Source: Alphaproteobacteria bacterium (GTDB lineage: Bacteria > Pseudomonadota > Alphaproteobacteria > MPNO01 > UBA830). From it: a stretch of 64,000 bases of DNA. Below the pieces are notes generated by a model. It was not told where the DNA came from. It did no database searches and saw only the letters and a list, made by a program, of their open reading frames with translations. The position numbers were made by a program, and so were the translations under genes. Every line of letters starts with the position of its first letter. Within the stretch, counting starts at the first letter, position 1. Positions 1-64,000 of the stretch are shown here, piece by piece. The stretch lies in the NCBI GenBank assembly GCA_964291215.2, contig OZ219791.1:1952001-2016000 (forward strand), in the 5' to 3' direction.

Positions 1-257
1 CTGAAATCGGCACCGAGGTGGCGCAGGGCGATGAAGCGGCCGTCGTCGAATCGGTCAAGGCGGCAAGCGAGATCTATGCGCCGGTGTCGGGTGAGGTCAT
101 GGAAATCAACGATGTTCTCGAGAACAGTCCGGAGACGGTCAACGAGTCCCCGACGATCGACGGGTGGTTCGTCAGAATCCGCGTGGCCGACCCGTCGGAA
201 TTGGAGGAGTTCATGGACCAGGCGTCGTATGATGCCTATGTCGGAAGCATCAGCTGA
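1..257 (+). CDS. gcvH: Glycine cleavage system H protein (5' truncated by window)
   Basis: Lipoyl-lysine motif [16 protein letters not shown]; stop overlaps the gcvPA start (TGATG). Confidence 0.95.
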
Positions 258-1600
258 TGCGCTACCTGCCCCTTACCGAAGCCGATCGCCAAGACATGCT
301 GGCGGTCACGGGCGCGGCCTCGATCGACGACCTGTTCAGCGACGTGCCCGAAGAAGTGCGCCTTGACGGCATTTCCGGTCTGCCGCCGCATCAGGGAGAA
401 ATCGAGGTCGAGCGCGACCTCACGGCAATGGCCGGCGAGAATCTCAGCGCTGGCGAGGCGCCGTTCTTCCTCGGCGCCGGCGCCTACCGGCATCACGTGC
501 CCGCCGCTGTCGACCACCTGATCCAGCGCGGCGAGTTCCTAACGTCCTACACCTCTTACCAGCCGGAGATCGCCCAAGGCACCCTGCAGCATCTGTTCGA
601 GTTCCAGACCCAGGTGGCGCTGGTCACGGGAATGGATGTCGCGAATGCCTCGATGTATGACGGCGCAACGGCCTGCGCCGAGGCTGCCGTAATGGCGAGG
701 CGGCTTACCCGGCGGTCGAGGGTTGTTCTCTCCGGCGGCCTGCATCCGCACTATGCGGAGACCACCGAGACCCTGCTGCGTTTCATGGACGGCGAAACCG
801 ACAGGATGGCCCCCGATGTGGCCGGAACGGAAGATGCCGCGGCCGCCCTCGATGACCAGACCGCGTGCGTCATCGTGCAATATCCCGATCTCTTCGGGCG
901 CGTACGCGATCTCGAGCCCTTGGCCGCAGCCTGCCATGCCCGCGGCGCGCTGCTTGTGGCCGTGGTCACCGAGTTCCTTTCGCTTGGCGCGCTCCGGTCG
1001 CCTGGGAGCATGGGAGCGGACATCGTGGCCGCGGAAGGAAGTTCCCTGGGCAACGCGCTGAATTTCGGAGGGCCTTATCTCGGCCTGTTTGCAACGCGCA
1101 CGAAGTTCGTGCGCCAGATGCCCGGAAGGCTGGTCGGTGAGACCGTCGACGCCGACGGCCGCCGGGGCTGGGTACTAACTCTGTCGACGCGAGAGCAGCA
1201 TATCCGGCGCGAGAAGGCGACGAGCAATATCTGCACCAATTCCGGCCTGTGTGCGCTGGCCTTCACCATCCACCTGTCGCTGCTCGGAGAAAGGGGGTTC
1301 CGCGACTTGGCGCTCCTCAATCACGCCAGGACCGTGCGGCTGGCAGAACTGCTCGCCGACGTGCCGGGAGTGGAACTGCTCGGCGAGACATTTTTCAATG
1401 AGCTGTGCGTGCGGCTGCCGGGCAATGCTGCGGACATTGTCGGCCGCCTGGCCGGGCGCGGCATCCTCGGGGGTGTTCCGCTGTCGCGCCTCCTTCCCGG
1501 TTTCGCCGGTGGTAAGGATCTGCTGCTGGTTGCGGTCACCGAAACCGCGACCGACGACGACATGGCGCGCCTCTGCCAAGGCCTGAGGGAGGTCCAGTGA
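257..1600 (+). CDS. gcvPA: Glycine dehydrogenase subunit 1
   Basis: MRYLPLT start, [35 protein letters not shown]. Confidence 0.97.
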
Positions 1601-3141
1601 TGGACTGTTCACAGGGACGGAGAACGCGTGACCGCGCCGCCGCCGCGCCGCCGCATGCGGCCGCTGCAGATAACCGGGCACTCGACATCGAGGAGTCCCT
1701 GATCTTCGAACAGGGCGCCGAAGACCGCTGCGGCGTCGACCTGCCGCCGCCGCCCGATGTCACGCCGCGGCTTGGCGGACTCGCGCGCAGCGAGCCCATC
1801 GGGCTTCCAGGCCTTTCCGAGCCTCAGGTGGTGCGCCATTACACGCGCCTGAGCCAGAAGAACTATGCCATCGATCTCGGCCTCTACCCGCTGGGATCCT
1901 GCACCATGAAGCACAATCCGAGGCTCAACGAGAAGCTCGCGCGGCTGCCCGGTTTCGCCGACATCCATCCGCTGCAGCCCGAGGCGACGGTCCAGGGCGC
2001 GCTGCGCCTGATCGATCTGCTGGCGCACTGGCTCAAGGTCCTTACCGGTATGCCCATGGTGGCAATGTCTCCGGCGGCCGGCGCGCACGGCGAGTTGTGC
2101 GGCCTGATGACCGTCCGCGCGGCGCTCGAAGGGCGAGGCGATCCCCGCAAGCGGGTGCTCGTCCCGGATTCCGCGCACGGAACCAATCCGGCGACGGCTG
2201 CGATCTGCGGATACGATGTCGAGGCGGTTTCGCTCAACAACCGCGGACGGGTCGACCTTGCTGCGCTCCGTTCCGGCCTCGACGGGGATGTCGCGGCCTT
2301 CATGCTGACCAATCCGAACACCTGCGGCCTGTTCGAGGACGAGATCCTCGAACAGGCCGCGGCGGTGCACGAGGCCGGCGCGTACTTCTATTGCGACGGC
2401 GCGAATTTCAACGCGATTCTCGGACGCGTGCGCCCTGGAGACCTCGGCGTCGACTGCATGCACATCAACCTCCACAAGACCTTCTCGACGCCGCATGGCG
2501 GCGGCGGCCCCGGGAGCGGGCCGGTCGTGCTCTCGGAAGCGCTCGCACCCTATGCGCCGCGTCCGTGGGTGGTCTACGGCGAGGACGGTTTCTGCCTCGT
2601 GGAACATGACGATGACACGGCTCCGGATGAAAACCCCTACGGGCGCATGAGGGCGTTTCATGGCCAGATGGGAATGTTCGTCAGGGCCCTGTCCTACATG
2701 ATGAGCCATGGCGCCGACGGCCTGCGGCAGGTTGCGGACGATGCCGTGCTGAATGCGAACTACTTGCTGGCGCGGCTTTCCGGACCACTGAGTCTGGCCT
2801 TCGAGGGGCCCTGCATGCATGAGGTACTGTTCGATGACAGTTTTCTCGACGGAACCGGGGTCACGACGCTGGATTTCGCGAAGGCGATGATCGACCGGGG
2901 TTTCCATCCCATGACGATGTATTTTCCGCTGGTCGTCCACGGCGCGCTCCTGATCGAGCCGACCGAAACCGAGAGCCGGGACAGTCTCGATCAATTCGTC
3001 GACGTGGTCACCGACCTTGCCGGCAAGGCGCGGGCCGGGGACGCTCCGGCCTTCCATGACGCGCCGATCCATGCGCCCAGGCGCAGGCTGGACGAGACGG
3101 TCGCCGCCCGGAAACCGGTCCTCCGCTGGACCGCCGGGTGA
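1597..3141 (+). CDS. gcvPB: Glycine dehydrogenase subunit 2
   Basis: [12 protein letters not shown] and PLP-lysine motif [18 protein letters not shown]. Confidence 0.97.
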
Positions 3142-3356
3142 TCCGGTCGCGCACTCAATTCGGCGGTGCGGGAATCACGTCGAAACGAGACCGGGCAAGG
3201 GGCAGAACTGCAGCTGCTCGAGCATGATGACGGCACGGTTACAAACGAAACCGACGCGCTTTGGCGACCCTTCGTATTGGTCACTGCGGATCGCGTGATT
3301 GAGTGTTTGCGGGAACTGAACCGCGCCGGCCAGACGCCGAATCCCAAGTTGGCACT

Positions 3357-5512
3357 GTAAGCGTTCGTTCGTGCGGTGATGACGATCTGCGCCGAGGTTT
3401 GTTTTGGTGATTCGGAGAAGGGGGCCGATAATTTTTTTGGCGGTGCCATCAGGTCGTGCATGGTCATGTGCATCGAGGATTTCGTGTCATCATCGGGTGC
3501 GGACGCCGCTGGCGACGTGCCGCGGTCGTCGTGTCGTGATTCGGCCACCTGGAAATCCCTGTACGATCGCGAGCGTATTCGAGCCGAGGCGGCGGAGGGT
3601 CTCTGTGAGGAGCTGCGCTTGCAGGAGGTGGAGGAGCGCAGCCGCACGAATTCCCTGAAGGCGATTTTCGAGAGCAATCGTGAGAAGCTGTCAGCTGCCC
3701 GTGCGGAGGTCAGGGAAGTTCGGCGGACGGCGAAGCAGTCTCTTGCGCTGAAGCAGGAGGTTGCGCGTCCGGGCCAGCTTCTTGCCGAGGCCGGCGCGCG
3801 GAAGCGGTCGACGGTGGTGTCGCTGCGCATGGAGAATGCCAGCCTGAAGACCGCGATGAAGGTTCTGGAGGGTCGGGGCGCTCGAGGCGGAGAACGACAA
3901 GCTTCGTTCGAACAGGTCGTACGGGCGCAAGAGCGAGAAGAGGCAGCGGGCGTCATCGAAGCGCGGCCAGCAGTGCGGCACTCCTGGCCGCGGCCGGCGC
4001 TCGAGGAGGTGGAGGAGCGGCTGGAGGTGGCAGAGGACGCCTGCTCGTGCTGCGTTGCCAACGGTTCGCACCAGGATCATCGTGATCAAAAGCGGCGGAT
4101 TGTCCGCCGGGGCTGTGACTGCCCCGGTTCACCGAGCGAGGTGGCGGCCGGCACCGCATTCGGGTGTGGACGCATGTGCTGCACGAGCGCGTGCATGCGG
4201 CCCTTGCGCCGCGTCCAGGGGCTTTCGCCGGGAACGCTGGCCAGCGAGCCGGATGCTGCCCCTGTTCGAGCCGCTTCGGGACGGGACCCCCGCGCACCGG
4301 GGTCTGCGCCATGCCGATGCATCCGGGCCCCGAGGGAGGTCCGGAAGTCGTGCCTGGCTCCGGACATCGGTCAGCCGTGACGCGGTCCTCTTCCACCCCT
4401 CGCGCAGCGCCGAGGTCGCGGCGAAGCTGTTCGCGGACGCCCCCATGTCTGCGACCGCTACGGCGCCTGCAAGAAGCTGGCGCGCCTGTGGTCCTTCATC
4501 ATCCTGTGCTGTTGCCGGGTGCATTGTCGGCGCGACTTTCCGGGCTGCGCTGGCCGCAGCTGGAGGGGTGGGAATGGATCGATCGCGGAGATCTGCCGCC
4601 TGAACACGGCTCGACTGTCTTGATTCCGGCGGCGTTCGAGGCCGCGCAGGCGGCGCTGGAGACTGCGGTCGCTGTTTGCGGAAGCGCCGAGGCTTCCGAA
4701 AGCGGCGCCGGAAGGCAGGCCGCTGCGCTCAACCATCGCGTGTTCGTCGACCATGGACAACAATTTCGGGGAAAGGGCTGTCAGGGGCCCGGGCGGAAGC
4801 CCGGCTTCGGTTCCGACAGCATGGACGGCTGTCATGTACACGGCACGGTCGCGAGGGGCGGCCTCGACATTCTGCGCTGGCGCCTGCGCGGAGAACGGCG
4901 GCCCGGCGATCTGTCGCCCTGGTTGCTGTGAGCCCGGAGAGGCGGCGGAGATTCGCAGCGCCGCCGTGAGGTCGAGGGCGCGACTTCATGGTCGCGCAGT
5001 GCTGCGACGATCACGGAGCGGATCCCATCGCCCGCGCCTTCTGCCGCCGCCAGCCCCGAAGCTGATCACGTCGGACACCGAGCCGCCGCTCCGAAGACCC
5101 TCGACGAGCTCCGCCCGCTGACACTACCTCGGATACACGCGCCTGGTCGGCGCGCAGATGCGCTACCATGCGGCGAGCCGCTGCTTCTCGACCGCCGCAT
5201 GGACCGCGCGCTATAACACCACGCCCGTGCCCGCTACGACCGACATGACAGAAGCCGAAGAAGGACATCTGGCCCGCTCCGCAAGGACTGGAAGCGGACC
5301 CTTTGAACCCTGCAACCGGCACAGGATGGCGCTCAGCTCCTCCTCCGCAGCGCCGAGACAAAACCGCAACCAATGCGGAAAACACGGCATGGCGCCAGTG
5401 CCCCTCACCGCGCATCCCGGTGCACGAAACCGCTCCGGGTGACGCTGGAACTCCCTGACAAAAGCCCGTCAAACGGACGAAAACAACAACACCTCACCGC
5501 ACGAACGCTTAC
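3357..5512 (+). mobile_element. Degenerate IS66-family element (single-transposase type) with DUF4338 passenger remnant
   Basis: Terminal inverted repeats GTAAGCGTTCGTTCGTGCGGTGA (3357) and TCACCGCACGAACGCTTAC (ends 5512). Frameshifted transposase with a coiled coil, Cys-rich segment and MDNNFGERAVRGP. Flanks TTGGCACT and GTTCAGCT do not form a target-site duplication. Confidence 0.85.
4966..5370 (+). pseudogene. DUF4338 (DruA-like domain) protein remnant inside IS66
   Basis: Fragments HYLGYTRLVGAQMRY, YNTTPV and RKDWKRTL match the recalled DUF4338 pattern; many internal deletions. Confidence 0.6.
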
Positions 5513-5582
5513 GTTCAGCTTCATAACCGAACTGAATCACAAACCCTTGAAACCGGTCAACTCTTTTTGGGTCAGGCTCTAA
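5513..5582 (-). mobile_element. Left end of another IS (IS5-like), cut by IS66
   Basis: Minus strand reads TTAGAGCCTGACCCAAAAAG, then TTGACC..TGATTC promoter-like boxes, then ATGAAGCTGAAC abutting the IS66 end. Confidence 0.4.
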
Positions 5583-5751
5583 GGTCGACAGCCGGTTTCA
5601 GCCGAGGCGGTTCATTGCGGACGGCACGGCGAACATTCACCGGTTCATTGTAGTGGCAGCGTATTTCAAGGGATCAGGGGATTTGACTGTGGGCCGGAGC
5701 TGGGGATTGAGTCCGGGTTTGATGACGGGAGGCGCGCTGGAGACCCTCGGT

Positions 5752-6705
5752 CTACCTGAGCCGTTCGACAAAAAGGCTCCAGAAGTATTCGGCGGCACCC
5801 TCCATGGTGAGAGGGCTGTCGCCGGCTCGTCCGAAATGCGCCATCCCCAGAGGCTGGAGAAGCAGCGTGTAGCCGTCGTCGGACACGGACATCGACTCAT
5901 TGTAACTGTTCCCGCTGCCCAGACCGCCTGACGAGTAGTAGACCCCGTCGGTGCCCAAAGGGCCGCCCAACCAGATGCCGCAAACTGCCCGTTCCTCGCC
6001 CCCGACGAAGGCTCTCGCCTCGAAGCGGTTGGCGTCGACCTGTCGAAAGCTGGTTTCCACCCTGTCGTTTCGTGCTTGGAGTTCATTCAAGGAGTTCTCG
6101 AAATAACGGGCGACATACTCGAACGATGCACCAAGAAAGGCGTGGCGATCGCGGTCGGTGAACTCGGTCCTGATCCTGAGATTGCTCGAACGCGGACCTG
6201 ACGCTGCCGCGTCGGCGCGGGCGGCGGCAGATTCCGTAGGTTCCGCTACAGAAGACCGGGTGTGTGCCGTGTGTGCTGTGTCCGCCACCTGGCGAATGGC
6301 TTGGGCGACTTCCAGAAAGCCGTCGTCCAGGATTGCATGCTTGGTGACGGGCTTACCGTCCTCGGGGACTGCCATCAGGCGGCCGAATGGCGCTCCTTTC
6401 CAATCGCAGGGGCGGAGGATGACGGGGATGACGCGAGCTTCGCCGCGACCGTGACGCTCCAGCGCGCGCGTTATCTCGACATCGTAGCAATAGTCGGAGG
6501 CGATGAAGTCGGCGCTGACCAGCAACAGGATGATGTCGGCCGTGTCGAGTTGCTCGCTGATCTGGTCGTGGAGTCCGTCGCCCGGAACGATGCGGCGGTC
6601 GTGCCAGGTGGTGATCGCACCCTGGCGTTTCAGGCCCGCAAGGTACTTCTCGAGCTCGTTTCTGAGATCTTCGTCCGTGTGCGAATAGGACATGAAGACA
6701 TGCAT
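5752..6705 (-). CDS. TIR domain protein with uncharacterised C-terminal domain
   Basis: VFMSYSHTD, WHDRRIVPG, ADIILLLVSADFIASDYCYDVE (catalytic Glu position), VIPVILRPCDW; GGAG upstream of ATG 6705. Confidence 0.92.
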   Translation of the reverse strand: MHVFMSYSHTDEDLRNELEKYLAGLKRQGAITTWHDRRIVPGDGLHDQISEQLDTADIILLLVSADFIASDYCYDVEITRALERHGRGEARVIPVILRPCDWKGAPFGRLMAVPEDGKPVTKHAILDDGFLEVAQAIRQVADTAHTAHTRSSVAEPTESAAARADAAASGPRSSNLRIRTEFTDRDRHAFLGASFEYVARYFENSLNELQARNDRVETSFRQVDANRFEARAFVGGEERAVCGIWLGGPLGTDGVYYSSGGLGSGNSYNESMSVSDDGYTLLLQPLGMAHFGRAGDSPLTMEGAAEYFWSLFVERLR

Positions 6706-6910
6706 GGCTGCTGGAACTCCCTGGTGGCTCCGTGACAATTCGGCCTTGAGGGCCGGAGGCGTGCTGGATCGTCCGCAGCGCGGCCCGGCCGAAAATAGTG
6801 GTTTATGCCGTTACTGCCTCGAAATGGGAACGATGTCGCTGAAGCTCAATGCGCAACGGCGAACACGAGGGGTTTCTCTTGCGCGCAAGGCTACAAGCTC
6901 TTTGCGCCAT

Positions 6911-7240
6911 TCAGGAGCGATAGACCAGTTCGGGGAGCACGATGCTCCAACGGTCCCGGCGGAGCCGGGATCGGAAGTCCTCGCCGGAATCCGATTGAAA
7001 GCGCGTTGCGATCGCATAAGCGCTGCCGTCCACGAAGGTAGAACCTTCTGGCGGCGCGAACTTCCTGGCCAGGCGCCCGATCGCAACGCTATCCCGGTCG
7101 ACGCTCAACCGACGGTCGCCGTCCTGTTTGAGGTCGACAGCATCGCCCGTCGCAATTCTGTCGAGGGACCGCAGCGCCCGATGTCCATGGGCCAGTCGCC
7201 CCGTGAATTCCAAATCGACCTCCGAGGGATTGAGCGTCCG
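6911..7240 (-). pseudogene. C-terminal remnant of a large RecQ/UvrD-fusion helicase, cut by IS1634 (continues about 9042-9115)
   Basis: RTLNPSEVDLEFTGR...IGRLARKF...RDRWSIVLPELVYRS resembles the recalled C-terminus of these helicases; the same frame continues across the IS (DGPAVAHRALDGNSLDVADCRKI). Confidence 0.6.
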
Positions 7241-7244
7241 CTAG

Positions 7245-9037
7245 ACCGAAGTTCCGTATGATTTCAGCGGGAGAATCACACCAAGTGATTATTGGTAAAA
7301 TTGCATGATGGCGACATGGATATATTCCCATGTAACGGTGAATTTTACTCTTTACAAAATACGATGCAATGCCTGTATGCGTTGCCATGTGCGTCGACAT
7401 CGTCCCCAACCGCAATTCGCCCCCCGCCGTCCTCCTGAGCGAAGGATGGCGCGAGAACGGAAAGGTCAGGAAACGCACCATCGCCAATCTTTCCTCCTGG
7501 CCCATGGAGAAGGTGGAGACCCTGCGGCGTCTCTTGAAGAACGAACCCCTGGTTAGCCGTGCCGATGCCTTCGACATCGTCCGCTCCCTTCCTCATGGCC
7601 ATGTGGCCGCGGTGCTGGGAACCCTGAAGAAGCTGGACCGGCGGATCGACCCGAAGCCCTCTCCCAGGCGGGACCGGGTGCTGGCCCTGATCGTGGCGAG
7701 GCACCCGCTTCGAAGCTGGCCACGGGGCTGGCCGAGGCCACCGCGGCGAGTACCCTGGGCGAGATCCTCGAGGCGGAAGGGGACGACCTCTACGACGCCT
7801 GGCTCCTGGAGCGCCAGGAGAGGATCGAGCGGTCTCTGGCGGCACCTCGAAGAGGGCTGTCTGGTGCTCCTGACCTCGGTGTGGATGGAGGGACGAAAGT
7901 GTCCCTTGGCCCGACGCGGGCACTCCCGGGATGGCAAGAAGGGCAAGCTGCAGTCGGCCTTCTGTGTGATCGGGACGGGTGTCGGTGCGGGTGTTCCCCG
8001 GCAACACGGCGGATCCGGCCACGGTGTCCTCACAGATCGCCACGCTGCGGGAGCGGTTCTCCCTCGCGAAGGTGGTGGGGGACCGGGGGACCAAGGCGCG
8101 CGAGGAGGTCAAGCCTGCGGGCCAGCGCCTTGAGGGGCATCCGCGCCCTTGTGGAGGCCGGCGACGTCGAGATGTCGCTCTTCGACGAGAGAGACCTGGT
8201 GGAGATCACCAGCAATGCGTATCCCGGCGAACGCCTCATGGTGTGCCGCAACCCGCTGCTGGCCGAAGATCGGGCTCGCAAGCGCCAGGAACTGCTCAAG
8301 GCCACCGAGGCTTGAACCGATTGCCGCAGCGACACGGCGAGACAAGCGCCGCCTCGAGGGGGCCTTGAAGATCGGGGAGCGGGTCGGCAAGGTCATCGGC
8401 AGGTACAAGGTGGCGAAGCACTTCACGTGGTCCATCGACGATGACGGTGTCTTCACCTATGGGCGCGATGAGGCTGCCGCCGAGGCCAGGCTCCTCTACG
8501 TGATCCGCCTGCCGCAGAGCGCACTCGACGGTCCCGGCACGGTGCGCGCCTACAAGCGGTTGAGTTCGGTGGAACAGGCCTTCCGCAGCCTGAAGACCGT
8601 GGACCTGAAGGTGCGTCCCGTCTACCACCGCACCGGGCCCATGTCTTCCTGTGCATGCTCGCCTACTACATCGAATGGCACATGCGACTGAAGCCCATGC
8701 TGTTCGACGACGAGGATGCCGAAGGCGGCCGTCCGTCGTGGCGCCGGCAGAAGTCTCGGCGAGCACCCGGGCCAAGGCGGCAACGAAGAGGACGCCCGGG
8801 GGTGGCACAGCTTCCGTACCCTCATCGATGATCTCGCGACCATCACCCGCAACACCGTGGCGCCCCGCCTTGCGGGCGCCGAACCCTTCCAGGTCACCAC
8901 GCGGCCCACGCCGCTCCAGAGAAGGGCATTCAAACTCCTGGGCGTGCGCCTGTAGCGTTCTCGGTAGCGACACACCTGATTATTTCAAACGTCAATACAT
9001 TCATGATGATACGTCTGATCGGCGCTGGAAATTCGGG
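7245..9037 (+). mobile_element. Degenerate IS1634-family element, copy 1
   Basis: Inverted repeats ACCGAAGTTCC / GGAAATTCGGG flanked by CTAG on both sides. Transposase motifs VRKRTIANLS, GHSRDGKKGKLQ, VFPGNTADP, AFRSLKTVDLKVRPVYH are scattered over frames. Confidence 0.92.
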
Positions 9038-9157
9038 CTAGATCTTTCTGCAATCGGCAACGTCCAGACTATTTCCGTCCAAGGCGCGATGCGCCACCGC
9101 CGGTCCGTCCTGTCGTGATCTGCAGGGACTAGGACCACGACGATCCCATGCTAATTC

Positions 9158-10803
9158 GTGCCCGCGCGGAAATGACCGTTTTGGCTGACCCTCCGGCGAA
9201 ATTTCTGGTTTGATCGCCCTTCCGGGTCCCGCCCCGTTTTCGGAGGGATTCCTGCTGATTCGCAGTGGTATCAGGGCTCTTTCAGCCGAGAAGCCGGACA
9301 AGCGGCTCCGTTCCTGCTCTCGGCGGGTGGGTGGGGTGGAGGGACGCCGCCGTCAGGCGGCGCGTTTTCGTCGTCGTCGGGCCTGTCTGTGCAACAGCAG
9401 GCGGTGGACATTGAAGGCCGCCATGGACAGCGCCACCATCCGCGCAAAGCCGTCCGCCCCACAGGACTCGGTCCATGCCGCGTTGCTCAAGATTATTGAT
9501 CGCCGACTCCACGGCCGGATGCTGTCGGCGCATCTCCCGGAACGTCGTCTCAGCTTCCCGTTCCCGGTCCGCCCGACCAAGCTTTCCCTTCTTCGGCAGC
9601 TCGTCCAGCAGCTCGTCCAGTGCAATCCGGGGACTGTGGAACCCGCGATCGAAACTGCACAGGTCGGGGAAGCGAGCCTGTGCTTCCCGGATCATGGGCA
9701 CCGCATGGTCCACGTCACTGCCCTCCCACAGGATTCGGTGGTGCAGGAGGAAGCCGTGCTGATCCTCCAGCACGGCCACCGGCACGCCGAGTTCCACCGG
9801 CACTTGCCCTTCACGCACCAGCGCTCCTCGAAGATCGAAAACACCTTCTCTTCCTGCGGGATCTTCTCGCCTTAGGCGGCGGTCTACTTGGTCGATCTGC
9901 CGGCGGGCATGGTACGACTGGATCTTGAGAATCCTCAAGGCTCCGACGCCCTTCTCCACAAGTGCCGGAACCGTCTTCTGCGCTCCAACTCCCGGCTGTC
10001 GTCGAGGTACCATCCTCCGAAGAGGCCCGCCGGGTCTGTCGAACCTTCTGAAAGCGCCTCTTCAGCCCGCGGCTCCGATGCTGCCACTGCCGCCACCCCC
10101 GCGAGCACGGCTGCGCGGCCGCGCACCAGACAACGCATCGCATCCCACAGCAGGTTGACGTCCGTCGGGTAATGCACTCCACCACAAACGAATCGCAGCG
10201 GCCCCGCAAGGGACCTTGCCGCTCTTGTACTTGCCGCTCTTGCGGACCATCGCATGGCCGCTCTCCGCCACCAGTTGCGATACCTTCTCCAGCACTTCCG
10301 GCGTCAGATGGCTCACGTTCTCCAGTACCGTCCGATACCTGTACCTCGTGTTGTCCCGGATATCGCCGTGGTCCAGGAACTTGCGAACCGTCTCGTTCAC
10401 CAGCTCGTGCAGATGATCAAGGTCATACCCCAAGCCCTGCTTCAGGACACCAGGATCTTCCACAGCGCCGGGACGCCCTTTCCTGTGGGACACTCTCGGA
10501 AGAATCCCCTCCTCCAGGATCTTGAACAGCCGGGTCGGCATACACGTGCTGAATCCCGCGCAGCATCGGTGGGATGTCATCCCGCGAGTCTTCGCTGAGA
10601 TCGATCTTCTCGATCGCAACCTGGCCCAATTCCAGCTGCGGGCGGATAACGTTTCGCATGGCAATTCTCGCGAAGTTTTCCGAAAATCCGGCGGATTCCC
10701 GGTCTGATCGGCCAATTCCCGCCCCAAAGCGAGATTCTTCGTCCCTTCTATATCAGGATTCCACAAGAAAAATCAAGCAATTTTATATTTTTTTCGCAGG
10801 CAC
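9158..10803 (-). mobile_element. Degenerate ISNCY (ISDol1-like) element
   Basis: Ends GTGCCCGCG / CGCAGGCAC with a TAATTC direct repeat (9152-9157, 10804-10809). Transposase fragments SRDDIPPMLRGIQH, VHYPTDVNLLWDAMR, SFDRGFHSP, HPAVESAINNLE. Confidence 0.85.
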
Positions 10804-11054
10804 TAATTCGGAGACGCGAAATCCGAATGCGTTGGGGCTCAGCTTATCACAGATCGCCTCCTTGATTGCAATTTTCGTGCCGAGAAGGTCCCATCGAGCC
10901 TTGGCGGCACGATTGCAGCGCGACGCAAACTGAAAAAATCTCGCCAGTCGTCGCCGGATTAGCAGCGTGTGATCACCGTGGACCAGGACAGGCTGGCATT
11001 GACGCTTCCTGCATTAGACCCTACATTGTTGGGACAGAGAGGAAGGGTGGCGCA

Positions 11055-11366
11055 GTGTTGAAGTTCAGCGATGTCGAAGCGCCGTCGAATGAGAGGGCGA
11101 CCGATCATATAGAGATGCGGGTGAGGCCGAGCGACAAGGAGCGCATTTCCTAGGCCGCCGAGCTGTCGGGCGTCAAGCTTGCAACGTTTGTCAGGGCGTC
11201 GGCTGCAAGGGAGGCCGAGCGCATCCTGCGCGAGCATCAGACCACGGCGCTTTCGGAGCGCGACAGGCAGATGCTGCTGGAGGCGCTTGACAATCCGCCG
11301 CCGCCTACACCAGCAGCCCGGGACGCGGTGCGCAGCTACCGCGCCCGGATTGCTAATGCAGGGTGA
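11055..11366 (+). pseudogene. DUF1778 (TacA/AtaR-type) antitoxin with an in-frame TAG at 11151-11153
   Basis: IEMRVRPSDKERIS*AAELSGVKLATFVRASAAREAERILREHQTTALSERDRQMLLEALDNPPPP; overlaps the toxin start. Confidence 0.85.
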
Positions 11367-11913
11367 TCGCGCGGCGGCTCCTGGAATCGTCATCGAACCG
11401 TTCGATCCCGGCCGACATGACCGGTCGGGCTTTACCTGCGGCACGGACCGTCTCGACAATTTTCTGCGGTTCAGCGCCAGAAAGCAGCAGAAGGACGACT
11501 TTACGAGAATATTCGTTGCAGTTGTCGAAGGATTGCCCAAGGTGCTCGGCTACTATGCGCTGAATGCTCACGCCGTCGCGACGGACGACTTCGGACAGGC
11601 CCGGCCCCGGCGGGCTCCCAATACCGGCAGCGTTCCGGCGCTTTATCTCTCCATGATTGCTGTGGATCGAAGCTGGCAAGGCCGGGGACTCGGCTCCGAC
11701 CTTGCGGTTGATACGCTCGGCCGCGCCCTGAGTGTGGCTGGTGAAATCGGTCTCAAGTTGGTTGTCTTGGACGTGATCGACGATGGTGGGAACGAGGCCT
11801 TCGCGCGCCGTATGACATTCTACCAGCGTCTGGGTTTCCAGAGCTTCCAGGACCGTCCGGAACGGATGTTCATCGCTATCGAAACGATCCGGGCCATGTT
11901 CAGTGAAAGATAG
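11356..11913 (+). CDS. GNAT-family toxin (TacT/AtaT-type acetyltransferase)
   Basis: HDRSGFTCGTDRLDNFL, VLGYYAL, acetyl-CoA motif AVDRSWQGRGLG, FYQRLGF; directly downstream of the DUF1778 gene. Confidence 0.9.
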   Translation: MQGDRAAAPGIVIEPFDPGRHDRSGFTCGTDRLDNFLRFSARKQQKDDFTRIFVAVVEGLPKVLGYYALNAHAVATDDFGQARPRRAPNTGSVPALYLSMIAVDRSWQGRGLGSDLAVDTLGRALSVAGEIGLKLVVLDVIDDGGNEAFARRMTFYQRLGFQSFQDRPERMFIAIETIRAMFSER

Positions 11914-11929
11914 TCGGGACAGTTTGACG

Positions 11930-12190
11930 CACAAAGTACCCGGTCGAAGGGAAGCAGCGCTCACACGCGAGCAACTTGCGCGTCTCGGGGCCGAACGGGA
12001 GACGTCTTGCCGAAATCGTAGCCCGACGGGCGGATTCAGAGGACGCGCGACGACCTCCGGCGCTGATCACCAGGCTTTCGCTGACGCTCGACAAGGTCGC
12101 GTTGTTCAGGTCCCTGTTTCGCAGCCGCGAGGATGTCTATCCGAAGCGCCAGGAAAACACCGGTACCGGCAACGCAGGCTATACGCCGGG
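11930..12190 (+). pseudogene. N-terminal fragment of a TOTE-type primase/DEAD-box helicase
   Basis: DKVALFRSLFRSREDVYPKRQENTGTGNAGYTP matches the recalled N-terminus of this family; it ends abruptly. Confidence 0.6.
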
Positions 12191-12828
12191 CCCGAGACTT
12201 CGCCCGGCGCGCGGATACCCGCGCGTCGCGACCGGCGCCCAAGCCGGAAACGGTCCTGTCGCGACGGCCACATGCGCCCGGGCTCGCTGCCTGTGGACCG
12301 GGAGGGCGCGCTCCAGCCCGGACGATCTCCGACCTGTTCCTAGCGGATATTTTGGGCGTCGCCAGGGGCGCCAACCGCAATGGTGCGACCTACTTCCAAT
12401 ACTGGTCCGGCGACCGGAGCACCTACCGCTACTGGATGACGCACAGCGTGTTCGGTGTGGCCGAAGAACCCGGGCGGCCGATGGCGCGCTTCGGGTTTGC
12501 AGGCGGAGACCTGACAGGGTCGCGGCTGCCAGCCAGCGCAACATGGATCGGGCGCATGGTGGGGCCGGCAGTCGAGGGAGCCGCAGCCGGAACTCGCGTG
12601 ATCAGCGAATTCGCCCGAACCCGCGAGCATCGCGTCGAAAAAGACGGATGCAGCACTTGTGACGAAACTGCGAACGGTACCGCCATACGAAGAGCCCGCA
12701 AATAAACGAGTCGCTTCGCATCCGAGCCCAGGGCCTTTAGCCAATCCTGGCGCGGGACAGCCGTGCGCTTTCCGCGGGTTCGAGATTTGGGCGGAGAGGA
12801 ACAGCCGATCGGGCCGCAGAAGAGACGG

Positions 12829-13353
12829 CTATCGCTTTCGACGCCGATTGCGGTTGTATTCGACCTCGTCGGGAGAGAGCTGAAAACCGAGAAAGATCTG
12901 CGTGGCGGGGCCGTCGGCGGGTGTCTTCAGCGGAATGAAGAGTTCAACGTCGTCGCGGTACGACATGCGTTTCTTGTCGGCGACGAGTTTCCCTTGAACG
13001 GGGAATATCTGCTTGTGTCCGGCCTGGTTCGCACGATCCGGCAATGCAACGAAATAGCTGAAGCTGATCGCGCCATCCGTTCCGGCAGGCCCGCGTTCAA
13101 CCTCAATTTCCGTGGCGAGCCGGACTTCCACACCCTGCTCCGAATATTCGCACAATCCCTGGTAACCGGTAAATCTGGCTTCGTAGGCCATGTCGCCGGC
13201 CGTGCGGCCGGAATCCTTTGCGAATCTGACGAGGTTGCTCGCATCGCCGACCAGCAAGGCCTGCGGACAGCGCGGCGACGCTTTGTCGACCGGATTGCTG
13301 CAGGCCGCAAGCACCACGCTCGCGGCCAGCGCCGCTGCAATGCTGTACTTCAT
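12829..13353 (-). CDS. Conserved alphaproteobacterial lipoprotein
   Basis: Signal peptide with lipobox (MKYSIAAALAASVVLAAC); not in the family-assignable set. Confidence 0.8.
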   Translation of the reverse strand: MKYSIAAALAASVVLAACSNPVDKASPRCPQALLVGDASNLVRFAKDSGRTAGDMAYEARFTGYQGLCEYSEQGVEVRLATEIEVERGPAGTDGAISFSYFVALPDRANQAGHKQIFPVQGKLVADKKRMSYRDDVELFIPLKTPADGPATQIFLGFQLSPDEVEYNRNRRRKR

Positions 13354-13372
13354 GCGGCAGGGTATCCCGGTT

Positions 13373-13612
13373 TTAGACGTTCTTGTGCGAGCCGTCACAC
13401 ACCGGGATGTCGTTCGTGTGCTTGCATCCGCAGAACCAGATCGTGTCCGATTTTCCAGCTGCATACTGCACAGGGCTGAAGCCCGTCCCCTTGTGCGAGC
13501 CGTCGCAGAAGGGCTGTTCTTGGCTTCGGCCGCAGGCGCACCACCAGTATTCCTTGCCCTCCTCGACCTCCACGCCGAAAGGCGAACGTTGTGCCACCAC
13601 AGCTTCAGACAT
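13373..13612 (-). CDS. CDGSH iron-sulfur domain protein (two motifs)
   Basis: WCACGRSQEQPFCDGSH and FCGCKHTNDIPVCDGSH. Confidence 0.93.
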   Translation of the reverse strand: MSEAVVAQRSPFGVEVEEGKEYWWCACGRSQEQPFCDGSHKGTGFSPVQYAAGKSDTIWFCGCKHTNDIPVCDGSHKNV

Positions 13613-13772
13613 TTGGCTTTCCTCCTGCGTCCGGCGCCACGCTTGCGGCGCGCTTGCCCTTGCCGACAGCCTAGCCGGCAAGGGCGGGAGTTTCAAGTTC
13701 CCGGTCCATGTACTACATTCCGGCGTTGCAAGGGCGGAAGAATGCTGTTCCGGCCTTCGTCGGAGGCGCACC

Positions 13773-14723
13773 ATGGAAAATCCCAAACCCGACCTGAAGA
13801 TCCTCCTTGCCGCGCCCCGCGGGTTCTGCGCCGGGGTCGATCGCGCGATCGATGTGGTTGAGCACGCCCTCGGGAAATACGGCGCTCCGGTCTACGTTCG
13901 TCACGAGATCGTTCACAACCGGCACGTCGTCGAATCGCTCAGGGAGAAAGGCGCGATATTCGTCGAGGAGCTGGACGAGGTTCCGCAGGACGTTCCCGTC
14001 GTGTTTTCCGCGCACGGCGTTCCGAAATCGGTCTTTTCCGAAGCCGAAAGCAGGAACATGTCCTATCTCGACGCGACCTGTCCGCTTGTTACCAAGGTGC
14101 ATGTCGATGTGCGGCGCCACCTCAAGGGGGGGAAGACCGTCATCATGATTGGCCATGCCGGCCATCCCGAAGTCATTGCGACCATGGGACAGTTCGAACC
14201 GGGACAGGTCATCCTCGTCGAGGATGCCGCGCAGGCGCATGATGTGGCGGTGCCGGATCCGGCCAGCATCGCCTATGTCACGCAGACGACGCTTTCCGTG
14301 GACGACACCGCCGAAGTCGTGTCGACCCTCCGGGACCGGTTCCCCGAAATCGCCGATCCTCCCAAGGACACGATCTGCTACGCGACGACCAACAGGCAGG
14401 CCGCGGTCAAGGACATGACTCCCGAATGCGATGCGATTGTCGTCCTCGGCGCGCCGAACTCGTCGAACTCCAACCGCTTGGTCGAAGTGGCGAAAAAGGC
14501 GGGATGCGCCAAGACCGTGCTGGTCGAGCATGCCGGGCAGGTCGAAGACGAATGGCTGGCCGGCGTCGCGACGCTCGGCATCACGGCCGGCGCCTCGGCG
14601 CCCGAGATTCTCGTCCAGGATCTCGTCGTGCGGTTGCAGTCAAACCGCTCGGTTATCACGGAGGAACGGAGGGTCGCGGAGGAGAACGTTACCTTCGGCA
14701 TGCCTTCGGCGCTTGCCTCCTGA
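13773..14723 (+). CDS. ispH: 4-hydroxy-3-methylbut-2-enyl diphosphate reductase
   Basis: PRGFCAGVDRA, DATCPLVTKVH, ICYATTNRQ, SSNSNRL, TAGASAPE; GGAGG before ATG 13773. Confidence 0.97.
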   Translation: MENPKPDLKILLAAPRGFCAGVDRAIDVVEHALGKYGAPVYVRHEIVHNRHVVESLREKGAIFVEELDEVPQDVPVVFSAHGVPKSVFSEAESRNMSYLDATCPLVTKVHVDVRRHLKGGKTVIMIGHAGHPEVIATMGQFEPGQVILVEDAAQAHDVAVPDPASIAYVTQTTLSVDDTAEVVSTLRDRFPEIADPPKDTICYATTNRQAAVKDMTPECDAIVVLGAPNSSNSNRLVEVAKKAGCAKTVLVEHAGQVEDEWLAGVATLGITAGASAPEILVQDLVVRLQSNRSVITEERRVAEENVTFGMPSALAS

Positions 14724-14735
14724 CGAAACTGTCCC

Positions 14736-15698
14736 GTGGCGGTCTACACAGAGGTCGGGCGGGAAGACCTCGCTGCCTTCCTCGCCGGTTTTGAAGTCGG
14801 CCATGTTCGGTCCTTCACGGCGATCGCCGACGGTACGGAGAACAGCAACTACCGCCTCGCCACTACGCGGGGAAAATTCGTCCTGACCCTGTTCGAAAGC
14901 CGCACGCCGTCCCGCGACCTGCCGTTCGTCGTCGCCCTGATGGATCACCTGTCCCGCCGAAATGTCGTCTGCCCGGTGCCGGTCCCGGATCGTGGCGGGC
15001 GGCGCCTGCACATGCTGTGCGACCGGCCCGCCGTCCTGGTCACGTTCCTTGAGGGGCGCATGCCGCGCCGCATCACCCCCGCCCATTGCGGGGCGGTGGG
15101 CACGGCCCTGGCCGGGCTGCATCTCGCGTCGCGCGATTTCACGGAAAACCGGACCAACCGCCTGTCCGTTCGCGCCTGGCGGCGGATGTTCGAACCGCTG
15201 GCAGACCGGTCCGATACCCTGCGGCCCGGCCTGTCCGGCCTGATCGGCGACGAGATCGACGCCCTCGAGCGGGACTGGCCCGGGGACCTGCCCTCCGGGC
15301 TTATCCACGGCGACCTGTTTCCGGACAACGTGTTCTTTGCCGGCAACCGGCTCTCGGGATTGATCGATTTCTATTTCGCGTGCCGCGACCTGCTCGCTTA
15401 CGATCTCGCGGTCGCCCTGATTTCCTGGTGTTTCGACGCCCGCCAGACGTTCGATTCGGCGCGCGCCGACGCGCTGATCGCCGGCTACCGGAACGCGCGC
15501 GGGCTGGAACCGGAAGAGGTCCGGTCCCTGCCGCTGTTTGCGCGCGGCGCCGCGATGCGTTTTTTCCTGACCCGCCTCGAGGACTGGTTCGAGCGTCCTG
15601 AGGGCGTTCTCTCCCGGCGCAAGGATCCGCTCGAGATGGCCGCGATCATCGAGTTCCATCGCGGCCCGGCGGGCCGCGGCGCCTATGGCGCACGGTGA
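14736..15698 (+). CDS. thrB: Homoserine kinase type II
   Basis: MAVYT start, [24 protein letters not shown]; ispH-thrB-rnhA order. Confidence 0.95.
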
Positions 15699-15702
15699 CC
15701 TG

Positions 15703-16203
15703 ATGACCTCCGCTGAAGACCGCACCGTCCGCATCTACACCGACGGATCCTGCCGAGGCAATCCGGGACCGGGCGGCTGGGGCGTCCTCATGATCTGGCG
15801 AGGCCGGGAGCACGAACTGAAGGGCAGCGAGGCCTGGACCACCAACAACCGCATGGAACTGATGGCCGCCATTCAGGGGCTTGAAGCGCTCAAGCGAGAA
15901 GCGGCGGTGGAACTCTTCACCGACAGCCGGTACGTCCAGCAGGGCATCACCAGTTGGATTCACGGCTGGAAAGTCAATGGCTGGCGAACCGCCGGCAAGA
16001 CGCCGGTCAAGAATGCGGATCTGTGGCAGCGCCTCGACCGGGCAATGGCGCCGCATCGGGTGACGTGGCAATGGATACGGGGTCATGCCGGGCATCCGCA
16101 AAACGAACGCGCCGATGCTCTGGCCCGCGATGGGATGGAGGCGGAAGCGGCCCGGCCCGCCTCCGGCTGCCGTCGCGGCAAGTCCGGCGCCGGCCCGGAC
16201 TAG
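15703..16203 (+). CDS. rnhA: Ribonuclease HI
   Basis: [42 protein letters not shown]. Confidence 0.97.
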
Positions 16204-16682
16204 AGCTGGTCGAGAATGGTGTCGGCGCCGCTGACCTCGAAGCCGCCGCCGTCTTCAATATTGGCCTGGGTCACGACGCCGTCGTCGACCACTAGCGAAT
16301 AGCGCAGCGAGCGCACGCCGAGGCCGCGTCCGGTCAGGTCAAGCACTGCATCGAGCGCCTTGGTCAGTTCGGCGCTGCCGTCGGCTAGCATCGCGACCTT
16401 GCCGCCTGCGTTCTGCGACTTGCCCCAAGCGTCCATCACGAACACGTCATTCACCGAGAGGCAGGCCACCGTGTCCACGCCCTTGCCCCTGATCTCGTCC
16501 GCCTTCTCGACGAAACCCGGAAGATGCTTGGCCGAACATGTCGGCGTGAAGGCGCCGGGAACGGCGAACATCACCACTTTCTTGCCGCCGAACAGATCGT
16601 CGGTAGAGACGGGTTCCGGCCCGTCCTTGCCCATCCGGGTAACGTTGACGGAAGGAATCCTGTCGCCAACACTGATTGTCAT
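16200..16682 (-). CDS. Peroxiredoxin (Prx5/type II)
   Basis: [17 protein letters not shown] and [11 protein letters not shown]. Confidence 0.95.
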
Positions 16683-16955
16683 CTCTCTTGCTCCTGTCAC
16701 TGGGTTGCGGGCTTTCGCCCACCATAGCGTCGAAGTGATAGAGCAACGCTGCAACCTTGTCACCCTGCCGGCGCACGGCTGCCGGCCACCGGAGTCCCGC
16801 TGCCGCCGCCGGGCCGGGTTCCGGGATGTTGTTGCGCCCCGCCTGCGGTCCCGTGCCGGAGACATGGCGGCGCAGGGCGCGACACCTTGGCCGTGCGCCC
16901 AGCCGGATCGTCGACAGGCGGGCTGCAGCTTCTGCTGCTGGAGCGGAGAGGGCGT

Positions 16956-18370
16956 GTGACGGCCATCGCGAATAAGCCGGGACGTTTCCGGAACCTGCCG
17001 GGTCCGAAGGGATTGCCTGTCCTCGGCAATATCCTCCAGATGCCTCTGGACAGGTTCCATCTCGTGCTCAAGCAGTGAACAGTACGGCTCGATCTTCCGG
17101 GCACGAATCGGGCCTCATCCGCTGGCCGTGATCTCGGATCGGGAAGCCGTCCAGAAGGTGCTCGTACAGTGCTCCAACGGGTTCCGGCGCATCCGGGCGC
17201 TGGAGGCTGCAGCCGCCGAGCTGTGTCTGAACGGAGTCTTCGCGGTCGAGGGCGATGACTGGCGGCGCCAGCGCCGGGTGGTCGTCGCAGCCCTGAAGCT
17301 CGCCCGTCTCAGGCCCTTCTTTCCGAAGCTCGCGGTGACGGTCGTACGTTTGCAGCGGCGCTGGGAGCGCGCGGCCGATTTCGGCGAGCCGGTGGACCCG
17401 TGCCGCGACCTGATGCGCCTGACCGTCGACGTCACCATGCAGTTCGCCTTCGGCGTGGACCCCAACACCCTCGAAATGTCCGGCCCGGTGATCCAGCGGC
17501 ATCTGGACAAAGTACTCCCGGTGCTGCACCGACGCGTGAACGCGGCGCTTTCCTACTGGCGCTACTTTCGGCTGCCGTCGGACCGTGCGCTCGACCGCGT
17601 GCTGGCCAGTCTCGGGGATGAGGCCGGTGAAGTGATTCGCGCCACGAAAGAGCGTCTCGCTGCCGACCCCGGGCTGCGCGCCTCACCTACCAATTTTCTC
17701 GAGGCGATCCTGGTTGCACTCAAGGCCGAGGATTCCGGCTTATCCGATGCCGAGATCTTCGCCCACGGCGGCACGCTCCTGCTGGCGGGCGAGGACACGA
17801 CGGCAAACACCATGGCCTGAATGATCCACTACTTCATGAACTACCCGGAGCATTTCGAACGCATCCGCCGGGAGGTCGACGAAGTGATCGCGCCGGCTTC
17901 GGCCGTCGAGACGATCGATCAGCTGGAGCGCCTTCCCTTTCTCGACGCCTTCCGGGACGAAGCCATGCGCCTCAAGCCGGTCCCCCCGGCGGCCTTGCTC
18001 GAGCCGCTCGAGGGTGTCGTGATCCTCGACCACATGATCCCGAAGGGCACGCAGATGATCATGCTGCTTCGCCATGTGGCGGCGAGCGACAGGCATTTCG
18101 GCAACGCCCGCCGTTTCGATCTGGAGCGCTGGCTCCGGAACTGCCGGCTGCCCGCACGACACCCCGGGCCTTCGATCCGTTCGGGGGCCGGCCGCGGCTC
18201 GGCCCGGGGCGCAATCTCGCTCTGCCTCAGATCCGCGCCGTGATCGCCATGCTGTGCCGCAACTTCGATCTCGAACCCGCCCGTTCGCCCGGGCGGTCAC
18301 CGAACGTCTGGCCTTCACGGTGTTGTCGGAGAACCTGTCCGTGCGCCTGCGGCGCAGGCCGCATATCTGA
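16956..18370 (+). pseudogene. Cytochrome P450 pseudogene
   Basis: LPGPKGLPVLGN, I-helix LLAGEDTTA, EAMRL. Breaks near 17076, a TGA at 17818-17820 and frameshifts after 18130; the heme motif reads FGGRPRLGPG (Cys lost). Confidence 0.9.
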
Positions 18371-18387
18371 TCCGCGCGCGGGCCCGA

Positions 18388-20535
18388 TCAGCGACGTGCG
18401 GCCAGCGCCTTCCCCGCCGCTGCCTCGACAGCGTCAAGGACATTGGTTTCGGTCAGTAGTTCCGGCAATGCTATTCCCCGGGGCGCGGCCGTGCCGTAGA
18501 CCGCATTGAAGGGGATGCCGAAGCGGCCGAAACCCCGGAGGTAGTCGGCGATGCGCGCGTCGGGCATGGTCCAGTCCGCCCGCATCGCGACGATCGCGCC
18601 GGACTGGATGAGCGTGGTGACCTTGCCGCGGTCGAGCACCAGCGACTTGTTGAACTGGCAGGTGAGGCACCAGTCGGCGGTGACGTCGACCAGTACCGTC
18701 CGTCCCGCCGCGACTTCCGCGGCGATTCGGCTCTCGTCGAAGGCGACCCACGGGCCGGCATCCCTGACGGTTTCTGGTCCGCCATCGCGGTGGCCGAAGC
18801 TGCCCGCGCTGACCATGGAAATCGCCGTCAGGGCCGCGACAAGCCCCCAGGTCGCAAGCCGCGCCGCGCCCGACAGCCGGGCGGCCTGCCACACGGCATA
18901 GGCGATGATGGCCATCAGCAGCAGGATCATGCCGCCGGCATGGGCTCCGATCTGCGGCCACAGGATGCTCAGGAGCCAGGCTCCTGTTCCGACGAGGGCC
19001 AGCGACAGGATGCGCTTGACGGTGATCATCCAGTGCCCGGGCTTCGGCAACTTGTTGATCAGCGCCGGAAAGGCGGCAACGACAAGCCAGGGAAGGGCGA
19101 GGCCGGCGCCGAGCGCAAGGAAGACGGCGTAGATCTCGAGCGGTCCGCGCATCAGCGCGAAGCCGACCGCGGTGCCCAGGAACGGCGCGGTGCAGGGCGT
19201 CGCGAGAAGGGTTGCGAAGGCGCCGCCGAGGAAGTGTTCGGCGATGGCTCCGCGCGCGGTCCCGCTTGATCCCGCGGCGGCATCGGCGAGGCGTCCCGGC
19301 AGGCGGATCTCGAAGAAACCCCACATGTTGCAGACGAAGAGCGTGATCACGGCGAGCATGAAGGCGAGGAATGCCGGTTGCTGGAACTGGATGCCCCATC
19401 CGGCTGCGAGGTTGGCGGTGCTCAGCGCCGCAACGACAGTGGCGAGCAGCAGGAAGCAGGCGACGATGCCCGCGGCCGAGGCAAGAAAGCCGGCGCGTAT
19501 GCGGCCCGGCACCTCGCCTCCGTGGCTGACGATCACGAGGAGCTTGAGCGACAGCACCGGCAGCACGCAGGGCATCAGATTGAGGATCAGGCCGCCGATG
19601 AGGGCAAGTCCGAGGATCGCCAGCAGGCCGAGCCCGGTGGCCGCCGCCGGCTGCAGGCCGGCTCTGCCAGGCGCCGCCGCGGCGCGCGCGGCGACGGCGC
19701 GATGTTCGAGCGCACGGTCGCCGTCGACAAGGGTGAGGGTGACGGCCTTTCCGTCAAGCGTGGACGGAGGCTTGCTGGGGGGGTGCACGGCGACCCGCAT
19801 CAACGCGCCCCGTCCGTCGGTCTCGATCTGCACGGCCGGCCGGCCGAAGCCAAACCCGTCCGGGCCCTCGACGAAGAGGTCCGGGTTCGCGAACGCCGCC
19901 TCCCCGGCGGCATGGACGGTCAGCGCTTGGTCCTTGCCGCTGCCGGCGATTTCCACCCGCCCTATCGAGAGTGGAGCCTCGCCGCCGGTCGCCGGTACCC
20001 GGGCGCGCCAGCGGCCGATAGCGGCCGCCTCCGGCGCCGTCGCGCCCGGGCCGGGCGGCAGTGTCAGGGACAGGCTGGTTTCGTAGGGAACGCAGATGTC
20101 GGAGCAGGTCAGGAACCGGAGGCGGGCCCTGATCGCCAGTTCCCTTCCCGGTTCGAGAAGCGATGCGGAAACCGGAAACAGGACTTCGTCGCGATAGCCG
20201 ATGGTCTCCAGCCCCAGCACGGAGAATCGCTCCGGCGCCGGCCAAGAGAGGCTTGCCGACGCCAGGTTCGCGGAGCCCGACCAGTCGAGCAGGGGCGGAA
20301 AGCCGGCGTCGCCGGGCGAGCGCCAGTAGACCTTCCATCCCGCCAGCATTCGGAACTGGAGTCCGAGATCGACCGCGCGCCCGGTGCCCGAGTCGGCGGT
20401 GGCGGAGACCAGCCGGACCGCGCCATGTTCATAGGTGAACCATCCGGACGATGCTGCCGATGCGGTTCCGGCAAGCGCCGACAGCAGCAGGACGGCTGTG
20501 CCGGCAGCGCGGGAAAGTCTATTGACGAATGTCAT
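18388..20535 (-). CDS. dsbD: Protein-disulfide reductase DsbD family
   Basis: GWKVYWRSPGDAG, CSDIC, LNLMPCVLPVL, ATPCTAP, DVTADWCLTC. Confidence 0.92.
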   Translation of the reverse strand: MTFVNRLSRAAGTAVLLLSALAGTASAASSGWFTYEHGAVRLVSATADSGTGRAVDLGLQFRMLAGWKVYWRSPGDAGFPPLLDWSGSANLASASLSWPAPERFSVLGLETIGYRDEVLFPVSASLLEPGRELAIRARLRFLTCSDICVPYETSLSLTLPPGPGATAPEAAAIGRWRARVPATGGEAPLSIGRVEIAGSGKDQALTVHAAGEAAFANPDLFVEGPDGFGFGRPAVQIETDGRGALMRVAVHPPSKPPSTLDGKAVTLTLVDGDRALEHRAVAARAAAAPGRAGLQPAAATGLGLLAILGLALIGGLILNLMPCVLPVLSLKLLVIVSHGGEVPGRIRAGFLASAAGIVACFLLLATVVAALSTANLAAGWGIQFQQPAFLAFMLAVITLFVCNMWGFFEIRLPGRLADAAAGSSGTARGAIAEHFLGGAFATLLATPCTAPFLGTAVGFALMRGPLEIYAVFLALGAGLALPWLVVAAFPALINKLPKPGHWMITVKRILSLALVGTGAWLLSILWPQIGAHAGGMILLLMAIIAYAVWQAARLSGAARLATWGLVAALTAISMVSAGSFGHRDGGPETVRDAGPWVAFDESRIAAEVAAGRTVLVDVTADWCLTCQFNKSLVLDRGKVTTLIQSGAIVAMRADWTMPDARIADYLRGFGRFGIPFNAVYGTAAPRGIALPELLTETNVLDAVEAAAGKALAARR

Positions 20536-20716
20536 CGATTCACTGATCCTTGCGTCCGCTAATATACAACGGCGGTGCGCCGCGGGTAGGGGGAACAGGC
20601 GGTTACCTGCGGCGCTCTCGTCGCCGCCTCGGGAGCCCGCAGCGCCCGAAGACGTTTGATTTCGCGTGAATTGACTGTCATCGTTCAAGGCCACGCTTCT
20701 GGATAGGGGAGGCACA

Positions 20717-21301
20717 ATGACTGATCATCAAACTCCACGGACTTCCGACGGATATTTGACCGGTCAGCTGCTTGTGGCGATGCCGCAGATGCAGGATCCA
20801 CGGTTCGCGAGAACGGTCATCTACATGTGCGCCCACAACGAGGACGGTGCCATGGGGCTTGTCGTCAACAAGCTGATGGAGAGCGTCGAATTCCCCGAGC
20901 TCCTCGAACAGCTCGACCTCGAGCCGGCGGTCTCGGGCCGCGATATCAGGGTCCATTTCGGCGGACCGGTCGAGAGCGGACGGGGTTTCGTGCTTCACTC
21001 GGCGGATTACGTTCAGGACGCGACGATGGTTGTCGACGACAACATCGCGCTCACCGCAACCACCGACATTCTCAAGGACATTGCCTCGGGCAATGGGCCG
21101 CGCGCCTGCGTGCTCGTGCTCGGCTATGCCGGCTGGGGGCCGGGTCAGCTCGACGGTGAGATCCAGAAAAACGGCTGGCTGTCGGTGGCGGCCGACGACC
21201 GCCTGGTCTTCGGCGACGATCCTGATACGGTCTGGGGCGCGGCCTTGGCGAAGATCGGCATTGATGCCTCCCAGCTTTCGGGTGATGCCGGGCACGCCTG
21301 A
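20717..21301 (+). CDS. YqgE/AlgH family protein
   Basis: LLVAMPQMQDPRF, FGGPVESGRGFVLHS, LGYAGWGPGQL. Confidence 0.95.
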   Translation: MTDHQTPRTSDGYLTGQLLVAMPQMQDPRFARTVIYMCAHNEDGAMGLVVNKLMESVEFPELLEQLDLEPAVSGRDIRVHFGGPVESGRGFVLHSADYVQDATMVVDDNIALTATTDILKDIASGNGPRACVLVLGYAGWGPGQLDGEIQKNGWLSVAADDRLVFGDDPDTVWGAALAKIGIDASQLSGDAGHA

Positions 21302-21382
21302 GCCGGTTCAGGCCGGATCCCACGGACTCGGTGCGCGGCAAGTGCGCCGGGCCGTTTGCCGCGCTTTCCGGAACAAGCGGAA

Positions 21383-23311
21383 ATGCCGGTGAAGAACCGT
21401 ATCGTCGCATCGAGCCGGTTCATGGCTGACGTCCTGGCGCTCGGCTTGGCGGCGTTGGCGATCTACATCGCCGGTTTCGGCGTGTTCGACGAGGTTTGGG
21501 TGCGCGCCGGCACGACCGGGCTACCGCTCCTGATCTCGCTGTTCTGCTTCTCCACCGAGAACATGGATGTCCGGCGCGATCGGGTGTCCTGGGGTTCGAT
21601 GGCGCTCAACGCCGGCATGGTGGCGGCGCTGGCGGTGATCTACTACTACTGGATCACCCTGATGAACGAGCAGCTCGACTTCTTCGTCGATTTCACCGTC
21701 ACGCACTACCTCATCGGGTTCGTCGGTATCGCGGTCGTCTTCTACCTGACGCTCTGTCATTTCGGCCTGCCGCTGTTCCTCGTCTGCCTTCTGTCGCTCC
21801 TGATCCTGTTCTTCGGCAACCTCATTCCGGGCACCCTCAACATCCCCGAGGTCAAGTGGTTCCTGGTTTCCGAGAAGCTCTGGTACAGCACCGACGGCGT
21901 CTTCGGACGCCCCGTCGCGGTGGTCGGCCAGATTGTCCTCGTCTTCATTCTCTTCGGCGCTGTCCTCGAGGCGTCGGGCGCCGGCGCCACCCTCCTCAAG
22001 TTCGCCTTCGCCGTGACCGGGCCGCTGCGTGGCGGCCCCGCCCATGCAGCCATCATCGGCAGCGCCAGCTTCGGCACGATGAACGGCGCCGCGGTCGCCA
22101 ACGTGGTGACGACGGGTGTGTTCACCATTCCGCTCATCAAGCGGACCGGTTTTCCGGCGAAATTCGCCGGCGCCGTCGAGGCGACGGCGTCGACCGGCGG
22201 CCAGATCATGCCTCCGGTGATGGGCGCGGTTGCCTTCCTGATGGCCGACATCACCGGCATTCCGTATCTCACCATCATCATCGCCGCTGCCATCCCGGCG
22301 CTGATGTACTATGTCAGCCTGTTCACCGTCGTCTGGCTCGAGGCGCGCAAGCAGGGCCTCAAGCCGACGCCGCGCGCCGATCGGGTCAAGCTGACGATCG
22401 GGGACTGGGGGCGCTCGATCTCGTTCTTCGTGCCGCTTGGCGTCATCGTCTATGTCCTGATGACCGGGCGAACGGCCCAGAATGCCGGTTTCTACGGCCT
22501 GATCACGGCGTTCGTCTTGTCCCTGGTCCTCTACCCCGAATTCCGCTCGCTGAAGAAGATCGTGGGGGCGTTGATCCGCGGCGGACGCACCTGTGCGACG
22601 ATCATGGTCGTCGTCGCCGCTATCGGGTTCGTGGTCGGCATGGTCAACATGTCTGGTCTGGGTATCAAGTTCGCGGCTACCATTCTTGCGATTGCCGGCG
22701 ACAGCCTCTTCCTTTCGCTCGTCGTCATGGCCATCGGGTGCCTCCTGCTCGGCATGGGCGTGCCTGTCGGCGCCGCCTATCTGATCGTCGTCCTCATCAT
22801 CGGCCCCGCGCTCGGCAAGCTCGGGTTGTCGCTGCTCCTGACGCATCTGTTCGTGATCTACTACGCGGTGCTCTCGGCGATCACCCCGCCCGTGGCGATC
22901 GCCGCCTTCGCGGCTGCGCCCATCGCGGGCTCGCGGCCGATGGAGACCGGGCTTGTCGCCGTTCGCCTCGCTATCGCGGGTTTTCTAATCCCCTTCGTCT
23001 TCGTCTACCACTCGAGCATCGTCCTCGTGGAGCCGGGCTTTACCCATCTCGGCCTCGTCTGGGGGGTTGCCGCCTTCGTGATCTCGACCATCGCCCTGGC
23101 CACGTCGCTGGGCAGGCATTCCATCGGACGCATCGGGCCGGTACATTGCGCCGTGCGTTTTGTGGCCGGCATCGCGGTGCTTGTGCCCGAGCCGCTGTAT
23201 CTCGGTCTGGGAGCGGCGGCCGTCGCGGCGTCGTTCGCGGCTGAATACATGGCACGGGTTCCGGAACGGCGCCCTGAAAACCAACCTGGAAAGGGAGTTC
23301 CCCAATGCTGA
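21383..23311 (+). CDS. TRAP transporter fused permease (4TM/12TM)
   Basis: RGGPAHAA, ANVVTTGVFTIP, ASTGGQIMPPVMGA, SAITPPVA. Confidence 0.93.
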   Translation: MPVKNRIVASSRFMADVLALGLAALAIYIAGFGVFDEVWVRAGTTGLPLLISLFCFSTENMDVRRDRVSWGSMALNAGMVAALAVIYYYWITLMNEQLDFFVDFTVTHYLIGFVGIAVVFYLTLCHFGLPLFLVCLLSLLILFFGNLIPGTLNIPEVKWFLVSEKLWYSTDGVFGRPVAVVGQIVLVFILFGAVLEASGAGATLLKFAFAVTGPLRGGPAHAAIIGSASFGTMNGAAVANVVTTGVFTIPLIKRTGFPAKFAGAVEATASTGGQIMPPVMGAVAFLMADITGIPYLTIIIAAAIPALMYYVSLFTVVWLEARKQGLKPTPRADRVKLTIGDWGRSISFFVPLGVIVYVLMTGRTAQNAGFYGLITAFVLSLVLYPEFRSLKKIVGALIRGGRTCATIMVVVAAIGFVVGMVNMSGLGIKFAATILAIAGDSLFLSLVVMAIGCLLLGMGVPVGAAYLIVVLIIGPALGKLGLSLLLTHLFVIYYAVLSAITPPVAIAAFAAAPIAGSRPMETGLVAVRLAIAGFLIPFVFVYHSSIVLVEPGFTHLGLVWGVAAFVISTIALATSLGRHSIGRIGPVHCAVRFVAGIAVLVPEPLYLGLGAAAVAASFAAEYMARVPERRPENQPGKGVPQC

Positions 23312-24309
23312 AACGTCCAAGTCTCATTCTTGCCGCAGCGCTGTTCGCGACCGCCGTCGCGGTCCCGGCTGAAGCGCAGAAGAAGCAGATCAAGATGTCG
23401 ACGATCGCTCCGGGCTCGTCGATGTATCTGGTCATGACGACCTTCGCCAACCTGGTCAATCAGGGCCAGGACAAGTTCGAGATCACCGTCGACGCCACCG
23501 GCACCGCGACCAAGCACATGGTCGATGTCGCCAGAGGATCGATCGACATGTCGATGACCGCGCCGGTGCCGATCGCGTGGATGAAGAACGGTACCCGCGT
23601 CTACAAGAAGCTCAAGGGCGTCAAGGAACTGGCCAAGAACCTGCGGATGGTCTTCTGGTTCCCGCTCGGCGGTTACCATTACACGACCTATGCCGATTCG
23701 GGGATCAAGACGCTCGCCGACTTGAAGGGAAAGAGGGTGTTCGTCGGCCCGCCGTCGGGCGGCCAGCTCGTCACCGGGCTCGCTTTCATCAAGTCGCAGA
23801 CCGGCCTCACGCCGAAGGAGTTCAAGAGCGTCAACCTGAATTTCGCATCGGCCCTGCAGGCGTTCCAGGATCGCCAGATCGATGTCTACACGATCGGCTG
23901 CCTCGACCCGTGCGCGCAGCTGCAGCAGGTGGCGGCAACCTCGAAGATCCGCTTCCTTGGCGTGCCGACCAAGGCGGATCTCGACAAGACGCCGGCGCAG
24001 AAGGCGTTCTTCAAGCCGCTCGGGCGGACCAAGGGCGTGATCAAGAAGGGCGTCTACGGCGCCAATCAGGTCAATGAAGGCGATGTCTGGATCAATAACG
24101 CGATTCTGGGCGTGACCGTGCGCAAGGGTATCGACGACGAGACCATGTACTCAATGGTCAAGGTGTTCTGGTCCAATCTTGACGGAATCCGCAAGAGCGC
24201 GCCCTACATGGACCGGGTGACGATCGAATATGCCACCCAGAAGGGGAACATGGAGTTCCACCCCGGCGCCGTGAAGTTCTACAAGGAAGCAGGAGTCTGG
24301 AAGCGCTGA
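23305..24309 (+). CDS. TAXI-family TRAP solute-binding protein
   Basis: Signal peptide, DLKGKRVFVGPPSGG, C-terminal FHPGAVKFYKEAG. Confidence 0.92.
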   Translation: MLKRPSLILAAALFATAVAVPAEAQKKQIKMSTIAPGSSMYLVMTTFANLVNQGQDKFEITVDATGTATKHMVDVARGSIDMSMTAPVPIAWMKNGTRVYKKLKGVKELAKNLRMVFWFPLGGYHYTTYADSGIKTLADLKGKRVFVGPPSGGQLVTGLAFIKSQTGLTPKEFKSVNLNFASALQAFQDRQIDVYTIGCLDPCAQLQQVAATSKIRFLGVPTKADLDKTPAQKAFFKPLGRTKGVIKKGVYGANQVNEGDVWINNAILGVTVRKGIDDETMYSMVKVFWSNLDGIRKSAPYMDRVTIEYATQKGNMEFHPGAVKFYKEAGVWKR

Positions 24310-24315
24310 CGCTTC

Positions 24316-24350
24316 CGGCGCCCCGGGGCCGGTCGGGTCCCGGGGCGCCG
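24316..24350. terminator. GC-rich hairpin between convergent genes
   Basis: CGGCGCCCCGGG (24316-24327) pairs perfectly with CCCGGGGCGCCG (24339-24350); no U-tract. Confidence 0.55.
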
Positions 24351-24384
24351 CCTGGCGCTGGCAGGGCGCAGCGCCCTGTGTCGG

Positions 24385-25395
24385 CTATTCCCAGCGAATG
24401 GGCGCGAACTTGAAGACGGGGAACGGTCCGAGACTCAACTGGCGTTCCTGCAACGAGATCGGCAGTCGGGCCCCGCCGGCGCCGAGCGTGAGCGCTGCCT
24501 TGAGGGCAAGCGCCTGCAGGTCGCGTATTGCCCCCGCGCTCGTCAGCGATTCGATGACCTCGTCGATGCCGGCGACCTCGACGGTCATCGCGCCTTCCGG
24601 CTGCAGGCGGCGATCGAGGGCGAAGGTGCCGTTGCCCGTGACCCTCGACGACCCCCGGTCGAGGGCGACCGACCGAAATTCGATCACGCCGCCGGCCTCG
24701 CGCCAGGCTTCGAGCCAGCCCTGAAGGGTGCCTTCGACCGCGGGCAGATTGCGCACCGAGCCCTCCGCCGATACCCGATCGCTGGCGCCGCCGGGGGACA
24801 GGCGCAGGCTGTCCGGAAGTTCCGGCGCCTCGATGACGATCGCGAACCGGTAGCCGGCCCGGGCGGAACCCGGCCTTGCGCCGTCATCCGGCGTCAGGGC
24901 GGCCATGCGGCCCCGGATCGCCCGCGCCGAGGCGATCCGCCCTCTCGGACCCGTGAAGGCCGGCGCCGACAGCGTCCATTCGGCAGCGTCAACCCCGTCC
25001 CGTCCCCATGTGAGAACAGCCTCGGCGCTCGCCGGCTCGGCAACGAAACGCCTGTTGTGGAACGCCATTCGGTGAACGCCCGGGACGTTGACCATGATTC
25101 GGTCCAGATCCCAGATGCGTGCCGTTGCCGTCATGCCGGGCGCGTCCCATTGCCACCGCGACGCCGGCCCGGCAAGCCGGACCGCGCTGGCGCGGACCGT
25201 CAGGCTGAAGGGGAAGCCGCTGGTCGTCACTGCGCCGAGATTGACGGTCCAGCCGTCCGCCTTGCGCTCGGCGCTCCAGTCCCGGACGTCGTCGAGGATG
25301 TTCCCGGCAAGCGAATGCCAGAACACGGTGTAGGCCGCGGCGGCAAGCGCGATTACCGCAATGCCGGCAGCAAGTCTGAGGCTGATCCTTGTCAT
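24385..25395 (-). CDS. DUF2125 domain protein
   Basis: N-terminal TM with YTVFW, SGFPF motif, C-terminal LSLGPFP; usual neighbour of chaC. Confidence 0.8.
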   Translation of the reverse strand: MTRISLRLAAGIAVIALAAAAYTVFWHSLAGNILDDVRDWSAERKADGWTVNLGAVTTSGFPFSLTVRASAVRLAGPASRWQWDAPGMTATARIWDLDRIMVNVPGVHRMAFHNRRFVAEPASAEAVLTWGRDGVDAAEWTLSAPAFTGPRGRIASARAIRGRMAALTPDDGARPGSARAGYRFAIVIEAPELPDSLRLSPGGASDRVSAEGSVRNLPAVEGTLQGWLEAWREAGGVIEFRSVALDRGSSRVTGNGTFALDRRLQPEGAMTVEVAGIDEVIESLTSAGAIRDLQALALKAALTLGAGGARLPISLQERQLSLGPFPVFKFAPIRWE

Positions 25396-25477
25396 CGGCC
25401 CTCCGGGACGACGTCACCGGAAGAGGGCCGGCCGCAATGGCCCGTCCGGCGAAAACCGTCTATTCTTTGGTCTCGTC

Positions 25478-26374
25478 ATGCCGTCATCCGATTCGCAATC
25501 CGGTTCGTTGCCGCCGCTCCTGTTCGCTACCGTCGCGGCGGCATTCATCTTCCTGTGGGCCAGCGGCTTCATTGCCGCCAAGTACGGCCTTCCCTACGCG
25601 GAACCCTTTACGCTGATGGCTTGCCGCTTCGCGGTCGGGGCGGCCATATTCCTCCCGGCCTGCGTGCTGCTTCGCGCCGCCTGGCCGAAGGACGGGCGCG
25701 AGACGTTTCATATTCTTGCCGCGGGTTTCGGCATCCAGACTGTATATCTGATCGGCGTCTATTACGGAATCTGGTTCGGAATATCGACCGGCCTCACGGC
25801 GCTTGTGGTCGGGCTGCAGCCGCTTCTCACCGGCGTTCTCTCCGGCCATGTGCTCGGCGAGACGGTCACGCGCCGCAACTGGATTGGCCTCGTGCTCGGA
25901 TTCGCCGGGCTGGTCTTCGTGATCTGGGACAAGATTGCCTCTCCGGCGGAGGCCCTTTGGGGCCTTGCAATGCTCGTGCTCGGCCTTGCCGCGATAACGG
26001 CGGGCACCCTCTACCAGAAGCGCTTCTGCGGCGAGTTCGACGTGCGGACGGGCGTCGCGCTGCAGAACGTCATGTCCTGCATCGTCATGCTCGTTCTTGC
26101 CGCGACCTTCGAGACCATGGAAATCGACTGGACCGGCGCCTTCGTCTTCGCCGTCCTGTGGTCGGCCATCGGCCTGTCCGTCTTCGGGATCGCGCTCTAT
26201 TACTGGCTGGTGCAGCGTGGCGCCGCAGCGCGGGTCACGAGCCTCATCTATCTCAGTCCCCCGACGACGGCGCTCATGGGATGGGCCGCTTTCGGCGAGG
26301 TTCTCTCGTGGAAGATCCTGGTGGGCATGGTGCTGGCGATGACCGGCGTGGCGCTCGCCGTGCGGGCAAGATGA
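25478..26374 (+). CDS. DMT/EamA family transporter
   Basis: About ten hydrophobic segments; LWASGFI, GLQPLLT, GTLYQKRF. Confidence 0.9.
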   Translation: MPSSDSQSGSLPPLLFATVAAAFIFLWASGFIAAKYGLPYAEPFTLMACRFAVGAAIFLPACVLLRAAWPKDGRETFHILAAGFGIQTVYLIGVYYGIWFGISTGLTALVVGLQPLLTGVLSGHVLGETVTRRNWIGLVLGFAGLVFVIWDKIASPAEALWGLAMLVLGLAAITAGTLYQKRFCGEFDVRTGVALQNVMSCIVMLVLAATFETMEIDWTGAFVFAVLWSAIGLSVFGIALYYWLVQRGAAARVTSLIYLSPPTTALMGWAAFGEVLSWKILVGMVLAMTGVALAVRAR

Positions 26375-26949
26375 CGGCCGGGCGGCGCCACCGGCTGGAA
26401 ATCGCGGAGCCCGGCGGTTTCTGGTTCTTCGCCTATGGCTCGCTCATGTGGGATCCGTCGTTTCGTCCCGCGGAGGCGCACGCGGCGAGGATATTCGGCT
26501 GGCATCGCGCCTTCTGCGTAAGCTCGGAGACCTACCGCGGCACCCCCGACCGGCCGGGCCTGACGCTCGGCCTCAGGCGCGGCGGGTCGTGCACCGGCCT
26601 CGCATTGCGGGTTGCGGCCGCCGACCGCGATGCTGCGATACGGGCGATCGAGGTCCGCGAGATGGACGACGATCCGATCTATCTCTGCCGGCGCGTGACG
26701 CTGCATGTGGAGAAGCGGCAGGTGCCCGGCTATACTCTTGTGACCAATCACGAGGATCGCATATTCGCCGGCGGGCTGACCTTCGAGGAGACCGCGGGGC
26801 GCATCGCGGCTTCGGTCGGCGAGCGGGGCACCAATATCGCCTATCTGGCGGAGACGGTTTCGCGGCTGGAAGAGTCGGGCATCGGGCCGCGCCGGCTGCG
26901 CGCCCTTCTCGGCCGGGCAAGGCAGCTGGCCGGCGATGTCGCAGGCTGA
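26371..26949 (+). CDS. chaC: ChaC-like glutathione-specific gamma-glutamylcyclotransferase
   Basis: WFFAYGSLMW, YRGTPDRPGLTLGL, RE motif. Confidence 0.9.
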   Translation: MTAGRRHRLEIAEPGGFWFFAYGSLMWDPSFRPAEAHAARIFGWHRAFCVSSETYRGTPDRPGLTLGLRRGGSCTGLALRVAAADRDAAIRAIEVREMDDDPIYLCRRVTLHVEKRQVPGYTLVTNHEDRIFAGGLTFEETAGRIAASVGERGTNIAYLAETVSRLEESGIGPRRLRALLGRARQLAGDVAG

Positions 26950-26970
26950 CGTGCCGGGGAGGGCGCGGAG

Positions 26971-27813
26971 ATGAGACTGATCAGCTACCGTCACGGCGGG
27001 CGCGAGGCGTTCGGTATCGTCAAGGGGGACGGCGTTGTCGATATGACCGCGCGGATCGAGCATCCGACGCTCAAGTCCGCGATATCGGGCCTCTCGATCG
27101 GCGAGATGGAACGGCTCGCGGCAGGCGCCGATCCCGACCTCGAGCTCGGCGAGCTGGAATACATGTTTCCGGTCACTGCGCCCGACAGCATCTTCTGCGT
27201 CGGGCGCAACTATCGCGCCTATCACGAGGTGCTTGATGACGGCGGGCCGGAATGGCCGAGCATCTTCGCGCGTTTTCCGGCGAGCTTCTCGGCCCACGGC
27301 CAGGAGATCTTCCGGCCGACCGTGTCCGAGCAGCTCGACTATGAGGGCGAGATCGGGGTGATCATCGGCAAGGCAGGGCGCCACGTGCCGGAATCCCGGG
27401 CACTCGACCATGTCGCGGGATACACCATCATCAATGAAGGCAGCGTGCGCGACTGGCAGAGCAAGGGCACGCAGAACTGTCCGGGCAAGAATTTCTACCG
27501 GTCCGGGGCCATCGGGCCGTGGATGGTGACCAGGGACGAGATCGACGATCTCGACGCACTCCGGATCAGGACCACCGTCGACGGCGAAGTGCGTCAGGAC
27601 GGCAGCAGCGAGATGATGATCTTCAAGATACCGTTCGTCATTGCGCACATATCGAAATTCACGTGGTTGTCGCCGGGCGACGTCATCGCCACCGGATCCC
27701 CCGGCGGCTCGGCCGTCGAGGGAACACCGCCGCGCTGGCTGGCGCCCGGGCAGACGGTCAGCGTCGAGATCGAACCGATCGGCGTCCTCAGCAACACGGT
27801 GGCGGCCGAGTAG
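26971..27813 (+). CDS. Fumarylacetoacetate hydrolase family protein
   Basis: CVGRNY, LDYEGE, NEGSVRDWQ, GKNF, PGDVIATGSP. Confidence 0.93.
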   Translation: MRLISYRHGGREAFGIVKGDGVVDMTARIEHPTLKSAISGLSIGEMERLAAGADPDLELGELEYMFPVTAPDSIFCVGRNYRAYHEVLDDGGPEWPSIFARFPASFSAHGQEIFRPTVSEQLDYEGEIGVIIGKAGRHVPESRALDHVAGYTIINEGSVRDWQSKGTQNCPGKNFYRSGAIGPWMVTRDEIDDLDALRIRTTVDGEVRQDGSSEMMIFKIPFVIAHISKFTWLSPGDVIATGSPGGSAVEGTPPRWLAPGQTVSVEIEPIGVLSNTVAAE

Positions 27814-27841
27814 GCGATCGGCGGCGGGGCGGGAGGAGAGC

Positions 27842-28684
27842 ATGCGGCTTGCGAATTTCGTTCACGACGGGCGCGACTGCTTCGGCGCGGTGGTTGATGG
27901 CGGCGTCGTCGACCTGACGGAGCGGCTCGTCGGCGGCCTGGCGGACAATCTTCCGCCGGACCGGCTGGCGGCGGCGCGGGAGCTGGTTTCGGGCGCAGAG
28001 GCCGATGTCGGTCTTGACGAAATCGACTGGCGGCTGCCGGTGACGGCTTCCCGGAAGATCTTCTGCGTCGGCCAGAACTACGCCAGCCATATTGCGGAGA
28101 TGGGACTTTCGATGCCCGACGCTCCCAGCATCTTTTCCCGCTTTTCGCGTTCGTTCGTCCCGCATCGGGGACACATGGCGATGCCGTCGCATTCCGAGCA
28201 GTTCGATTACGAGGGCGAGCTGACCGCCGTGATCGGACGGCCCGCGCGTCGCGTCGGCGAAGAAGAGGCTCTTGGCCATGTCGCCGGCTACACGATCTGC
28301 AACGACGGCAGCGTGCGCGACTGGCAGCGGCGCGGCCCGCAGGTCGCTCCCGGCAAGAACTGGGAGGAGTCGGGCATGCTCGGCCCGTGGATCACCACGG
28401 CCGACGAAACCGGCGATCCTGCGGACATGACGGTGGTAACGCGCGTCAACGGCGAAGAGCGCCAGCACGGCCACACCGGCGATCTCGTGTTCCCGGTCGC
28501 CTATCTCGTCAGCTACATCTCGACCTTCATCACGCTCGAACCGGGCGACCTCATCACCACGGGATCCCCGCACGGCGTCGCCGCAGGCTTCGATCCGCCG
28601 AAATGGCTGAAACCCGGCGACGAGGTCGAGATCGAGATCTCGCGCGTCGGCACGCTCAGCGCCGATGTCGCGGCGGTGCGGTGA
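27842..28684 (+). CDS. Fumarylacetoacetate hydrolase family protein (tandem paralogue)
   Basis: CVGQNY, FDYEGE, NDGSVRDWQ, GKNW, PGDLITTGSP. Confidence 0.93.
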   Translation: MRLANFVHDGRDCFGAVVDGGVVDLTERLVGGLADNLPPDRLAAARELVSGAEADVGLDEIDWRLPVTASRKIFCVGQNYASHIAEMGLSMPDAPSIFSRFSRSFVPHRGHMAMPSHSEQFDYEGELTAVIGRPARRVGEEEALGHVAGYTICNDGSVRDWQRRGPQVAPGKNWEESGMLGPWITTADETGDPADMTVVTRVNGEERQHGHTGDLVFPVAYLVSYISTFITLEPGDLITTGSPHGVAAGFDPPKWLKPGDEVEIEISRVGTLSADVAAVR

Positions 28685-28735
28685 CGAGATCGGGCTCTCG
28701 TCGGACCCGGTATCCTTGCGGTGTCGGGGCGGCCG

Positions 28736-29449
28736 TCACGCCGGGCAGGTGAGAAGGCGCCGGTTGCCGGCCCTGATTCGCTCGGCAAGCAGGGCATCGA
28801 ATCGTTTCCGGTCCAGGCCCGGTTCGATGCGGGGTCCGAACTCGATGATCATGGTCCCCGGCTTCTTGACGAAGGCCCGGCGGCTCCAGTAGAGGCCCGT
28901 GTTCAGCGAGACCGGAACCACCGGGACGCCGCAGTGGCGGTAGAGTGCGCCGACGCCGGTGCGTATCTCGAAATCGGCGCCCGGGGCGGACCGGGTCCCT
29001 CCCGGGAAGATCACGACCGGCCGGCCGGACGCCAGAACCGCCGCGGCGTCCTTCAGCATCCTGCGCGCCGAGGCGGCACTTCCCGACCGGTCGATGGCGA
29101 TCATGCCGAAGGCCCGCATGTAGTGCCGGAACAGGGGCAGGCGGGTCAGTTCCATCTTGAGCACATAGACCGGATTGTCGGCGATGGCGAAGAACCCGAT
29201 GGTCTCCCACGCCGACTGGTGCGCCGAGGCGATGATGAAGGCGCCGTCGGGAATGTTCCGGAGACCCCTGAATTCGAAGTCGAGGCCGAGAATTGTCCGC
29301 TGCAGGCGGAAGATGCGGTCGAACCACCATTCCACGCAGCGCCGCGTCACTGCGGATGGCAGGAGAAGCGTGGGCGCATAGGCGACGTACAGCACCCCCG
29401 TGACGCCGAATACCACGATGTTGAAGATCGCCGAACGCAGCAGGTTCAT
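28736..29449 (-). CDS. plsC: 1-acyl-sn-glycerol-3-phosphate acyltransferase
   Basis: HQSAWET, IDRS, IFPGGTRS, VVPV. Confidence 0.85.
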   Translation of the reverse strand: MNLLRSAIFNIVVFGVTGVLYVAYAPTLLLPSAVTRRCVEWWFDRIFRLQRTILGLDFEFRGLRNIPDGAFIIASAHQSAWETIGFFAIADNPVYVLKMELTRLPLFRHYMRAFGMIAIDRSGSAASARRMLKDAAAVLASGRPVVIFPGGTRSAPGADFEIRTGVGALYRHCGVPVVPVSLNTGLYWSRRAFVKKPGTMIIEFGPRIEPGLDRKRFDALLAERIRAGNRRLLTCPA

Positions 29450-30066
29450 CGCCAGCTGCCGGTGGCGCCATGGTTCAGCATCGCGGCGACGAACTTGTGA
29501 TACTCGGAGATCACGAGGCGGCCTGATCCGCGCCACGGCAGCCAGTCATTGGCGTGGAACCCTTCGGGGAATACGGGATGCGGCTCGATCTCTATGTCTG
29601 CGGGCAGGGTATTGCGGAACTCGAGCAGGCTCCGCGGCATGTGATAGCTCGCGGTCACCAGCCGAAGCGATCTGTACCCCTCCTTGCGCACCCATTTCGC
29701 GGTCTCGTGTGCGTTGCTGCGCGTACTGTGGGCGGCATGATCGATGACGATGCAGCATTCCAGATTGCCTGGGGCCTGGCGCGCGACGCGCAGCAGCGCC
29801 TGGGCGTCGACGCCGCCATGGACGCCGGAAATGAACAGCTTTCCGGCGAATCCGGCCTCAAGGAGCTGCAGCCCCTCGCGGACCCTTCCGGCGCCGCCGG
29901 TAAGGACCACGATGGCGTCGGTCACCTTTGGCGACGCCTGTCCGGGCTCCGGTATCAGTTCGGTGAAACGGTAGAAGCCGAAAAGCCACGCGAACACGAA
30001 CAGCGCAAGCACCAGGAGCCTGCGCAGCCGCCGCGGCCGGCGCCGCCGCCAGAGCCCCCGCTTCAC
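29446..30066 (-). CDS. YdcF/DUF218 family protein
   Basis: DAIVVLTGG, LFISGV, TRSNA, LVTASYHMPRS, SEYHK. Confidence 0.92.
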   Translation of the reverse strand: MKRGLWRRRRPRRLRRLLVLALFVFAWLFGFYRFTELIPEPGQASPKVTDAIVVLTGGAGRVREGLQLLEAGFAGKLFISGVHGGVDAQALLRVARQAPGNLECCIVIDHAAHSTRSNAHETAKWVRKEGYRSLRLVTASYHMPRSLLEFRNTLPADIEIEPHPVFPEGFHANDWLPWRGSGRLVISEYHKFVAAMLNHGATGSWR

Positions 30067-30204
30067 CGGCTCCTCGCGGAGCGCGCGCCGGCCATCGTCA
30101 TCGCACGGGCCGGCGCGTGGATGTCGGACCGGCCGGTGCCGGCCGGGGGCTCGGGAAAGCGTCTCTTCGGACTTCGGCGCGGCTGACGCATATGCTGCGC
30201 GGTT

Positions 30205-32589
30205 CTATATCCTGCCAAGGGCTCGCAATATCTTCTGTGGCGTGAACGGCATGTCTGACAATGTCACGGAAAACGGCGAAAGCGCGTCGTTGAGGGCATT
30301 CATGACCGCGGCCGGCGCGCCGCATGTGCCGGCTTCCCCGGCTCCCTTTGCGCCAAGGTCCGAATCGGCCGTCGGGGAGACCGCGTGGCCGCATTCGATG
30401 TCGGGCAGTTCCGCCGCCATCGGGGTCAGGTAGTCCGCCATGTTGGCGTTCAGGATCTGTCCCGCGTCGTCATAGGCGCATTCTTCCCACAGCGCGCCGC
30501 CGATTCCCTGCACCACGCCGCCCCGGATCTGTTCGTCGACGAGCAGCGGGTTGATGACCGTGCCGCAATCCTCGATGCACCAGTGGTCGAGCAGCGTGAT
30601 AAATCCGGTCTCGACATCGACCTCCAGCCAGCACGCCTGGGCGCCGTTGGTGAAGGCGAACGGAAACTTGCGCGGCACGTAGTGCCGGGTTGCCACCAGT
30701 TCCGACTGGAAGCCGTCGGGCAGCGTGTCCGGGCGGTAGTAGCAGATGCGCCCGATCTCATCGAGGCCGATGCGTTCGGCGCCGGACTCGTCGTCGACGA
30801 CCACGCCGCCGCGAATGTCGAGCCGCGCCGCGTCTTCCTGCAGCATCGCTGCCGCCGCGTCCAGTATCTGGAGCCGCAGCGCCCGACCGGCCTGGGCAAC
30901 CGCCTCACCGCCGATTCCGGCAGCCCGCGACGCCCATGTTCCCCCGCCATAGGGCGTGTGCTCGGTGTCCCCGGTGACGATCTTCAGGCGTTCCGGCGGC
31001 ACGCCCACCGCGGTTGCGGCGACCTGCGAGATCACGGCCTCCATGCCTTGGCCCTGTTCCGTTGCGCCGGTGGCGACGAACACGTTGCCCTTGGCGTCAA
31101 GCCGCATCGTGGCGCCGTCCTGGGCCGAGATGCGGGCGCCGCCGACGCCATAGAACATGGCCGACGGGTTGGTCACCTCGATGAAGCTCGCAAAGCCGAT
31201 GCCACGATACACGCCCTCTTTGCGCAGGCGGTCGCGTTCCGCCCTGAGCGCATCGTAGCCCATGGCGTCGACGAGCTTGTTCATGCATTCGTGGTGGGAC
31301 AGGTCCTCGAACAGCATTCCCTGTGCGGACCGGCACGGATAGGAGTCGTCGGCGCGCAGGTTCCGGCGGCGGAACGCCACCGGATCCATGTCGAGGGTGC
31401 GGGCCGCGAGATCGACCAGCCCCTCGGTCACCGCGCACTTGATCGGATGTCCCACGGCGCGGTATTGGCACATCATGTTCTTGTTCTGGAACACGACCGT
31501 GGCCACGGCCCGGTAATTGTCGAAGGCGTAGGGGCCGCCGACCATGTTGACGATCTGGTTGGCCTCGATGCCGCTGGTGCGCGGATACATCGAATAGGGG
31601 CCGATGCCCGTCAGGTCGTCGATCTCGAAGCCGAGAATCTCGCCGTCTCCGGCCACGGCGATGCGCGCCTTGATCCGGTGGTCGCGGGCGTGAATGTCGG
31701 AGACGAAGCTCTCGTAGCGGTCGGCGACGAACTTGACCGGCCGTCTGAGCAGGATCGACAGACCCACGGTCGCTATCTCGTCGGCGTAGGTATGGACCTT
31801 GATGCCGAAGGATCCGCCGACATCCCGCGCGATCACGCGGACCCGGTGTTCGTCGAGGCGGTAGTGTGTTGCGAGGATGTTCTGGATCATGTGCGGGCAC
31901 TGGGTATTGTGCCAGACGGTCAACTGCTCCTCGGACGGGTCCCACTGGGCCAGTATGGCGCGGGGTTCGAGACAGACGCCGGTATGGCGCCCGAAGACGA
32001 ACGTCTCCTCGATGACATGATCGGCGCGTGCGAAGGCGTCATCGGCGTCGCCGAACTCGGCGCGCCGCTGCCAGGCAAGGTTGTCTCCGAGACCCTCGTG
32101 AATGACCGGGGTCGAGTCGTCGAGCGCCGTCTCGGCGTCGGTCACCGCCGGCAGCACCTCCCAGTCGATCTTGACGAGCGCGGCCGCGTCCTCGGCCAGT
32201 GCCCGCGTTTCGGCAACCACGGCAACCACGGCCTCGCCCTGCCAGGTTGTCCGCTCGAGCGGAAGTGCGTATTGCGGCGCCGACTTCAGCCCCTCGAGAT
32301 GCGTAAGCACGCCGATCCAGGGATCGTGGATCTCGGCAAGGTCCGGGCCGGTGTAGACGCCGACGACTCCCGGGGCCGCCTTCGCCGTCCCGGTATCGAT
32401 CGATTGCATGCGCGCATGCGCGTGGGGCGAGCGGACGAAGGCCGCGTGGGCCATCCGGGCGACGGCCACGTCATCGACGAAGGTGCCGCGCCCCTGCGCG
32501 AGACGCGGCGCGTTGGGCCGCGGGACCGAGCGCCCGATATAGGAATTCGGGCGGTCGAGAATCCAGCGGTTGGGGATCATCTCGGTCAT
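30205..32589 (-). CDS. Xanthine dehydrogenase-family molybdopterin large subunit (CoxL-like)
   Basis: RSPHAHA, GGSFGIK, QGQG, GAKGAGE; active-site loop QYRAVG. Confidence 0.93.
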   Translation of the reverse strand: MTEMIPNRWILDRPNSYIGRSVPRPNAPRLAQGRGTFVDDVAVARMAHAAFVRSPHAHARMQSIDTGTAKAAPGVVGVYTGPDLAEIHDPWIGVLTHLEGLKSAPQYALPLERTTWQGEAVVAVVAETRALAEDAAALVKIDWEVLPAVTDAETALDDSTPVIHEGLGDNLAWQRRAEFGDADDAFARADHVIEETFVFGRHTGVCLEPRAILAQWDPSEEQLTVWHNTQCPHMIQNILATHYRLDEHRVRVIARDVGGSFGIKVHTYADEIATVGLSILLRRPVKFVADRYESFVSDIHARDHRIKARIAVAGDGEILGFEIDDLTGIGPYSMYPRTSGIEANQIVNMVGGPYAFDNYRAVATVVFQNKNMMCQYRAVGHPIKCAVTEGLVDLAARTLDMDPVAFRRRNLRADDSYPCRSAQGMLFEDLSHHECMNKLVDAMGYDALRAERDRLRKEGVYRGIGFASFIEVTNPSAMFYGVGGARISAQDGATMRLDAKGNVFVATGATEQGQGMEAVISQVAATAVGVPPERLKIVTGDTEHTPYGGGTWASRAAGIGGEAVAQAGRALRLQILDAAAAMLQEDAARLDIRGGVVVDDESGAERIGLDEIGRICYYRPDTLPDGFQSELVATRHYVPRKFPFAFTNGAQACWLEVDVETGFITLLDHWCIEDCGTVINPLLVDEQIRGGVVQGIGGALWEECAYDDAGQILNANMADYLTPMAAELPDIECGHAVSPTADSDLGAKGAGEAGTCGAPAAVMNALNDALSPFSVTLSDMPFTPQKILRALGRI

Positions 32590-33065
32590 CCTTCTGCTCC
32601 CTCGCGCGCGAGTTCGACGGCGTCGACGATCGCCTGGTAGCCTGTGCAGCGGCAGTAGTTGCCCGACAGGAACTCGCGGATCTCGACGCGGTCCGCGTCC
32701 GGCCTGCGCTCCAGCAGCTCGGCCGCCGTCAACAGCATGCCCGGGGTGCAGAAGCCGCACTGGAGCGCATTGCGGCTGACAAAGGCGTCCTGAAGCGCGG
32801 CGATCTCACCGCTCTCGCTCAGCCCCTCGATGGTCCAGACGTCGGCGCCGTCGGCCTGCGCCGCAACCATCAGGCACCCGCGGACGATGGCTCCGTCGAC
32901 GCGCACCGTGCAGGCGCCGCAGACGCCGTGTTCGCAGCCGACATGGCTGCCGGTCAGACCGAGTTCGTTGCGCAGGAAATCGACGAGATTGGTGCGCGCC
33001 TCGATATGGCGGGTCACGACCTCGCCGTTCACCGTCATCGTGACATCGAGCCGCCTTTCCATCAT
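32586..33065 (-). CDS. 2Fe-2S small subunit (CoxS-like)
   Basis: GCEHGVCGACT, QCGFCTPG, NYCRCTGY. Confidence 0.95.
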   Translation of the reverse strand: MMERRLDVTMTVNGEVVTRHIEARTNLVDFLRNELGLTGSHVGCEHGVCGACTVRVDGAIVRGCLMVAAQADGADVWTIEGLSESGEIAALQDAFVSRNALQCGFCTPGMLLTAAELLERRPDADRVEIREFLSGNYCRCTGYQAIVDAVELAREGAEG

Positions 33066-33925
33066 TCGTCTCCCCCGGCCATGGCGCCGAGCACGCGCCG
33101 CGTCAGGACGCCGGCCAGGTGCTTGCGCATCGGCCCATCCGCGTTGAGGTCTTGCGGCGGATCGAGCTCCTCCGCGAGCGCCCCCGCGAGCCGGGCCGCA
33201 AGGTCGCCCGACCATGCTTCGCCCGCGAGGAGCGCGGCTGCGTTCGGCGCCGATACCGGCCGGTCGGCGGCGCCGAAGAACACCAGACGTCCCTCGCCGA
33301 ATGTCTGGCCGTCGAACTCGACATGAGCCGCCAGCCCGATGATGGCGTAATCGCCGTGGCGCCGCGCGAGCTCGAGAAAACCGGATTTCCATCCCGGCGC
33401 GATTTTCGGGATCTCGACCGCGGTGAGGATTTCCCCGCTGCCGATCGCGGTTTCGTACAGGCCTCTGAAGAAGTCATCGGCTTCCACGCTGCGTTCGCCG
33501 TCGGGTCCGGCAATGATCATGCGCGCCTGCAGCGCGACCGCGCAGGCCGGGAATTCGGCCGCCGGATCTGCAAAAGCGATCGAGCCCCCGAAGGTGCCGC
33601 GGTTGCGGATCGCCGGATGCGCGATATGCGGCAATGCGCTGGCGACGAGCGGCAGGTGCCGGGCGACCAGATCGGAGGTCTCGAGGTCGGCATGGCGGGC
33701 CATGGCACCGATCTTGATGCTGTCTCCGGCATTTTCGATGGCCGAGATGCCGTCGACATGGTTGATGTCGATCAGCAGCTCCGGCGCCGACAGGCGCATG
33801 TTGAGCGTCGCCATGAGGCTCTGCCCGCCGGCAAGGATACGGGCATCGTCGCCATGTTCGGCCAGGAGGCCGAGCACATCGCCGACGCTTGCTGCGCGGA
33901 CATAGGCAAATGGGGCGGGTTTCAT
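33062..33925 (-). CDS. FAD-binding medium subunit (CoxM-like)
   Basis: MKPAPFAY, AGGQSL, IRNRGTFGGS, RRHGDYA. Confidence 0.95.
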   Translation of the reverse strand: MKPAPFAYVRAASVGDVLGLLAEHGDDARILAGGQSLMATLNMRLSAPELLIDINHVDGISAIENAGDSIKIGAMARHADLETSDLVARHLPLVASALPHIAHPAIRNRGTFGGSIAFADPAAEFPACAVALQARMIIAGPDGERSVEADDFFRGLYETAIGSGEILTAVEIPKIAPGWKSGFLELARRHGDYAIIGLAAHVEFDGQTFGEGRLVFFGAADRPVSAPNAAALLAGEAWSGDLAARLAGALAEELDPPQDLNADGPMRKHLAGVLTRRVLGAMAGGDE

Positions 33926-34185
33926 CGACGTTTCCCCTGTAGGCCGGGTTGTCGGATCCTTGGACTCTTGACGGCGAATAGTGCCCGTGTTCGGGACCGT
34001 CGGTCAAGCGGCCTCCCGGCGGTCCGTGGCCTCCGGATCGCCGGGGATCGCGCCCATGCCGCCCTGCGGCCGGATCGAACCGGCCAACCGTGCTATGTTC
34101 CGGGCCACTTCGCGGTGTATCATGAAGCCGGCTTGCGCGATGCCCACAGCCTGAGCCGGCGAAAACCCTTGAGTGAACGGCAGCC

Positions 34186-35010
34186 ATGGCAGGAAGTCTC
34201 CGCAGAGCGACGCTGGCGGCAGGCTGTGCGCTGGCGTTGTCTGCCAGTTCTGCCGCCTCGGAGCGGCTGCGGCTCGACCTGTCCTACGATGTCTATGTCG
34301 GGGGGCTGCATGCCGGCAGGCTTGACGGCGTGATCAGGCTGGATCCGGCGAAATACGCCTTCGATGTTCATGGCAGGACGCGTGGCCTGCTGGAGGCGCT
34401 GATCCGTTGGCGGATGGACTCCCATTCGCGCGGCAAGCTCGCACGGGAGCAGGTCGTGCCTGCTGAAGCGGGCCAGAAGAACAAGCGGCGGGGAGCAGAG
34501 CGCTTCGTCGACATCGTGTTTGCCGAAGGCATGCCGAGGGTGGTGCGGGCGAAACCGGAATCACGGGCCGACAGCCGGGACCGGATACTCCCCGAGGCGC
34601 GCCGGGGCGCCCTCGATCCGATTGGCGGCGTGCTCGCGATCATCACCGCCCTTGAGACCAGCGGCGGCTGCGACGCCGCATTTCCTGTCTTCGACGGACG
34701 GCGCCTGTACGATCTCTCTATCCGGGGCCAGGGAATCGCGGATCTCCCTGTCAGCCGCTATACACCTTATGCTGGCCCCGCGATGCGGTGTCAGATCCAG
34801 TTCAGGCAGAAAGCCGGCTTCAAGCGGGACTCCGGCGGCGCCGTGCAGCGCTTCCGCACGGCTGCGGATATCTGGATGGGCAGGGTGTTCGCCGGCGTGC
34901 CGCGGCTGCCGGTTCGCATAGAGTTCGAAACCCGGCCGCTGGGCGCAGTCGTCGGCCATCTCGTGCGTGCGAGTTACAGTTCGCCGGGTGGCGGGCAGAC
35001 GCTCGAGTGA
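34186..35010 (+). CDS. DUF3108 domain exported protein
   Basis: Signal peptide, YDVYVGGL, LDP, VFDGRRLY, PVRI. Confidence 0.75.
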   Translation: MAGSLRRATLAAGCALALSASSAASERLRLDLSYDVYVGGLHAGRLDGVIRLDPAKYAFDVHGRTRGLLEALIRWRMDSHSRGKLAREQVVPAEAGQKNKRRGAERFVDIVFAEGMPRVVRAKPESRADSRDRILPEARRGALDPIGGVLAIITALETSGGCDAAFPVFDGRRLYDLSIRGQGIADLPVSRYTPYAGPAMRCQIQFRQKAGFKRDSGGAVQRFRTAADIWMGRVFAGVPRLPVRIEFETRPLGAVVGHLVRASYSSPGGGQTLE

Positions 35011-35273
35011 CGACCATCCCGAGCCGGGTTCGACGGGCCCGGCTGCCGCGGGCCGGCCGAGAGGCCGGCGATTGCTCGCCGGCGGCGGGTCGGGGATAAC
35101 TGTTTCGCGTCGGTAGGGAGATCGTGCGCGGATGTGCTGCGGCAGTTGCCGGCGCCGCGTTTTTTGCGGTAGAGCGCGAGTTGTGGCAGTGTGATGCTCG
35201 AGGATGCTGCGGACAGCTTCCGGCATTCGATCCCTCCCGGCTCAAGGATCCGCACCGCAGGAGAACTCTCCAG

Positions 35274-36632
35274 ATGTCCGAGACCGGAGTTGCGGCCGTC
35301 GTGCTGGCTGCGGGCAAGGGTACGCGGATGAAGTCTGACCTGCCCAAAGTCCTTCATCCGGTTGCCGGCCGCCCGATGATCCGCCATGTCCTTTCGATGC
35401 TGGAAGACATCGCTCCGGACCGCAGCGTCGTCGTGGTCGCGCCCGGGATGGACAGTGTCGTTTCCGCGGTGTCTCCGGCACGTGTGGCCGTGCAGGAGGA
35501 TTCGCAGGGTACGGCCCACGCGGTGCTTGCCGCGCGCTCCGCATTCGAGGGTTATTCCGGGGATGTCGTCATCGTCAACGGCGATACTCCGCTCCTGACC
35601 GCGGAAACCGTCGGAACCATGCTGCAGGCGCGTCGCGGCCCGGAGCGCCCGGCCGTCGTTGCGCTCGGCTTCCGGCCGCGGGATCCGGCCGAGTACGGCC
35701 GGCTGAGGATCGGCGAGGATGGCGGGCTCGACGCCATCGTCGAATACCGCGATGCCTCGCCGGAGGAGAAGGCCGGCACTTTCTGCAACGCGGGCGTCAT
35801 GGTCGTCGACGGCGGCGTGCTGTTCGCGCTTCTCGACGCCGTCGGGACGCGGAACGCGAAAGGCGAATACTACCTGACCGACATCGTGGCCATTGCCTGC
35901 TCCCGCGGGCTATGCTGCGCGGCCGTCGAGACGCCGGACGCCACCGAAGCGATGGGTGTCGACAGCCGCGCCGGCCTGGCGCGGGCGGAAGAAGCCATGC
36001 AGGACCGTCTGCGCCGTCGGGCCATGGAGGCCGGAGCGACGCTGACGGCCCCCGAAACCGTATGGCTTGCGGCCGACACCGAGATCGGCCGTGACGTGAC
36101 CATCGGGCCCAACGTGGTCATCGGCCCGGGAACCCGAATCTCCGACGGCGCGGCCATTCGCGCCTTCAGCCATATCGAGGGCGCCGACCTCGGCTCCGGA
36201 ACCGTTGTCGGCCCCTTTGCCCGCCTTCGTCCCGGAACGCGGCTCCGGCACGGGGCCCGCGTCGGCAACTTCGTCGAGGTCAAGGCGGCGGTCCTCGGCG
36301 AGAATGTCCGCGTCGGCCACCTTTCCTATGTCGGCGACGCCGAAATCGGGGAGGGCGCCAATATCGGGGCAGGAACGATAACCTGCAACTATGACGGGAT
36401 CTCGAAACACTTCACCCGCATCGGCGCCGGCGCCTTCATCGGCTCCAACAGCGCGCTGGTGGCGCCGGTGACGGTCGGAGACGACGCCATCGTCGGGGCC
36501 GGTTCGGTCGTCACGTCCGAGGTGGAGCGCGGCGCCATCGCGATCGCGCGTGGCCGCCAGCGCAATCTCGACGGTCAGGCGGACGCATTTCGCCGCCGCA
36601 GGAAGGCGGAAAGCGACACCGGAGACGGGTAG
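35274..36632 (+). CDS. glmU: Bifunctional UDP-GlcNAc pyrophosphorylase/glucosamine-1-P acetyltransferase
   Basis: LAAGKGTRMKSDLPKVLH, EYYLTD, hexapeptide repeats, GAGTITCNYDG. Confidence 0.97.
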   Translation: MSETGVAAVVLAAGKGTRMKSDLPKVLHPVAGRPMIRHVLSMLEDIAPDRSVVVVAPGMDSVVSAVSPARVAVQEDSQGTAHAVLAARSAFEGYSGDVVIVNGDTPLLTAETVGTMLQARRGPERPAVVALGFRPRDPAEYGRLRIGEDGGLDAIVEYRDASPEEKAGTFCNAGVMVVDGGVLFALLDAVGTRNAKGEYYLTDIVAIACSRGLCCAAVETPDATEAMGVDSRAGLARAEEAMQDRLRRRAMEAGATLTAPETVWLAADTEIGRDVTIGPNVVIGPGTRISDGAAIRAFSHIEGADLGSGTVVGPFARLRPGTRLRHGARVGNFVEVKAAVLGENVRVGHLSYVGDAEIGEGANIGAGTITCNYDGISKHFTRIGAGAFIGSNSALVAPVTVGDDAIVGAGSVVTSEVERGAIAIARGRQRNLDGQADAFRRRRKAESDTGDG

Positions 36633-36688
36633 CCCGGGCGCCGGTTGCGGGAGGTCGGGCCCGCGCCGGTCTGCAAGACGGCGACCGG

Positions 36689-37393
36689 TCAGCCGCCGCC
36701 CGGGTCGAGGATCTCGACCAGCTCGTCCGGCATTTCGAGCATGGCGTCGTGCAGACATGGCAGTTCGAACGTCCGCCAGTCCGATGCCTGTTTCAGTGCT
36801 TCGTGGAATTTCCGGAACAGCGACTGCTCGTAGGCCGAACACAGGATGTAGTCCTTCCTCGGCACCTCGCGTTCCCGGCCGGTAAGGGTTACCCCCTTCT
36901 CCATGCATGGCGCGGGGTGCGGGGTGGTCATCTTCCGGAGCCACGCCTTGCGCTCGGGGTCGGATATCCAGCGGTCGAAGCCGCTTGGATTGACATGGCC
37001 GTTGGGCCGGCGCGCCGCGGCGATTTCCGCGGCGCGTTCGGGATTGGTGAGCGGCGACAGGCTCTGGCCGCTTTCCTCGGGGACGAAGGCGTCGAGATAT
37101 ACCAGCCGTTCGATTCGCTCCGTGATGCGCGAGGCGGTGCCGGTGATCACCATCCCGCCGTAGGAATGTCCGACGAGCACGATCTCGTGAAGATCCTCCC
37201 AGAGCACGAGATTCACTATGTCCTCGACATGGGTGTCCGGGCCGTCGACGCTGTCGATGAGATGCCGGCGTTCCGCGAGCCCTGTCAACGTCGGCGTGTA
37301 GACGAGATGGCCTCGGCCGCGCAAGCTGTCGGCGACTTCGCGCCAGCACCAGCCGCCGTGCCAGGCGCCGTGAACGAGAACGAAGGTTGTCAT
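36689..37393 (-). CDS. Alpha/beta hydrolase (methylesterase-like)
   Basis: MTTFVLVHGAWHGGWCW, GHSYGG, LVYLDA, HDAM. Confidence 0.92.
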   Translation of the reverse strand: MTTFVLVHGAWHGGWCWREVADSLRGRGHLVYTPTLTGLAERRHLIDSVDGPDTHVEDIVNLVLWEDLHEIVLVGHSYGGMVITGTASRITERIERLVYLDAFVPEESGQSLSPLTNPERAAEIAAARRPNGHVNPSGFDRWISDPERKAWLRKMTTPHPAPCMEKGVTLTGREREVPRKDYILCSAYEQSLFRKFHEALKQASDWRTFELPCLHDAMLEMPDELVEILDPGGG

Positions 37394-37609
37394 CCCGTGA
37401 ATCCCTCCCGCATGCCGTTCGATGTGCGCACCTTTCGGGGCGATCTGGCTTCGGTGCTTGATCCCGTATAATAGCCGCATGGCAGCCGGGCAATGCCGGT
37501 CGCAGACACCGGATGCGTTTGCAGGCTGCCGTCCTGCATGGCAATGGCGGTGATAACGTGATGGCTGGCAGCGTGAACCTGCGCCCGGCGCTTTGCCGGA
37601 GGGGCTGAT

Positions 37610-39433
37610 ATGTGTGGAATCATCGGCATCATCGGGTCGGCAGACGCGGCGCCGTTGCTGGTCGACGGGCTGAGGAGGCTTGCCTATCGCGGCTATGACT
37701 CCGCCGGGATCGCGACGCTGTCCGGCGGCCGCGTCGAACGCCGGCGCAGCGAGGGCAAGATCGACAGGCTTGCGGCGCTCGTGGAGAACGACCCGCCGGC
37801 CGGGACCATCGGGATAGGCCATACGCGCTGGGCCACCCACGGAGCTCCGAGCACGGCCAACGCCCACCCGCACACCGACGGCAGCGTCGTTGTCGTCCAC
37901 AACGGCATCATAGAGAATTTCCAGGAACTGCGGGAGGAGCTGTCCGCGGAGGGTCATGAATTCCGCTCGGAGACCGATACCGAATCGGTCGTCCATCTGA
38001 TCAGCAGCCATCTCGGCGCCGAGCGGACGCCGGCGGAAGCGGTCGCGTTGTCCCTGCCGCGCCTGCGAGGGGCGTTCGCGCTCGCCATCCTGTTTTCCGG
38101 ACATGACGGGTTGATCGTCGCGGCGCGGCGCGGGAGTCCGCTGGCAATCGGCTACGGCGACGGCGAGATGTATGTCGGCTCCGACGCCCTGGCGCTGGCG
38201 CCGCTCACCGAACGGATCTGCTATCTGGAGGAGGGCGACTGGGCTGAAATCACGGCCGGACAGGCGATCATCCATGACGCGGGCGGCGAGGTCGTTGCCC
38301 GGGAAATCCGCCGGACCTCGACCACCGGCGCCGCTGTCGGCAAGGGCAACTTCCCGCATTTCATGCTCAAGGAGATCTTCGAACAGCCGGCGGTGATCGG
38401 CGATACGCTTCACGCGCTCATCGATCCGTTCGATGGAACCGTCGCGCTTCCCGACCTGCCTTTTGATCCTGCCGACGTCTCCAGAATCTCGGTCATCGCA
38501 TGCGGGACGTCGTTTCATGCCGGCATGGTTGTCCGCTACTGGCTCGAGGGAGCGGCCGGGATTTCGACCGATATCGAGATCGCTTCCGAGTTCCGTTACC
38601 GGGGCGCCAGGATGGAGCCGGGCGGCGTGGCACTGTTCATTTCGCAGTCCGGCGAAACGGCCGATACCTTGGCGGCGCTTCGCTATGCGCGAAGCCGGGG
38701 ACAGCGTATCGTGTCGGTGGTCAACGTGCCGGACAGCTCGATGTCCCGGGAATCCGACACCGTGCTTCTCACCTTGGCCGGCCCGGAAATCGGGGTGGCG
38801 TCCACCAAGGCCTTCACCACCCAGCTGACCACGCTTGCCGGCTTCGCCATCGGCATGGGAGCGGCGCGCGGCGAAATCGACCGTGCGACGGAAGCCAGGC
38901 TGTGCCACGCATTGACCGAGGTACCGGCCCGGGCTAACGATGTCCTGGTGCATGACGAGGCAATCGCCGAGATCGCGCGGGGAATCGTCGACGCCACCGG
39001 CGTGCTGTATCTGGGCCGCGGCACGGGATATCCGATAGCGCTGGAGGGCGCCCTGAAGCTCAAGGAAATCTCCTATCTCCACGCCGAGGGCTATGCCGCC
39101 GGCGAGATGAAGCACGGGCCGATAGCGCTGGTCGACGATCGCATGCCTGTGATCGTGATTGCGCCGTCGGACCCGCTGTTCGAAAAGACGGCGAGCAACA
39201 TGCAGGAAGTCGCCGCTCGTGGCGGCCGCGTCCTGTTCCTGTCCGATCGCGCAGGGATAGAACGGCTCGGCGACATGGCGTCGGCGGCCGTCGAACTGCC
39301 GGAGGTGGATCCGTTCGTGGCGCCGATCCTCTACACGATTCCGGTGCAGCTGTTGGCCTATCACGTTGCGGTTCTGAAGGGCACCGATGTCGATCAGCCG
39401 AGGAATCTCGCAAAGTCCGTTACCGTCGAATAG
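37610..39433 (+). CDS. glmS: Glutamine-fructose-6-phosphate aminotransferase
   Basis: MCGIIG, GHTRWATHG, SQSGET, C-terminal PRNLAKSVTVE. Confidence 0.98.
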   Translation: MCGIIGIIGSADAAPLLVDGLRRLAYRGYDSAGIATLSGGRVERRRSEGKIDRLAALVENDPPAGTIGIGHTRWATHGAPSTANAHPHTDGSVVVVHNGIIENFQELREELSAEGHEFRSETDTESVVHLISSHLGAERTPAEAVALSLPRLRGAFALAILFSGHDGLIVAARRGSPLAIGYGDGEMYVGSDALALAPLTERICYLEEGDWAEITAGQAIIHDAGGEVVAREIRRTSTTGAAVGKGNFPHFMLKEIFEQPAVIGDTLHALIDPFDGTVALPDLPFDPADVSRISVIACGTSFHAGMVVRYWLEGAAGISTDIEIASEFRYRGARMEPGGVALFISQSGETADTLAALRYARSRGQRIVSVVNVPDSSMSRESDTVLLTLAGPEIGVASTKAFTTQLTTLAGFAIGMGAARGEIDRATEARLCHALTEVPARANDVLVHDEAIAEIARGIVDATGVLYLGRGTGYPIALEGALKLKEISYLHAEGYAAGEMKHGPIALVDDRMPVIVIAPSDPLFEKTASNMQEVAARGGRVLFLSDRAGIERLGDMASAAVELPEVDPFVAPILYTIPVQLLAYHVAVLKGTDVDQPRNLAKSVTVE

Positions 39434-39663
39434 GGCCTCTGCATCCGTCGACGCCTCGCTCCGGCAGAGCCGTCTTCGCCGCCGGGAGGCCGTCCGGCAG
39501 ACAGGCTGCGCCCCTCCGGTCTCCCGGCCAGCCGCGATCTCCGGACCCGTCGCAGCTGCACGTCGCGCCGTCCCGAACGACTGGTTCATGTGCGGAAAGA
39601 TTGTATATTCGCCCGTCATTGCCACACCCGTCGGGAGGTGTCGGCAAGAAAGGAGGATCGTCC

Positions 39664-41133
39664 ATGCCAGCTCCCATTGAACTCAAGGATTCCGCGCTTT
39701 TCCGCGAGGCCTGCTACATCGACGGCGAATGGGTCGGCGCCGGGTCCAACGAGACCATGGACGTCACCAATCCGGCGACCGGCGAGATTCTCGGCACCGT
39801 CCCGCGCCTTGGTGTCGAAGAGACACGCCGCGCCATCGAAGCCGCCAACGATGCCTGGCCGGCATGGCGGGCGCGGACGGCCAAGGACAGGGCGGCGGTC
39901 CTGCGACGCTGGCACGAGTTGATGGTCGACAACCAGGACGATCTTGCCCGGATGATGACGGCCGAGCAGGGCAAGCCGCTCAAGGAGTCCATGGGTGAAA
40001 TCCTCTATGCGGCCTCGTTCATCGAGTGGTTTGCCGAGGAGGGCAAGCGCGTCTACGGGGATACGATCCCGCAGCACGCTCCGGGCAAGCGCATTGTCGT
40101 GACCAAGGAACCGGTCGGCGTCTGCGCGGCGATCACGCCGTGGAACTTTCCCGCCGCCATGATCACGCGCAAGGCGGGGCCGGCGCTGGCGGCCGGCTGC
40201 ACGATGGTGCTCAAGCCTGCAAGCGCGACGCCCTACTCGGCGCTGGCTCTTGCTGAGCTCGGTGAACGGGCGGGATTGCCTGCCGGCGTCTTCAGCGTCG
40301 TGACCGGCTCATCCGGCGCCATCGGCGGCGAACTGACATCCAATCCGCTTGTTCGTAAGCTTACCTTCACCGGGTCGACCGAAATCGGCAAGCTACTCCT
40401 CGAGCAATGCGCCGGGACCGTCAAGAAAACCTCCATGGAGCTTGGCGGCAATGCGCCGTTCATCGTCTTCGACGATGCCGACCTCGACGAGGCCGTGGCT
40501 GGCGCCATGGCCTCGAAGTTCCGCAATACCGGGCAGACCTGCGTGTGCGCCAACCGGCTGCTGGTCCAGGACGGCGTTTACGAGACGTTTTCGAGGAGGC
40601 TGACCGAGGAAGTGGAGAAGATGAAGATCGGCGACGGGCTTGCGGGGGAGACCGACCAGGGACCGCTGATCGACATGGCCGCCGTCGAGAAGGTGGAGGA
40701 GCACATCGGAGACGCCGTGACCAAGGGCGCGAAGCTGGTCACAGGCGGCGACCGCCATGACCTCGGCGGCACCTTCTTCACGCCGACCGTGCTGACCGAC
40801 GTGACGACCGAGATGAAGGTCACTCGGGAGGAAACGTTTGGCCCGGTGGCGCCGCTTTACCGCTTCGAGACCGAGAAACAGGCGCTGGCCATGGCCAACG
40901 ATACCGAGTTCGGACTCGCCGCCTATTTCTACAGCCGTGATATCGGCCGAATCTGGCGCGTTATGGAAGGCCTCGAATATGGGATCGTCGGCGTCAACGA
41001 GGGAATCATCTCGACTGAGGTGGCACCGTTCGGAGGCATGAAGGAATCGGGCGTCGGACGCGAGGGCTCCAAATACGGGATAGAGGACTTCCTCGAGGTC
41101 AAGTACGGCCTGATCGGCGGCATCGGCGCCTGA
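39664..41133 (+). CDS. gabD: NAD(P)-dependent succinate-semialdehyde dehydrogenase
   Basis: ITPWNFP, FTGSTEIG, MELGGNAP, GQTCVC, EETFGP; strong AGGAGG RBS. Confidence 0.92.
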   Translation: MPAPIELKDSALFREACYIDGEWVGAGSNETMDVTNPATGEILGTVPRLGVEETRRAIEAANDAWPAWRARTAKDRAAVLRRWHELMVDNQDDLARMMTAEQGKPLKESMGEILYAASFIEWFAEEGKRVYGDTIPQHAPGKRIVVTKEPVGVCAAITPWNFPAAMITRKAGPALAAGCTMVLKPASATPYSALALAELGERAGLPAGVFSVVTGSSGAIGGELTSNPLVRKLTFTGSTEIGKLLLEQCAGTVKKTSMELGGNAPFIVFDDADLDEAVAGAMASKFRNTGQTCVCANRLLVQDGVYETFSRRLTEEVEKMKIGDGLAGETDQGPLIDMAAVEKVEEHIGDAVTKGAKLVTGGDRHDLGGTFFTPTVLTDVTTEMKVTREETFGPVAPLYRFETEKQALAMANDTEFGLAAYFYSRDIGRIWRVMEGLEYGIVGVNEGIISTEVAPFGGMKESGVGREGSKYGIEDFLEVKYGLIGGIGA

Positions 41134-41206
41134 TGGCGGTTGAGCGCGGCACTTCGGTCGACGCCGGCCGCCAGCCTGGCAAGGCGCAGATCCCCGGACC
41201 GTCCTG

Positions 41207-42565
41207 ATGGCGGACTACGACTTCGACTTGTTCGTCATCGGCGCAGGATCCGGCGGCGTGCGGGCAAGCCGCATGTCGGCGTCCTACGGCGCCCGGGTGG
41301 CAATCGCTGAGGAACGCTTCCTGGGGGGAACCTGCGTCAATGTCGGCTGCATTCCCAAGAAGCTCTTCTCCTACGGCGCGCACTATGCGGAAGACGCCGA
41401 TGATGCCGCCGCCTACGGCTGGAGCTTCGGGCATCCGGACCTGCACTGGCGGACCCTGATCGAAAACAAGAACCGGGAGATTGCGCGCCTCAACGGGATC
41501 TATCGCAACATTCTCGAGAGCAGCGGCGTCACGCTGTTCGAGGCCCGCGCCACCCTCGTCGATGCGCATACGCTCGATGTCGGCGGCGAAAGGGTGACGA
41601 CCGAGACCATCCTGATCGCTGTCGGCGGAAAGCCGCAGGTTCTCTCGATTCCCGGTGGCGAGCACGCCATCGTGTCGGACGACGCGTTCTATCTCGAAGA
41701 GAGGCCTGACCGCGTCGTCGTGGTCGGCGGTGGATACATCGCCGTCGAGTTCGCATCGATCTTCAGCGGCTACGGAGCCGAGACGACCCTCATATACAGG
41801 CGCGACCTCTTTCTCCGCGGCTTCGACATCGACATCCGCCGGCACCTTGCCGGACAGATGTCGGACAAGGGGATCGAACTGGTGTGGAACGAGGTCGTCG
41901 ATCGCATTGAAGCCACGGATGACGGACTCCGTGCCACCCTCGGAAGCGGCGAGGTGCGGGCGGCGGACCAGGTGATGTATGCCATTGGCAGAACGCCCAA
42001 TACCGCGAATATCGGTCTTGAGGAGGCTGGCGTCGCGCTGACGCCGGGGGGCACCGTCATCGTCGATGACTATTTCCGCACCAGCGTCGACAATATCTAC
42101 GCGCTCGGCGACATCATCGACCGGTACCAGTTGACCCCGGTCGCGATCGGCGAGGCCATGAAGCTCGCGTCCAACCTGTATAAGGGCACCCGGCTCACGA
42201 TGGACTATGCCGACATCCCGACCGCGGTATTCTCCAATCCGCCGATTGGGACGGTCGGTCTGACGGAGGAGGACGCACGGGCGCGCCACGGCGATGTCGT
42301 CGTGTATCGTTCGGAATTCCGGCCGCTCCGGCACACGCTCACCGGTTCCGACGAGCGGACGATGATGAAGTTGATCGTCGACAGGGCGTCGGACCGGGTT
42401 GTCGGCTGCCACATGGTCGGGCCCGATGCCGGCGAGATCGTTCAGGGGGTCGCAATCGCGCTGAAGTGCGGCGCGACCAAGGCCCAGTTTGATGCCACGG
42501 TAGGCATTCACCCGACCGCTGCCGAAGAGCTGGTCACGATGCGTGAACCGGTGGTTGCCGCCTAG
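41207..42565 (+). CDS. gor: Glutathione-disulfide reductase
   Basis: [35 protein letters not shown]. Confidence 0.95.
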
Positions 42566-42591
42566 GCGGCCGAAACACGGGAGAGGGACCG

Positions 42592-43452
42592 ATGGGAGTT
42601 ATCACGGATGTCGTTCTGCCACTCGCGCTGGCCTTCATCATGTTCGCGCTGGGCCTCGGCCTGACGTTTGACGATTTTGTGCGCGTCGCGAAACAGCCGC
42701 GGGACTTTCTTGTCGGCGCGGTCTCGCAGCTCATCCTCCTGCCGGTGGTGGCATTCGTTCTGGTCAACATCTGGCCAATGGCGCCGGAGCTTGCCCTCGG
42801 CGTGATGATCATTGCCGCAGCGCCCGGCGGCGTGACCTCGAACGTCCTTACCGCGTTCGCCCGTGGCGATGTCGCGCTCTCGATCTCGCTGACCGCGATC
42901 ATCAGCCTGCTGTGCGTCATCACGGTCCCGCTCATCGTCGTGTTCTGCTACGAGCATCTGGTCGGCGCCGCCGCAACAAAGGATATTTCGGTCACCGCAC
43001 TCGCGGTCAATGTCGTCCTCATAGTCACGGTGCCCGTGCTGCTGGGTCTTCTCGTGCGGCGTTTCGCGGAGGGCTTCGCCATCCGCTTCGAGCGCCAGGC
43101 GCGCAGGATATCCGCCATCCTCTTTGTGCTGGTACTGGCTGGCGCCATCTTCCAGGAGCGCGACAACATCGTGCCGTATTTCGCCCAGGCCGGACTGGTT
43201 ACGCTGGTCCTCAATGTCGTGATGATGGTCCTCGCCTGGTTGATCGCGAGAGCCTGCGCGTCCGGCATCCGCCAGCGCATCGCCATCTCGATCGAATGCG
43301 GCCTGCAGAACGGAACCCTCGCCATCGCCGTCGCCGCCCTTGCCTTCGGCGGCGGCCTCACGGTCGTGCCCGCGGCTACCTACAGCCTGATCATGTTTGC
43401 AACCGCACTGATCCTCATCGGCGCGCTCAGGCGCAGCGTTCCGGTGCCCTGA
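42592..43452 (+). CDS. Bile acid:sodium symporter family transporter
   Basis: PGGVTSN, GDVALS, IECGLQNG. Confidence 0.93.
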   Translation: MGVITDVVLPLALAFIMFALGLGLTFDDFVRVAKQPRDFLVGAVSQLILLPVVAFVLVNIWPMAPELALGVMIIAAAPGGVTSNVLTAFARGDVALSISLTAIISLLCVITVPLIVVFCYEHLVGAAATKDISVTALAVNVVLIVTVPVLLGLLVRRFAEGFAIRFERQARRISAILFVLVLAGAIFQERDNIVPYFAQAGLVTLVLNVVMMVLAWLIARACASGIRQRIAISIECGLQNGTLAIAVAALAFGGGLTVVPAATYSLIMFATALILIGALRRSVPVP

Positions 43453-43465
43453 TCGTCGGCGCGGC

Positions 43466-44530
43466 CTAGAGGCTCAGCCGGCCGCCGATCTCCGGCGAGT
43501 CCTCGCGATAGCGGAAGGCGCGAAACACCCAGTTGACCGTCTCGCCCGTGAAGGTGTCGCCAAGATGGGGCGAGATGTACTCCCAGACCAGATCGCCGTC
43601 GCGCGTCACTTCGAAGATTCTCCCCCAGAGCCCTTCGCATATCAGGATGTTGCCGGTCCATAGCGGCTGTTGGCCGCTGATGTGATGGGAATGGAAGTTG
43701 CGCGACGGTGCATCCTTGTACACCCATTTTTCCTCGCCACTCTCCGGGTCCAGTTCGATGATGCGCGAAAACGGGTGCGGTTCATAGGTGCAGTCGCCGT
43801 TCGCGAACAGCAGTATGTTTCCGTTGTCCAGCATCTGCGGGTCGTGCTGGCCACCCCATGAGAAATCCGCATGTTCCCAGCTGAACTCGCCGGTGCCGCG
43901 ATCGATTATCGCGCAGGTGTTGATCGTGCGAAGGCTGATCAGGATGTCGCCGTTCTCGAGCGGGAAGGTCGTGTTGCACCATGCCCAGACCCGGCGGGAC
44001 ATCAGGGGATTTATCTCGTATTTCTCGATGTCCATCTGCCAGGCATGCCATTCGAATACAAGATTGCCGGCGGCATCGGCTTCGCGCACGACATCCGAAT
44101 ACATGCCGTTTTCGGGCGCTGAACCCGGCTGCCCGCCGCGTACGCGCCGGGCATGTTCCTCCGGCATCCTCTCCCATGCCGCATACAACGTGTGCCCGTT
44201 CGAAAGGCGCCAGCAGTCGTGATGCTGGAAGTGGTCGACATATTCGTTGACGATATTGCCGCTCCAGTCGAGCTCTTGCATGAGCCCGCCTTGGGCGCCG
44301 CCCTTGAATTCGGGTCCGGTTTCCGTCTCCGTCGCCACGAACAGGTTGCCGTTGGGAAGAAGCCTGGCATAGCCGCCGGGGCACCCCGCGAGGTCCCATT
44401 CGTGGACCACGTTGCCCTGCATGTCGATGATGAAGGTCTTGGCGTCCCACAACGGCGAAAACAGGGTGAAACCTGGAGTCGCCTGGCTGCTGTCGATGTG
44501 AGTAAGGCCAGTCTGCAGAATACGCATCAT
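43466..44530 (-). CDS. Arylsulfotransferase (ASST)-like beta-propeller protein
   Basis: HHD, N..L.NGDILISLR, QHDPQMLDNGNILLFANG, EVTRDGDLVWEY; no signal peptide. Confidence 0.8.
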   Translation of the reverse strand: MMRILQTGLTHIDSSQATPGFTLFSPLWDAKTFIIDMQGNVVHEWDLAGCPGGYARLLPNGNLFVATETETGPEFKGGAQGGLMQELDWSGNIVNEYVDHFQHHDCWRLSNGHTLYAAWERMPEEHARRVRGGQPGSAPENGMYSDVVREADAAGNLVFEWHAWQMDIEKYEINPLMSRRVWAWCNTTFPLENGDILISLRTINTCAIIDRGTGEFSWEHADFSWGGQHDPQMLDNGNILLFANGDCTYEPHPFSRIIELDPESGEEKWVYKDAPSRNFHSHHISGQQPLWTGNILICEGLWGRIFEVTRDGDLVWEYISPHLGDTFTGETVNWVFRAFRYREDSPEIGGRLSL

Positions 44531-44819
44531 TTGGGCTCCCGTTGGTGCGGAATTCAGCGTACCACATCGGCCGTTATGCATGCAGGATGCGCGAACCGGA
44601 TCCTGCACTTGACGACGATCGCGGGTCCGAAAGGCGCATCAACGCGACTGGAAGACGGGGAATCCAGATGGCCCGACTTGGCCCTGGAGAATTCCGTGAG
44701 ATCTGCAGCCCTTTGGGTTCCGCGCACAGTCGCACGTCACCGGGCCGGCTGTGCAGCAGGGAAGACGACGCACTCGTACGCCGGGCCTTGGTCAGACCGT
44801 CTCGGAGACGGCAATCCGC

Positions 44820-45030
44820 AGCCCCCTGCCGACCCCGATCGTCCCCGATACGTCAAGGCACGCGTTCGGATCCACGACTGTCCCAACGGCATCCTGGCCG
44901 TGTTCCACGGACCACGATTCCGCGTCCGGTACGGGAGCAATGGAGCCCCGTCGACACTCACACCCGGAAGCTCGCGTCATCCGCTTCGACGCGACCCGAA
45001 CCCGCCCTGTGGGCAGCTCCGCGCCTGACC
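44820..45030 (+). mobile_element. Transposase C-terminal relic (ISNCY/IS1202-like)
   Basis: RPRYVKARVRIHDCPNGILAVFHGPRFRVRYGSNG resembles the recalled VKAKVRVHEYPDG.LAVFHGPR tail. Confidence 0.6.
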
Positions 45031-45543
45031 ACTTCCCGATAGGGCCAGCAACCTCGACAGAAAGAGATGGACAATGGTACGAGAACTCGTTGATCGTGCC
45101 GATATCGTGCATTTCATGTGGGTTCATCCGGCGCGAAAGAAGGGGGATCGCGCCCAAACGAGAGTCTCTCACAAGCTGTTTGACGGCTGTACCAACGGTA
45201 CCTGTCCAGCGCTCGTACCGGCGACGAATGGCAGGCTGCCCCTTTTGGTCGGTCAGGACTACTCGTCGACGGATGCCTCTGGCAATGCAAGGGAGATGCT
45301 TGACGGGTTGGGAGCGTGCGGTCAGGTGCTGTCATCTATTCGGCTTCATCGATGGCGGCAGCTCGTTTGCTGCGGGCCTGTGTGGCGAAACGCGGATCGG
45401 GTCTAAGTCGCTTGCCGTCGCCACCGGTCGAAGGTGCATTGTGTCCTCGAGGTAAGTACCGAGTACCCGTTCCCAAGGCGCCTGCGAGAATGAGCTTTGT
45501 GATATCTTTGCGAAGACTTCACGAAGCAGCAGGGAGGCCACAG

Positions 45544-46335
45544 GTGGACGGATCAACAGAAGTGCGCAGCGCCTTTGCGACGGATGTACGCGATCGCGTG
45601 GTGATCGTTACAGGAGGTGGACAGGGTATCGGCCGCGTCTATGTACGTGAGTTCGCGAATTCCGGCGCACGCGTCATCGTTGCCGACATTGATGCCGCCA
45701 ACGCGGAGGCTGCTGCAAGCGAAATAGTCTCCGATGGCGGTCAGGCGCATGCCGTCCGGGTGGATGTCGGTGATGCCGGATCGGTGGAGGCGATGGCCGC
45801 GGCTGCGCGGAAAGCGTTCGGGCGGATCGATGTCCTGATCAACAATGCCGCGATCTTCTCCCAGCTCGACCGGCGCGGTTTCGAGGACATTCCTCTTGAG
45901 GAATGGAATCAGGTTCTGCACGTCAACATCACCGGCTCGATGATGTGCGCGCGTGCCGTGCTGCCGACCCTGCGCGCTGCCGGTTGGGGCCGCATCATCA
46001 ACATTTCCTCCTCCACGGTGCCGCTGGGGCTTCCGGGCTTCATGCACTACGTGACCTCGAAGGCTGCCGTGATCGGCATGACCCGGGCGATGGCGCGCGA
46101 GCTTGGTGCCGACGGCATCACGGTCAATGCGATCATGCCGGGACTGATCGAGACCGAGGTGGAAAATCGGGGAAGGACCGATGCTGTGCGCGAACGGGTC
46201 CTCGGCATGCAGTGCGTCGATTTCCTTGGCCGTCCGAACGACCTGGTCGGGATGCTCCTTTTCCTCGCCTCACCCGCCAGCGGCTATATGACCGGGCAGT
46301 CCGTCGCTGTCGACGGCGGTTGCGTGCATCTGTAG
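45544..46335 (+). CDS. SDR family oxidoreductase
   Basis: TGGGQGIG, NNAA, catalytic YVTSK; GGGAGG before GTG 45544. Confidence 0.92.
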   Translation: MDGSTEVRSAFATDVRDRVVIVTGGGQGIGRVYVREFANSGARVIVADIDAANAEAAASEIVSDGGQAHAVRVDVGDAGSVEAMAAAARKAFGRIDVLINNAAIFSQLDRRGFEDIPLEEWNQVLHVNITGSMMCARAVLPTLRAAGWGRIINISSSTVPLGLPGFMHYVTSKAAVIGMTRAMARELGADGITVNAIMPGLIETEVENRGRTDAVRERVLGMQCVDFLGRPNDLVGMLLFLASPASGYMTGQSVAVDGGCVHL

Positions 46336-46345
46336 GGAGGACGTC

Positions 46346-47380
46346 ATGGCCGGCGGGGATGAACTCTTTGTCAGGAACACATGGTATGTCTGCGCTTGGG
46401 GCGACGAGGTCGGCGCCCGACCGCTTCAGCGCTGGATATGCGGCGAGCCCATCGTGCTCTGGCGACGCTCCGACAACAGGGTGGCGGCGTTGGCGGACCG
46501 CTGTCCTCACCGTGACGCGCCGCTATCGCTGGGTAGCGTTGTGGGTGATGATCTCCAGTGCGGGTATCATGGTCTGCGCTTCGACGCCGCCGGCGTCTGC
46601 GTGCGAGTGCCGGGCGGAGAAAGTGTTCCGTCGGGGGCCTGTACCCGTGCCTACCCCGTCGTCGAACGCTGGGGGTGGGTCTTCGTCTGGCCCGGCAGAG
46701 CTGAACTTGCGGATCCGGTGATGATTCCCGACTACCACTGGAAGGACGATCCGGCTTGGACCGGCAAGGGTGAGACCCTGCCGGTGAAGGCCGGCTACGG
46801 TCTTCTGAGGGACAACCTGCTTGATCTCTCCCATGCCCATTTCGTTCATCGCCAGACGCTTGCCACCGACGGGGTGATCGAGTTCCCGATCGTGACCGAA
46901 GTCCATGACGACCGGCTGACCGTTCTTCGCGACATGCACGATATCGCCCCGTCGCCGTTTTTCAGGCGGATAGGCGGTTTCATCGGCAATGTCGACCACC
47001 GTCAGGAGATTGTGTTCACGCCGCCCGGAAATATCGTCATCAAGCTCCGGGTGGCCGACGTGAAACCGGCGAATCATGTCGTCGAGATGCGGGTTCTCAA
47101 CGCCCTGACGCCGGAAACCGAGAACACGAGCCTGTATTTCTGGTCGCTGGTGCGCAACACGAACCTTGACGACAGCCAGCTCACCGACTGGATGTTCGAG
47201 GCGAACCGCAGCACCTTCGACGAAGATGTCGCGGTCATCGAACCGCAGCAGGCGATGCTGGAGCGGGCCTCGGCGCCGGCGCGCCCGATCCGATGGAGCG
47301 TCGACAAGGGCGTGACCCAGGCGCAGCGTTGGGTTCAGCGCCTGATCGCGGAGGAGGCCCAAGACGCTGGCTCGGTATAG
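46346..47380 (+). CDS. Rieske non-heme iron oxygenase alpha subunit (VanA-like)
   Basis: CPHR...CGYHG Rieske motif, DNLLDLSHAHFVH, EDV. Confidence 0.92.
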   Translation: MAGGDELFVRNTWYVCAWGDEVGARPLQRWICGEPIVLWRRSDNRVAALADRCPHRDAPLSLGSVVGDDLQCGYHGLRFDAAGVCVRVPGGESVPSGACTRAYPVVERWGWVFVWPGRAELADPVMIPDYHWKDDPAWTGKGETLPVKAGYGLLRDNLLDLSHAHFVHRQTLATDGVIEFPIVTEVHDDRLTVLRDMHDIAPSPFFRRIGGFIGNVDHRQEIVFTPPGNIVIKLRVADVKPANHVVEMRVLNALTPETENTSLYFWSLVRNTNLDDSQLTDWMFEANRSTFDEDVAVIEPQQAMLERASAPARPIRWSVDKGVTQAQRWVQRLIAEEAQDAGSV

Positions 47381-47488
47381 GCTGCGAGCCCCGACCCTGC
47401 GGTCTTGACTGCAGCGGACGTTTGGATTACGCTTCGTCGGTAAGTCCAGTGAGACCGGTCGACGGGCCGGTGCCGACGGAGGCGGAAT

Positions 47489-47614
47489 ATGAAGATTGTC
47501 AACTCGCTCAAGTCCGCCAAGAAGCGGGACAGGTTCTGCCGGATTGTCCGTCGGCGTGGCCGGGTCTATGTGATCAACAAGCGCAACCCCCGTTTCAAGG
47601 CGCGTCAGGGCTGA
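47489..47614 (+). CDS. rpmJ: 50S ribosomal protein L36, zinc-free type B
   Basis: [41 protein letters not shown] (41 aa) with GGAGG RBS; too short for the ORF track. Confidence 0.97.
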
Positions 47615-47765
47615 AGAACGAACCGGTACCGTCGTCTTGCCGGAAGCAGATACGTTCAGACTCTTTCGGTACGTTTCCTGCGCCCCCGGAATTACCCGTA
47701 CCTGAGATGTGCCGGTCCGGCCGGAACCCTTGAGGCCGGCCGGGGTGATCGCAGCCGGAGGTACC

Positions 47766-49010
47766 ATGGCGCGGCCGGAATGCTTGGAATGCATACGATG
47801 CCGACAGGAATATCCGCTCGATGCCCTTGACCGGCAGTGCGGCCGATGCGTGGCTGACGGCGTTGCAAGCAATCTGACGCCTTGCTACCGCGCGACGGGT
47901 ACACCTCGTCGCGACGAGCCGGGCGCCATGTCCGATTCTCTCTGGCGCTACGCCGCGCATCTGCCGCAGGCCGCCGACCAACCTGTCACCCTGGGTGAAG
48001 GGATGACCCCGATGGTCGTGGTGGAAGGCTTTGGCCATGGTCCGATCCGGGTCAAGGACGAATCGCGGAATCCGACATGGTCGTTCAAGGATCGGCTAGC
48101 AACGGTGGCTGTCTCGTGGGCACGCGGCACCGGCGCCCGGATGATCGCCACGAGTTCGACGGGCAATGCCGGGGCCGCCGCCGCCGCCTATGCTGCCCGG
48201 GCGGGCCTGCCCTGCGTGGTGTTGACGTCGAAGGGGGGCGCACCGGCGATGGTGTCCCAGATGCGGGCCTACGGCGCCATGGTCGTCGCCGTTCCGGCGA
48301 TGGACGATCGATGGCGGGTGCTCTCACAGGCGGTCCGCGAGTTGGGCTGGTTTCCGACGTCTCCGTTTTTCGGGCCGGCCATTGGTAGCAATCCCATCGG
48401 GGTCGAAGGCTACAAGACGCTTGCCTATGAGATTGTCGAACAATCCGGCTGGCAGGCGCCGGGCTGGTGCGTGCTGCCGGTCTGTTACGGCGACGCGCTT
48501 TACGGGATGTGGAAGGGGTTCGAGGAGATGCGGCGCTGGGGCTGGATCGAGACCTGTCCGCGGCTGGTCGCGGCGGAAGTGTCCGGTTCGCTCTCTGCTG
48601 CGGCCGACAACGGTGTGGACATGCCGCCGGCGATGCTGCGCAACAGCGCGAGCGTAGCTGCCTCGATTGACACGAATCGGGGAACCTACCAGGCGCGGCA
48701 TGCCTTGAAGGAGTCCGGCGGGGTTGCCGTGGCGCTTGACGATGGGGCGCTGATCGATGCGCGGGACCGGCTGGCGGCCGGGTCCGGGCTGTTGGCAGAA
48801 GTATCCTCGGCGGCTGCATTCGCCGCGGTCGACGCGCTCGGCGCGAGCGGCACCATCCTGCCGGGCGACGATGTCGTTGCGGTACTGACCTCCGCGGGCA
48901 TCAAGGATTTCGGCGCATCCGGTATTCCGCAGCCGACCGCGCCCGAGGCGCTGCCGGACCTCGAATCGGTCCTGCGGGTCCTTGATGACGCCTATGGCTG
49001 TCGTGGCTGA
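47766..49010 (+). CDS. Threonine synthase-like PLP-dependent enzyme
   Basis: N-terminal CxxC...CxxC, LGEGMTP, NPTWSFKDR, SSTGNAG, EGYKT. Confidence 0.88.
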   Translation: MARPECLECIRCRQEYPLDALDRQCGRCVADGVASNLTPCYRATGTPRRDEPGAMSDSLWRYAAHLPQAADQPVTLGEGMTPMVVVEGFGHGPIRVKDESRNPTWSFKDRLATVAVSWARGTGARMIATSSTGNAGAAAAAYAARAGLPCVVLTSKGGAPAMVSQMRAYGAMVVAVPAMDDRWRVLSQAVRELGWFPTSPFFGPAIGSNPIGVEGYKTLAYEIVEQSGWQAPGWCVLPVCYGDALYGMWKGFEEMRRWGWIETCPRLVAAEVSGSLSAAADNGVDMPPAMLRNSASVAASIDTNRGTYQARHALKESGGVAVALDDGALIDARDRLAAGSGLLAEVSSAAAFAAVDALGASGTILPGDDVVAVLTSAGIKDFGASGIPQPTAPEALPDLESVLRVLDDAYGCRG

Positions 49011-49968
49011 CCTCAGCATCTCCATCGACGGCTTCTCGCCTGCCTGCGACATTGCGGCGCAGGCGCAGGCCGCGGAAGCCGGCGGCGCGAAGACGCTCTG
49101 GATAGCTACCCATCTCTTCCTGCGTGATCCCGTCGCGCTGGCGGCGACAGCGTTGGCTGCCACGCGGAGCCTCAGGGTCGCGCTGATGGCAGTCAGCCCC
49201 TACGCGATGCATCCCGTTCATGCGGCGATGGCGGCGGCAACGCTCGACGAACTTCATCCGGGACGCGTCATTCTGTCGTTTGGCGCCGGCGCCCCGGCGG
49301 ATATGGCAGCGGCCGGAATCGATCGCCCGCGGCCGCTCGCCACGCTGTGCGAAGCGATTGCAATCTGCCGGGCGCTGTTCGGCGGCGGGTCTGCCGACCT
49401 GAACGGGGAAGTGTTTCGGGTTGCAGGAAGGCGGCTTGCCGGCGCGCCTTGCGCGGTGCCCATCATGCTTGCCGCGTCGGGCCCGAAAATGCTGGAACTG
49501 GCCGGCTCCCATTCGGATGGCGTCGTCATCTCCGGCGCGACATCTGCCCCGTTCGTGCGCGGGTGCCTTGATGTCGCGGAGCGTGGCAAGGGGGCGCGGC
49601 CGATCCGGCGGTGCGGTATAGTCTACGCGCAAATCGGCGGCGATGCGGGTGCTGTCGGCAACACGATACGGAGGACCCTGGGGTTTATCTTGCGCGGAGA
49701 ACACCATCGCATGAATGTGCACATGGGCGGCGCAGTCCTTGACCAGTCATCTCTTCGCGAAGCGTATGCGGCCGAGAACTGGGCGCGTGTCGACCGGCTG
49801 ATCAATGATGACGTCGTCGCCTCGCACGCCGCTTGCGGCGATGTGGACCATGTTCGGGCTCGGCTGGAAGCCTATGCCGATGCCGGGCTCGACGAGATCA
49901 TTCTCAACGGAATCGCCGAACCTGAAGCCATTCTTGCGACGCTCAGCGCGGTTGGAACACCTGAATAG
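48994..49968 (+). CDS. LLM-class flavin-dependent oxidoreductase
   Basis: ATLDELHPGRVILSFGAG and AASGPKMLELAG. Confidence 0.85.
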   Translation: MAVVADLSISIDGFSPACDIAAQAQAAEAGGAKTLWIATHLFLRDPVALAATALAATRSLRVALMAVSPYAMHPVHAAMAAATLDELHPGRVILSFGAGAPADMAAAGIDRPRPLATLCEAIAICRALFGGGSADLNGEVFRVAGRRLAGAPCAVPIMLAASGPKMLELAGSHSDGVVISGATSAPFVRGCLDVAERGKGARPIRRCGIVYAQIGGDAGAVGNTIRRTLGFILRGEHHRMNVHMGGAVLDQSSLREAYAAENWARVDRLINDDVVASHAACGDVDHVRARLEAYADAGLDEIILNGIAEPEAILATLSAVGTPE

Positions 49969-49980
49969 AGGGAGGAAGTC

Positions 49981-50277
49981 ATGGCAAAGGGGTATTGGGT
50001 AAGCTGCTACAGGTCGATCAGGAATACGGAGGCGCTGGCCGCGTACGCCGAGTTGGCGGGACCGGCGATCACTGCTGCGGGTGGACGGTTTCTGGCGCGC
50101 GGCGGCAGGGTCGAGGCCCACGAGGCCGGGGTGGCGGAACGGACCGTCATCGTCGAGTTCGACAGCTTCGATACGGCTGTCGCGACCTACGAGAGCGACG
50201 CGTACAAGGCAGCGCTCGCAGTTCTCGGTGATGCTGTCGAACGCGACCTCAGGATCGTGGAGGGATTCGACGGCTGA
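49981..50277 (+). CDS. DUF1330 domain protein
   Basis: MAKGYW, GGRFLARGG, VIVEFDS, RDLRIVEG. Confidence 0.92.
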   Translation: MAKGYWVSCYRSIRNTEALAAYAELAGPAITAAGGRFLARGGRVEAHEAGVAERTVIVEFDSFDTAVATYESDAYKAALAVLGDAVERDLRIVEGFDG

Positions 50278-50509
50278 GGAGCCTCTAACAGGGCCGCTAT
50301 CAGGGCTGGCGACGATGTCCCGATGCTGGCTTCAAGTCCTGTTTCGGGAAAATCGGTGTGTCCTGTCTCATGGATAACAATATCCTTCACGAGCCTGCCG
50401 ACCATGTTCCCGAAAACGACATCGCGCCGGAGATTGCGAAAAAGCCCGACGAAATTGCAGGGTGACCGAAAGCGTGGAGCCTAGTCCGAGGCATGACACC
50501 CGGTTTCGG

Positions 50510-51517
50510 TCAATCGAGCCGGGGCACGACCTCCTCGGCAAAGATCTGCATCTGGTCGAGGAGCTCATCGACATCGTTTGCCGCGAAATAGAGGCCGAGC
50601 AGATGGGTGACGCCCGCCTCGCCCAGCAGATTTGCCCGGTCGACCACGTCATTGACGGTGCCGATCAGGTTGATGTCCTCGTGACCGAGCGCGCCCTGTT
50701 CCCTGAGGGTTGACCGCCGCAGGGATGTCAGGTGTGCGCACATCTGGGTCCGGTTGAAGCGCTCGAGGGCCTCGCTTCGGGTCCGGCCGATATGGACTAT
50801 GTACTGGGGGGCGATGTCGATCTTGCCGAAGTCGCGCCCCTCGGATTCGGCGAGTTCACGCAAATTCGCGATGTCGTTGCGCATCTGGTCGAGATGGACT
50901 GCCGCCGGAAGCCAGCCGTCGCCCCATCTTGCCGTCCGCCGCAGATTGTTGGAGTTGTTGCCGCCAATATAGAAGGGTACGTGGTCCTGTTTCGGCTTTG
51001 GATACAGCTCGACGTCGCGGTAGGAGAAATACTCTCCTTCGAACGAGGCCACCCGCTGGGTCAGCAGCGCCTGCAGCGCCGGGATGCCCTCGTCGACGAT
51101 TCTGCCGCGCCGCAGGTCCACGCCGGGCTGCAGAGCCAGGAACTCCTCCCGATAGGCGCCAATTCCGACGCCGATTTCGAGCCTGCCGCCGGAAAAGTGA
51201 TCCAGCGTCGCCAACTGCTTGGCCGTGACGACGATGTCGCGCCGCATGGGAAGAACCAGGATGCCCGTGCCGAAACGGAGCGTTGTCGTTTCGGCGGCGA
51301 CGAAGGCGTAAGTTATCAGCGGCTCCCAGAAGCGCGGTGGCGTATCGAACTCCGCGCGGACATAGTGCTGGGTCGTCATGTGATCGTTGCCCCACACCGA
51401 ATGATAGCCAAGCGCCTCGGCGTGGCGCGCGATGCGGATCACGGTCTCGGGATCCGAGAACGGTATCGGATAGGTCAGGCCTTCCATACCGGTCGGCAGT
51501 CCTGCGCTGACACGCAT
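50510..51517 (-). CDS. LLM-class oxidoreductase, probably F420-dependent type
   Basis: AEALGYHSVWGNDH, LATLDHFSGGRLEIGVGIG, PKPKQ, GDGWLP. Confidence 0.85.
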   Translation of the reverse strand: MRVSAGLPTGMEGLTYPIPFSDPETVIRIARHAEALGYHSVWGNDHMTTQHYVRAEFDTPPRFWEPLITYAFVAAETTTLRFGTGILVLPMRRDIVVTAKQLATLDHFSGGRLEIGVGIGAYREEFLALQPGVDLRRGRIVDEGIPALQALLTQRVASFEGEYFSYRDVELYPKPKQDHVPFYIGGNNSNNLRRTARWGDGWLPAAVHLDQMRNDIANLRELAESEGRDFGKIDIAPQYIVHIGRTRSEALERFNRTQMCAHLTSLRRSTLREQGALGHEDINLIGTVNDVVDRANLLGEAGVTHLLGLYFAANDVDELLDQMQIFAEEVVPRLD

Positions 51518-51540
51518 GCAACGTCTCCCTGGCGAACGGA

Positions 51541-53277
51541 CTACGCGTTTCGAAGGTTTGCCGTCGCGGTCTCGTCCACGCCGCCGTCGGCGGCGATTGC
51601 GACACCGTAACGGCTGCGGGCAACTTGCCTTGACACCAGACCGGCGCGGACATCGGCGGCAACGGCGTTTGCGTCTCGCGCCATGGCGTCGCCGAGTCCG
51701 CCGCCGCCCGGCATTTCGATCACGACCCGTTCGCCGCTCGGGATGGTCTGCGTCCCCTTGCCGTCGAGTGCGGCTCCCGACGAGAGCCGAACGCCTCCGC
51801 CGCCGCCGTCACAGCCGCCGTCACGGCCACGCGGCGGATGGTCGATGCGGTCGAACAGGGCGCTGAAGGCGAATGGCGCGTCTTCCAGAAGGCCGAGCTC
51901 CATCACCTGGCCGAGACCGCCCCGATAGGTCCCCGGACCACCCGAATCCGGCCGGTACTCCTTGCGCCAGATGATCAGCGGCGAGATTGCCTCGGTGACT
52001 TCGACCGGTACGTTGCGAACTCCGCTCGGGAAGGCCGTGGCAGACAGCCCGTCCTTGCCCGGTCGCGCCCCGGTACCGCCCGAATGGAAGCTCAGGACCG
52101 TGAAGTTCCGGCTGCCGGCGAGCGCACGCGGGTCGGCATCGACCCTGCCTGGGCCGCCATAGGCATAGAGATTCCACAGGCAGGACGTGCCCTCGGCCGG
52201 GACCGCGTTGTCGAGTGCCTGATCAAGGCAGCCGAATACGACATCAGGCAGCATTTGGCCGGTCACGTGGCGCACGGCGACCGGCGCGGGATGTTCGGCG
52301 GCGAGAATGCAACCGGCCGGTGCGGTGATCCGGATCGTCCCGAGCGAGCCGGCATTGTTCGGCACGTCGGGAGCGACGATGCATTTCACGCCGAAGGTCG
52401 CGTAGGCTTCGGTGTAGCAAAGGGGCACGTTTATCCCGCGCGACGAGAGTCCCGAGGTTCCGGTGAAGTCGACATCGATCCCGTCTTCGCCGATCGTCAT
52501 TTCGGCGACCAGATCGACAGGTTCTTCCAGACCATCGATGCGCATCCTGTTCCGGAATTTGCCGGACGGGATCCTGCGGATCGCCTCCAGGGCCGCGGCC
52601 TTCGACCGTTCGAGAATATGGCGGCCGAGACGGTCGAGATCGCCGATCGTGAACTCGTCCATCATCTCGACGAGTCGCCGGCAGGCGGTCTCGTTGCAGG
52701 CTGCGAGCGAATGCAGATCGCCGATCACCTGCACCGGTTCCCGCACGTTGGCGGTAATGATGTCGATCACTGCCTGATCGACCTGGCCGGCATGTGCAAA
52801 TCGCATCAGCGGAATGTACAGCCCTTCCTCGTAGATCGTCGTGCCGTCGGCGGTCATGCCGCGCCCGCCGATATCGACCACATGACAGGTGCTGGCGAAC
52901 AGCGCAACCGGCCGTCCGGCGCGAAAGCAGGGCGTCAGGAACGTGAAATCGTGCAGATGGCCAGTGCCCTTCCAAGGGTCGTTGGTCAGGAAGATATCCC
53001 CTTCGGTCATTTCCGGGATCGGGAAGCGGTCTATGAAGTGGCGCACCGACCGCGCCATCGAGTTGACATGTCCGGGCGTGCCGGTTACGGCTTGGGCCAG
53101 CATGTTGCCGGAAACATCGAAGACGCCAGCCGACAGGTCGCCCGCTTCGCGTGTCGATGTGGAGAACCCGGTTCGGACCAGTGTCTGCGCCTGCTCCTCG
53201 ACGACTGCGACCAGTCGATCCCACATGATCTGGAGATGGATCGAGTCCAACGGATCATTGCGGCCGGCGCTCATCAT
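51541..53277 (-). CDS. Hydantoinase B/oxoprolinase family protein
   Basis: REAGDLS, NDPWKGTGHLHD, HVVDIGG, DSGGPGTYRGG, PGGGGLGD. Confidence 0.93.
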   Translation of the reverse strand: MMSAGRNDPLDSIHLQIMWDRLVAVVEEQAQTLVRTGFSTSTREAGDLSAGVFDVSGNMLAQAVTGTPGHVNSMARSVRHFIDRFPIPEMTEGDIFLTNDPWKGTGHLHDFTFLTPCFRAGRPVALFASTCHVVDIGGRGMTADGTTIYEEGLYIPLMRFAHAGQVDQAVIDIITANVREPVQVIGDLHSLAACNETACRRLVEMMDEFTIGDLDRLGRHILERSKAAALEAIRRIPSGKFRNRMRIDGLEEPVDLVAEMTIGEDGIDVDFTGTSGLSSRGINVPLCYTEAYATFGVKCIVAPDVPNNAGSLGTIRITAPAGCILAAEHPAPVAVRHVTGQMLPDVVFGCLDQALDNAVPAEGTSCLWNLYAYGGPGRVDADPRALAGSRNFTVLSFHSGGTGARPGKDGLSATAFPSGVRNVPVEVTEAISPLIIWRKEYRPDSGGPGTYRGGLGQVMELGLLEDAPFAFSALFDRIDHPPRGRDGGCDGGGGGVRLSSGAALDGKGTQTIPSGERVVIEMPGGGGLGDAMARDANAVAADVRAGLVSRQVARSRYGVAIAADGGVDETATANLRNA

Positions 53278-55391
53278 TCGTCCCTTCGCATGACGATGTG
53301 ACCGGGCAGGTTAATCCGGGCAGTAAAGCCGTCAAGCACGATGGTCCCTGTCCCGTCCTCGACTATGACGGCGGGTCCCGCGATCTTGTCCCCCGGCGCC
53401 AGCATCTCCCGGCGATATACCGGTACGGGCTTCATGTGCGCTTCGTCATGGTCGAACAGATCGCGCAGGGTTTCTTTCACAGGCGTCGATTCGGGGGGCG
53501 CGGGCGGGCAGACTTCCGGATCGGCGGTCGCAGCCGAAAGACGCAGGGTCCAGCTCATCACTTCGATGCCGAGATCCGGTATGTGCCGCCCGTAAGTCGA
53601 CCGGTAGATTTCGTCGAATTCGCTGATCAGTTCGTTTCGGATCCCGTTTCCGTACGGCCCGGCGGGCAGCGCAACGGTGATCTCGTGACCCTGTCCGGTA
53701 TAGCGCATGTCCGCGGCGCGTCTTTCCACCAGTTCCGATCCCGGCGCCGCGCTGGCCACCACCTCCTCGGCTTCCCGGCGCATCTCGGCATACAGCGCGT
53801 TCAGGAGGTCGGGGTCGAAGCCGTCGTTCAGCGGCGCGTAGCGGCTGCGTACGACCTCGTAGGCGACCGGAGCCTGAAGGAAGCCGATTGCCGACCCGAC
53901 GCCGGCGGCAACCGGAATTACGACCTCGTCGATGCCGAGTTTTCCGGCCAGCCGCGCCGCGTGCAGCGGCGCGGCACCCCCGAAGGCCACCAGCGTGCGG
54001 CCGCGGGTCTGCTTGCCGCGCTCGATGGCATGGACACGAGCTGCATTGGCCATGTTCTCCACCACCACCTCCGAGATGCCGAAAGCTGCGGCGGTCGTGG
54101 AGAGCGTCAGTTCGCTGCCCACCGCACGGTCGATCGCGTGGGCGGCGAGGCTGGGGTCGAGCGTGATGCTGCCGCTGGCGAAGGCGGCGGGGTCGATGCG
54201 GCCGAGCGCGACATCGGCATCGGTGACGGTGGGCTCTCTGCCGCCGAATGCGTAGCAGGCCGGTCCCGGCGCCGCGCCTGCGCTCTTCGGCCCAACAAGG
54301 ATGCGCGACATCGCATCTACGCGGGCGATCGAGCCGCCGCCGGCTCCGATCTCGACCATTTCCACCACGGGGATCCGAAGCGGCAGGCCGCTGCCCTTGA
54401 GGAAACGATACTGCCGCGCCACCTCAAAGCTGCGCGAATATTGCGGCTCGCCATCATCGATGAGGCAGATCTTCGCGGTGGTACCGCCCATGTCGAAGGA
54501 CAGTACATCGCGAAGTTCGCATTCGCGGGCCAGGCGCGCTGCCAGTATCACGCCGCCGGCGGGTCCCGATTCAACGAGACGGATCGGAAAGCGGCGCGCG
54601 GTCTCGACCGAGGTAAGTCCGCCGCCCGATGTCATGAGGCAGAGTGGGCAGGAGAATCCCATGCCGCGCAATTCGGTCGAGAGCCGGCCGAGATAGCGGG
54701 CCATCAGCGGCTGGACATAGGCGTTGGCGGCCGTGGTCGACCAGCGCTCGTATTCGCGGATTTCCGGGGACACCTCGCTTGACAACGAGATCCACATTTC
54801 GGGAAATTCGCGGGCTAGGATTCCCGCGAGCCGGCGTTCATGGTCCGGGGCGGCATAGGAATGCATGAGCCCGATGGCAACCGACTCGATCCGGTGGTTG
54901 CGGAGTCGGGCCATGACGTCGTCGAGCGTGTCCTCTTCGAGCGGAATCAGGACGTGGCCCCGCGCATCAACCCGTTCTGCGATTTCGAACCGGAATTCGC
55001 GCGGCACCAGTGGCGTCGGCTTGTCCATGAAGATGTCGTACTGTTCGAACCTGTTCTCATGGGCGATTTCGACGGCGTCGCGAAATCCCTCGGTCACCAG
55101 CATCGCGGTTCTGGCACCCTTGCGTTCTATGAGGGCATTCGTCGCCAGTGTCGTGCCATGTACGACCAGCCGGAAGTCTGCCGGTGCAAGTCCGGTTTCT
55201 TCCAGCGCGTGGCAGATACCTTGGAAGACGCCATTCTCGGGCGCTCCGGCGGTGGTCGGGACCTTGCACGTGAAGAGCGCGCCACCGTTGTCCACTGCGA
55301 TGTCGGTAAAGGTTCCGCCAATGTCCACGCCGATGCGGCATCCGCCCAGCGTGGGAGGACTTTTCGAGTGTTTTTCAGCAGGATGCGACAT
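53274..55391 (-). CDS. Hydantoinase A/oxoprolinase family protein
   Basis: DIGGTFTD, HGTTLATN, ESGPAGG, DMGGTT, GAGGGS, FGGAAPLH. Confidence 0.93.
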   Translation of the reverse strand: MSHPAEKHSKSPPTLGGCRIGVDIGGTFTDIAVDNGGALFTCKVPTTAGAPENGVFQGICHALEETGLAPADFRLVVHGTTLATNALIERKGARTAMLVTEGFRDAVEIAHENRFEQYDIFMDKPTPLVPREFRFEIAERVDARGHVLIPLEEDTLDDVMARLRNHRIESVAIGLMHSYAAPDHERRLAGILAREFPEMWISLSSEVSPEIREYERWSTTAANAYVQPLMARYLGRLSTELRGMGFSCPLCLMTSGGGLTSVETARRFPIRLVESGPAGGVILAARLARECELRDVLSFDMGGTTAKICLIDDGEPQYSRSFEVARQYRFLKGSGLPLRIPVVEMVEIGAGGGSIARVDAMSRILVGPKSAGAAPGPACYAFGGREPTVTDADVALGRIDPAAFASGSITLDPSLAAHAIDRAVGSELTLSTTAAAFGISEVVVENMANAARVHAIERGKQTRGRTLVAFGGAAPLHAARLAGKLGIDEVVIPVAAGVGSAIGFLQAPVAYEVVRSRYAPLNDGFDPDLLNALYAEMRREAEEVVASAAPGSELVERRAADMRYTGQGHEITVALPAGPYGNGIRNELISEFDEIYRSTYGRHIPDLGIEVMSWTLRLSAATADPEVCPPAPPESTPVKETLRDLFDHDEAHMKPVPVYRREMLAPGDKIAGPAVIVEDGTGTIVLDGFTARINLPGHIVMRRDE

Positions 55392-55652
55392 CACATCGGC
55401 CCAATGCAAACATCATTCCACCGGGCCAGTGTAAGCGTAGCGCAGGCGGATTCATTCCAAACCGAAACTGTCTGGATCCGCAGGCGGTCCCGGACCATCC
55501 GGCCGAACTCCAAGGCTCCCGACGTACGAACCACGCCGAGCGCTGCTACAGTCGACCGCGATGTCTGCCACAATCTATCAGCAGAGTTCGCAACGGTCAC
55601 CGGCAGCGACGCCGAGTGATCAGCTCTTCAATGGTGTCGGCAAAAATCGCTT

Positions 55653-57262
55653 TCACCGCCATGCCGTCTCCAAATCGATCCGAGCCAGAATTTCCTCGAT
55701 TACGGCGCTGGCCTCCCGCTGCCTCAGCACTCGAGATTCGCGCTGATCAGCCGTCTCACCCTCGTCCAGTTCGAAACGGGCAACTGGTACCGGGGGGAAT
55801 CGGGTACTGTAACTTGATGTCTGGAAATTTGTCTGAGGTTTGCGCTTTGAGGCGTTTCACTGGGGGGCTAGCCCCCCAGTGAAACGCGGCGCCATCGTGC
55901 TATCCCATGGAGTTGCAAAACCTTCATGGAGGAAGCGAATGGACCTGCGACACACTACGACGATCGGGACTGTTTTGGAACATCTGATCGCAAACGAAGC
56001 AACGGATCTGGGGCGGGTCTTTGGCCAGCTCTTCGAGCTTGCGATGCAAATCGAGCGCGAGCAGCACTTGAAAGCGGGCCACCGGACGCCGGAGCGACAG
56101 GGCCAACGGCTACAAACGGATCGACACCCCCACTGTTACCATTCAGGTGCCAAAGACGGCCGGTCACGGGGACGATCCGTCCCCAGTCGCTTGAACGCGG
56201 CCAGCGATCTTCTCGCGCCGTCATGCTGGCCGTAGCCGAGATGTACATCAACGGTGTTTCCACGCGGCAGGATGTAATGCGCGAGTTCGGGAGCCTGTCC
56301 TCTTCTCAGGGGGCCACCAGGTTGCTCGATGAAGAACTCGCCGCGCAACCGGCCCCTGATGAAATACCTGATCCTGGATGCGCGCTACGAAAAAGCCCGC
56401 CATGACGGCGTTGTGCGCGATGTTGCAGTGCTCTCGGCCATCGGAATAGGGGCTGCAGGCACGTTCTAGGGCTCTCTGTGGCGCTCTCCGAGGCCGAGGT
56501 CCATTGGAGAGCCTTCCTGGAAAGCTTGCTAGACCTGCATGGTACGACCTTCATCGTCTCGGATGCCGGGCTGAAAGCGGCACGGTGCTGGGCGCGGCGA
56601 CATGGCAGCGCTGCCAATTCCACCTGGCGCAAAACGCCGTGCACCGAACAACGACATCAGGAAACGTATTGGAAAACAGCTCGGAGCCATGCGTCCTCAC
56701 TCCAAACTGCCGAGTCTGAACTGGGCGCCCTCGTGGCCAGCGACAAGCATCCAGGCTTCCTGGCTGGAAAACAATGCGCCCGAGGGGTTCGCTGTCTTCA
56801 CCTTGCCCGATGCTCACCGCAAGCGCATGCGAACCTCGAACGGCATCGAGCGACCGATCCAGCAAGAACTCAAGCGGCGCACCTCCAAAGTCAGGGTCTT
56901 TCCGAACCTCGCCTCGTTGGAGCGCCTCTCAACCGCGGTCCTCATCGACGAAAAATGGGAAACCGAAACCAAGGCATACATCAAATGGGAACAGCTCGAT
57001 GACTGAGAGCTTCACGACAATTTCCAGACATCAGGTTGCGTAATCCCGAATCGTCCTTCCGATACCCTTCGACTTCGCCGTCCCCTGCGAAACGATTGCG
57101 AAGGATCGACAAGCAGTTCCGGATCACAGCGCCGTGCCTGTCCTTCAAGGCGTCCCGGAACATCCGCGCAGTGCCGTTTTGACCCTTCTCCGCGTGCTCA
57201 ATGTAATAGATCAGGCTATGAGCGTCCTTCCCCTCGTCCGTCCCGCGGCCAAGCGGCACTGC
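55653..57262 (-). pseudogene. C-terminal remnant of a nucleotidyltransferase-like (type IV TA-associated) gene split by IS256
   Basis: KDAHSLIYYIEH...EGYRKDD (57050-57260) continues past the IS as PVARFELDEGE...RQREASAVIEEILARID (55653-55800); family assignment from memory. Confidence 0.45.
55802..57046 (+). mobile_element. Degenerate IS256-family element
   Basis: Inverted repeats share TGATGTCTGGAAATT. Transposase (55939-57006) motifs EMYINGVSTR, LILDARYEK, WQRCQFH, RTSNGIER, RVFPN are split by many deletions. Confidence 0.93.
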
Positions 57263-57368
57263 AGCAAGTGATCTTGGTCACCGTCAGGGGCGCCCGAACC
57301 GCTAGCGCCTGGGAGAGCTTCGACCCGTTCAAGGCCGCGGCCGCACAAGACGGCCGTTCACCAAGGTC

Positions 57369-60368
57369 TCAGCGCCGCCTATGCTGCCTGGAACCTGACT
57401 TCTTCGGCTGTCCTTGGGGGCGGGACCGAGCTTGCTTCAGATTGTGCGTGTAGTCGCATCGTGGGTAGTTCGAGCAGCCTAGGAAGCGGCCGAACCGTCC
57501 CATCTTCGTTTCTAGCCAGCCGTCGCAGACCGGACATCCCTCGATCGATCCCCCGCAGTCACGGCACCGGAATGTGCTGCCCGATCTGACCGGCAGCCCG
57601 GTTCCGCACTTCGGACACGATCGTTCCGTGTGCTCGCAATATGGCCAGTTGGAGCAGCCGTAGAAGACATTCCTATGACGCGCGTTTTCTCGGCGTTCCA
57701 GACGTCCCTCCTCGCACTGCGGACATGCAACATCCCCTTCCGGCAAGCGGCCGAACACGGTCACATGTTTCTTGTGGTCGATCAGTTCCGTGACAAACGC
57801 GGACGGGGGGGCGCCCTCGGCGAGCAGGAATACTTGGCGGCGTGCACGGGTCAACGCGACATAGAGCAGGCGTCGCTCCTCGGCATTGGGATACCCTTCG
57901 GGCGCCGCCATTACCAGGTCAAGCAATGGGTCGTCCGCGATCTCAACCGGAAAACCGTACTTGCCGGCGCACAGCCCGAGCACCACCACATAGTCGGCTT
58001 CCAGCCCTTTGGCGCGATGCACGGTCATGTAGCCGAATCGCAGGCCCGGATACTGCTTTGCCAGGCTGTCGAGATTCAGCGGCTGCAAATGCCGGTAGCG
58101 GCCCAGCAGCAGCACCTCCGACATTCCGTCGTGCCTTTGGGCGTCCTCGGCGATCCGGTCGAGGGCTTCCTTTAGTAGTGAGAGCCCTTTGTCGCCTGAA
58201 AGGCCTATATGCACCGCTGGTCGGTCGGCCTCGCGCGTTGCACGGACCGTCTTGCGGATCTGCGCAGGATTGCGCAGCACGAAATCGGTGGCGACCATGG
58301 CGATGCGATCCGCACACCGGAACGTGGTTTCCAGATCGATGCGTTCGAACTCGCCGAATCTCTCCCCGAATTCCCGCATGACGGCGATGTCTGACCCGCC
58401 GAACCGGAAGATCGCCTGCCAGTCGTCCCCCACTGCAAACAGCTGCGATCCCGGAGAGCGGTCGAGCAGCGCCCTTAACAATCGCGCGCGGGCGGGCGAG
58501 ATGTCCTGGAACTCGTCGACCAGAATGTAGCCGAAGGGACTGTGGTAGCGACCGGCCTCTACGTGATCGGTGGCCCGGGCGATCATGTCATGGAAGTCGA
58601 TCTCTTCGTCACGGGCGAGCGTTGCCTGATAACGTTCGAAGATCGGCCCGAACATCTTCAGAAACGCTTCTGCCCGCCCCTCGTCGTCAAGGGAACCAGC
58701 CTGCCGGGCGACCTCCTCCAAGGAACGTTGGCCGCCCTTGAAGTGCTGCAGGAAGGTCGCCAGCAGGCGGATGAATGGGTCGACCCGTCCCTGTTCTTCG
58801 AGGACTGAAAACACCTGTTCCTTTGAAAGCGGCGTCCGCTCCACACCGTGCGCCATCAGCTTTTTCTCAAGGTTCCGGATCAATCGTCCATCAGCGCGTT
58901 CGCGCGTGAAGGTCTCTATCAGGACGGTGTCTCGTTCGGTATGGACCTGCCGCTTCCACTCCATTTCCTCGAGGTATTTCTCTCGGTCAACGAACGGCGC
59001 CGTATTTCCCTCGGCGTCGAGCCCGAAGTGCTCGATATAGATACCGTGGTCCGGAAGATAGAAGTCGGGCTTGTACTGGCGCTTCTCGGCTGTCGCGGTA
59101 TCGTGCTCGTAGGATGCCTCGTACTCGTAGGCGATGCCGTTGAGATAGAGGAAGTTCGCAATTTCGCATTCCTCGTAGCTCTTCACCTTGTCACCCTTCA
59201 GCGAACGGATGTCATTCCGACGGATGTAGTTCCAGTACGCGCCCCAGTTTGGGAACTCGTGCGTGCTCTTGTAGGGCGCGAACTGATCCTGGAACCATTC
59301 CAGCATGGTCTCCGAAAGGTCGCCGCCAGCCAGCAAATCAGCGACGATGCCCTTGAGCACATCGAACAGCATCCGGTCGTTTTCCGCCGACCGGGCCAGC
59401 GCCGGACGCTTGCCTTCGGCCTCGCCGATGATCGCCATGCCTAGGCTGTGGAAAGTTCGAATCGTTACGTCGCGGGCGGTTACGGTGCCGAGCCGTCTAC
59501 CGACGCGTTCCTCCATTTCGTTCCGGGCGTCCCGTGCAAAGGCGAGCAACAGGAGCTCGGACGGCTTCCGATACCCTCTCTGGACCAGCCAGCCCGCTTT
59601 CGCCACGATGACCGAGGTCTTGCCGCTTCCCGCTGCGGCGACCACCAGATTGCGCCGCTCGTCGACGACTACCGCTCTGCGTTGTTCGTCCGTGAGCGGC
59701 CTGACCTCGATCCGGTTGAACAGGTCGCGCGACCGGACTAGCTCATTCGCGATGAATGCCTCGTTGGCCCTTGATCTGGCATTGTCCGGCGCTTCCAGGA
59801 ACTCCAGCATGGCCCTCAGTATCCGGATCTCCGGGGTGTCGGACAGGGCATCCGGCCAGTGTCCGGCTACGCCGCCGGCCACCGCCTGCGCATCCTGCAC
59901 AAGATCGTGGATGGTGTTGGAATGGACATATCCCGGTGGATCGGCAATTTGGACCAACCGGCCGTGGACGGAGCGAAGCGCACCAATCTGGGGTCCCAGC
60001 GTACTGCGCCACCATTCGATCCTCGCGGTCTCAATCGCATCCGCCAGCGCATCGGCTTCGCTTCGGGCAAGCCCCGACACGGTTATCCCGGCCGTTGCAC
60101 TGCCCAGGCTGACGCCGCTCCAGCGCCTGCCAACCTTCAGCCGGACCGATTCGATGTCCCGTAGGGCGATTTTCCTCGAGTGCAACGCGAAAGCGACCGT
60201 GACGTTGTCGGCGTTCACCGTCGCGGCCCCGGCGCTCCCCGGACGAAACACTGTGAACAGCAACGAGGTCAGTCCGGTCCGCTTCACGCAGAACCGCGAG
60301 CTTGGACTGGCCACTTCTCTGGAGGTGCTGTGCACCTCTAATCCTGCAAGTTTCGTCACTTCTGCCAT
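57369..60368 (-). CDS. UvrD/helicase IV-like SF1 helicase with inserted nuclease-like domain and C-terminal zinc ribbons
   Basis: AAAGSGKT, LVDEFQD, VGDDWQAIFRF, HRAKGLE, YVALTRAR; VKSYEE..IAN..YE..PDFYL..IEHFG insert; CPQC, GCSNWPYC, CPKC, CRDC, CPVC, GCSNYPRC. Confidence 0.92.
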   Translation of the reverse strand: MAEVTKLAGLEVHSTSREVASPSSRFCVKRTGLTSLLFTVFRPGSAGAATVNADNVTVAFALHSRKIALRDIESVRLKVGRRWSGVSLGSATAGITVSGLARSEADALADAIETARIEWWRSTLGPQIGALRSVHGRLVQIADPPGYVHSNTIHDLVQDAQAVAGGVAGHWPDALSDTPEIRILRAMLEFLEAPDNARSRANEAFIANELVRSRDLFNRIEVRPLTDEQRRAVVVDERRNLVVAAAGSGKTSVIVAKAGWLVQRGYRKPSELLLLAFARDARNEMEERVGRRLGTVTARDVTIRTFHSLGMAIIGEAEGKRPALARSAENDRMLFDVLKGIVADLLAGGDLSETMLEWFQDQFAPYKSTHEFPNWGAYWNYIRRNDIRSLKGDKVKSYEECEIANFLYLNGIAYEYEASYEHDTATAEKRQYKPDFYLPDHGIYIEHFGLDAEGNTAPFVDREKYLEEMEWKRQVHTERDTVLIETFTRERADGRLIRNLEKKLMAHGVERTPLSKEQVFSVLEEQGRVDPFIRLLATFLQHFKGGQRSLEEVARQAGSLDDEGRAEAFLKMFGPIFERYQATLARDEEIDFHDMIARATDHVEAGRYHSPFGYILVDEFQDISPARARLLRALLDRSPGSQLFAVGDDWQAIFRFGGSDIAVMREFGERFGEFERIDLETTFRCADRIAMVATDFVLRNPAQIRKTVRATREADRPAVHIGLSGDKGLSLLKEALDRIAEDAQRHDGMSEVLLLGRYRHLQPLNLDSLAKQYPGLRFGYMTVHRAKGLEADYVVVLGLCAGKYGFPVEIADDPLLDLVMAAPEGYPNAEERRLLYVALTRARRQVFLLAEGAPPSAFVTELIDHKKHVTVFGRLPEGDVACPQCEEGRLERRENARHRNVFYGCSNWPYCEHTERSCPKCGTGLPVRSGSTFRCRDCGGSIEGCPVCDGWLETKMGRFGRFLGCSNYPRCDYTHNLKQARSRPQGQPKKSGSRQHRRR

Positions 60369-60726
60369 TCATTTCGACGATGTCATAATCGACGCCAACA
60401 TCACGGAATATACTACACCTTGATATAGAGCACGGATTTTACTGGTTGTTCTTGGCTTCCTGCAAATCAAACCCCTTTCCAGATACCGTTCCCGAGACCG
60501 GAACGATTCGAAATAGGGCGTAGCCGGCTCGCGCCTGCCGATAAACGGTCCGTCGCGCGGAGGGCATCACGGCAAGTGTTCCGCCAGACCGTGGAGAAGG
60601 CAATCCTCGCGTCAGCACAGTTGCACGCATGCCCGATCCGTGTCGCTTGGATTCTATCGGTTGAGGTCGGTATAGTTCATTTCAGCAGAACGCAAGCCTT
60701 TCCGCTGGTTCGGAGACTACGACCTG

Positions 60727-63562
60727 GTGTTATGTCAGCAATGATATGTCGCACATTTGGTGCTAGACTGTCCGTCCATTCGGGATGGAGGTCGGAGTAT
60801 GAAACGCTACGTGGTGACCCTGGACGAACGGGCAGAACTTTCGGAGATCACGACCAAGGGCTCGCATCTGTCGCAAAAGGTAATCAACGCCTTGATCTTG
60901 CTCAACTGCGACGAGGGTGCGTTCAATGAATGCCAGATGACCGGGAAGGTCATTGCCGAGATTCTGCGCATCAGCATGCGCAAAGTAGACCGGGTGAAAA
61001 AGCGTTTCGTTGAAGAGGGGCTGGAGGCGGCATTGGGTGGCCGGTAAGGACGCCGTCCTACCTACATGCGAAAAGCCGACGGCACCTTCGAGGCGCGCTT
61101 GGTGGCTCTGAGTTGTGGTGAACCGCCTGAGGGTTACGCGCAATGGTCGTTGCGGCTGCTGGCCGACCGCGTTGTTGAGCTTGGTTACATTGATACCGTG
61201 TCACACGAGACGGTGCGGCGTGTTCTAAACCGAAGTTCCAGAAAATTCCGGTTGAAATGCACGTCAAGTCATTGATGCAGCGTGGTTTATCAGATTTTTC
61301 GTGCGTCATATTGTACCCATGTAATATTGTGTTAGATGCTTGACATCCATGGATTTTCCGCCCATATTCAGTAGCCATGTATATCGAATCCATCCCCAAC
61401 CGCTCGTCCCCGCCCGCCATCCTGCTCCGCGAGTCCTGTCGCGAAGCCGGAACGGTCAAGAAGCGCACCCTCGCCAACCTTTCCAAGCCCGCTCTCATCG
61501 AGGGATTGCGCATTCTGCTCAAGGGAGGAACCGCAGGTCTCGACGACGCCTCGTCCGCTCTCTCTTCCCCATGTCGCCGCGGTGCTGGGAACCCTGAAGA
61601 AACTGGACCGGCGGATCGACCCGAAGCCTTCTCCCGAGCGCGATCAGGTTTTCGCCATGATCGTGGCACGCATCCTTGAGCCCGCCTCGAAGCTGGCCAG
61701 GGGGCTGGCGACAGCGGTCAGCGCCTTGGGTGAGATGCGGAGTTGGACGAGAATGCCCTCTACGGCTCCTGGAACGTCAGGAGAGGATCCCCTGGCGGCA
61801 CCTCGAAGAGGGCTGCCTGGTGCTCCTGACTTCCGTGTGGATGGAGGGGAGAGCATGCCCCTTGGCCCAACGGGGTCATTCCCGGGATGGCAAGAAGGGC
61901 AAGCTGCAGTCGGCCTTCTGTGCGACCGGGACGGGTGTCGGTGCGGGTGTTCCCCGGCAACACCCGGCCACGGTGTCCTCACAGATCGCCACGCTGCGGG
62001 AGCGGTTCTCCTTTGCGAAGGTGGTGGGGGACCGAGGCCCGCGAGGAGGTCAAGCCTGCGGGCCAGCGCCTTGAGGGGCATCCGTTCACTGGTGGAGGCG
62101 GGTGACGATGTCGCTCTTCGACGAGAGAGACCTGGTGGAGATCACCAGCGATGTGTATCCCGGCGAACGCCTCTGCCGCAACCCCCTGCTGGATCGGGCT
62201 CGCAAGCGCCAGGAACTGCTCGAGGCCACCGAGGCTCGCACCGATTGCCGCAGCGACACGGCGCGACAAGCGCCGGGAAGATCGGGGAGCGGAAGGTCAT
62301 CGGCAGGATGGCGAAGCACTTCACGTGGTCCATCGACGACGACGGTGTCTTCACCTGTGGGCGTGATGAGGCTGCGATCGCTGCCGAGGCCAGGCTCCTC
62401 TATGTGGTCCGCCTGCCGCAGAGCGAGCTCGACGGTCCCGCGCGCCTACAAGCGGCTGAACTCCGTGGAACGGGCCTTCCGCAGCCTCAAGGACCTGAAG
62501 GTCCGTCCCGTCTACCCGAACCCCGAGTCCGCGTCTTCCTGTGTATGCTCGCCTACTACATGGCACATGCGACTGAAGCCCATGCTGTTCGACGACGAGG
62601 ATGCCGAAGGCGGCCGTCCGTCGTGGCGCCGGCAGAAGTCTCGGCGAGCGCCCGGGCCAAGGCGACAACGAAGAGGACGCCCGGAGGTGGCACAGCTTCC
62701 GCACCCTCATCGGCGATCTTGCCACCCGCAACACCGTGGCGCCCCGCCTTGCGGGCGCCGAACCCTTCCAGGTCACCACACGGCCCACGCCGCTCCAGAG
62801 AAGGGCACTCAAGCTCCTGGGCGTGAAGCCATAGTGTACCGAGACCGCTGAAATGTATCGAATGTCATTTCTATCAGATACTTAGGTCTGATCGGCTCTG
62901 GAACTTCGGTCTAAAAAAACTGCCTCAAGCCATGGCAGCGGGTTGGGTGGGTGATTCCTCCTCAAGGGAACGCCGACTTCGCCGCAGCGAAGGTGCTCGA
63001 TCGCCGCCCCGTCGCCTTCCCCGTGGTCTGCATGGATGAAACGCCCCCCGACCGGCGAGACACGGCAACCGATCGCCATGGCGCCGGGACGGGCGTAACG
63101 ACTACGAGTATCGACGTTGCGGCACCTGCAACGTCTTCATGGAACCCCTGGCCGGCAAGCGCATGACCAAGGTAACCGAGCGCAAGATCGCGCAGTTCCT
63201 GGCCGACATCGCCGAGCGCTACTAAGATGCCACCACCATCACCCTGGTGATGGACAACCTCAACACTCACCGGCCCGGCGCCTTCTATGAGGCCTACCCG
63301 CCGGACGAGGCCAAGGCCCTGTGGGACCGTTTCGAGTTCGTCTACACCCCCAAGCACGGCAGTTGGCTGAACGTGGTCGAACTCAACGTCATGATCCGCC
63401 AGTGCCTGAACCGCCGCATCGACTGCATCGAGGTGTTACGCCGGGAAGTTGCCGCCTGGCAGGCGACCGCATTCAGGCCAAGGTGGATTGGCAGTTCACC
63501 ACCGACGATGCCCGCGTGAAACTCAAACGTCTTTATCCGATATTTGACGAATGACAAGACAC
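60727..63562 (+). mobile_element. Degenerate IS630-family element interrupted by IS1634
   Basis: Ends GTGTTATGTCA / TGACAAGACAC followed by TA. HTH ORF from 60799 (WSLRLLAD, SHETVRRVL); DDE part VVCMDE, MDNLNTH, YTPKHGSWLN, ARVKLKRLYP. Confidence 0.9.
61229..62910 (+). mobile_element. Degenerate IS1634-family element, copy 2
   Basis: Perfect inverted repeats ACCGAAGTTCCAG / CTGGAACTTCGGT with a CTAA duplication (61225-61228, 62911-62914); clearly homologous to 7245-9037. Confidence 0.93.
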
Positions 63563-63784
63563 TAGTGCGGCTCCGCTGAGTGGGGCTGAGGTATGCAGCG
63601 CCGACCGGGAACTGTAAAGTCCGCCCCGGCGCAGTGCAAAGCGGGTCGTTGCCGAAATGCGCCGCCGGGTGCGTTTTGAGGGGCCGTCTCGACAGCCGCC
63701 TGTTTTGTCCCCGCAGGAGAATAGCCCGGTACTGGCGGCTTATAGCAGGCCGTCCGCGTTGGCCCTTGGTCCAAGACAGCATAA

Positions 63785-63811
63785 TTCGATAGAATCGTGG
63801 CCGTTATCGAA
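63785..63811 (+). promoter_or_regulatory. Inverted-repeat operator overlapping a -10 box
   Basis: TTCGATA-N13-TATCGAA overlapping TAGAAT, just before the GGAGG RBS of the RHH gene. Confidence 0.5.
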
Positions 63812-63825
63812 CCGGAGGCGTCGGA

Positions 63826-64000
63826 ATGAGCACAAGCATCGTCGTCCGCGACATCGACCCCGGAGACAAGTCCTGGCTGCGGCGCGAGGCCCGGCAGGCC
63901 GGGGTGTCGATGGAAGAACTGGTGCGCCGCCTGATCCGCGAAACGCGCGCGAAGCGCGAACGCCGGTTGAAACCGTCCGAAACCTTCGCGCGGTATTTCG
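63826..64000 (+). CDS. FitA-like ribbon-helix-helix antitoxin (3' truncated by window)
   Basis: MSTSIVVRDIDPGDKSWLRREARQAGVSMEELVRRLIRE; absent from the ORF track. Confidence 0.8.
   Translation, partial: MSTSIVVRDIDPGDKSWLRREARQAGVSMEELVRRLIRETRAKRERRLKPSETFARYF

What the first reader, a model, noticed from the sequence alone, without database searches (positions are those of the whole stretch)
3357..63562. All six IS elements are broken by dense ~6 bp microdeletions while host genes are clean: possible repeat-targeted inactivation system
Seen: IS66, both IS1634 copies, ISNCY, IS256 and the IS630 DDE part keep their ends and recognisable motifs, but lose short blocks every few tens of bases. 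Against recalled IS256 consensus the gaps read AGH[YE]RTP, GYK[PK]RID, EFG[IE]SLS, VSD[DH]AGL, AVL[VE]IDE. Nonsense substitutions are rare, and about 45 neighbouring single-copy genes show no such damage. Ordinary neutral decay gives a mix of substitutions, 1-bp indels and large deletions, not one size class across five unrelated IS families. Inference: a homology- or copy-number-dependent process, loosely analogous to fungal RIP, such as guided cleavage (pAgo-like) with end-joining repair. The responsible genes are not in this window. The main alternative is a consensus/polishing artefact in multicopy sequence.
Basis: partly seen in the sequence, partly recalled or inferred. Interest (0 to 1): 0.9.

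Follow-up and report, generated by a model that had tools for sequence, protein, structure and literature searches.

The report
Six-base scars riddle bacterial jumping genes
In this bacterium and a sister species, most repeated jumping genes are riddled with real deletions of five to seven bases that start at a preferred short sequence, a signature not seen in single-copy DNA, which likely marks an unidentified cut-and-rejoin process aimed at repeated DNA, loosely like the repeat-destroying defence of fungi.

Summary
All six window elements carry dense deletions: against an intact outside IS256 protein the window copy has 19 indels, all deletions of 5-7 nt, and no stops. Genome-wide, 443 of 677 indel sites in repeats are 5-7 nt, with troughs at 4 and 10. 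Contigs of independent runs hold both alleles, so it is not an assembly artefact. Sister species G002 shows the same with a 5-6 nt ruler; copies 0-2 substitutions apart differ by up to 14 deletions. One breakpoint has a sequence rule (G002: AT, 96 of 139; G000: [CG]|[AG]T, 128 of 250), and sites recur across subfamilies 15-25% apart. Single-copy DNA has a far sparser 5-8 nt excess without the motif (5 of 31). Against universality, one young 12-copy IS is untouched. No Argonaute, Ku, LigD or IS-matching CRISPR spacer was found, so the guide-plus-NHEJ idea lacks parts. Most likely a host nuclease excises 5-7 nt from paired repeats; the gene is unknown. Not found in ten paper searches or four answered look-ups of earlier scan findings.

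The parts
3358..5511 (+). IS66-family element, broken; 40 deletions against the family reconstruction, 29 of them 5-7 nt, with 35 substitutions
7241..9041 (+). IS1634-family element; 21 deletions against an intact G004 transposase, 15 of 5-7 nt, no stops
9132..10809 (-). ISNCY-family element; 11 deletions against the family reconstruction, 7 of 5-7 nt
55803..57045 (+). IS256-family element (84 copies of at least 60% length in G000); 19 deletions of 5-7 nt against an intact outside transposase, no stops; site empty in run X3
60724..61229 (+). IS630-family element, left part; the whole site is empty in run X3
61225..62913 (+). second IS1634-family element, inserted in the IS630; 34 deletions against an intact G004 transposase, 23 of 5-7 nt, no stops
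62913..63565 (+). IS630-family element, right (DDE) part; 8 deletions in the whole element, 7 of 5-7 nt

Best explanation
Repeated mobile elements in this bacterium and in sister species G002 lose 5-7-base pieces whose one end sits at a preferred short sequence ([C/G] then AT or GT), likely because a host nuclease nicks there while copies are paired in homologous recombination, a second cut likely falls 5-7 bases away, and the ends would be rejoined without Ku. SHOWN: the size class; the polarity (deletion); presence in read-derived contigs; the breakpoint motif on both strands; recurrence at homologous sites of diverged subfamilies; loads that exceed substitutions in young copies; the rise with copy number; heavy shuffling among copies; absence of the motif in single-copy deletions. 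INFERRED: that each deletion is mostly made anew at a limited set of favoured sites, in bursts that hit one copy several times; that pairing between copies is the trigger; and that damaged copies then spread by transposition in trans and by recombination. NOT IDENTIFIED: the nuclease and the joining enzyme.
For: Ruler: distinct indel sites in G000 repeats number 4 nt 5, 5 nt 97, 6 nt 216, 7 nt 130, 8 nt 32, 10 nt 2, 11-14 nt 41, of 677; ordinary bacterial pseudogene deletions follow a power law (PMC6054270, section 18). G002 has its own shorter ruler, 5 nt 208, 6 nt 191, 7 nt 60. Motif: the deleted piece starts with AT in 96 of 139 G002 events (14 expected); [CG]|[AG]T in 128 of 250 G000 repeat events (control 17%); it lies on both strands relative to the transposase (IS256 8 vs 6, IS630 5 vs 7). 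Speed: six G002 copies 0-2 substitutions apart, with different flanks, differ by up to 14 deletions of 5-9 nt. Two-copy cases in G000: a group II intron pair with 30 vs 2 gaps of 5 nt or more for 45 substitutions, and an IS pair with 13 vs 2 gaps for 21 substitutions. Recurrence: five G002 subfamilies 15-30% apart share sites (58 pairs; null 20.6 if uniform, 65 if limited to CAT[CG] sites), keep their own flanking bases, and at several sites differ in length; IS1634 subfamilies 11-25% apart in G000 also share sites. Pairing is frequent: 71 of 71 full IS256 copies have distinct deletion haplotypes, and linkage is near zero beyond 30 nt. Deletion load per copy is over-dispersed about fourfold.
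Against: A young G000 IS family (12 copies, 4-14 substitutions from the seed) has no 5-8 nt deletion, although relatives 10-20% away carry them; two other families of 5-6 copies are also nearly clean. Most sites show one allele in 30-80 copies, and new private 5-7 nt deletions are few (28 singletons of 164 sites, several of them alignment variants), which fits spread better than constant new cutting. The motif is weak in G000 (half of the events lack it; IS256 has 158 motif sites but about 28 used). It predicts only weakly which G002 subfamily is hit (motif in 35 of 46 hit vs 28 of 46 unhit), and the CAT[CG] null was chosen after seeing the data. No candidate gene shared by G000 and G002 and missing from G001/G003/G004 was found, apart from type III-B CRISPR, which G030 has without the signature in a small sample. 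Negative controls are small or young (G003/G004: 19-31 substitutions per pair; G040: mostly near-identical copies).
Confidence: 0.5

Rival explanations
1. Loop-only, deletion-biased gene conversion. Rare deletions arise anywhere. When two copies pair, loops of 5 nt or more escape MutS and are cut out of the longer strand by a sequence-preferring loop nuclease, so deletions sweep through a family without carrying neighbouring substitutions.
For: 84 of 164 sites of 5-7 nt are in more than half of the copies, vs 1 of 33 sites of 1-2 nt (p 3e-8). Single alleles per site, near-zero linkage. The floor at 5 nt matches the MutS limit of about 4 nt (PMC2504288, introduction passage); MutS and MutL are intact. 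A family with no deletion allele stays clean.
Against: It needs lost donor copies to explain about eight deletions seen only in a G002 subfamily with 0-2 substitutions and the two-copy intron and IS pairs. It needs templating across 15-25% divergence. Single-copy deletions, its supposed supply, lack the motif. It does not explain the sharp ceiling at 7-8 nt.
Confidence: 0.25
2. A dedicated guide-directed genome defence (Argonaute- or CRISPR-like) cuts multi-copy DNA, and an end-joining pathway repairs it with loss.
For: Copy-number dependence. Family-specific escape. pAgos are reported to process multicopy elements including IS (PMC10250240, passages). Type III-B is in G000 and G002 but in only 3 of 53 genomes of the order.
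Against: Piwi, Ku and the ATP-ligase C domain were found in 0 of 5 genomes, with controls ringing. 112 G000 spacers have no IS match (best ungapped identity 72%), and 114 G002 spacers have none in the G002 loci held. The motif is on both strands, unlike transcript-guided cutting. The ruler differs between species, whereas the Cmr 6-nt step is fixed (recalled). G030 has type III and one 6-nt gap in 284 substitutions.
Confidence: 0.1
3. Damage during transposition: excised or copied intermediates are nicked by a host nuclease and re-sealed with loss before they reinsert, so deletions accumulate per jump.
For: The window IS256 and IS630 sites are empty in strain X3, only about 0.16% diverged in core DNA, yet the IS256 carries 19 deletions. 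G002 copies with separate flanks carry partly nested deletion sets.
Against: IS66, IS256, IS630, IS1634, ISNCY and a group II intron move by different routes (established knowledge) but share one signature. Deletion sets are mosaic, not tree-like. A family that jumped about 12 times is clean.
Confidence: 0.1
4. A general, genome-wide deletion bias that is visible only in neutral DNA.
For: In single-copy DNA, G000 lacks 5-8 nt relative to G001 143 times vs 15 the other way (coding 67 vs 3, non-coding 76 vs 12).
Against: Density is about 1 per kb in non-coding and 0.09 per kb in coding single-copy DNA, vs 12-15 per kb in IS630/IS256 copies. Single-copy events lack the motif and are microhomology-rich. 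Single-copy broken genes show mostly 1-nt indels.
Confidence: 0.03
5. Assembly or polishing artefact in multicopy sequence.
For: Only contigs, not raw reads, could be laid, so copy-by-copy haplotypes across a whole IS were not checked.
Against: Read-derived contigs of runs X1-X4 carry 5-6 nt indel alleles, several at the same places in two to four runs. X1 matches the single-copy window with 0 differences over 6,536 and 13,343 bases. A second species has its own ruler and motif. IS-rich G040 has no such peak.
Confidence: 0.02

Closest known systems
Repeat-induced point mutation (RIP) of filamentous fungi (recalled; seen only in the search listing)
   Same: Repeated DNA is mutated out of function with a short sequence preference, unique DNA is largely spared, and several changes can hit one copy together.
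   Different: RIP makes C-to-T changes through a methyltransferase-like protein in the sexual cycle of eukaryotes. Here the product is a 5-7 nt deletion in a bacterium, and no responsible gene is known.
Prokaryotic Argonaute DNA interference between multicopy elements (CbAgo, EmaAgo; PMC10250240, passages)
   Same: Preferential action on multicopy elements including IS.
   Different: No Piwi domain was found here. The passages read report processing into small DNAs with no strong nucleotide bias; the word 'deletion' does not occur in the main text.
Large loop repair and the MutS loop limit (PMC2504288, passages); gene conversion among dead IS copies in Wolbachia (Cordaux 2009, seen only as a reference in PMC3205602)
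   Same: Loops above about 4 nt escape efficient MutS repair; IS copies recombine with each other.
   Different: The passages read describe repair of loops up to hundreds of nt, with no 5-7 nt window, no breakpoint motif and no one-way loss. Wolbachia IS are described as decaying by substitutions and deletions over time.
IS-excision enhancer (IEE), a primase-polymerase/helicase with microhomology end-joining (PMC9943667, abstract)
   Same: Acts on IS elements and joins ends without Ku.
   Different: IEE promotes excision of whole elements and needs 4 bp or more of homology. Here 56 of 151 junctions have none, and only a 35-position AEP-TOTE fragment exists in G000, none in G002.
Ordinary pseudogene deletion bias with 3n excess (PMC6054270, passages and section 18)
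   Same: Deletions outnumber insertions; 6 nt is favoured; some microhomology.
   Different: That spectrum is a power law led by 1 nt. Here 3 and 4 nt are nearly absent and 5-7 nt make up 443 of 677 sites.

Membership tests
pAgo DNA interference | Piwi-domain protein in the genome | tested here: not met
   PF02171 in 0 of 5 genomes, control rang in 2 of 14; the pPIWI-RE search was blank and so was its control
pAgo DNA interference | IS-derived small guide DNAs | not testable with these tools
   needs small nucleic acid sequencing
Ku/LigD end-joining | Ku and ATP-dependent ligase | tested here: not met
   PF02735 in 0 of 5; PF04679 in 0 of 5; controls rang
CRISPR self-targeting (types I-G, II-C, III-B) | cas genes and arrays present | tested here: met
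   I-G plus III-B genes beside a 97-repeat array; a 17-repeat array beside a 1055-aa HNH-domain frame
CRISPR self-targeting (types I-G, II-C, III-B) | spacers matching the damaged elements | tested here: not met
   112 G000 spacers gave only short chance-level matches, best ungapped identity to six reconstructions 72%; 114 G002 spacers were tested against part of G002 only
RIP-like repeat mutagenesis | dependence on repetition, with unique DNA spared | tested here: met
   load rises with copy number; motif absent from single-copy deletions; exception: a clean 12-copy family
RIP-like repeat mutagenesis | product is C-to-T change by a RID-type methyltransferase | tested here: not met
   the product is a 5-7 nt deletion; a RID homologue was not searched for
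Topoisomerase IB short-deletion signature | TopIB gene | tested here: not met
   PF01028 in 0 of 5, control rang in Deinococcus
NucS/EndoMS mismatch cleavage | NucS gene | tested here: not met
   no match in G000; weak partial matches in G002 and three other genomes of 21
IEE microhomology end-joining | full-length AEP-helicase gene; junction homology of 4 bp or more | tested here: not met
   fragment only; 13 of 151 junctions have 4 nt or more
Deletion-biased gene conversion | recombination among copies and deletions at high frequency | tested here: met
Deletion-biased gene conversion | every gained deletion has a donor copy | tested here: inconclusive
   deletions in G002 young copies and in two-copy pairs have no donor among the copies examined, but donors may have been lost

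The most novel reading that the evidence does not exclude
A lineage of Alphaproteobacteria has a dedicated, heritable genome defence that recognises repeated DNA by pairing and inactivates it with ruler-measured 5-7 nt excisions at a preferred dinucleotide: a bacterial counterpart of fungal RIP that works by micro-deletion, without Argonaute, CRISPR guides or Ku, and whose ruler and sequence preference evolve between species.
Probability: 0.35. Interest if true: 0.97.

Novelty: categorically new. Interest (0 to 1): 0.86.

Why it matters
I know of no bacterial process that marks repeated DNA for mutational inactivation, and the ten paper searches run here showed none. These genomes give a clean, countable signature (size, breakpoint motif, copy-number dependence) in two species, with relatives in which it was not seen, so the gene can be hunted by comparison. 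It would explain how a genome that is 36% repeats keeps its host genes intact while most of its mobile elements are dead. It would add a new mutational signature to bacterial evolution, and point to a Ku-independent cut-and-join activity that removes a fixed few bases. Even under the leading rival (loop-only deletion drive) it would be a new one-way ratchet acting on bacterial repeats.

Tried and rejected
Artefact: rejected, although only contigs, not raw reads, were available. No RNA holder was listed, which says nothing about expression.
Pure deletion drive fed by genome-wide mutation: my working model up; demoted.
Spreading of damage from IS into flanks: rejected. Single-copy 5-8 nt deletions rise with distance from repeats (non-coding 10 in 25.6 kb within 1 kb, 21 in 8.2 kb beyond 10 kb).
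Long recognition motif or restriction site near the breakpoints: no 4-6-mer stood out in G000 windows. In G002, offsets -30 to +11 gave only the AT start. The far end shows no signal beyond conditioning effects.
Hairpin-loop removal: deleted bases are no more unpaired than controls (0.52 vs 0.55).
In-frame selection: 6-nt deletions fall in all three codon phases (8/6/5).
Effects of contig, strand or repeat-rich neighbourhood on load: none.
'A diverged partner is enough to trigger it': the clean family has 7 hits at 10-20% divergence.
Type III CRISPR as the cause: G030 is negative in a small sample, and no spacers match.
Scan of selected foreign-looking G000 proteins (36 against Pfam, 28 against PADLOC, partly the same proteins, chosen from 128 listed in 20 islands plus window and CRISPR-locus proteins; 910 such proteins genome-wide): BREX-, DISARM-, CBASS-, Dsr2-, Thoeris- and type IIG-like proteins, none tied to the signature.
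Rfam: no match in the window. The window's IS256 DNA was not found in 20 relatives.
Paper searches showed no report of this pattern; one search failed and was not repeated. Supplements were not read.
Earlier-findings look-ups gave nothing like it.


Full report
Setting. The window is G000:C2:1952001-2016000 of a 6.15 Mb, two-contig genome (99% complete), whose glmS is closest to uncultured Alphaproteobacteria. Its habitat was not established by any search. About 36% of each contig is repeated DNA.

The observation. A frameshift-aware alignment of the window IS256 to the intact Sulfitobacter dubius transposase gives 19 indels, all deletions of 5, 6 or 7 nt, and no stop. The two IS1634 copies have 21 and 34 deletions against an intact G004 protein, 15 and 23 of them 5-7 nt, with no stops. 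IS66, ISNCY and IS630 have 29 of 40, 7 of 11 and 7 of 8 deletions in that class against within-genome reconstructions. Putting back the pieces that other copies still hold restores a 417-codon open frame for IS256, which confirms the polarity. Over the repeat seeds with a median of seven or more copies (up to 22 partners each), 677 distinct indel sites were counted: 1 nt 88, 2 nt 28, 3 nt 13, 4 nt 5, 5 nt 97, 6 nt 216, 7 nt 130, 8 nt 32, 9 nt 18, 10 nt 2, 11-14 nt 41. Polarity in that catalogue was assumed, not tested site by site. The 11-14 nt hump is about what adjacent double hits would give (my estimate). Bacterial pseudogene deletions normally follow a power law led by 1 nt (PMC6054270; passages and section 18 read).

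Not an artefact. Read-derived contigs of four runs from one study show 5-6 nt indel alleles at IS positions, several at the same place in two to four runs (12 of 68 indel rows shown). Run X1 matches single-copy window DNA with no difference over 6,536 and 13,343 bases, and X2 and X3 span the places where G000 is shorter than G001 without gaps. X3, about 0.16% diverged in core DNA (30 differences in 19,225 bases), has empty sites for the window's IS256 and IS630. Raw reads were not available, so whole-copy haplotypes rest on the assembly.

Are host genes clean? I fetched 1,048,640 bases of G001 (about 93% identical, about 5 Mb in all), which gave 819,552 aligned single-copy columns. G000 lacks 5-8 nt 67 times in coding DNA (52 of them in-frame 6 nt) and 76 times in non-coding DNA; G001 lacks 3 and 12. 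That is about 0.09 and 1 per kb, against 12-15 per kb in IS630 and IS256 copies. These events are unpolarised, rich in microhomology, and lack the repeat motif (5 of 31 vs 128 of 250, counting only events with at most 1 nt of microhomology), so they look like a separate, weaker class. Thirty-seven single-copy genes that appear broken in G000 show mostly 1-nt indels and few of 5-8 nt. In the window, 24 of 27 comparable genes have no indel.

How the deletions behave in G000. Gaps of 5-7 nt per substitution rise from 0.023 in two-copy families to 0.149 in families of 20 or more. In five families, 84 of 164 sites of 5-7 nt are in more than half of the copies, against 1 of 33 sites of 1-2 nt. All 71 full IS256 copies have different deletion sets. 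The four-gamete test fails for 70-96% of marker pairs per distance class, and SNP linkage falls from r2 0.27 within 15 nt to 0.05 beyond, so the copies recombine heavily. Microhomology is only modestly raised (2 nt or more in 62 of 151, 30 expected; none in 56). At this point a deletion-biased conversion model looked best.

A second species changes the picture. G002, of the same genus and about 75-78% identical in DNA, shows the same thing with a shorter ruler: 5 nt 208, 6 nt 191, 7 nt 60, 4 nt 22, 8 nt 13 in 513,872 bases held, with overlapping loci and SNP variants of one site not merged. Six copies of one element differ by 0-2 substitutions yet by up to 14 deletions of 5-9 nt, and have different flanks. 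The deleted piece begins with AT in 96 of 139 events (14 expected; C|ATC best). G000 has a related, looser rule, [CG]|[AG]T, found on both strands relative to the transposase. The same sites are lost in subfamilies 15-30% apart, each keeping its own flanking bases, and at several sites with different lengths. The 58 shared pairs exceed a uniform null (20.6) and an S|AT null (35.9), and match a post hoc null limited to CAT[CG] sites (65). IS1634 subfamilies in G000 behave alike. Two-copy elements in G000 can be lopsided: a group II intron pair has 30 vs 2 gaps of 5 nt or more for 45 substitutions. Controls show no such peak. G004 and G003 IS pairs have 19-31 substitutions and no gap. IS-rich G040 has two gaps of 5-7 nt among 25 distinct gaps in 205,465 columns and 1,566 substitutions, and G030 has one in 284 substitutions. 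These controls are small or young.

Results against the reading. A 12-copy G000 element with 4-14 substitutions has no 5-8 nt deletion, although older relatives do, and low-copy IS256 and IS66 copies are intact. Only about 28 sites are used in IS256, which has 158 motif sites, and half of the G000 events lack the motif. The motif separates hit from unhit G002 subfamilies only weakly (35 of 46 vs 28 of 46). Single alleles dominate each site. These points keep loop-only conversion alive, and mean that extra determinants, a lag or a recent slowing in G000 are needed.

Genes. Not found in G000 or the four congeners: Piwi, Ku, the ATP-ligase C domain, TopIB. NucS is absent from G000. The pPIWI-RE search is uninformative because its control was blank. 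MutS, MutL and RecJ have open frames. All 19 reverse transcriptase matches in G000 are partial. G000 has type I-G and III-B genes and a Cas9-sized HNH frame with arrays of 97 and 17 repeats, which are themselves undamaged; no spacer matches an IS. Type III RAMP genes occur in 3 of 53 genomes of the order, G000, G002 and G030, an association that G030 does not bear out. RecA was not searched. A partial scan of foreign-looking proteins named common defence systems but no candidate.

Mechanism. I commit, at 0.5, to de novo micro-excision in paired repeats: a host nuclease with a short preference cuts at [CG]|[AG]T, a second cut falls 5-7 nt away, and the ends are sealed without Ku, with several hits per encounter. 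Damaged copies then spread by transposition in trans and by recombination. The size, motif, recurrence, speed and repeat dependence are shown; the trigger, the de novo origin of most events and the enzymes are inferred. Rivals are loop-only deletion drive (0.25), a guide-directed defence (0.1), damage during transposition (0.1), general bias (0.03) and artefact (0.02).

Comparison with what is known. It works like fungal RIP in aim (recalled) but not in chemistry. It shares a target class with pAgo interference (PMC10250240, passages) but lacks the protein. It touches the MutS loop limit (PMC2504288, passages), IS decay in Wolbachia (PMC3205602, passages) and IEE end-joining (PMC9943667, abstract only) without meeting their defining features. 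Ten searches of the held library (listings and abstract starts seen) showed no report of this pattern; subscription journals are largely missing, and no supplements were read. Four answered look-ups of earlier scan findings showed nothing like it.

Verdict. A real, two-species mutational signature concentrated in repeated mobile DNA, for which I found no description and whose gene is unidentified. Interest 0.86.

Noticed in passing
window 55852-55887: Perfect G/C hairpin centred on CTAG inside the left end of the IS256; many copies of the family begin or break near this point, suggesting that it is a target for another element.
   Followed up: no
window 12090-12197: Fragment of an AEP-TOTE primase domain (35 of 230 positions), like the start of an IS-excision enhancer; the only match among five congeners; no plasmid DNA match for 11900-13500.
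   Followed up: partly
window 5752-6738 (-): Intact TIR-domain gene scoring as Thoeris ThsB-like (PADLOC E 5.8e-121), between IS66 and IS1634.
   Followed up: partly
window 16956-18370 and 34115-35010: Two single-copy genes broken relative to G001: a cytochrome P450-like gene with 5-, 8- and 1-nt deletions, a 1-nt insertion and a stop; another with 1- and 6-nt deletions and a stop.
   Followed up: partly
window 55300-60700: Strain X3 differs by about 2% around the helicase IV gene but about 0.16% in core DNA, and lacks the IS256 and IS630 insertions: a recombined or separately acquired segment.
   Followed up: no
G000 single-copy DNA vs G001: 5-8 nt losses in single-copy DNA become denser with distance from repeats (non-coding about 0.4 per kb within 1 kb, 2.6 per kb beyond 10 kb); unexplained.
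   Followed up: partly
L163:242-18704 (G002): A 115-repeat array with 36-nt repeats and 30-nt spacers, similar to G000's 17-repeat array, sits between a Cas9-sized HNH frame and type III-B cmr genes.
   Followed up: no
L190:2846-4865 and G000 C2:13034-14822: Two dead copies of a group II intron with shared and private 5-8 nt deletions; all reverse transcriptase matches in G000 are partial.
   Followed up: yes
G000 C2:2470782-2473159: Young 12-copy element with an intact 463-codon frame and no 5-8 nt deletions: the natural control for what escapes the process.
   Followed up: partly
L349, L352, L357, L363 (G000 islands): BREX-, HEC-01-, type IIG-, Dsr2-, CBASS E1-E2-JAB-patatin- and DISARM-like genes.
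   Followed up: no

Follow-up and report, generated by a model that had tools for sequence, protein, structure and literature searches.

Deletions of 5 to 7 nt recur across the repeat families of an alphaproteobacterial genome and probably spread between copies by gene conversion

Deletions of 5 to 7 nt are scattered through the repeats of this alphaproteobacterial genome, in almost every multi-copy family examined and, weakly, in single-copy DNA; the pattern is solid, and the deletions likely spread between copies by gene conversion with very short tracts and tracts of 50 to 70 nt. Our best reading, which we consider probable but by no means certain, is that gene conversion between copies favors the shorter allele when the loop formed by the two measures 5 to 7 nt. 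The starting point was the window, a stretch of 64,000 nt in which the original prediction compared two damaged copies of an IS1634 insertion sequence (A and B); the deletion pattern is not special to IS1634.

The features of the window that concern the two copies are as follows.

7246..9036, + strand: IS1634 copy A, with terminal inverted repeats and a 6-bp duplication at 7240-7245 and 9037-9042
7387..8955, + strand: broken transposase gene of copy A, with 22 deletions of 5-13 nt
7843..7982, + strand: segment of copy A used in the original prediction, with deletions at 7868 (6 nt), 7953 (7 nt), and 7977 (7 nt)
60724..63565, + strand: IS630-type copy that hosts insertion B (family name read off the translation); its family has the same 5-7 nt deletions
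61230..62909, + strand: IS1634 copy B, with a 6-bp duplication at 61224-61229 and 62910-62915
61377..62834, + strand: broken transposase gene of copy B, with 37 deletions relative to a reference built for comparison
61799..61938, + strand: segment of copy B used in the original prediction, with the same deletions at 61824, 61909, and 61933

By its sequence, the element itself is an ordinary IS1634. The family is characterized by short terminal inverted repeats and a target duplication of 5-6 bp, and both A and B have inverted ends of 10 bp and a 6-bp target duplication; an Rfam search of the window gave no match. A near-intact copy elsewhere in the genome (C2:16634-18343) encodes 569 aa and scores 301 bits on NF033559 (cut-off, 100); outside the gaps, A is 91% and B 86% identical to it. 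This copy and intact relatives in a congener (G004) confirm the family consensus on which the original prediction relied, and the near-intact copy is itself without two 6-nt blocks that the G004 relatives have. None of the 26 long IS1634 copies in the genome is free of deletions (0/26). The IS1634 copies at C1:911022-913259 and C2:91531-93663 also have poly-C expansions (16 and 8 nt), which share one position close to the start of the gene.

The transposase frames of A and B are both broken, and 18 of the 22 deletions in A overlap one in B, 13 of them matching exactly; our own arithmetic puts the chance expectation at about 3 overlaps and less than 1 exact match. All eight gaps named in the original prediction lie in both copies, with coordinates matched gap by gap.

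A 7631, B 61602: gap KKL[GL]D, 6 nt
A 7868, B 61824: gap LVL[YD]LTS, 6 nt
A 7953, B 61909: gap KLQ[IEF], 7 nt
A 7977, B 61933: gap DG[CP]V, 7 nt, also a frameshift
A 8122, B 62063: gap PAG[LDWI], 11 nt
A 8493, B 62397: gap ARL[DG], 6 nt
A 8506, B 62410: gap R[TS]LP, 6 nt
A 8685, B 62570: gap MR[..]LKP, 6 nt

The aspartate lost in the LVL[YD]LTS gap is presumably catalytic, the first DDE residue. When the two segments are read in the frame of the near-intact copy, 13 of the 46 comparable codons differ and 11 of these differences are synonymous, exactly the count in which the original prediction saw a purifying-selection pattern. The dN/dS of A versus B is 0.18-0.20 from codon 70 onward and 0.30 over the whole gene. 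The accompanying premise, that dead copies could not gather a synonymous excess, has a loophole, since SNPs of this kind are also brought in by conversion: with 14-16 codons differing, dN/dS between B and three close, heavily deleted sisters is 0.25-0.56.

The genome (G000; 6.15 Mb in two contigs, C1 and C2; 99.3% complete; 16S sequence apparently alphaproteobacterial) consists of repeats over 2.09 of its 6.15 Mb, or about a third. Gaps were counted in 99 of the 106 repeat seeds with at least 6 copies, relative to a filled-in consensus, as copy-by-site counts from seeds that overlap. Gaps of 1, 2, 3, and 4 nt numbered 832, 152, 180, and 274, and those of 5, 6, 7, and 8 nt numbered 4,667, 10,852, 6,616, and 1,086; a second hump at 11-14 nt looks like adjacent pairs. 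Distinct alleles present in at least 10 copies follow the same profile, with 4, 91, 220, 148, and 21 at 4, 5, 6, 7, and 8 nt. The families affected include IS66, IS256, IS630, IS30, ISAs1, IS1634, and a group II intron (names from reading translations), and every full-length copy counted is damaged in IS1634 (26/26), in two CTAG-ended elements (37/37 and 55/55), and in the group II intron (50/50). Full-length copies carry 5-19 (n = 37) and 7-31 (n = 55) deletions in the two CTAG-ended elements and 11-76 (n = 50) in the intron; a few low-copy seeds are without any. The mean load is 16.1 deletions per kb per copy in seeds with at least 10 copies, and extrapolation over the 1.58 Mb of the genome present in at least 5 other copies gives about 20,000 lesions genome-wide, probably an upper estimate.

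Damage rises with copy number. Pairwise gaps of 5-7 nt go from 1.1 per kb in repeats with two copies to 8.1 per kb in those with at least 50, SNPs over the same range go from 45 to 29 per kb, and the ratio of deletions to SNPs climbs about 11-fold, from 0.025 to 0.28. Unbiased conversion should leave this ratio flat across copy numbers; selection acting on low-copy duplicates that are functional is a confounder here.

Single-copy DNA was compared between G000 and a sister species, G001 (93.6% identical at mutL), with 0.93 of the 5.0 Mb of G001 covered. Blocks of 5-7 nt are missing at 94 single-copy sites in G000 versus 7 in G001, gaps of 1-4 nt are near-symmetric (236 versus 205), and gaps of 8-15 nt number 55 versus 14. 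Single-copy genes (491 kb) carry 0.10 deletions of 5-7 nt per kb and the 75 kb outside them 0.63 per kb, and 33 of 47 coding deletions are in frame; the lower rate inside genes and the excess of in-frame events bear the mark of selection and therefore argue against an assembly artefact. In relatives, gaps were scored over about 400 kb each, chosen around transposases, and 5-7 nt gaps per aligned kb came to 6.26 in G002 (72% at mutL) and 0.29 in G004 (78% at mutL); repeats were too scarce for scoring in G003 (12 kb aligned) and in G001 (2 kb self-aligned). The size window in G002 is 5-6 nt, with 92, 83, and 6 distinct alleles at 5, 6, and 7 nt (from the assembly alone). The eight IS66 copies of G002 that are youngest differ very little from one another, and an alignment of them is free of gaps. 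A positive G002, a negative but closer G004, and gap-free youngest IS66 copies together indicate that the trait is patchy in the genus and needs time.

The original prediction placed the deletions after the divergence of the copies, either recurring at the same sites or copied by very short tracts that leave nearby SNPs untouched. The timing is supported, and short-tract conversion fits better than independent recurrence. On a tree of IS1634 SNPs, the deletions do not track the branches: they average 4.4 changes per site (40 rows, three sites counted twice), with 1 of 40 explained by a single event, compared with 2.6 for 84 SNP columns, a count flattered by the building of the tree from those same SNPs, and 6.5 for shuffled deletions. 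A single allele is found at 274 of 351 common deletion sites. Pairs of copies that share a deletion show a local divergence, relative to their own average, of 0.29-0.47 at 1-3 nt, 0.55-0.93 at 4-30 nt, and 0.86-1.02 beyond. We also asked whether the SNP carried by a deleted copy matched distant deleted copies or its nearest intact relative (within 1.5%); it matched the distant deleted copies in a proportion of 0.91 at 1-2 nt, 0.79 at 3-4 nt, 0.35-0.55 at 5-70 nt, and about 0.2 beyond, with intact controls at 0.06-0.21. Co-transfer of neighbouring variants thus decays with distance, a feature of ectopic conversion. The very short tracts of the original prediction stand, but nearby SNPs are not left untouched, since those at 1-4 nt usually travel with the deletion.

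Conversion certainly also runs in the ordinary two-way manner, because past 5 nt tracts are imported as often into intact copies as into deleted ones: in a symmetric test, which did not reveal one-way copying, imports at 5-70 nt were 0.48-0.63 for intact copies beside deleted relatives and 0.43-0.59 for the reverse. The two differed at 1-2 nt only (0.82 of 141 versus 0.23 of 13, with alignment bias possible), and by its construction the test makes no clean assignment of direction. Besides the copy-number trend, two observations point to a bias in conversion, its direction being less certain. The first is the frequency spectrum, in which 46% of 769 deletion alleles occur in more than 30% of copies, and minor alleles under 4% make up 65% of 3,931 SNPs versus 23% of folded deletions. 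The second is a gradient around 439 internal break ends in 22 families, where the ratio of deleted to expected sites rises from 0.72-0.77 at 15-59 nt through 0.81-0.83 at 60-299 nt to 0.90 farther out, a comparison confounded by older or diverged fragments and by sites that are not independent. The two CTAG-ended elements have zero deletions in their first and last 50 nt, and no 5-7 nt insertions were seen in IS1634 genes except for two restored blocks.

Microhomology at the deletion ends is enriched but dispensable: it is absent from 269 of 944 sites (483 expected) and reaches at least 3 nt at 241 (73 expected). The ends carry a motif. In G002, 87 of 143 deletions can begin with AT (10.6 expected), and AT stands at an end in 59 of the 90 unambiguous deletions (about 5 expected); in G000, RT stands at an end in 97 of 237 unambiguous deletions (38 expected), and the sequences that lead there are GTC, ATC, and the reverse GAC-cut-G. 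Just 3 of the 90 G002 deletions have AT at each end, versus 10.7 expected if the ends were independent, which disfavors a symmetric two-ended cut; because both ends seldom carry the motif, the sequences suggest one anchor and a ruler. The motif frequency is 0.41-0.55 in shared alleles and 0.33 in singletons, where about 0.25 is expected, and single-copy deletions lack the motif (6 of 36 versus 5.5 expected), so it likely acts at the spreading step, and the repeat and single-copy classes may differ in cause. There is no steady rise of the motif with allele frequency. No sense-strand bias was found (13 versus 10 in IS1634, 17 versus 14 in single-copy genes), and hairpin stems were not seen around the deleted block. 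Cutting centered on mismatches was rejected, there being no central SNP peak (polymorphic blocks, 0.55 versus 0.46).

If conversion does favor the shorter allele, two copies would pair in a recombination intermediate and leave a loop of 5-7 nt in the longer one, and a putative activity would excise the loop and so convert the longer copy to the shorter, giving net one-way copying. New deletions would be supplied genome-wide at a low rate, each arising once and then sweeping its family, and in such a model more copies mean more donors and thus more damage. Loops of up to 4 nt would be handled by the intact MutS and MutL, setting the lower bound of 5, and the upper bound and the motif would come from an enzyme that cuts loops, measures their length, and weakly prefers (G)AY-cut. 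Published work puts the range of efficient loop repair by bacterial MMR at up to about 4 nt and describes loop-directed repair in which the loop is removed (PMC2504288); the lower bound of 5 matches that stated MutS limit. The sharp upper limit and the near-random class of junctions (the 269 of 944 sites without microhomology) need more than escape from MutS. More tentatively, and with the balance tilting slightly against it, the whole may be a genome-defence activity, patchy and probably transferable, in which a length-measuring loop nuclease makes each recombination between repeats end in a one-way deletion of 5-7 nt, a RIP-like drive that disables multi-copy mobile elements whatever their family and spills over into single-copy DNA; such an evolved role in defence is plausible, if somewhat short of probable.

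The strong motif at one end (59 of 90 in G002, 97 of 237 in G000) and a length window that is species-specific (5-7 nt in G000, 5-6 nt in G002) would also suit an enzyme that cuts afresh, time after time, wherever repeated or paired DNA offers a hot spot defined by its sequence, with a cut at RT or AT, a measured 5-7 nt, and rejoining, while conversion, whose tracts do go both ways, adds the mosaic. We regard this as unlikely, though deserving of real weight. The motif is too weak to specify a single site, exact in its ends, in every 50 nt or so, one allele is found at the 274 of 351 sites though lengths vary genome-wide, SNPs 3-4 nt off are imported along with the deletion, and sites near break ends have fewer deletions; moreover, the Ku, ATP-dependent ligase, NucS, Piwi, TopIB, and HUH transposase families were not found in G000.

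It is improbable, in our judgment, that the genome has merely acquired a recent mutator making 5-7 nt deletions in neutral DNA everywhere, with unbiased conversion and the amplification of deleted non-autonomous copies explaining the sharing. Such a neutral model predicts equal frequency spectra for deletions and SNPs, and these are strongly different; it also sits poorly with the 11-fold rise of the deletion/SNP ratio, with a motif found in repeats and not in single-copy deletions, and with fragments that are less deleted than full-length copies. It does fit the single-copy excess (94 versus 7), the peak at 5-7 nt already seen in two-copy repeats, the homoplasy that SNPs show too (2.6 steps), the two-way tracts, and the fact that most deletions are common to B and its close sisters.

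An artefact of sequencing, amplification, or polishing in repeats is scarcely credible, given gap-free bridging of deletion junctions in separately assembled contigs, a deletion recurring in three runs, the selection seen in single-copy deletions, and the low 0.29 per kb of G004, an IS-rich congener assembled in a single contig, against 6.26 in G002. The contigs come from three runs (X1-X3) of one study and were compared with copy A and with the near-intact copy; the evidence is from contigs alone, the library type is unrecorded, and X1 is possibly the source sample. Gap-free contigs with at least 31 letters on each side span the A junctions at 7631 (X1 and X2), 7699 and 7724 (X1), and 8088 and 8098 (X3), and one of them is listed here.

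7641..7785, + strand: independent contig match from X1 with 0 differences and 0 gaps, depth 45.7, spanning the deletions at 7699 (7 nt) and 7724 (6 nt)

Of the 26 copies, A alone has the deletion at 7699, and the depth of this contig is in line with the 47.9-50.4 of the junction and end contigs of that strain. The 6-nt deletion common to A (8137) and B (62078) is present in all three runs. The presence of the deletions in sequenced DNA, on which the original prediction depends, is thereby borne out for some junctions of A; the three junctions of the predicted segment are not among the contigs listed, intact forms too occur in X1-X3, and for the near-intact copy three catalogued deletions are among the 12 indel rows listed, at low summed depth. 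A metagenome scan found no conspecific contigs (best identity, 57%). The same runs show insertion A to be polymorphic, with empty-site joints in X1-X3 and the filled junction also in X1 and X3, yet A carries 22 deletions; other joints in X1-X3 skip 1.3-1.6 kb of the element (L002:1660-3310) and suggest MITE-like, internally deleted IS1634 derivatives.

By analogy, the system works like RIP in its outcome and may work like IS gene conversion plus loop-directed repair in its mechanism. RIP, known from fungi, depends on homology and copy number and inactivates mobile elements irrespective of family, through C-to-T changes made by a methyltransferase-like enzyme at a premeiotic stage. Dependence on copy number and homology is found here as well, but the lesion observed is a 5-7 nt deletion, apparently copied from donors, and not a C-to-T change. 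Gene conversion between insertion-sequence copies was reportedly described in Wolbachia by Cordaux in 2009 (cited in PMC3205602). As here, short tracts are exchanged, copies are mosaic, and disabling lesions are shared; in contrast, we found no report there of a size window, an end motif, or a direction favoring deletions, and in the present genome most families examined are affected, at about 16 lesions per kb. Loop-directed heteroduplex repair likewise acts beyond the MutS limit of about 4 nt and removes the looped strand, but it is described for loops that can reach hundreds of nt, studied in extracts and by transfection, with no 5-7 nt window and no evolutionary sweep through repeats (PMC2504288); in the present genome, loop removal is a proposed step.

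Other known processes fit less well. In SPDIR of Acinetobacter baylyi, microindels arise when the chromosome takes up short patches of ectopic DNA (10.1101/2023.11.22.568220); these are variable-size replacements at microhomologies, versus fixed, pure deletions of 5-7 nt here, 269 of 944 without microhomology. Deletions in bacterial pseudogenes have power-law sizes with an excess at multiples of 3, and neutral DNA loses more than it gains (PMC6054270); here, shared alleles of 5 and 7 nt far outnumber those of 1-4 nt. Cleavage by NucS/EndoMS followed by end joining was rejected, as the nucS, Ku, and ATP-dependent ligase families were not found in G000 and the lesions are not mismatch-centered, and so were guided nucleases (Argonaute, CRISPR self-targeting), with no match in a Piwi search that may miss short Argonautes and no spacers matching repeats. 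A literature search for size-fixed recurrent deletions in bacterial repeats found no description; most subscription journals were outside its scope, and a prior account is possible.

G000 encodes MutS and MutL in open frames, and the same holds for MutL in all five genomes (G000-G004); recJ, xseA, polA, and a UvrC-sized GIY-YIG protein likewise have open frames in all five, so loss of MutL or of any of these does not explain the trait. Family searches found no NucS, Ku, or Piwi in G000 (short Argonautes may be missed by the Piwi search) and no TopIB, ATP-dependent ligase, RecT, S1/P1 nuclease, or Y1 HUH transposase in G000-G004, where SbcD gave no match over the cut-off and GHKL ATPases showed no pattern across genomes. 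Cas1 matches occur in all five genomes; two CRISPR arrays lie near cas1 (C1:574172-581196 and C2:2068487-2069549, with 97 and 17 repeats), and 112 spacers had no match to repeats, the 5 weak hits all falling in non-repeat DNA. DUF4007/SspB scores 290 bits in G000, 295 in G002, and a weaker 193 in G001, and was not found in G003 or G004. In G000 it belongs to an island (L279, C1:871101-882900) with a DGQHR/DndB-like protein and a cysteine desulfurase that resembles a phosphorothioate system; this island is a weak lead only. The Ssp site, which we take to be CCA, lies within deletions and not at their ends, and a neighbouring 868-aa protein has no match in G002. A Pfam scan of 100 of 538 atypical single-copy genes and 2 window genes gave no convincing candidate. 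Three other genes were observed along the way: a helicase IV-like UvrD protein of 999 aa that ends in a topoisomerase-type zinc ribbon at its C terminus (window 57369-60368, - strand), just upstream of the IS630/IS1634 nest; a TIR_2-domain gene adjoining copy A, likely a defence gene (window 5752-6738, - strand); and a 1,395-aa NACHT protein (L273:15247-19431, - strand) that, at 955 of 1,000 bits, falls just below the antiphage EruA cut-off.

Genomes of this kind resemble bad assemblies without being so. Since close positive and negative relatives exist, the gene responsible should be findable by comparison. We know of no family-blind, copy-number-sensing repeat mutagenesis in bacteria comparable to fungal RIP; the spread of shorter alleles, if true, would be an undescribed bacterial means of crippling mobile DNA. 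It would make bacterial loop-directed repair, long without an assigned basis, testable, might provide a source of an enzyme making precise short deletions, and would add a new force to the life cycles of insertion sequences and to genome reduction.
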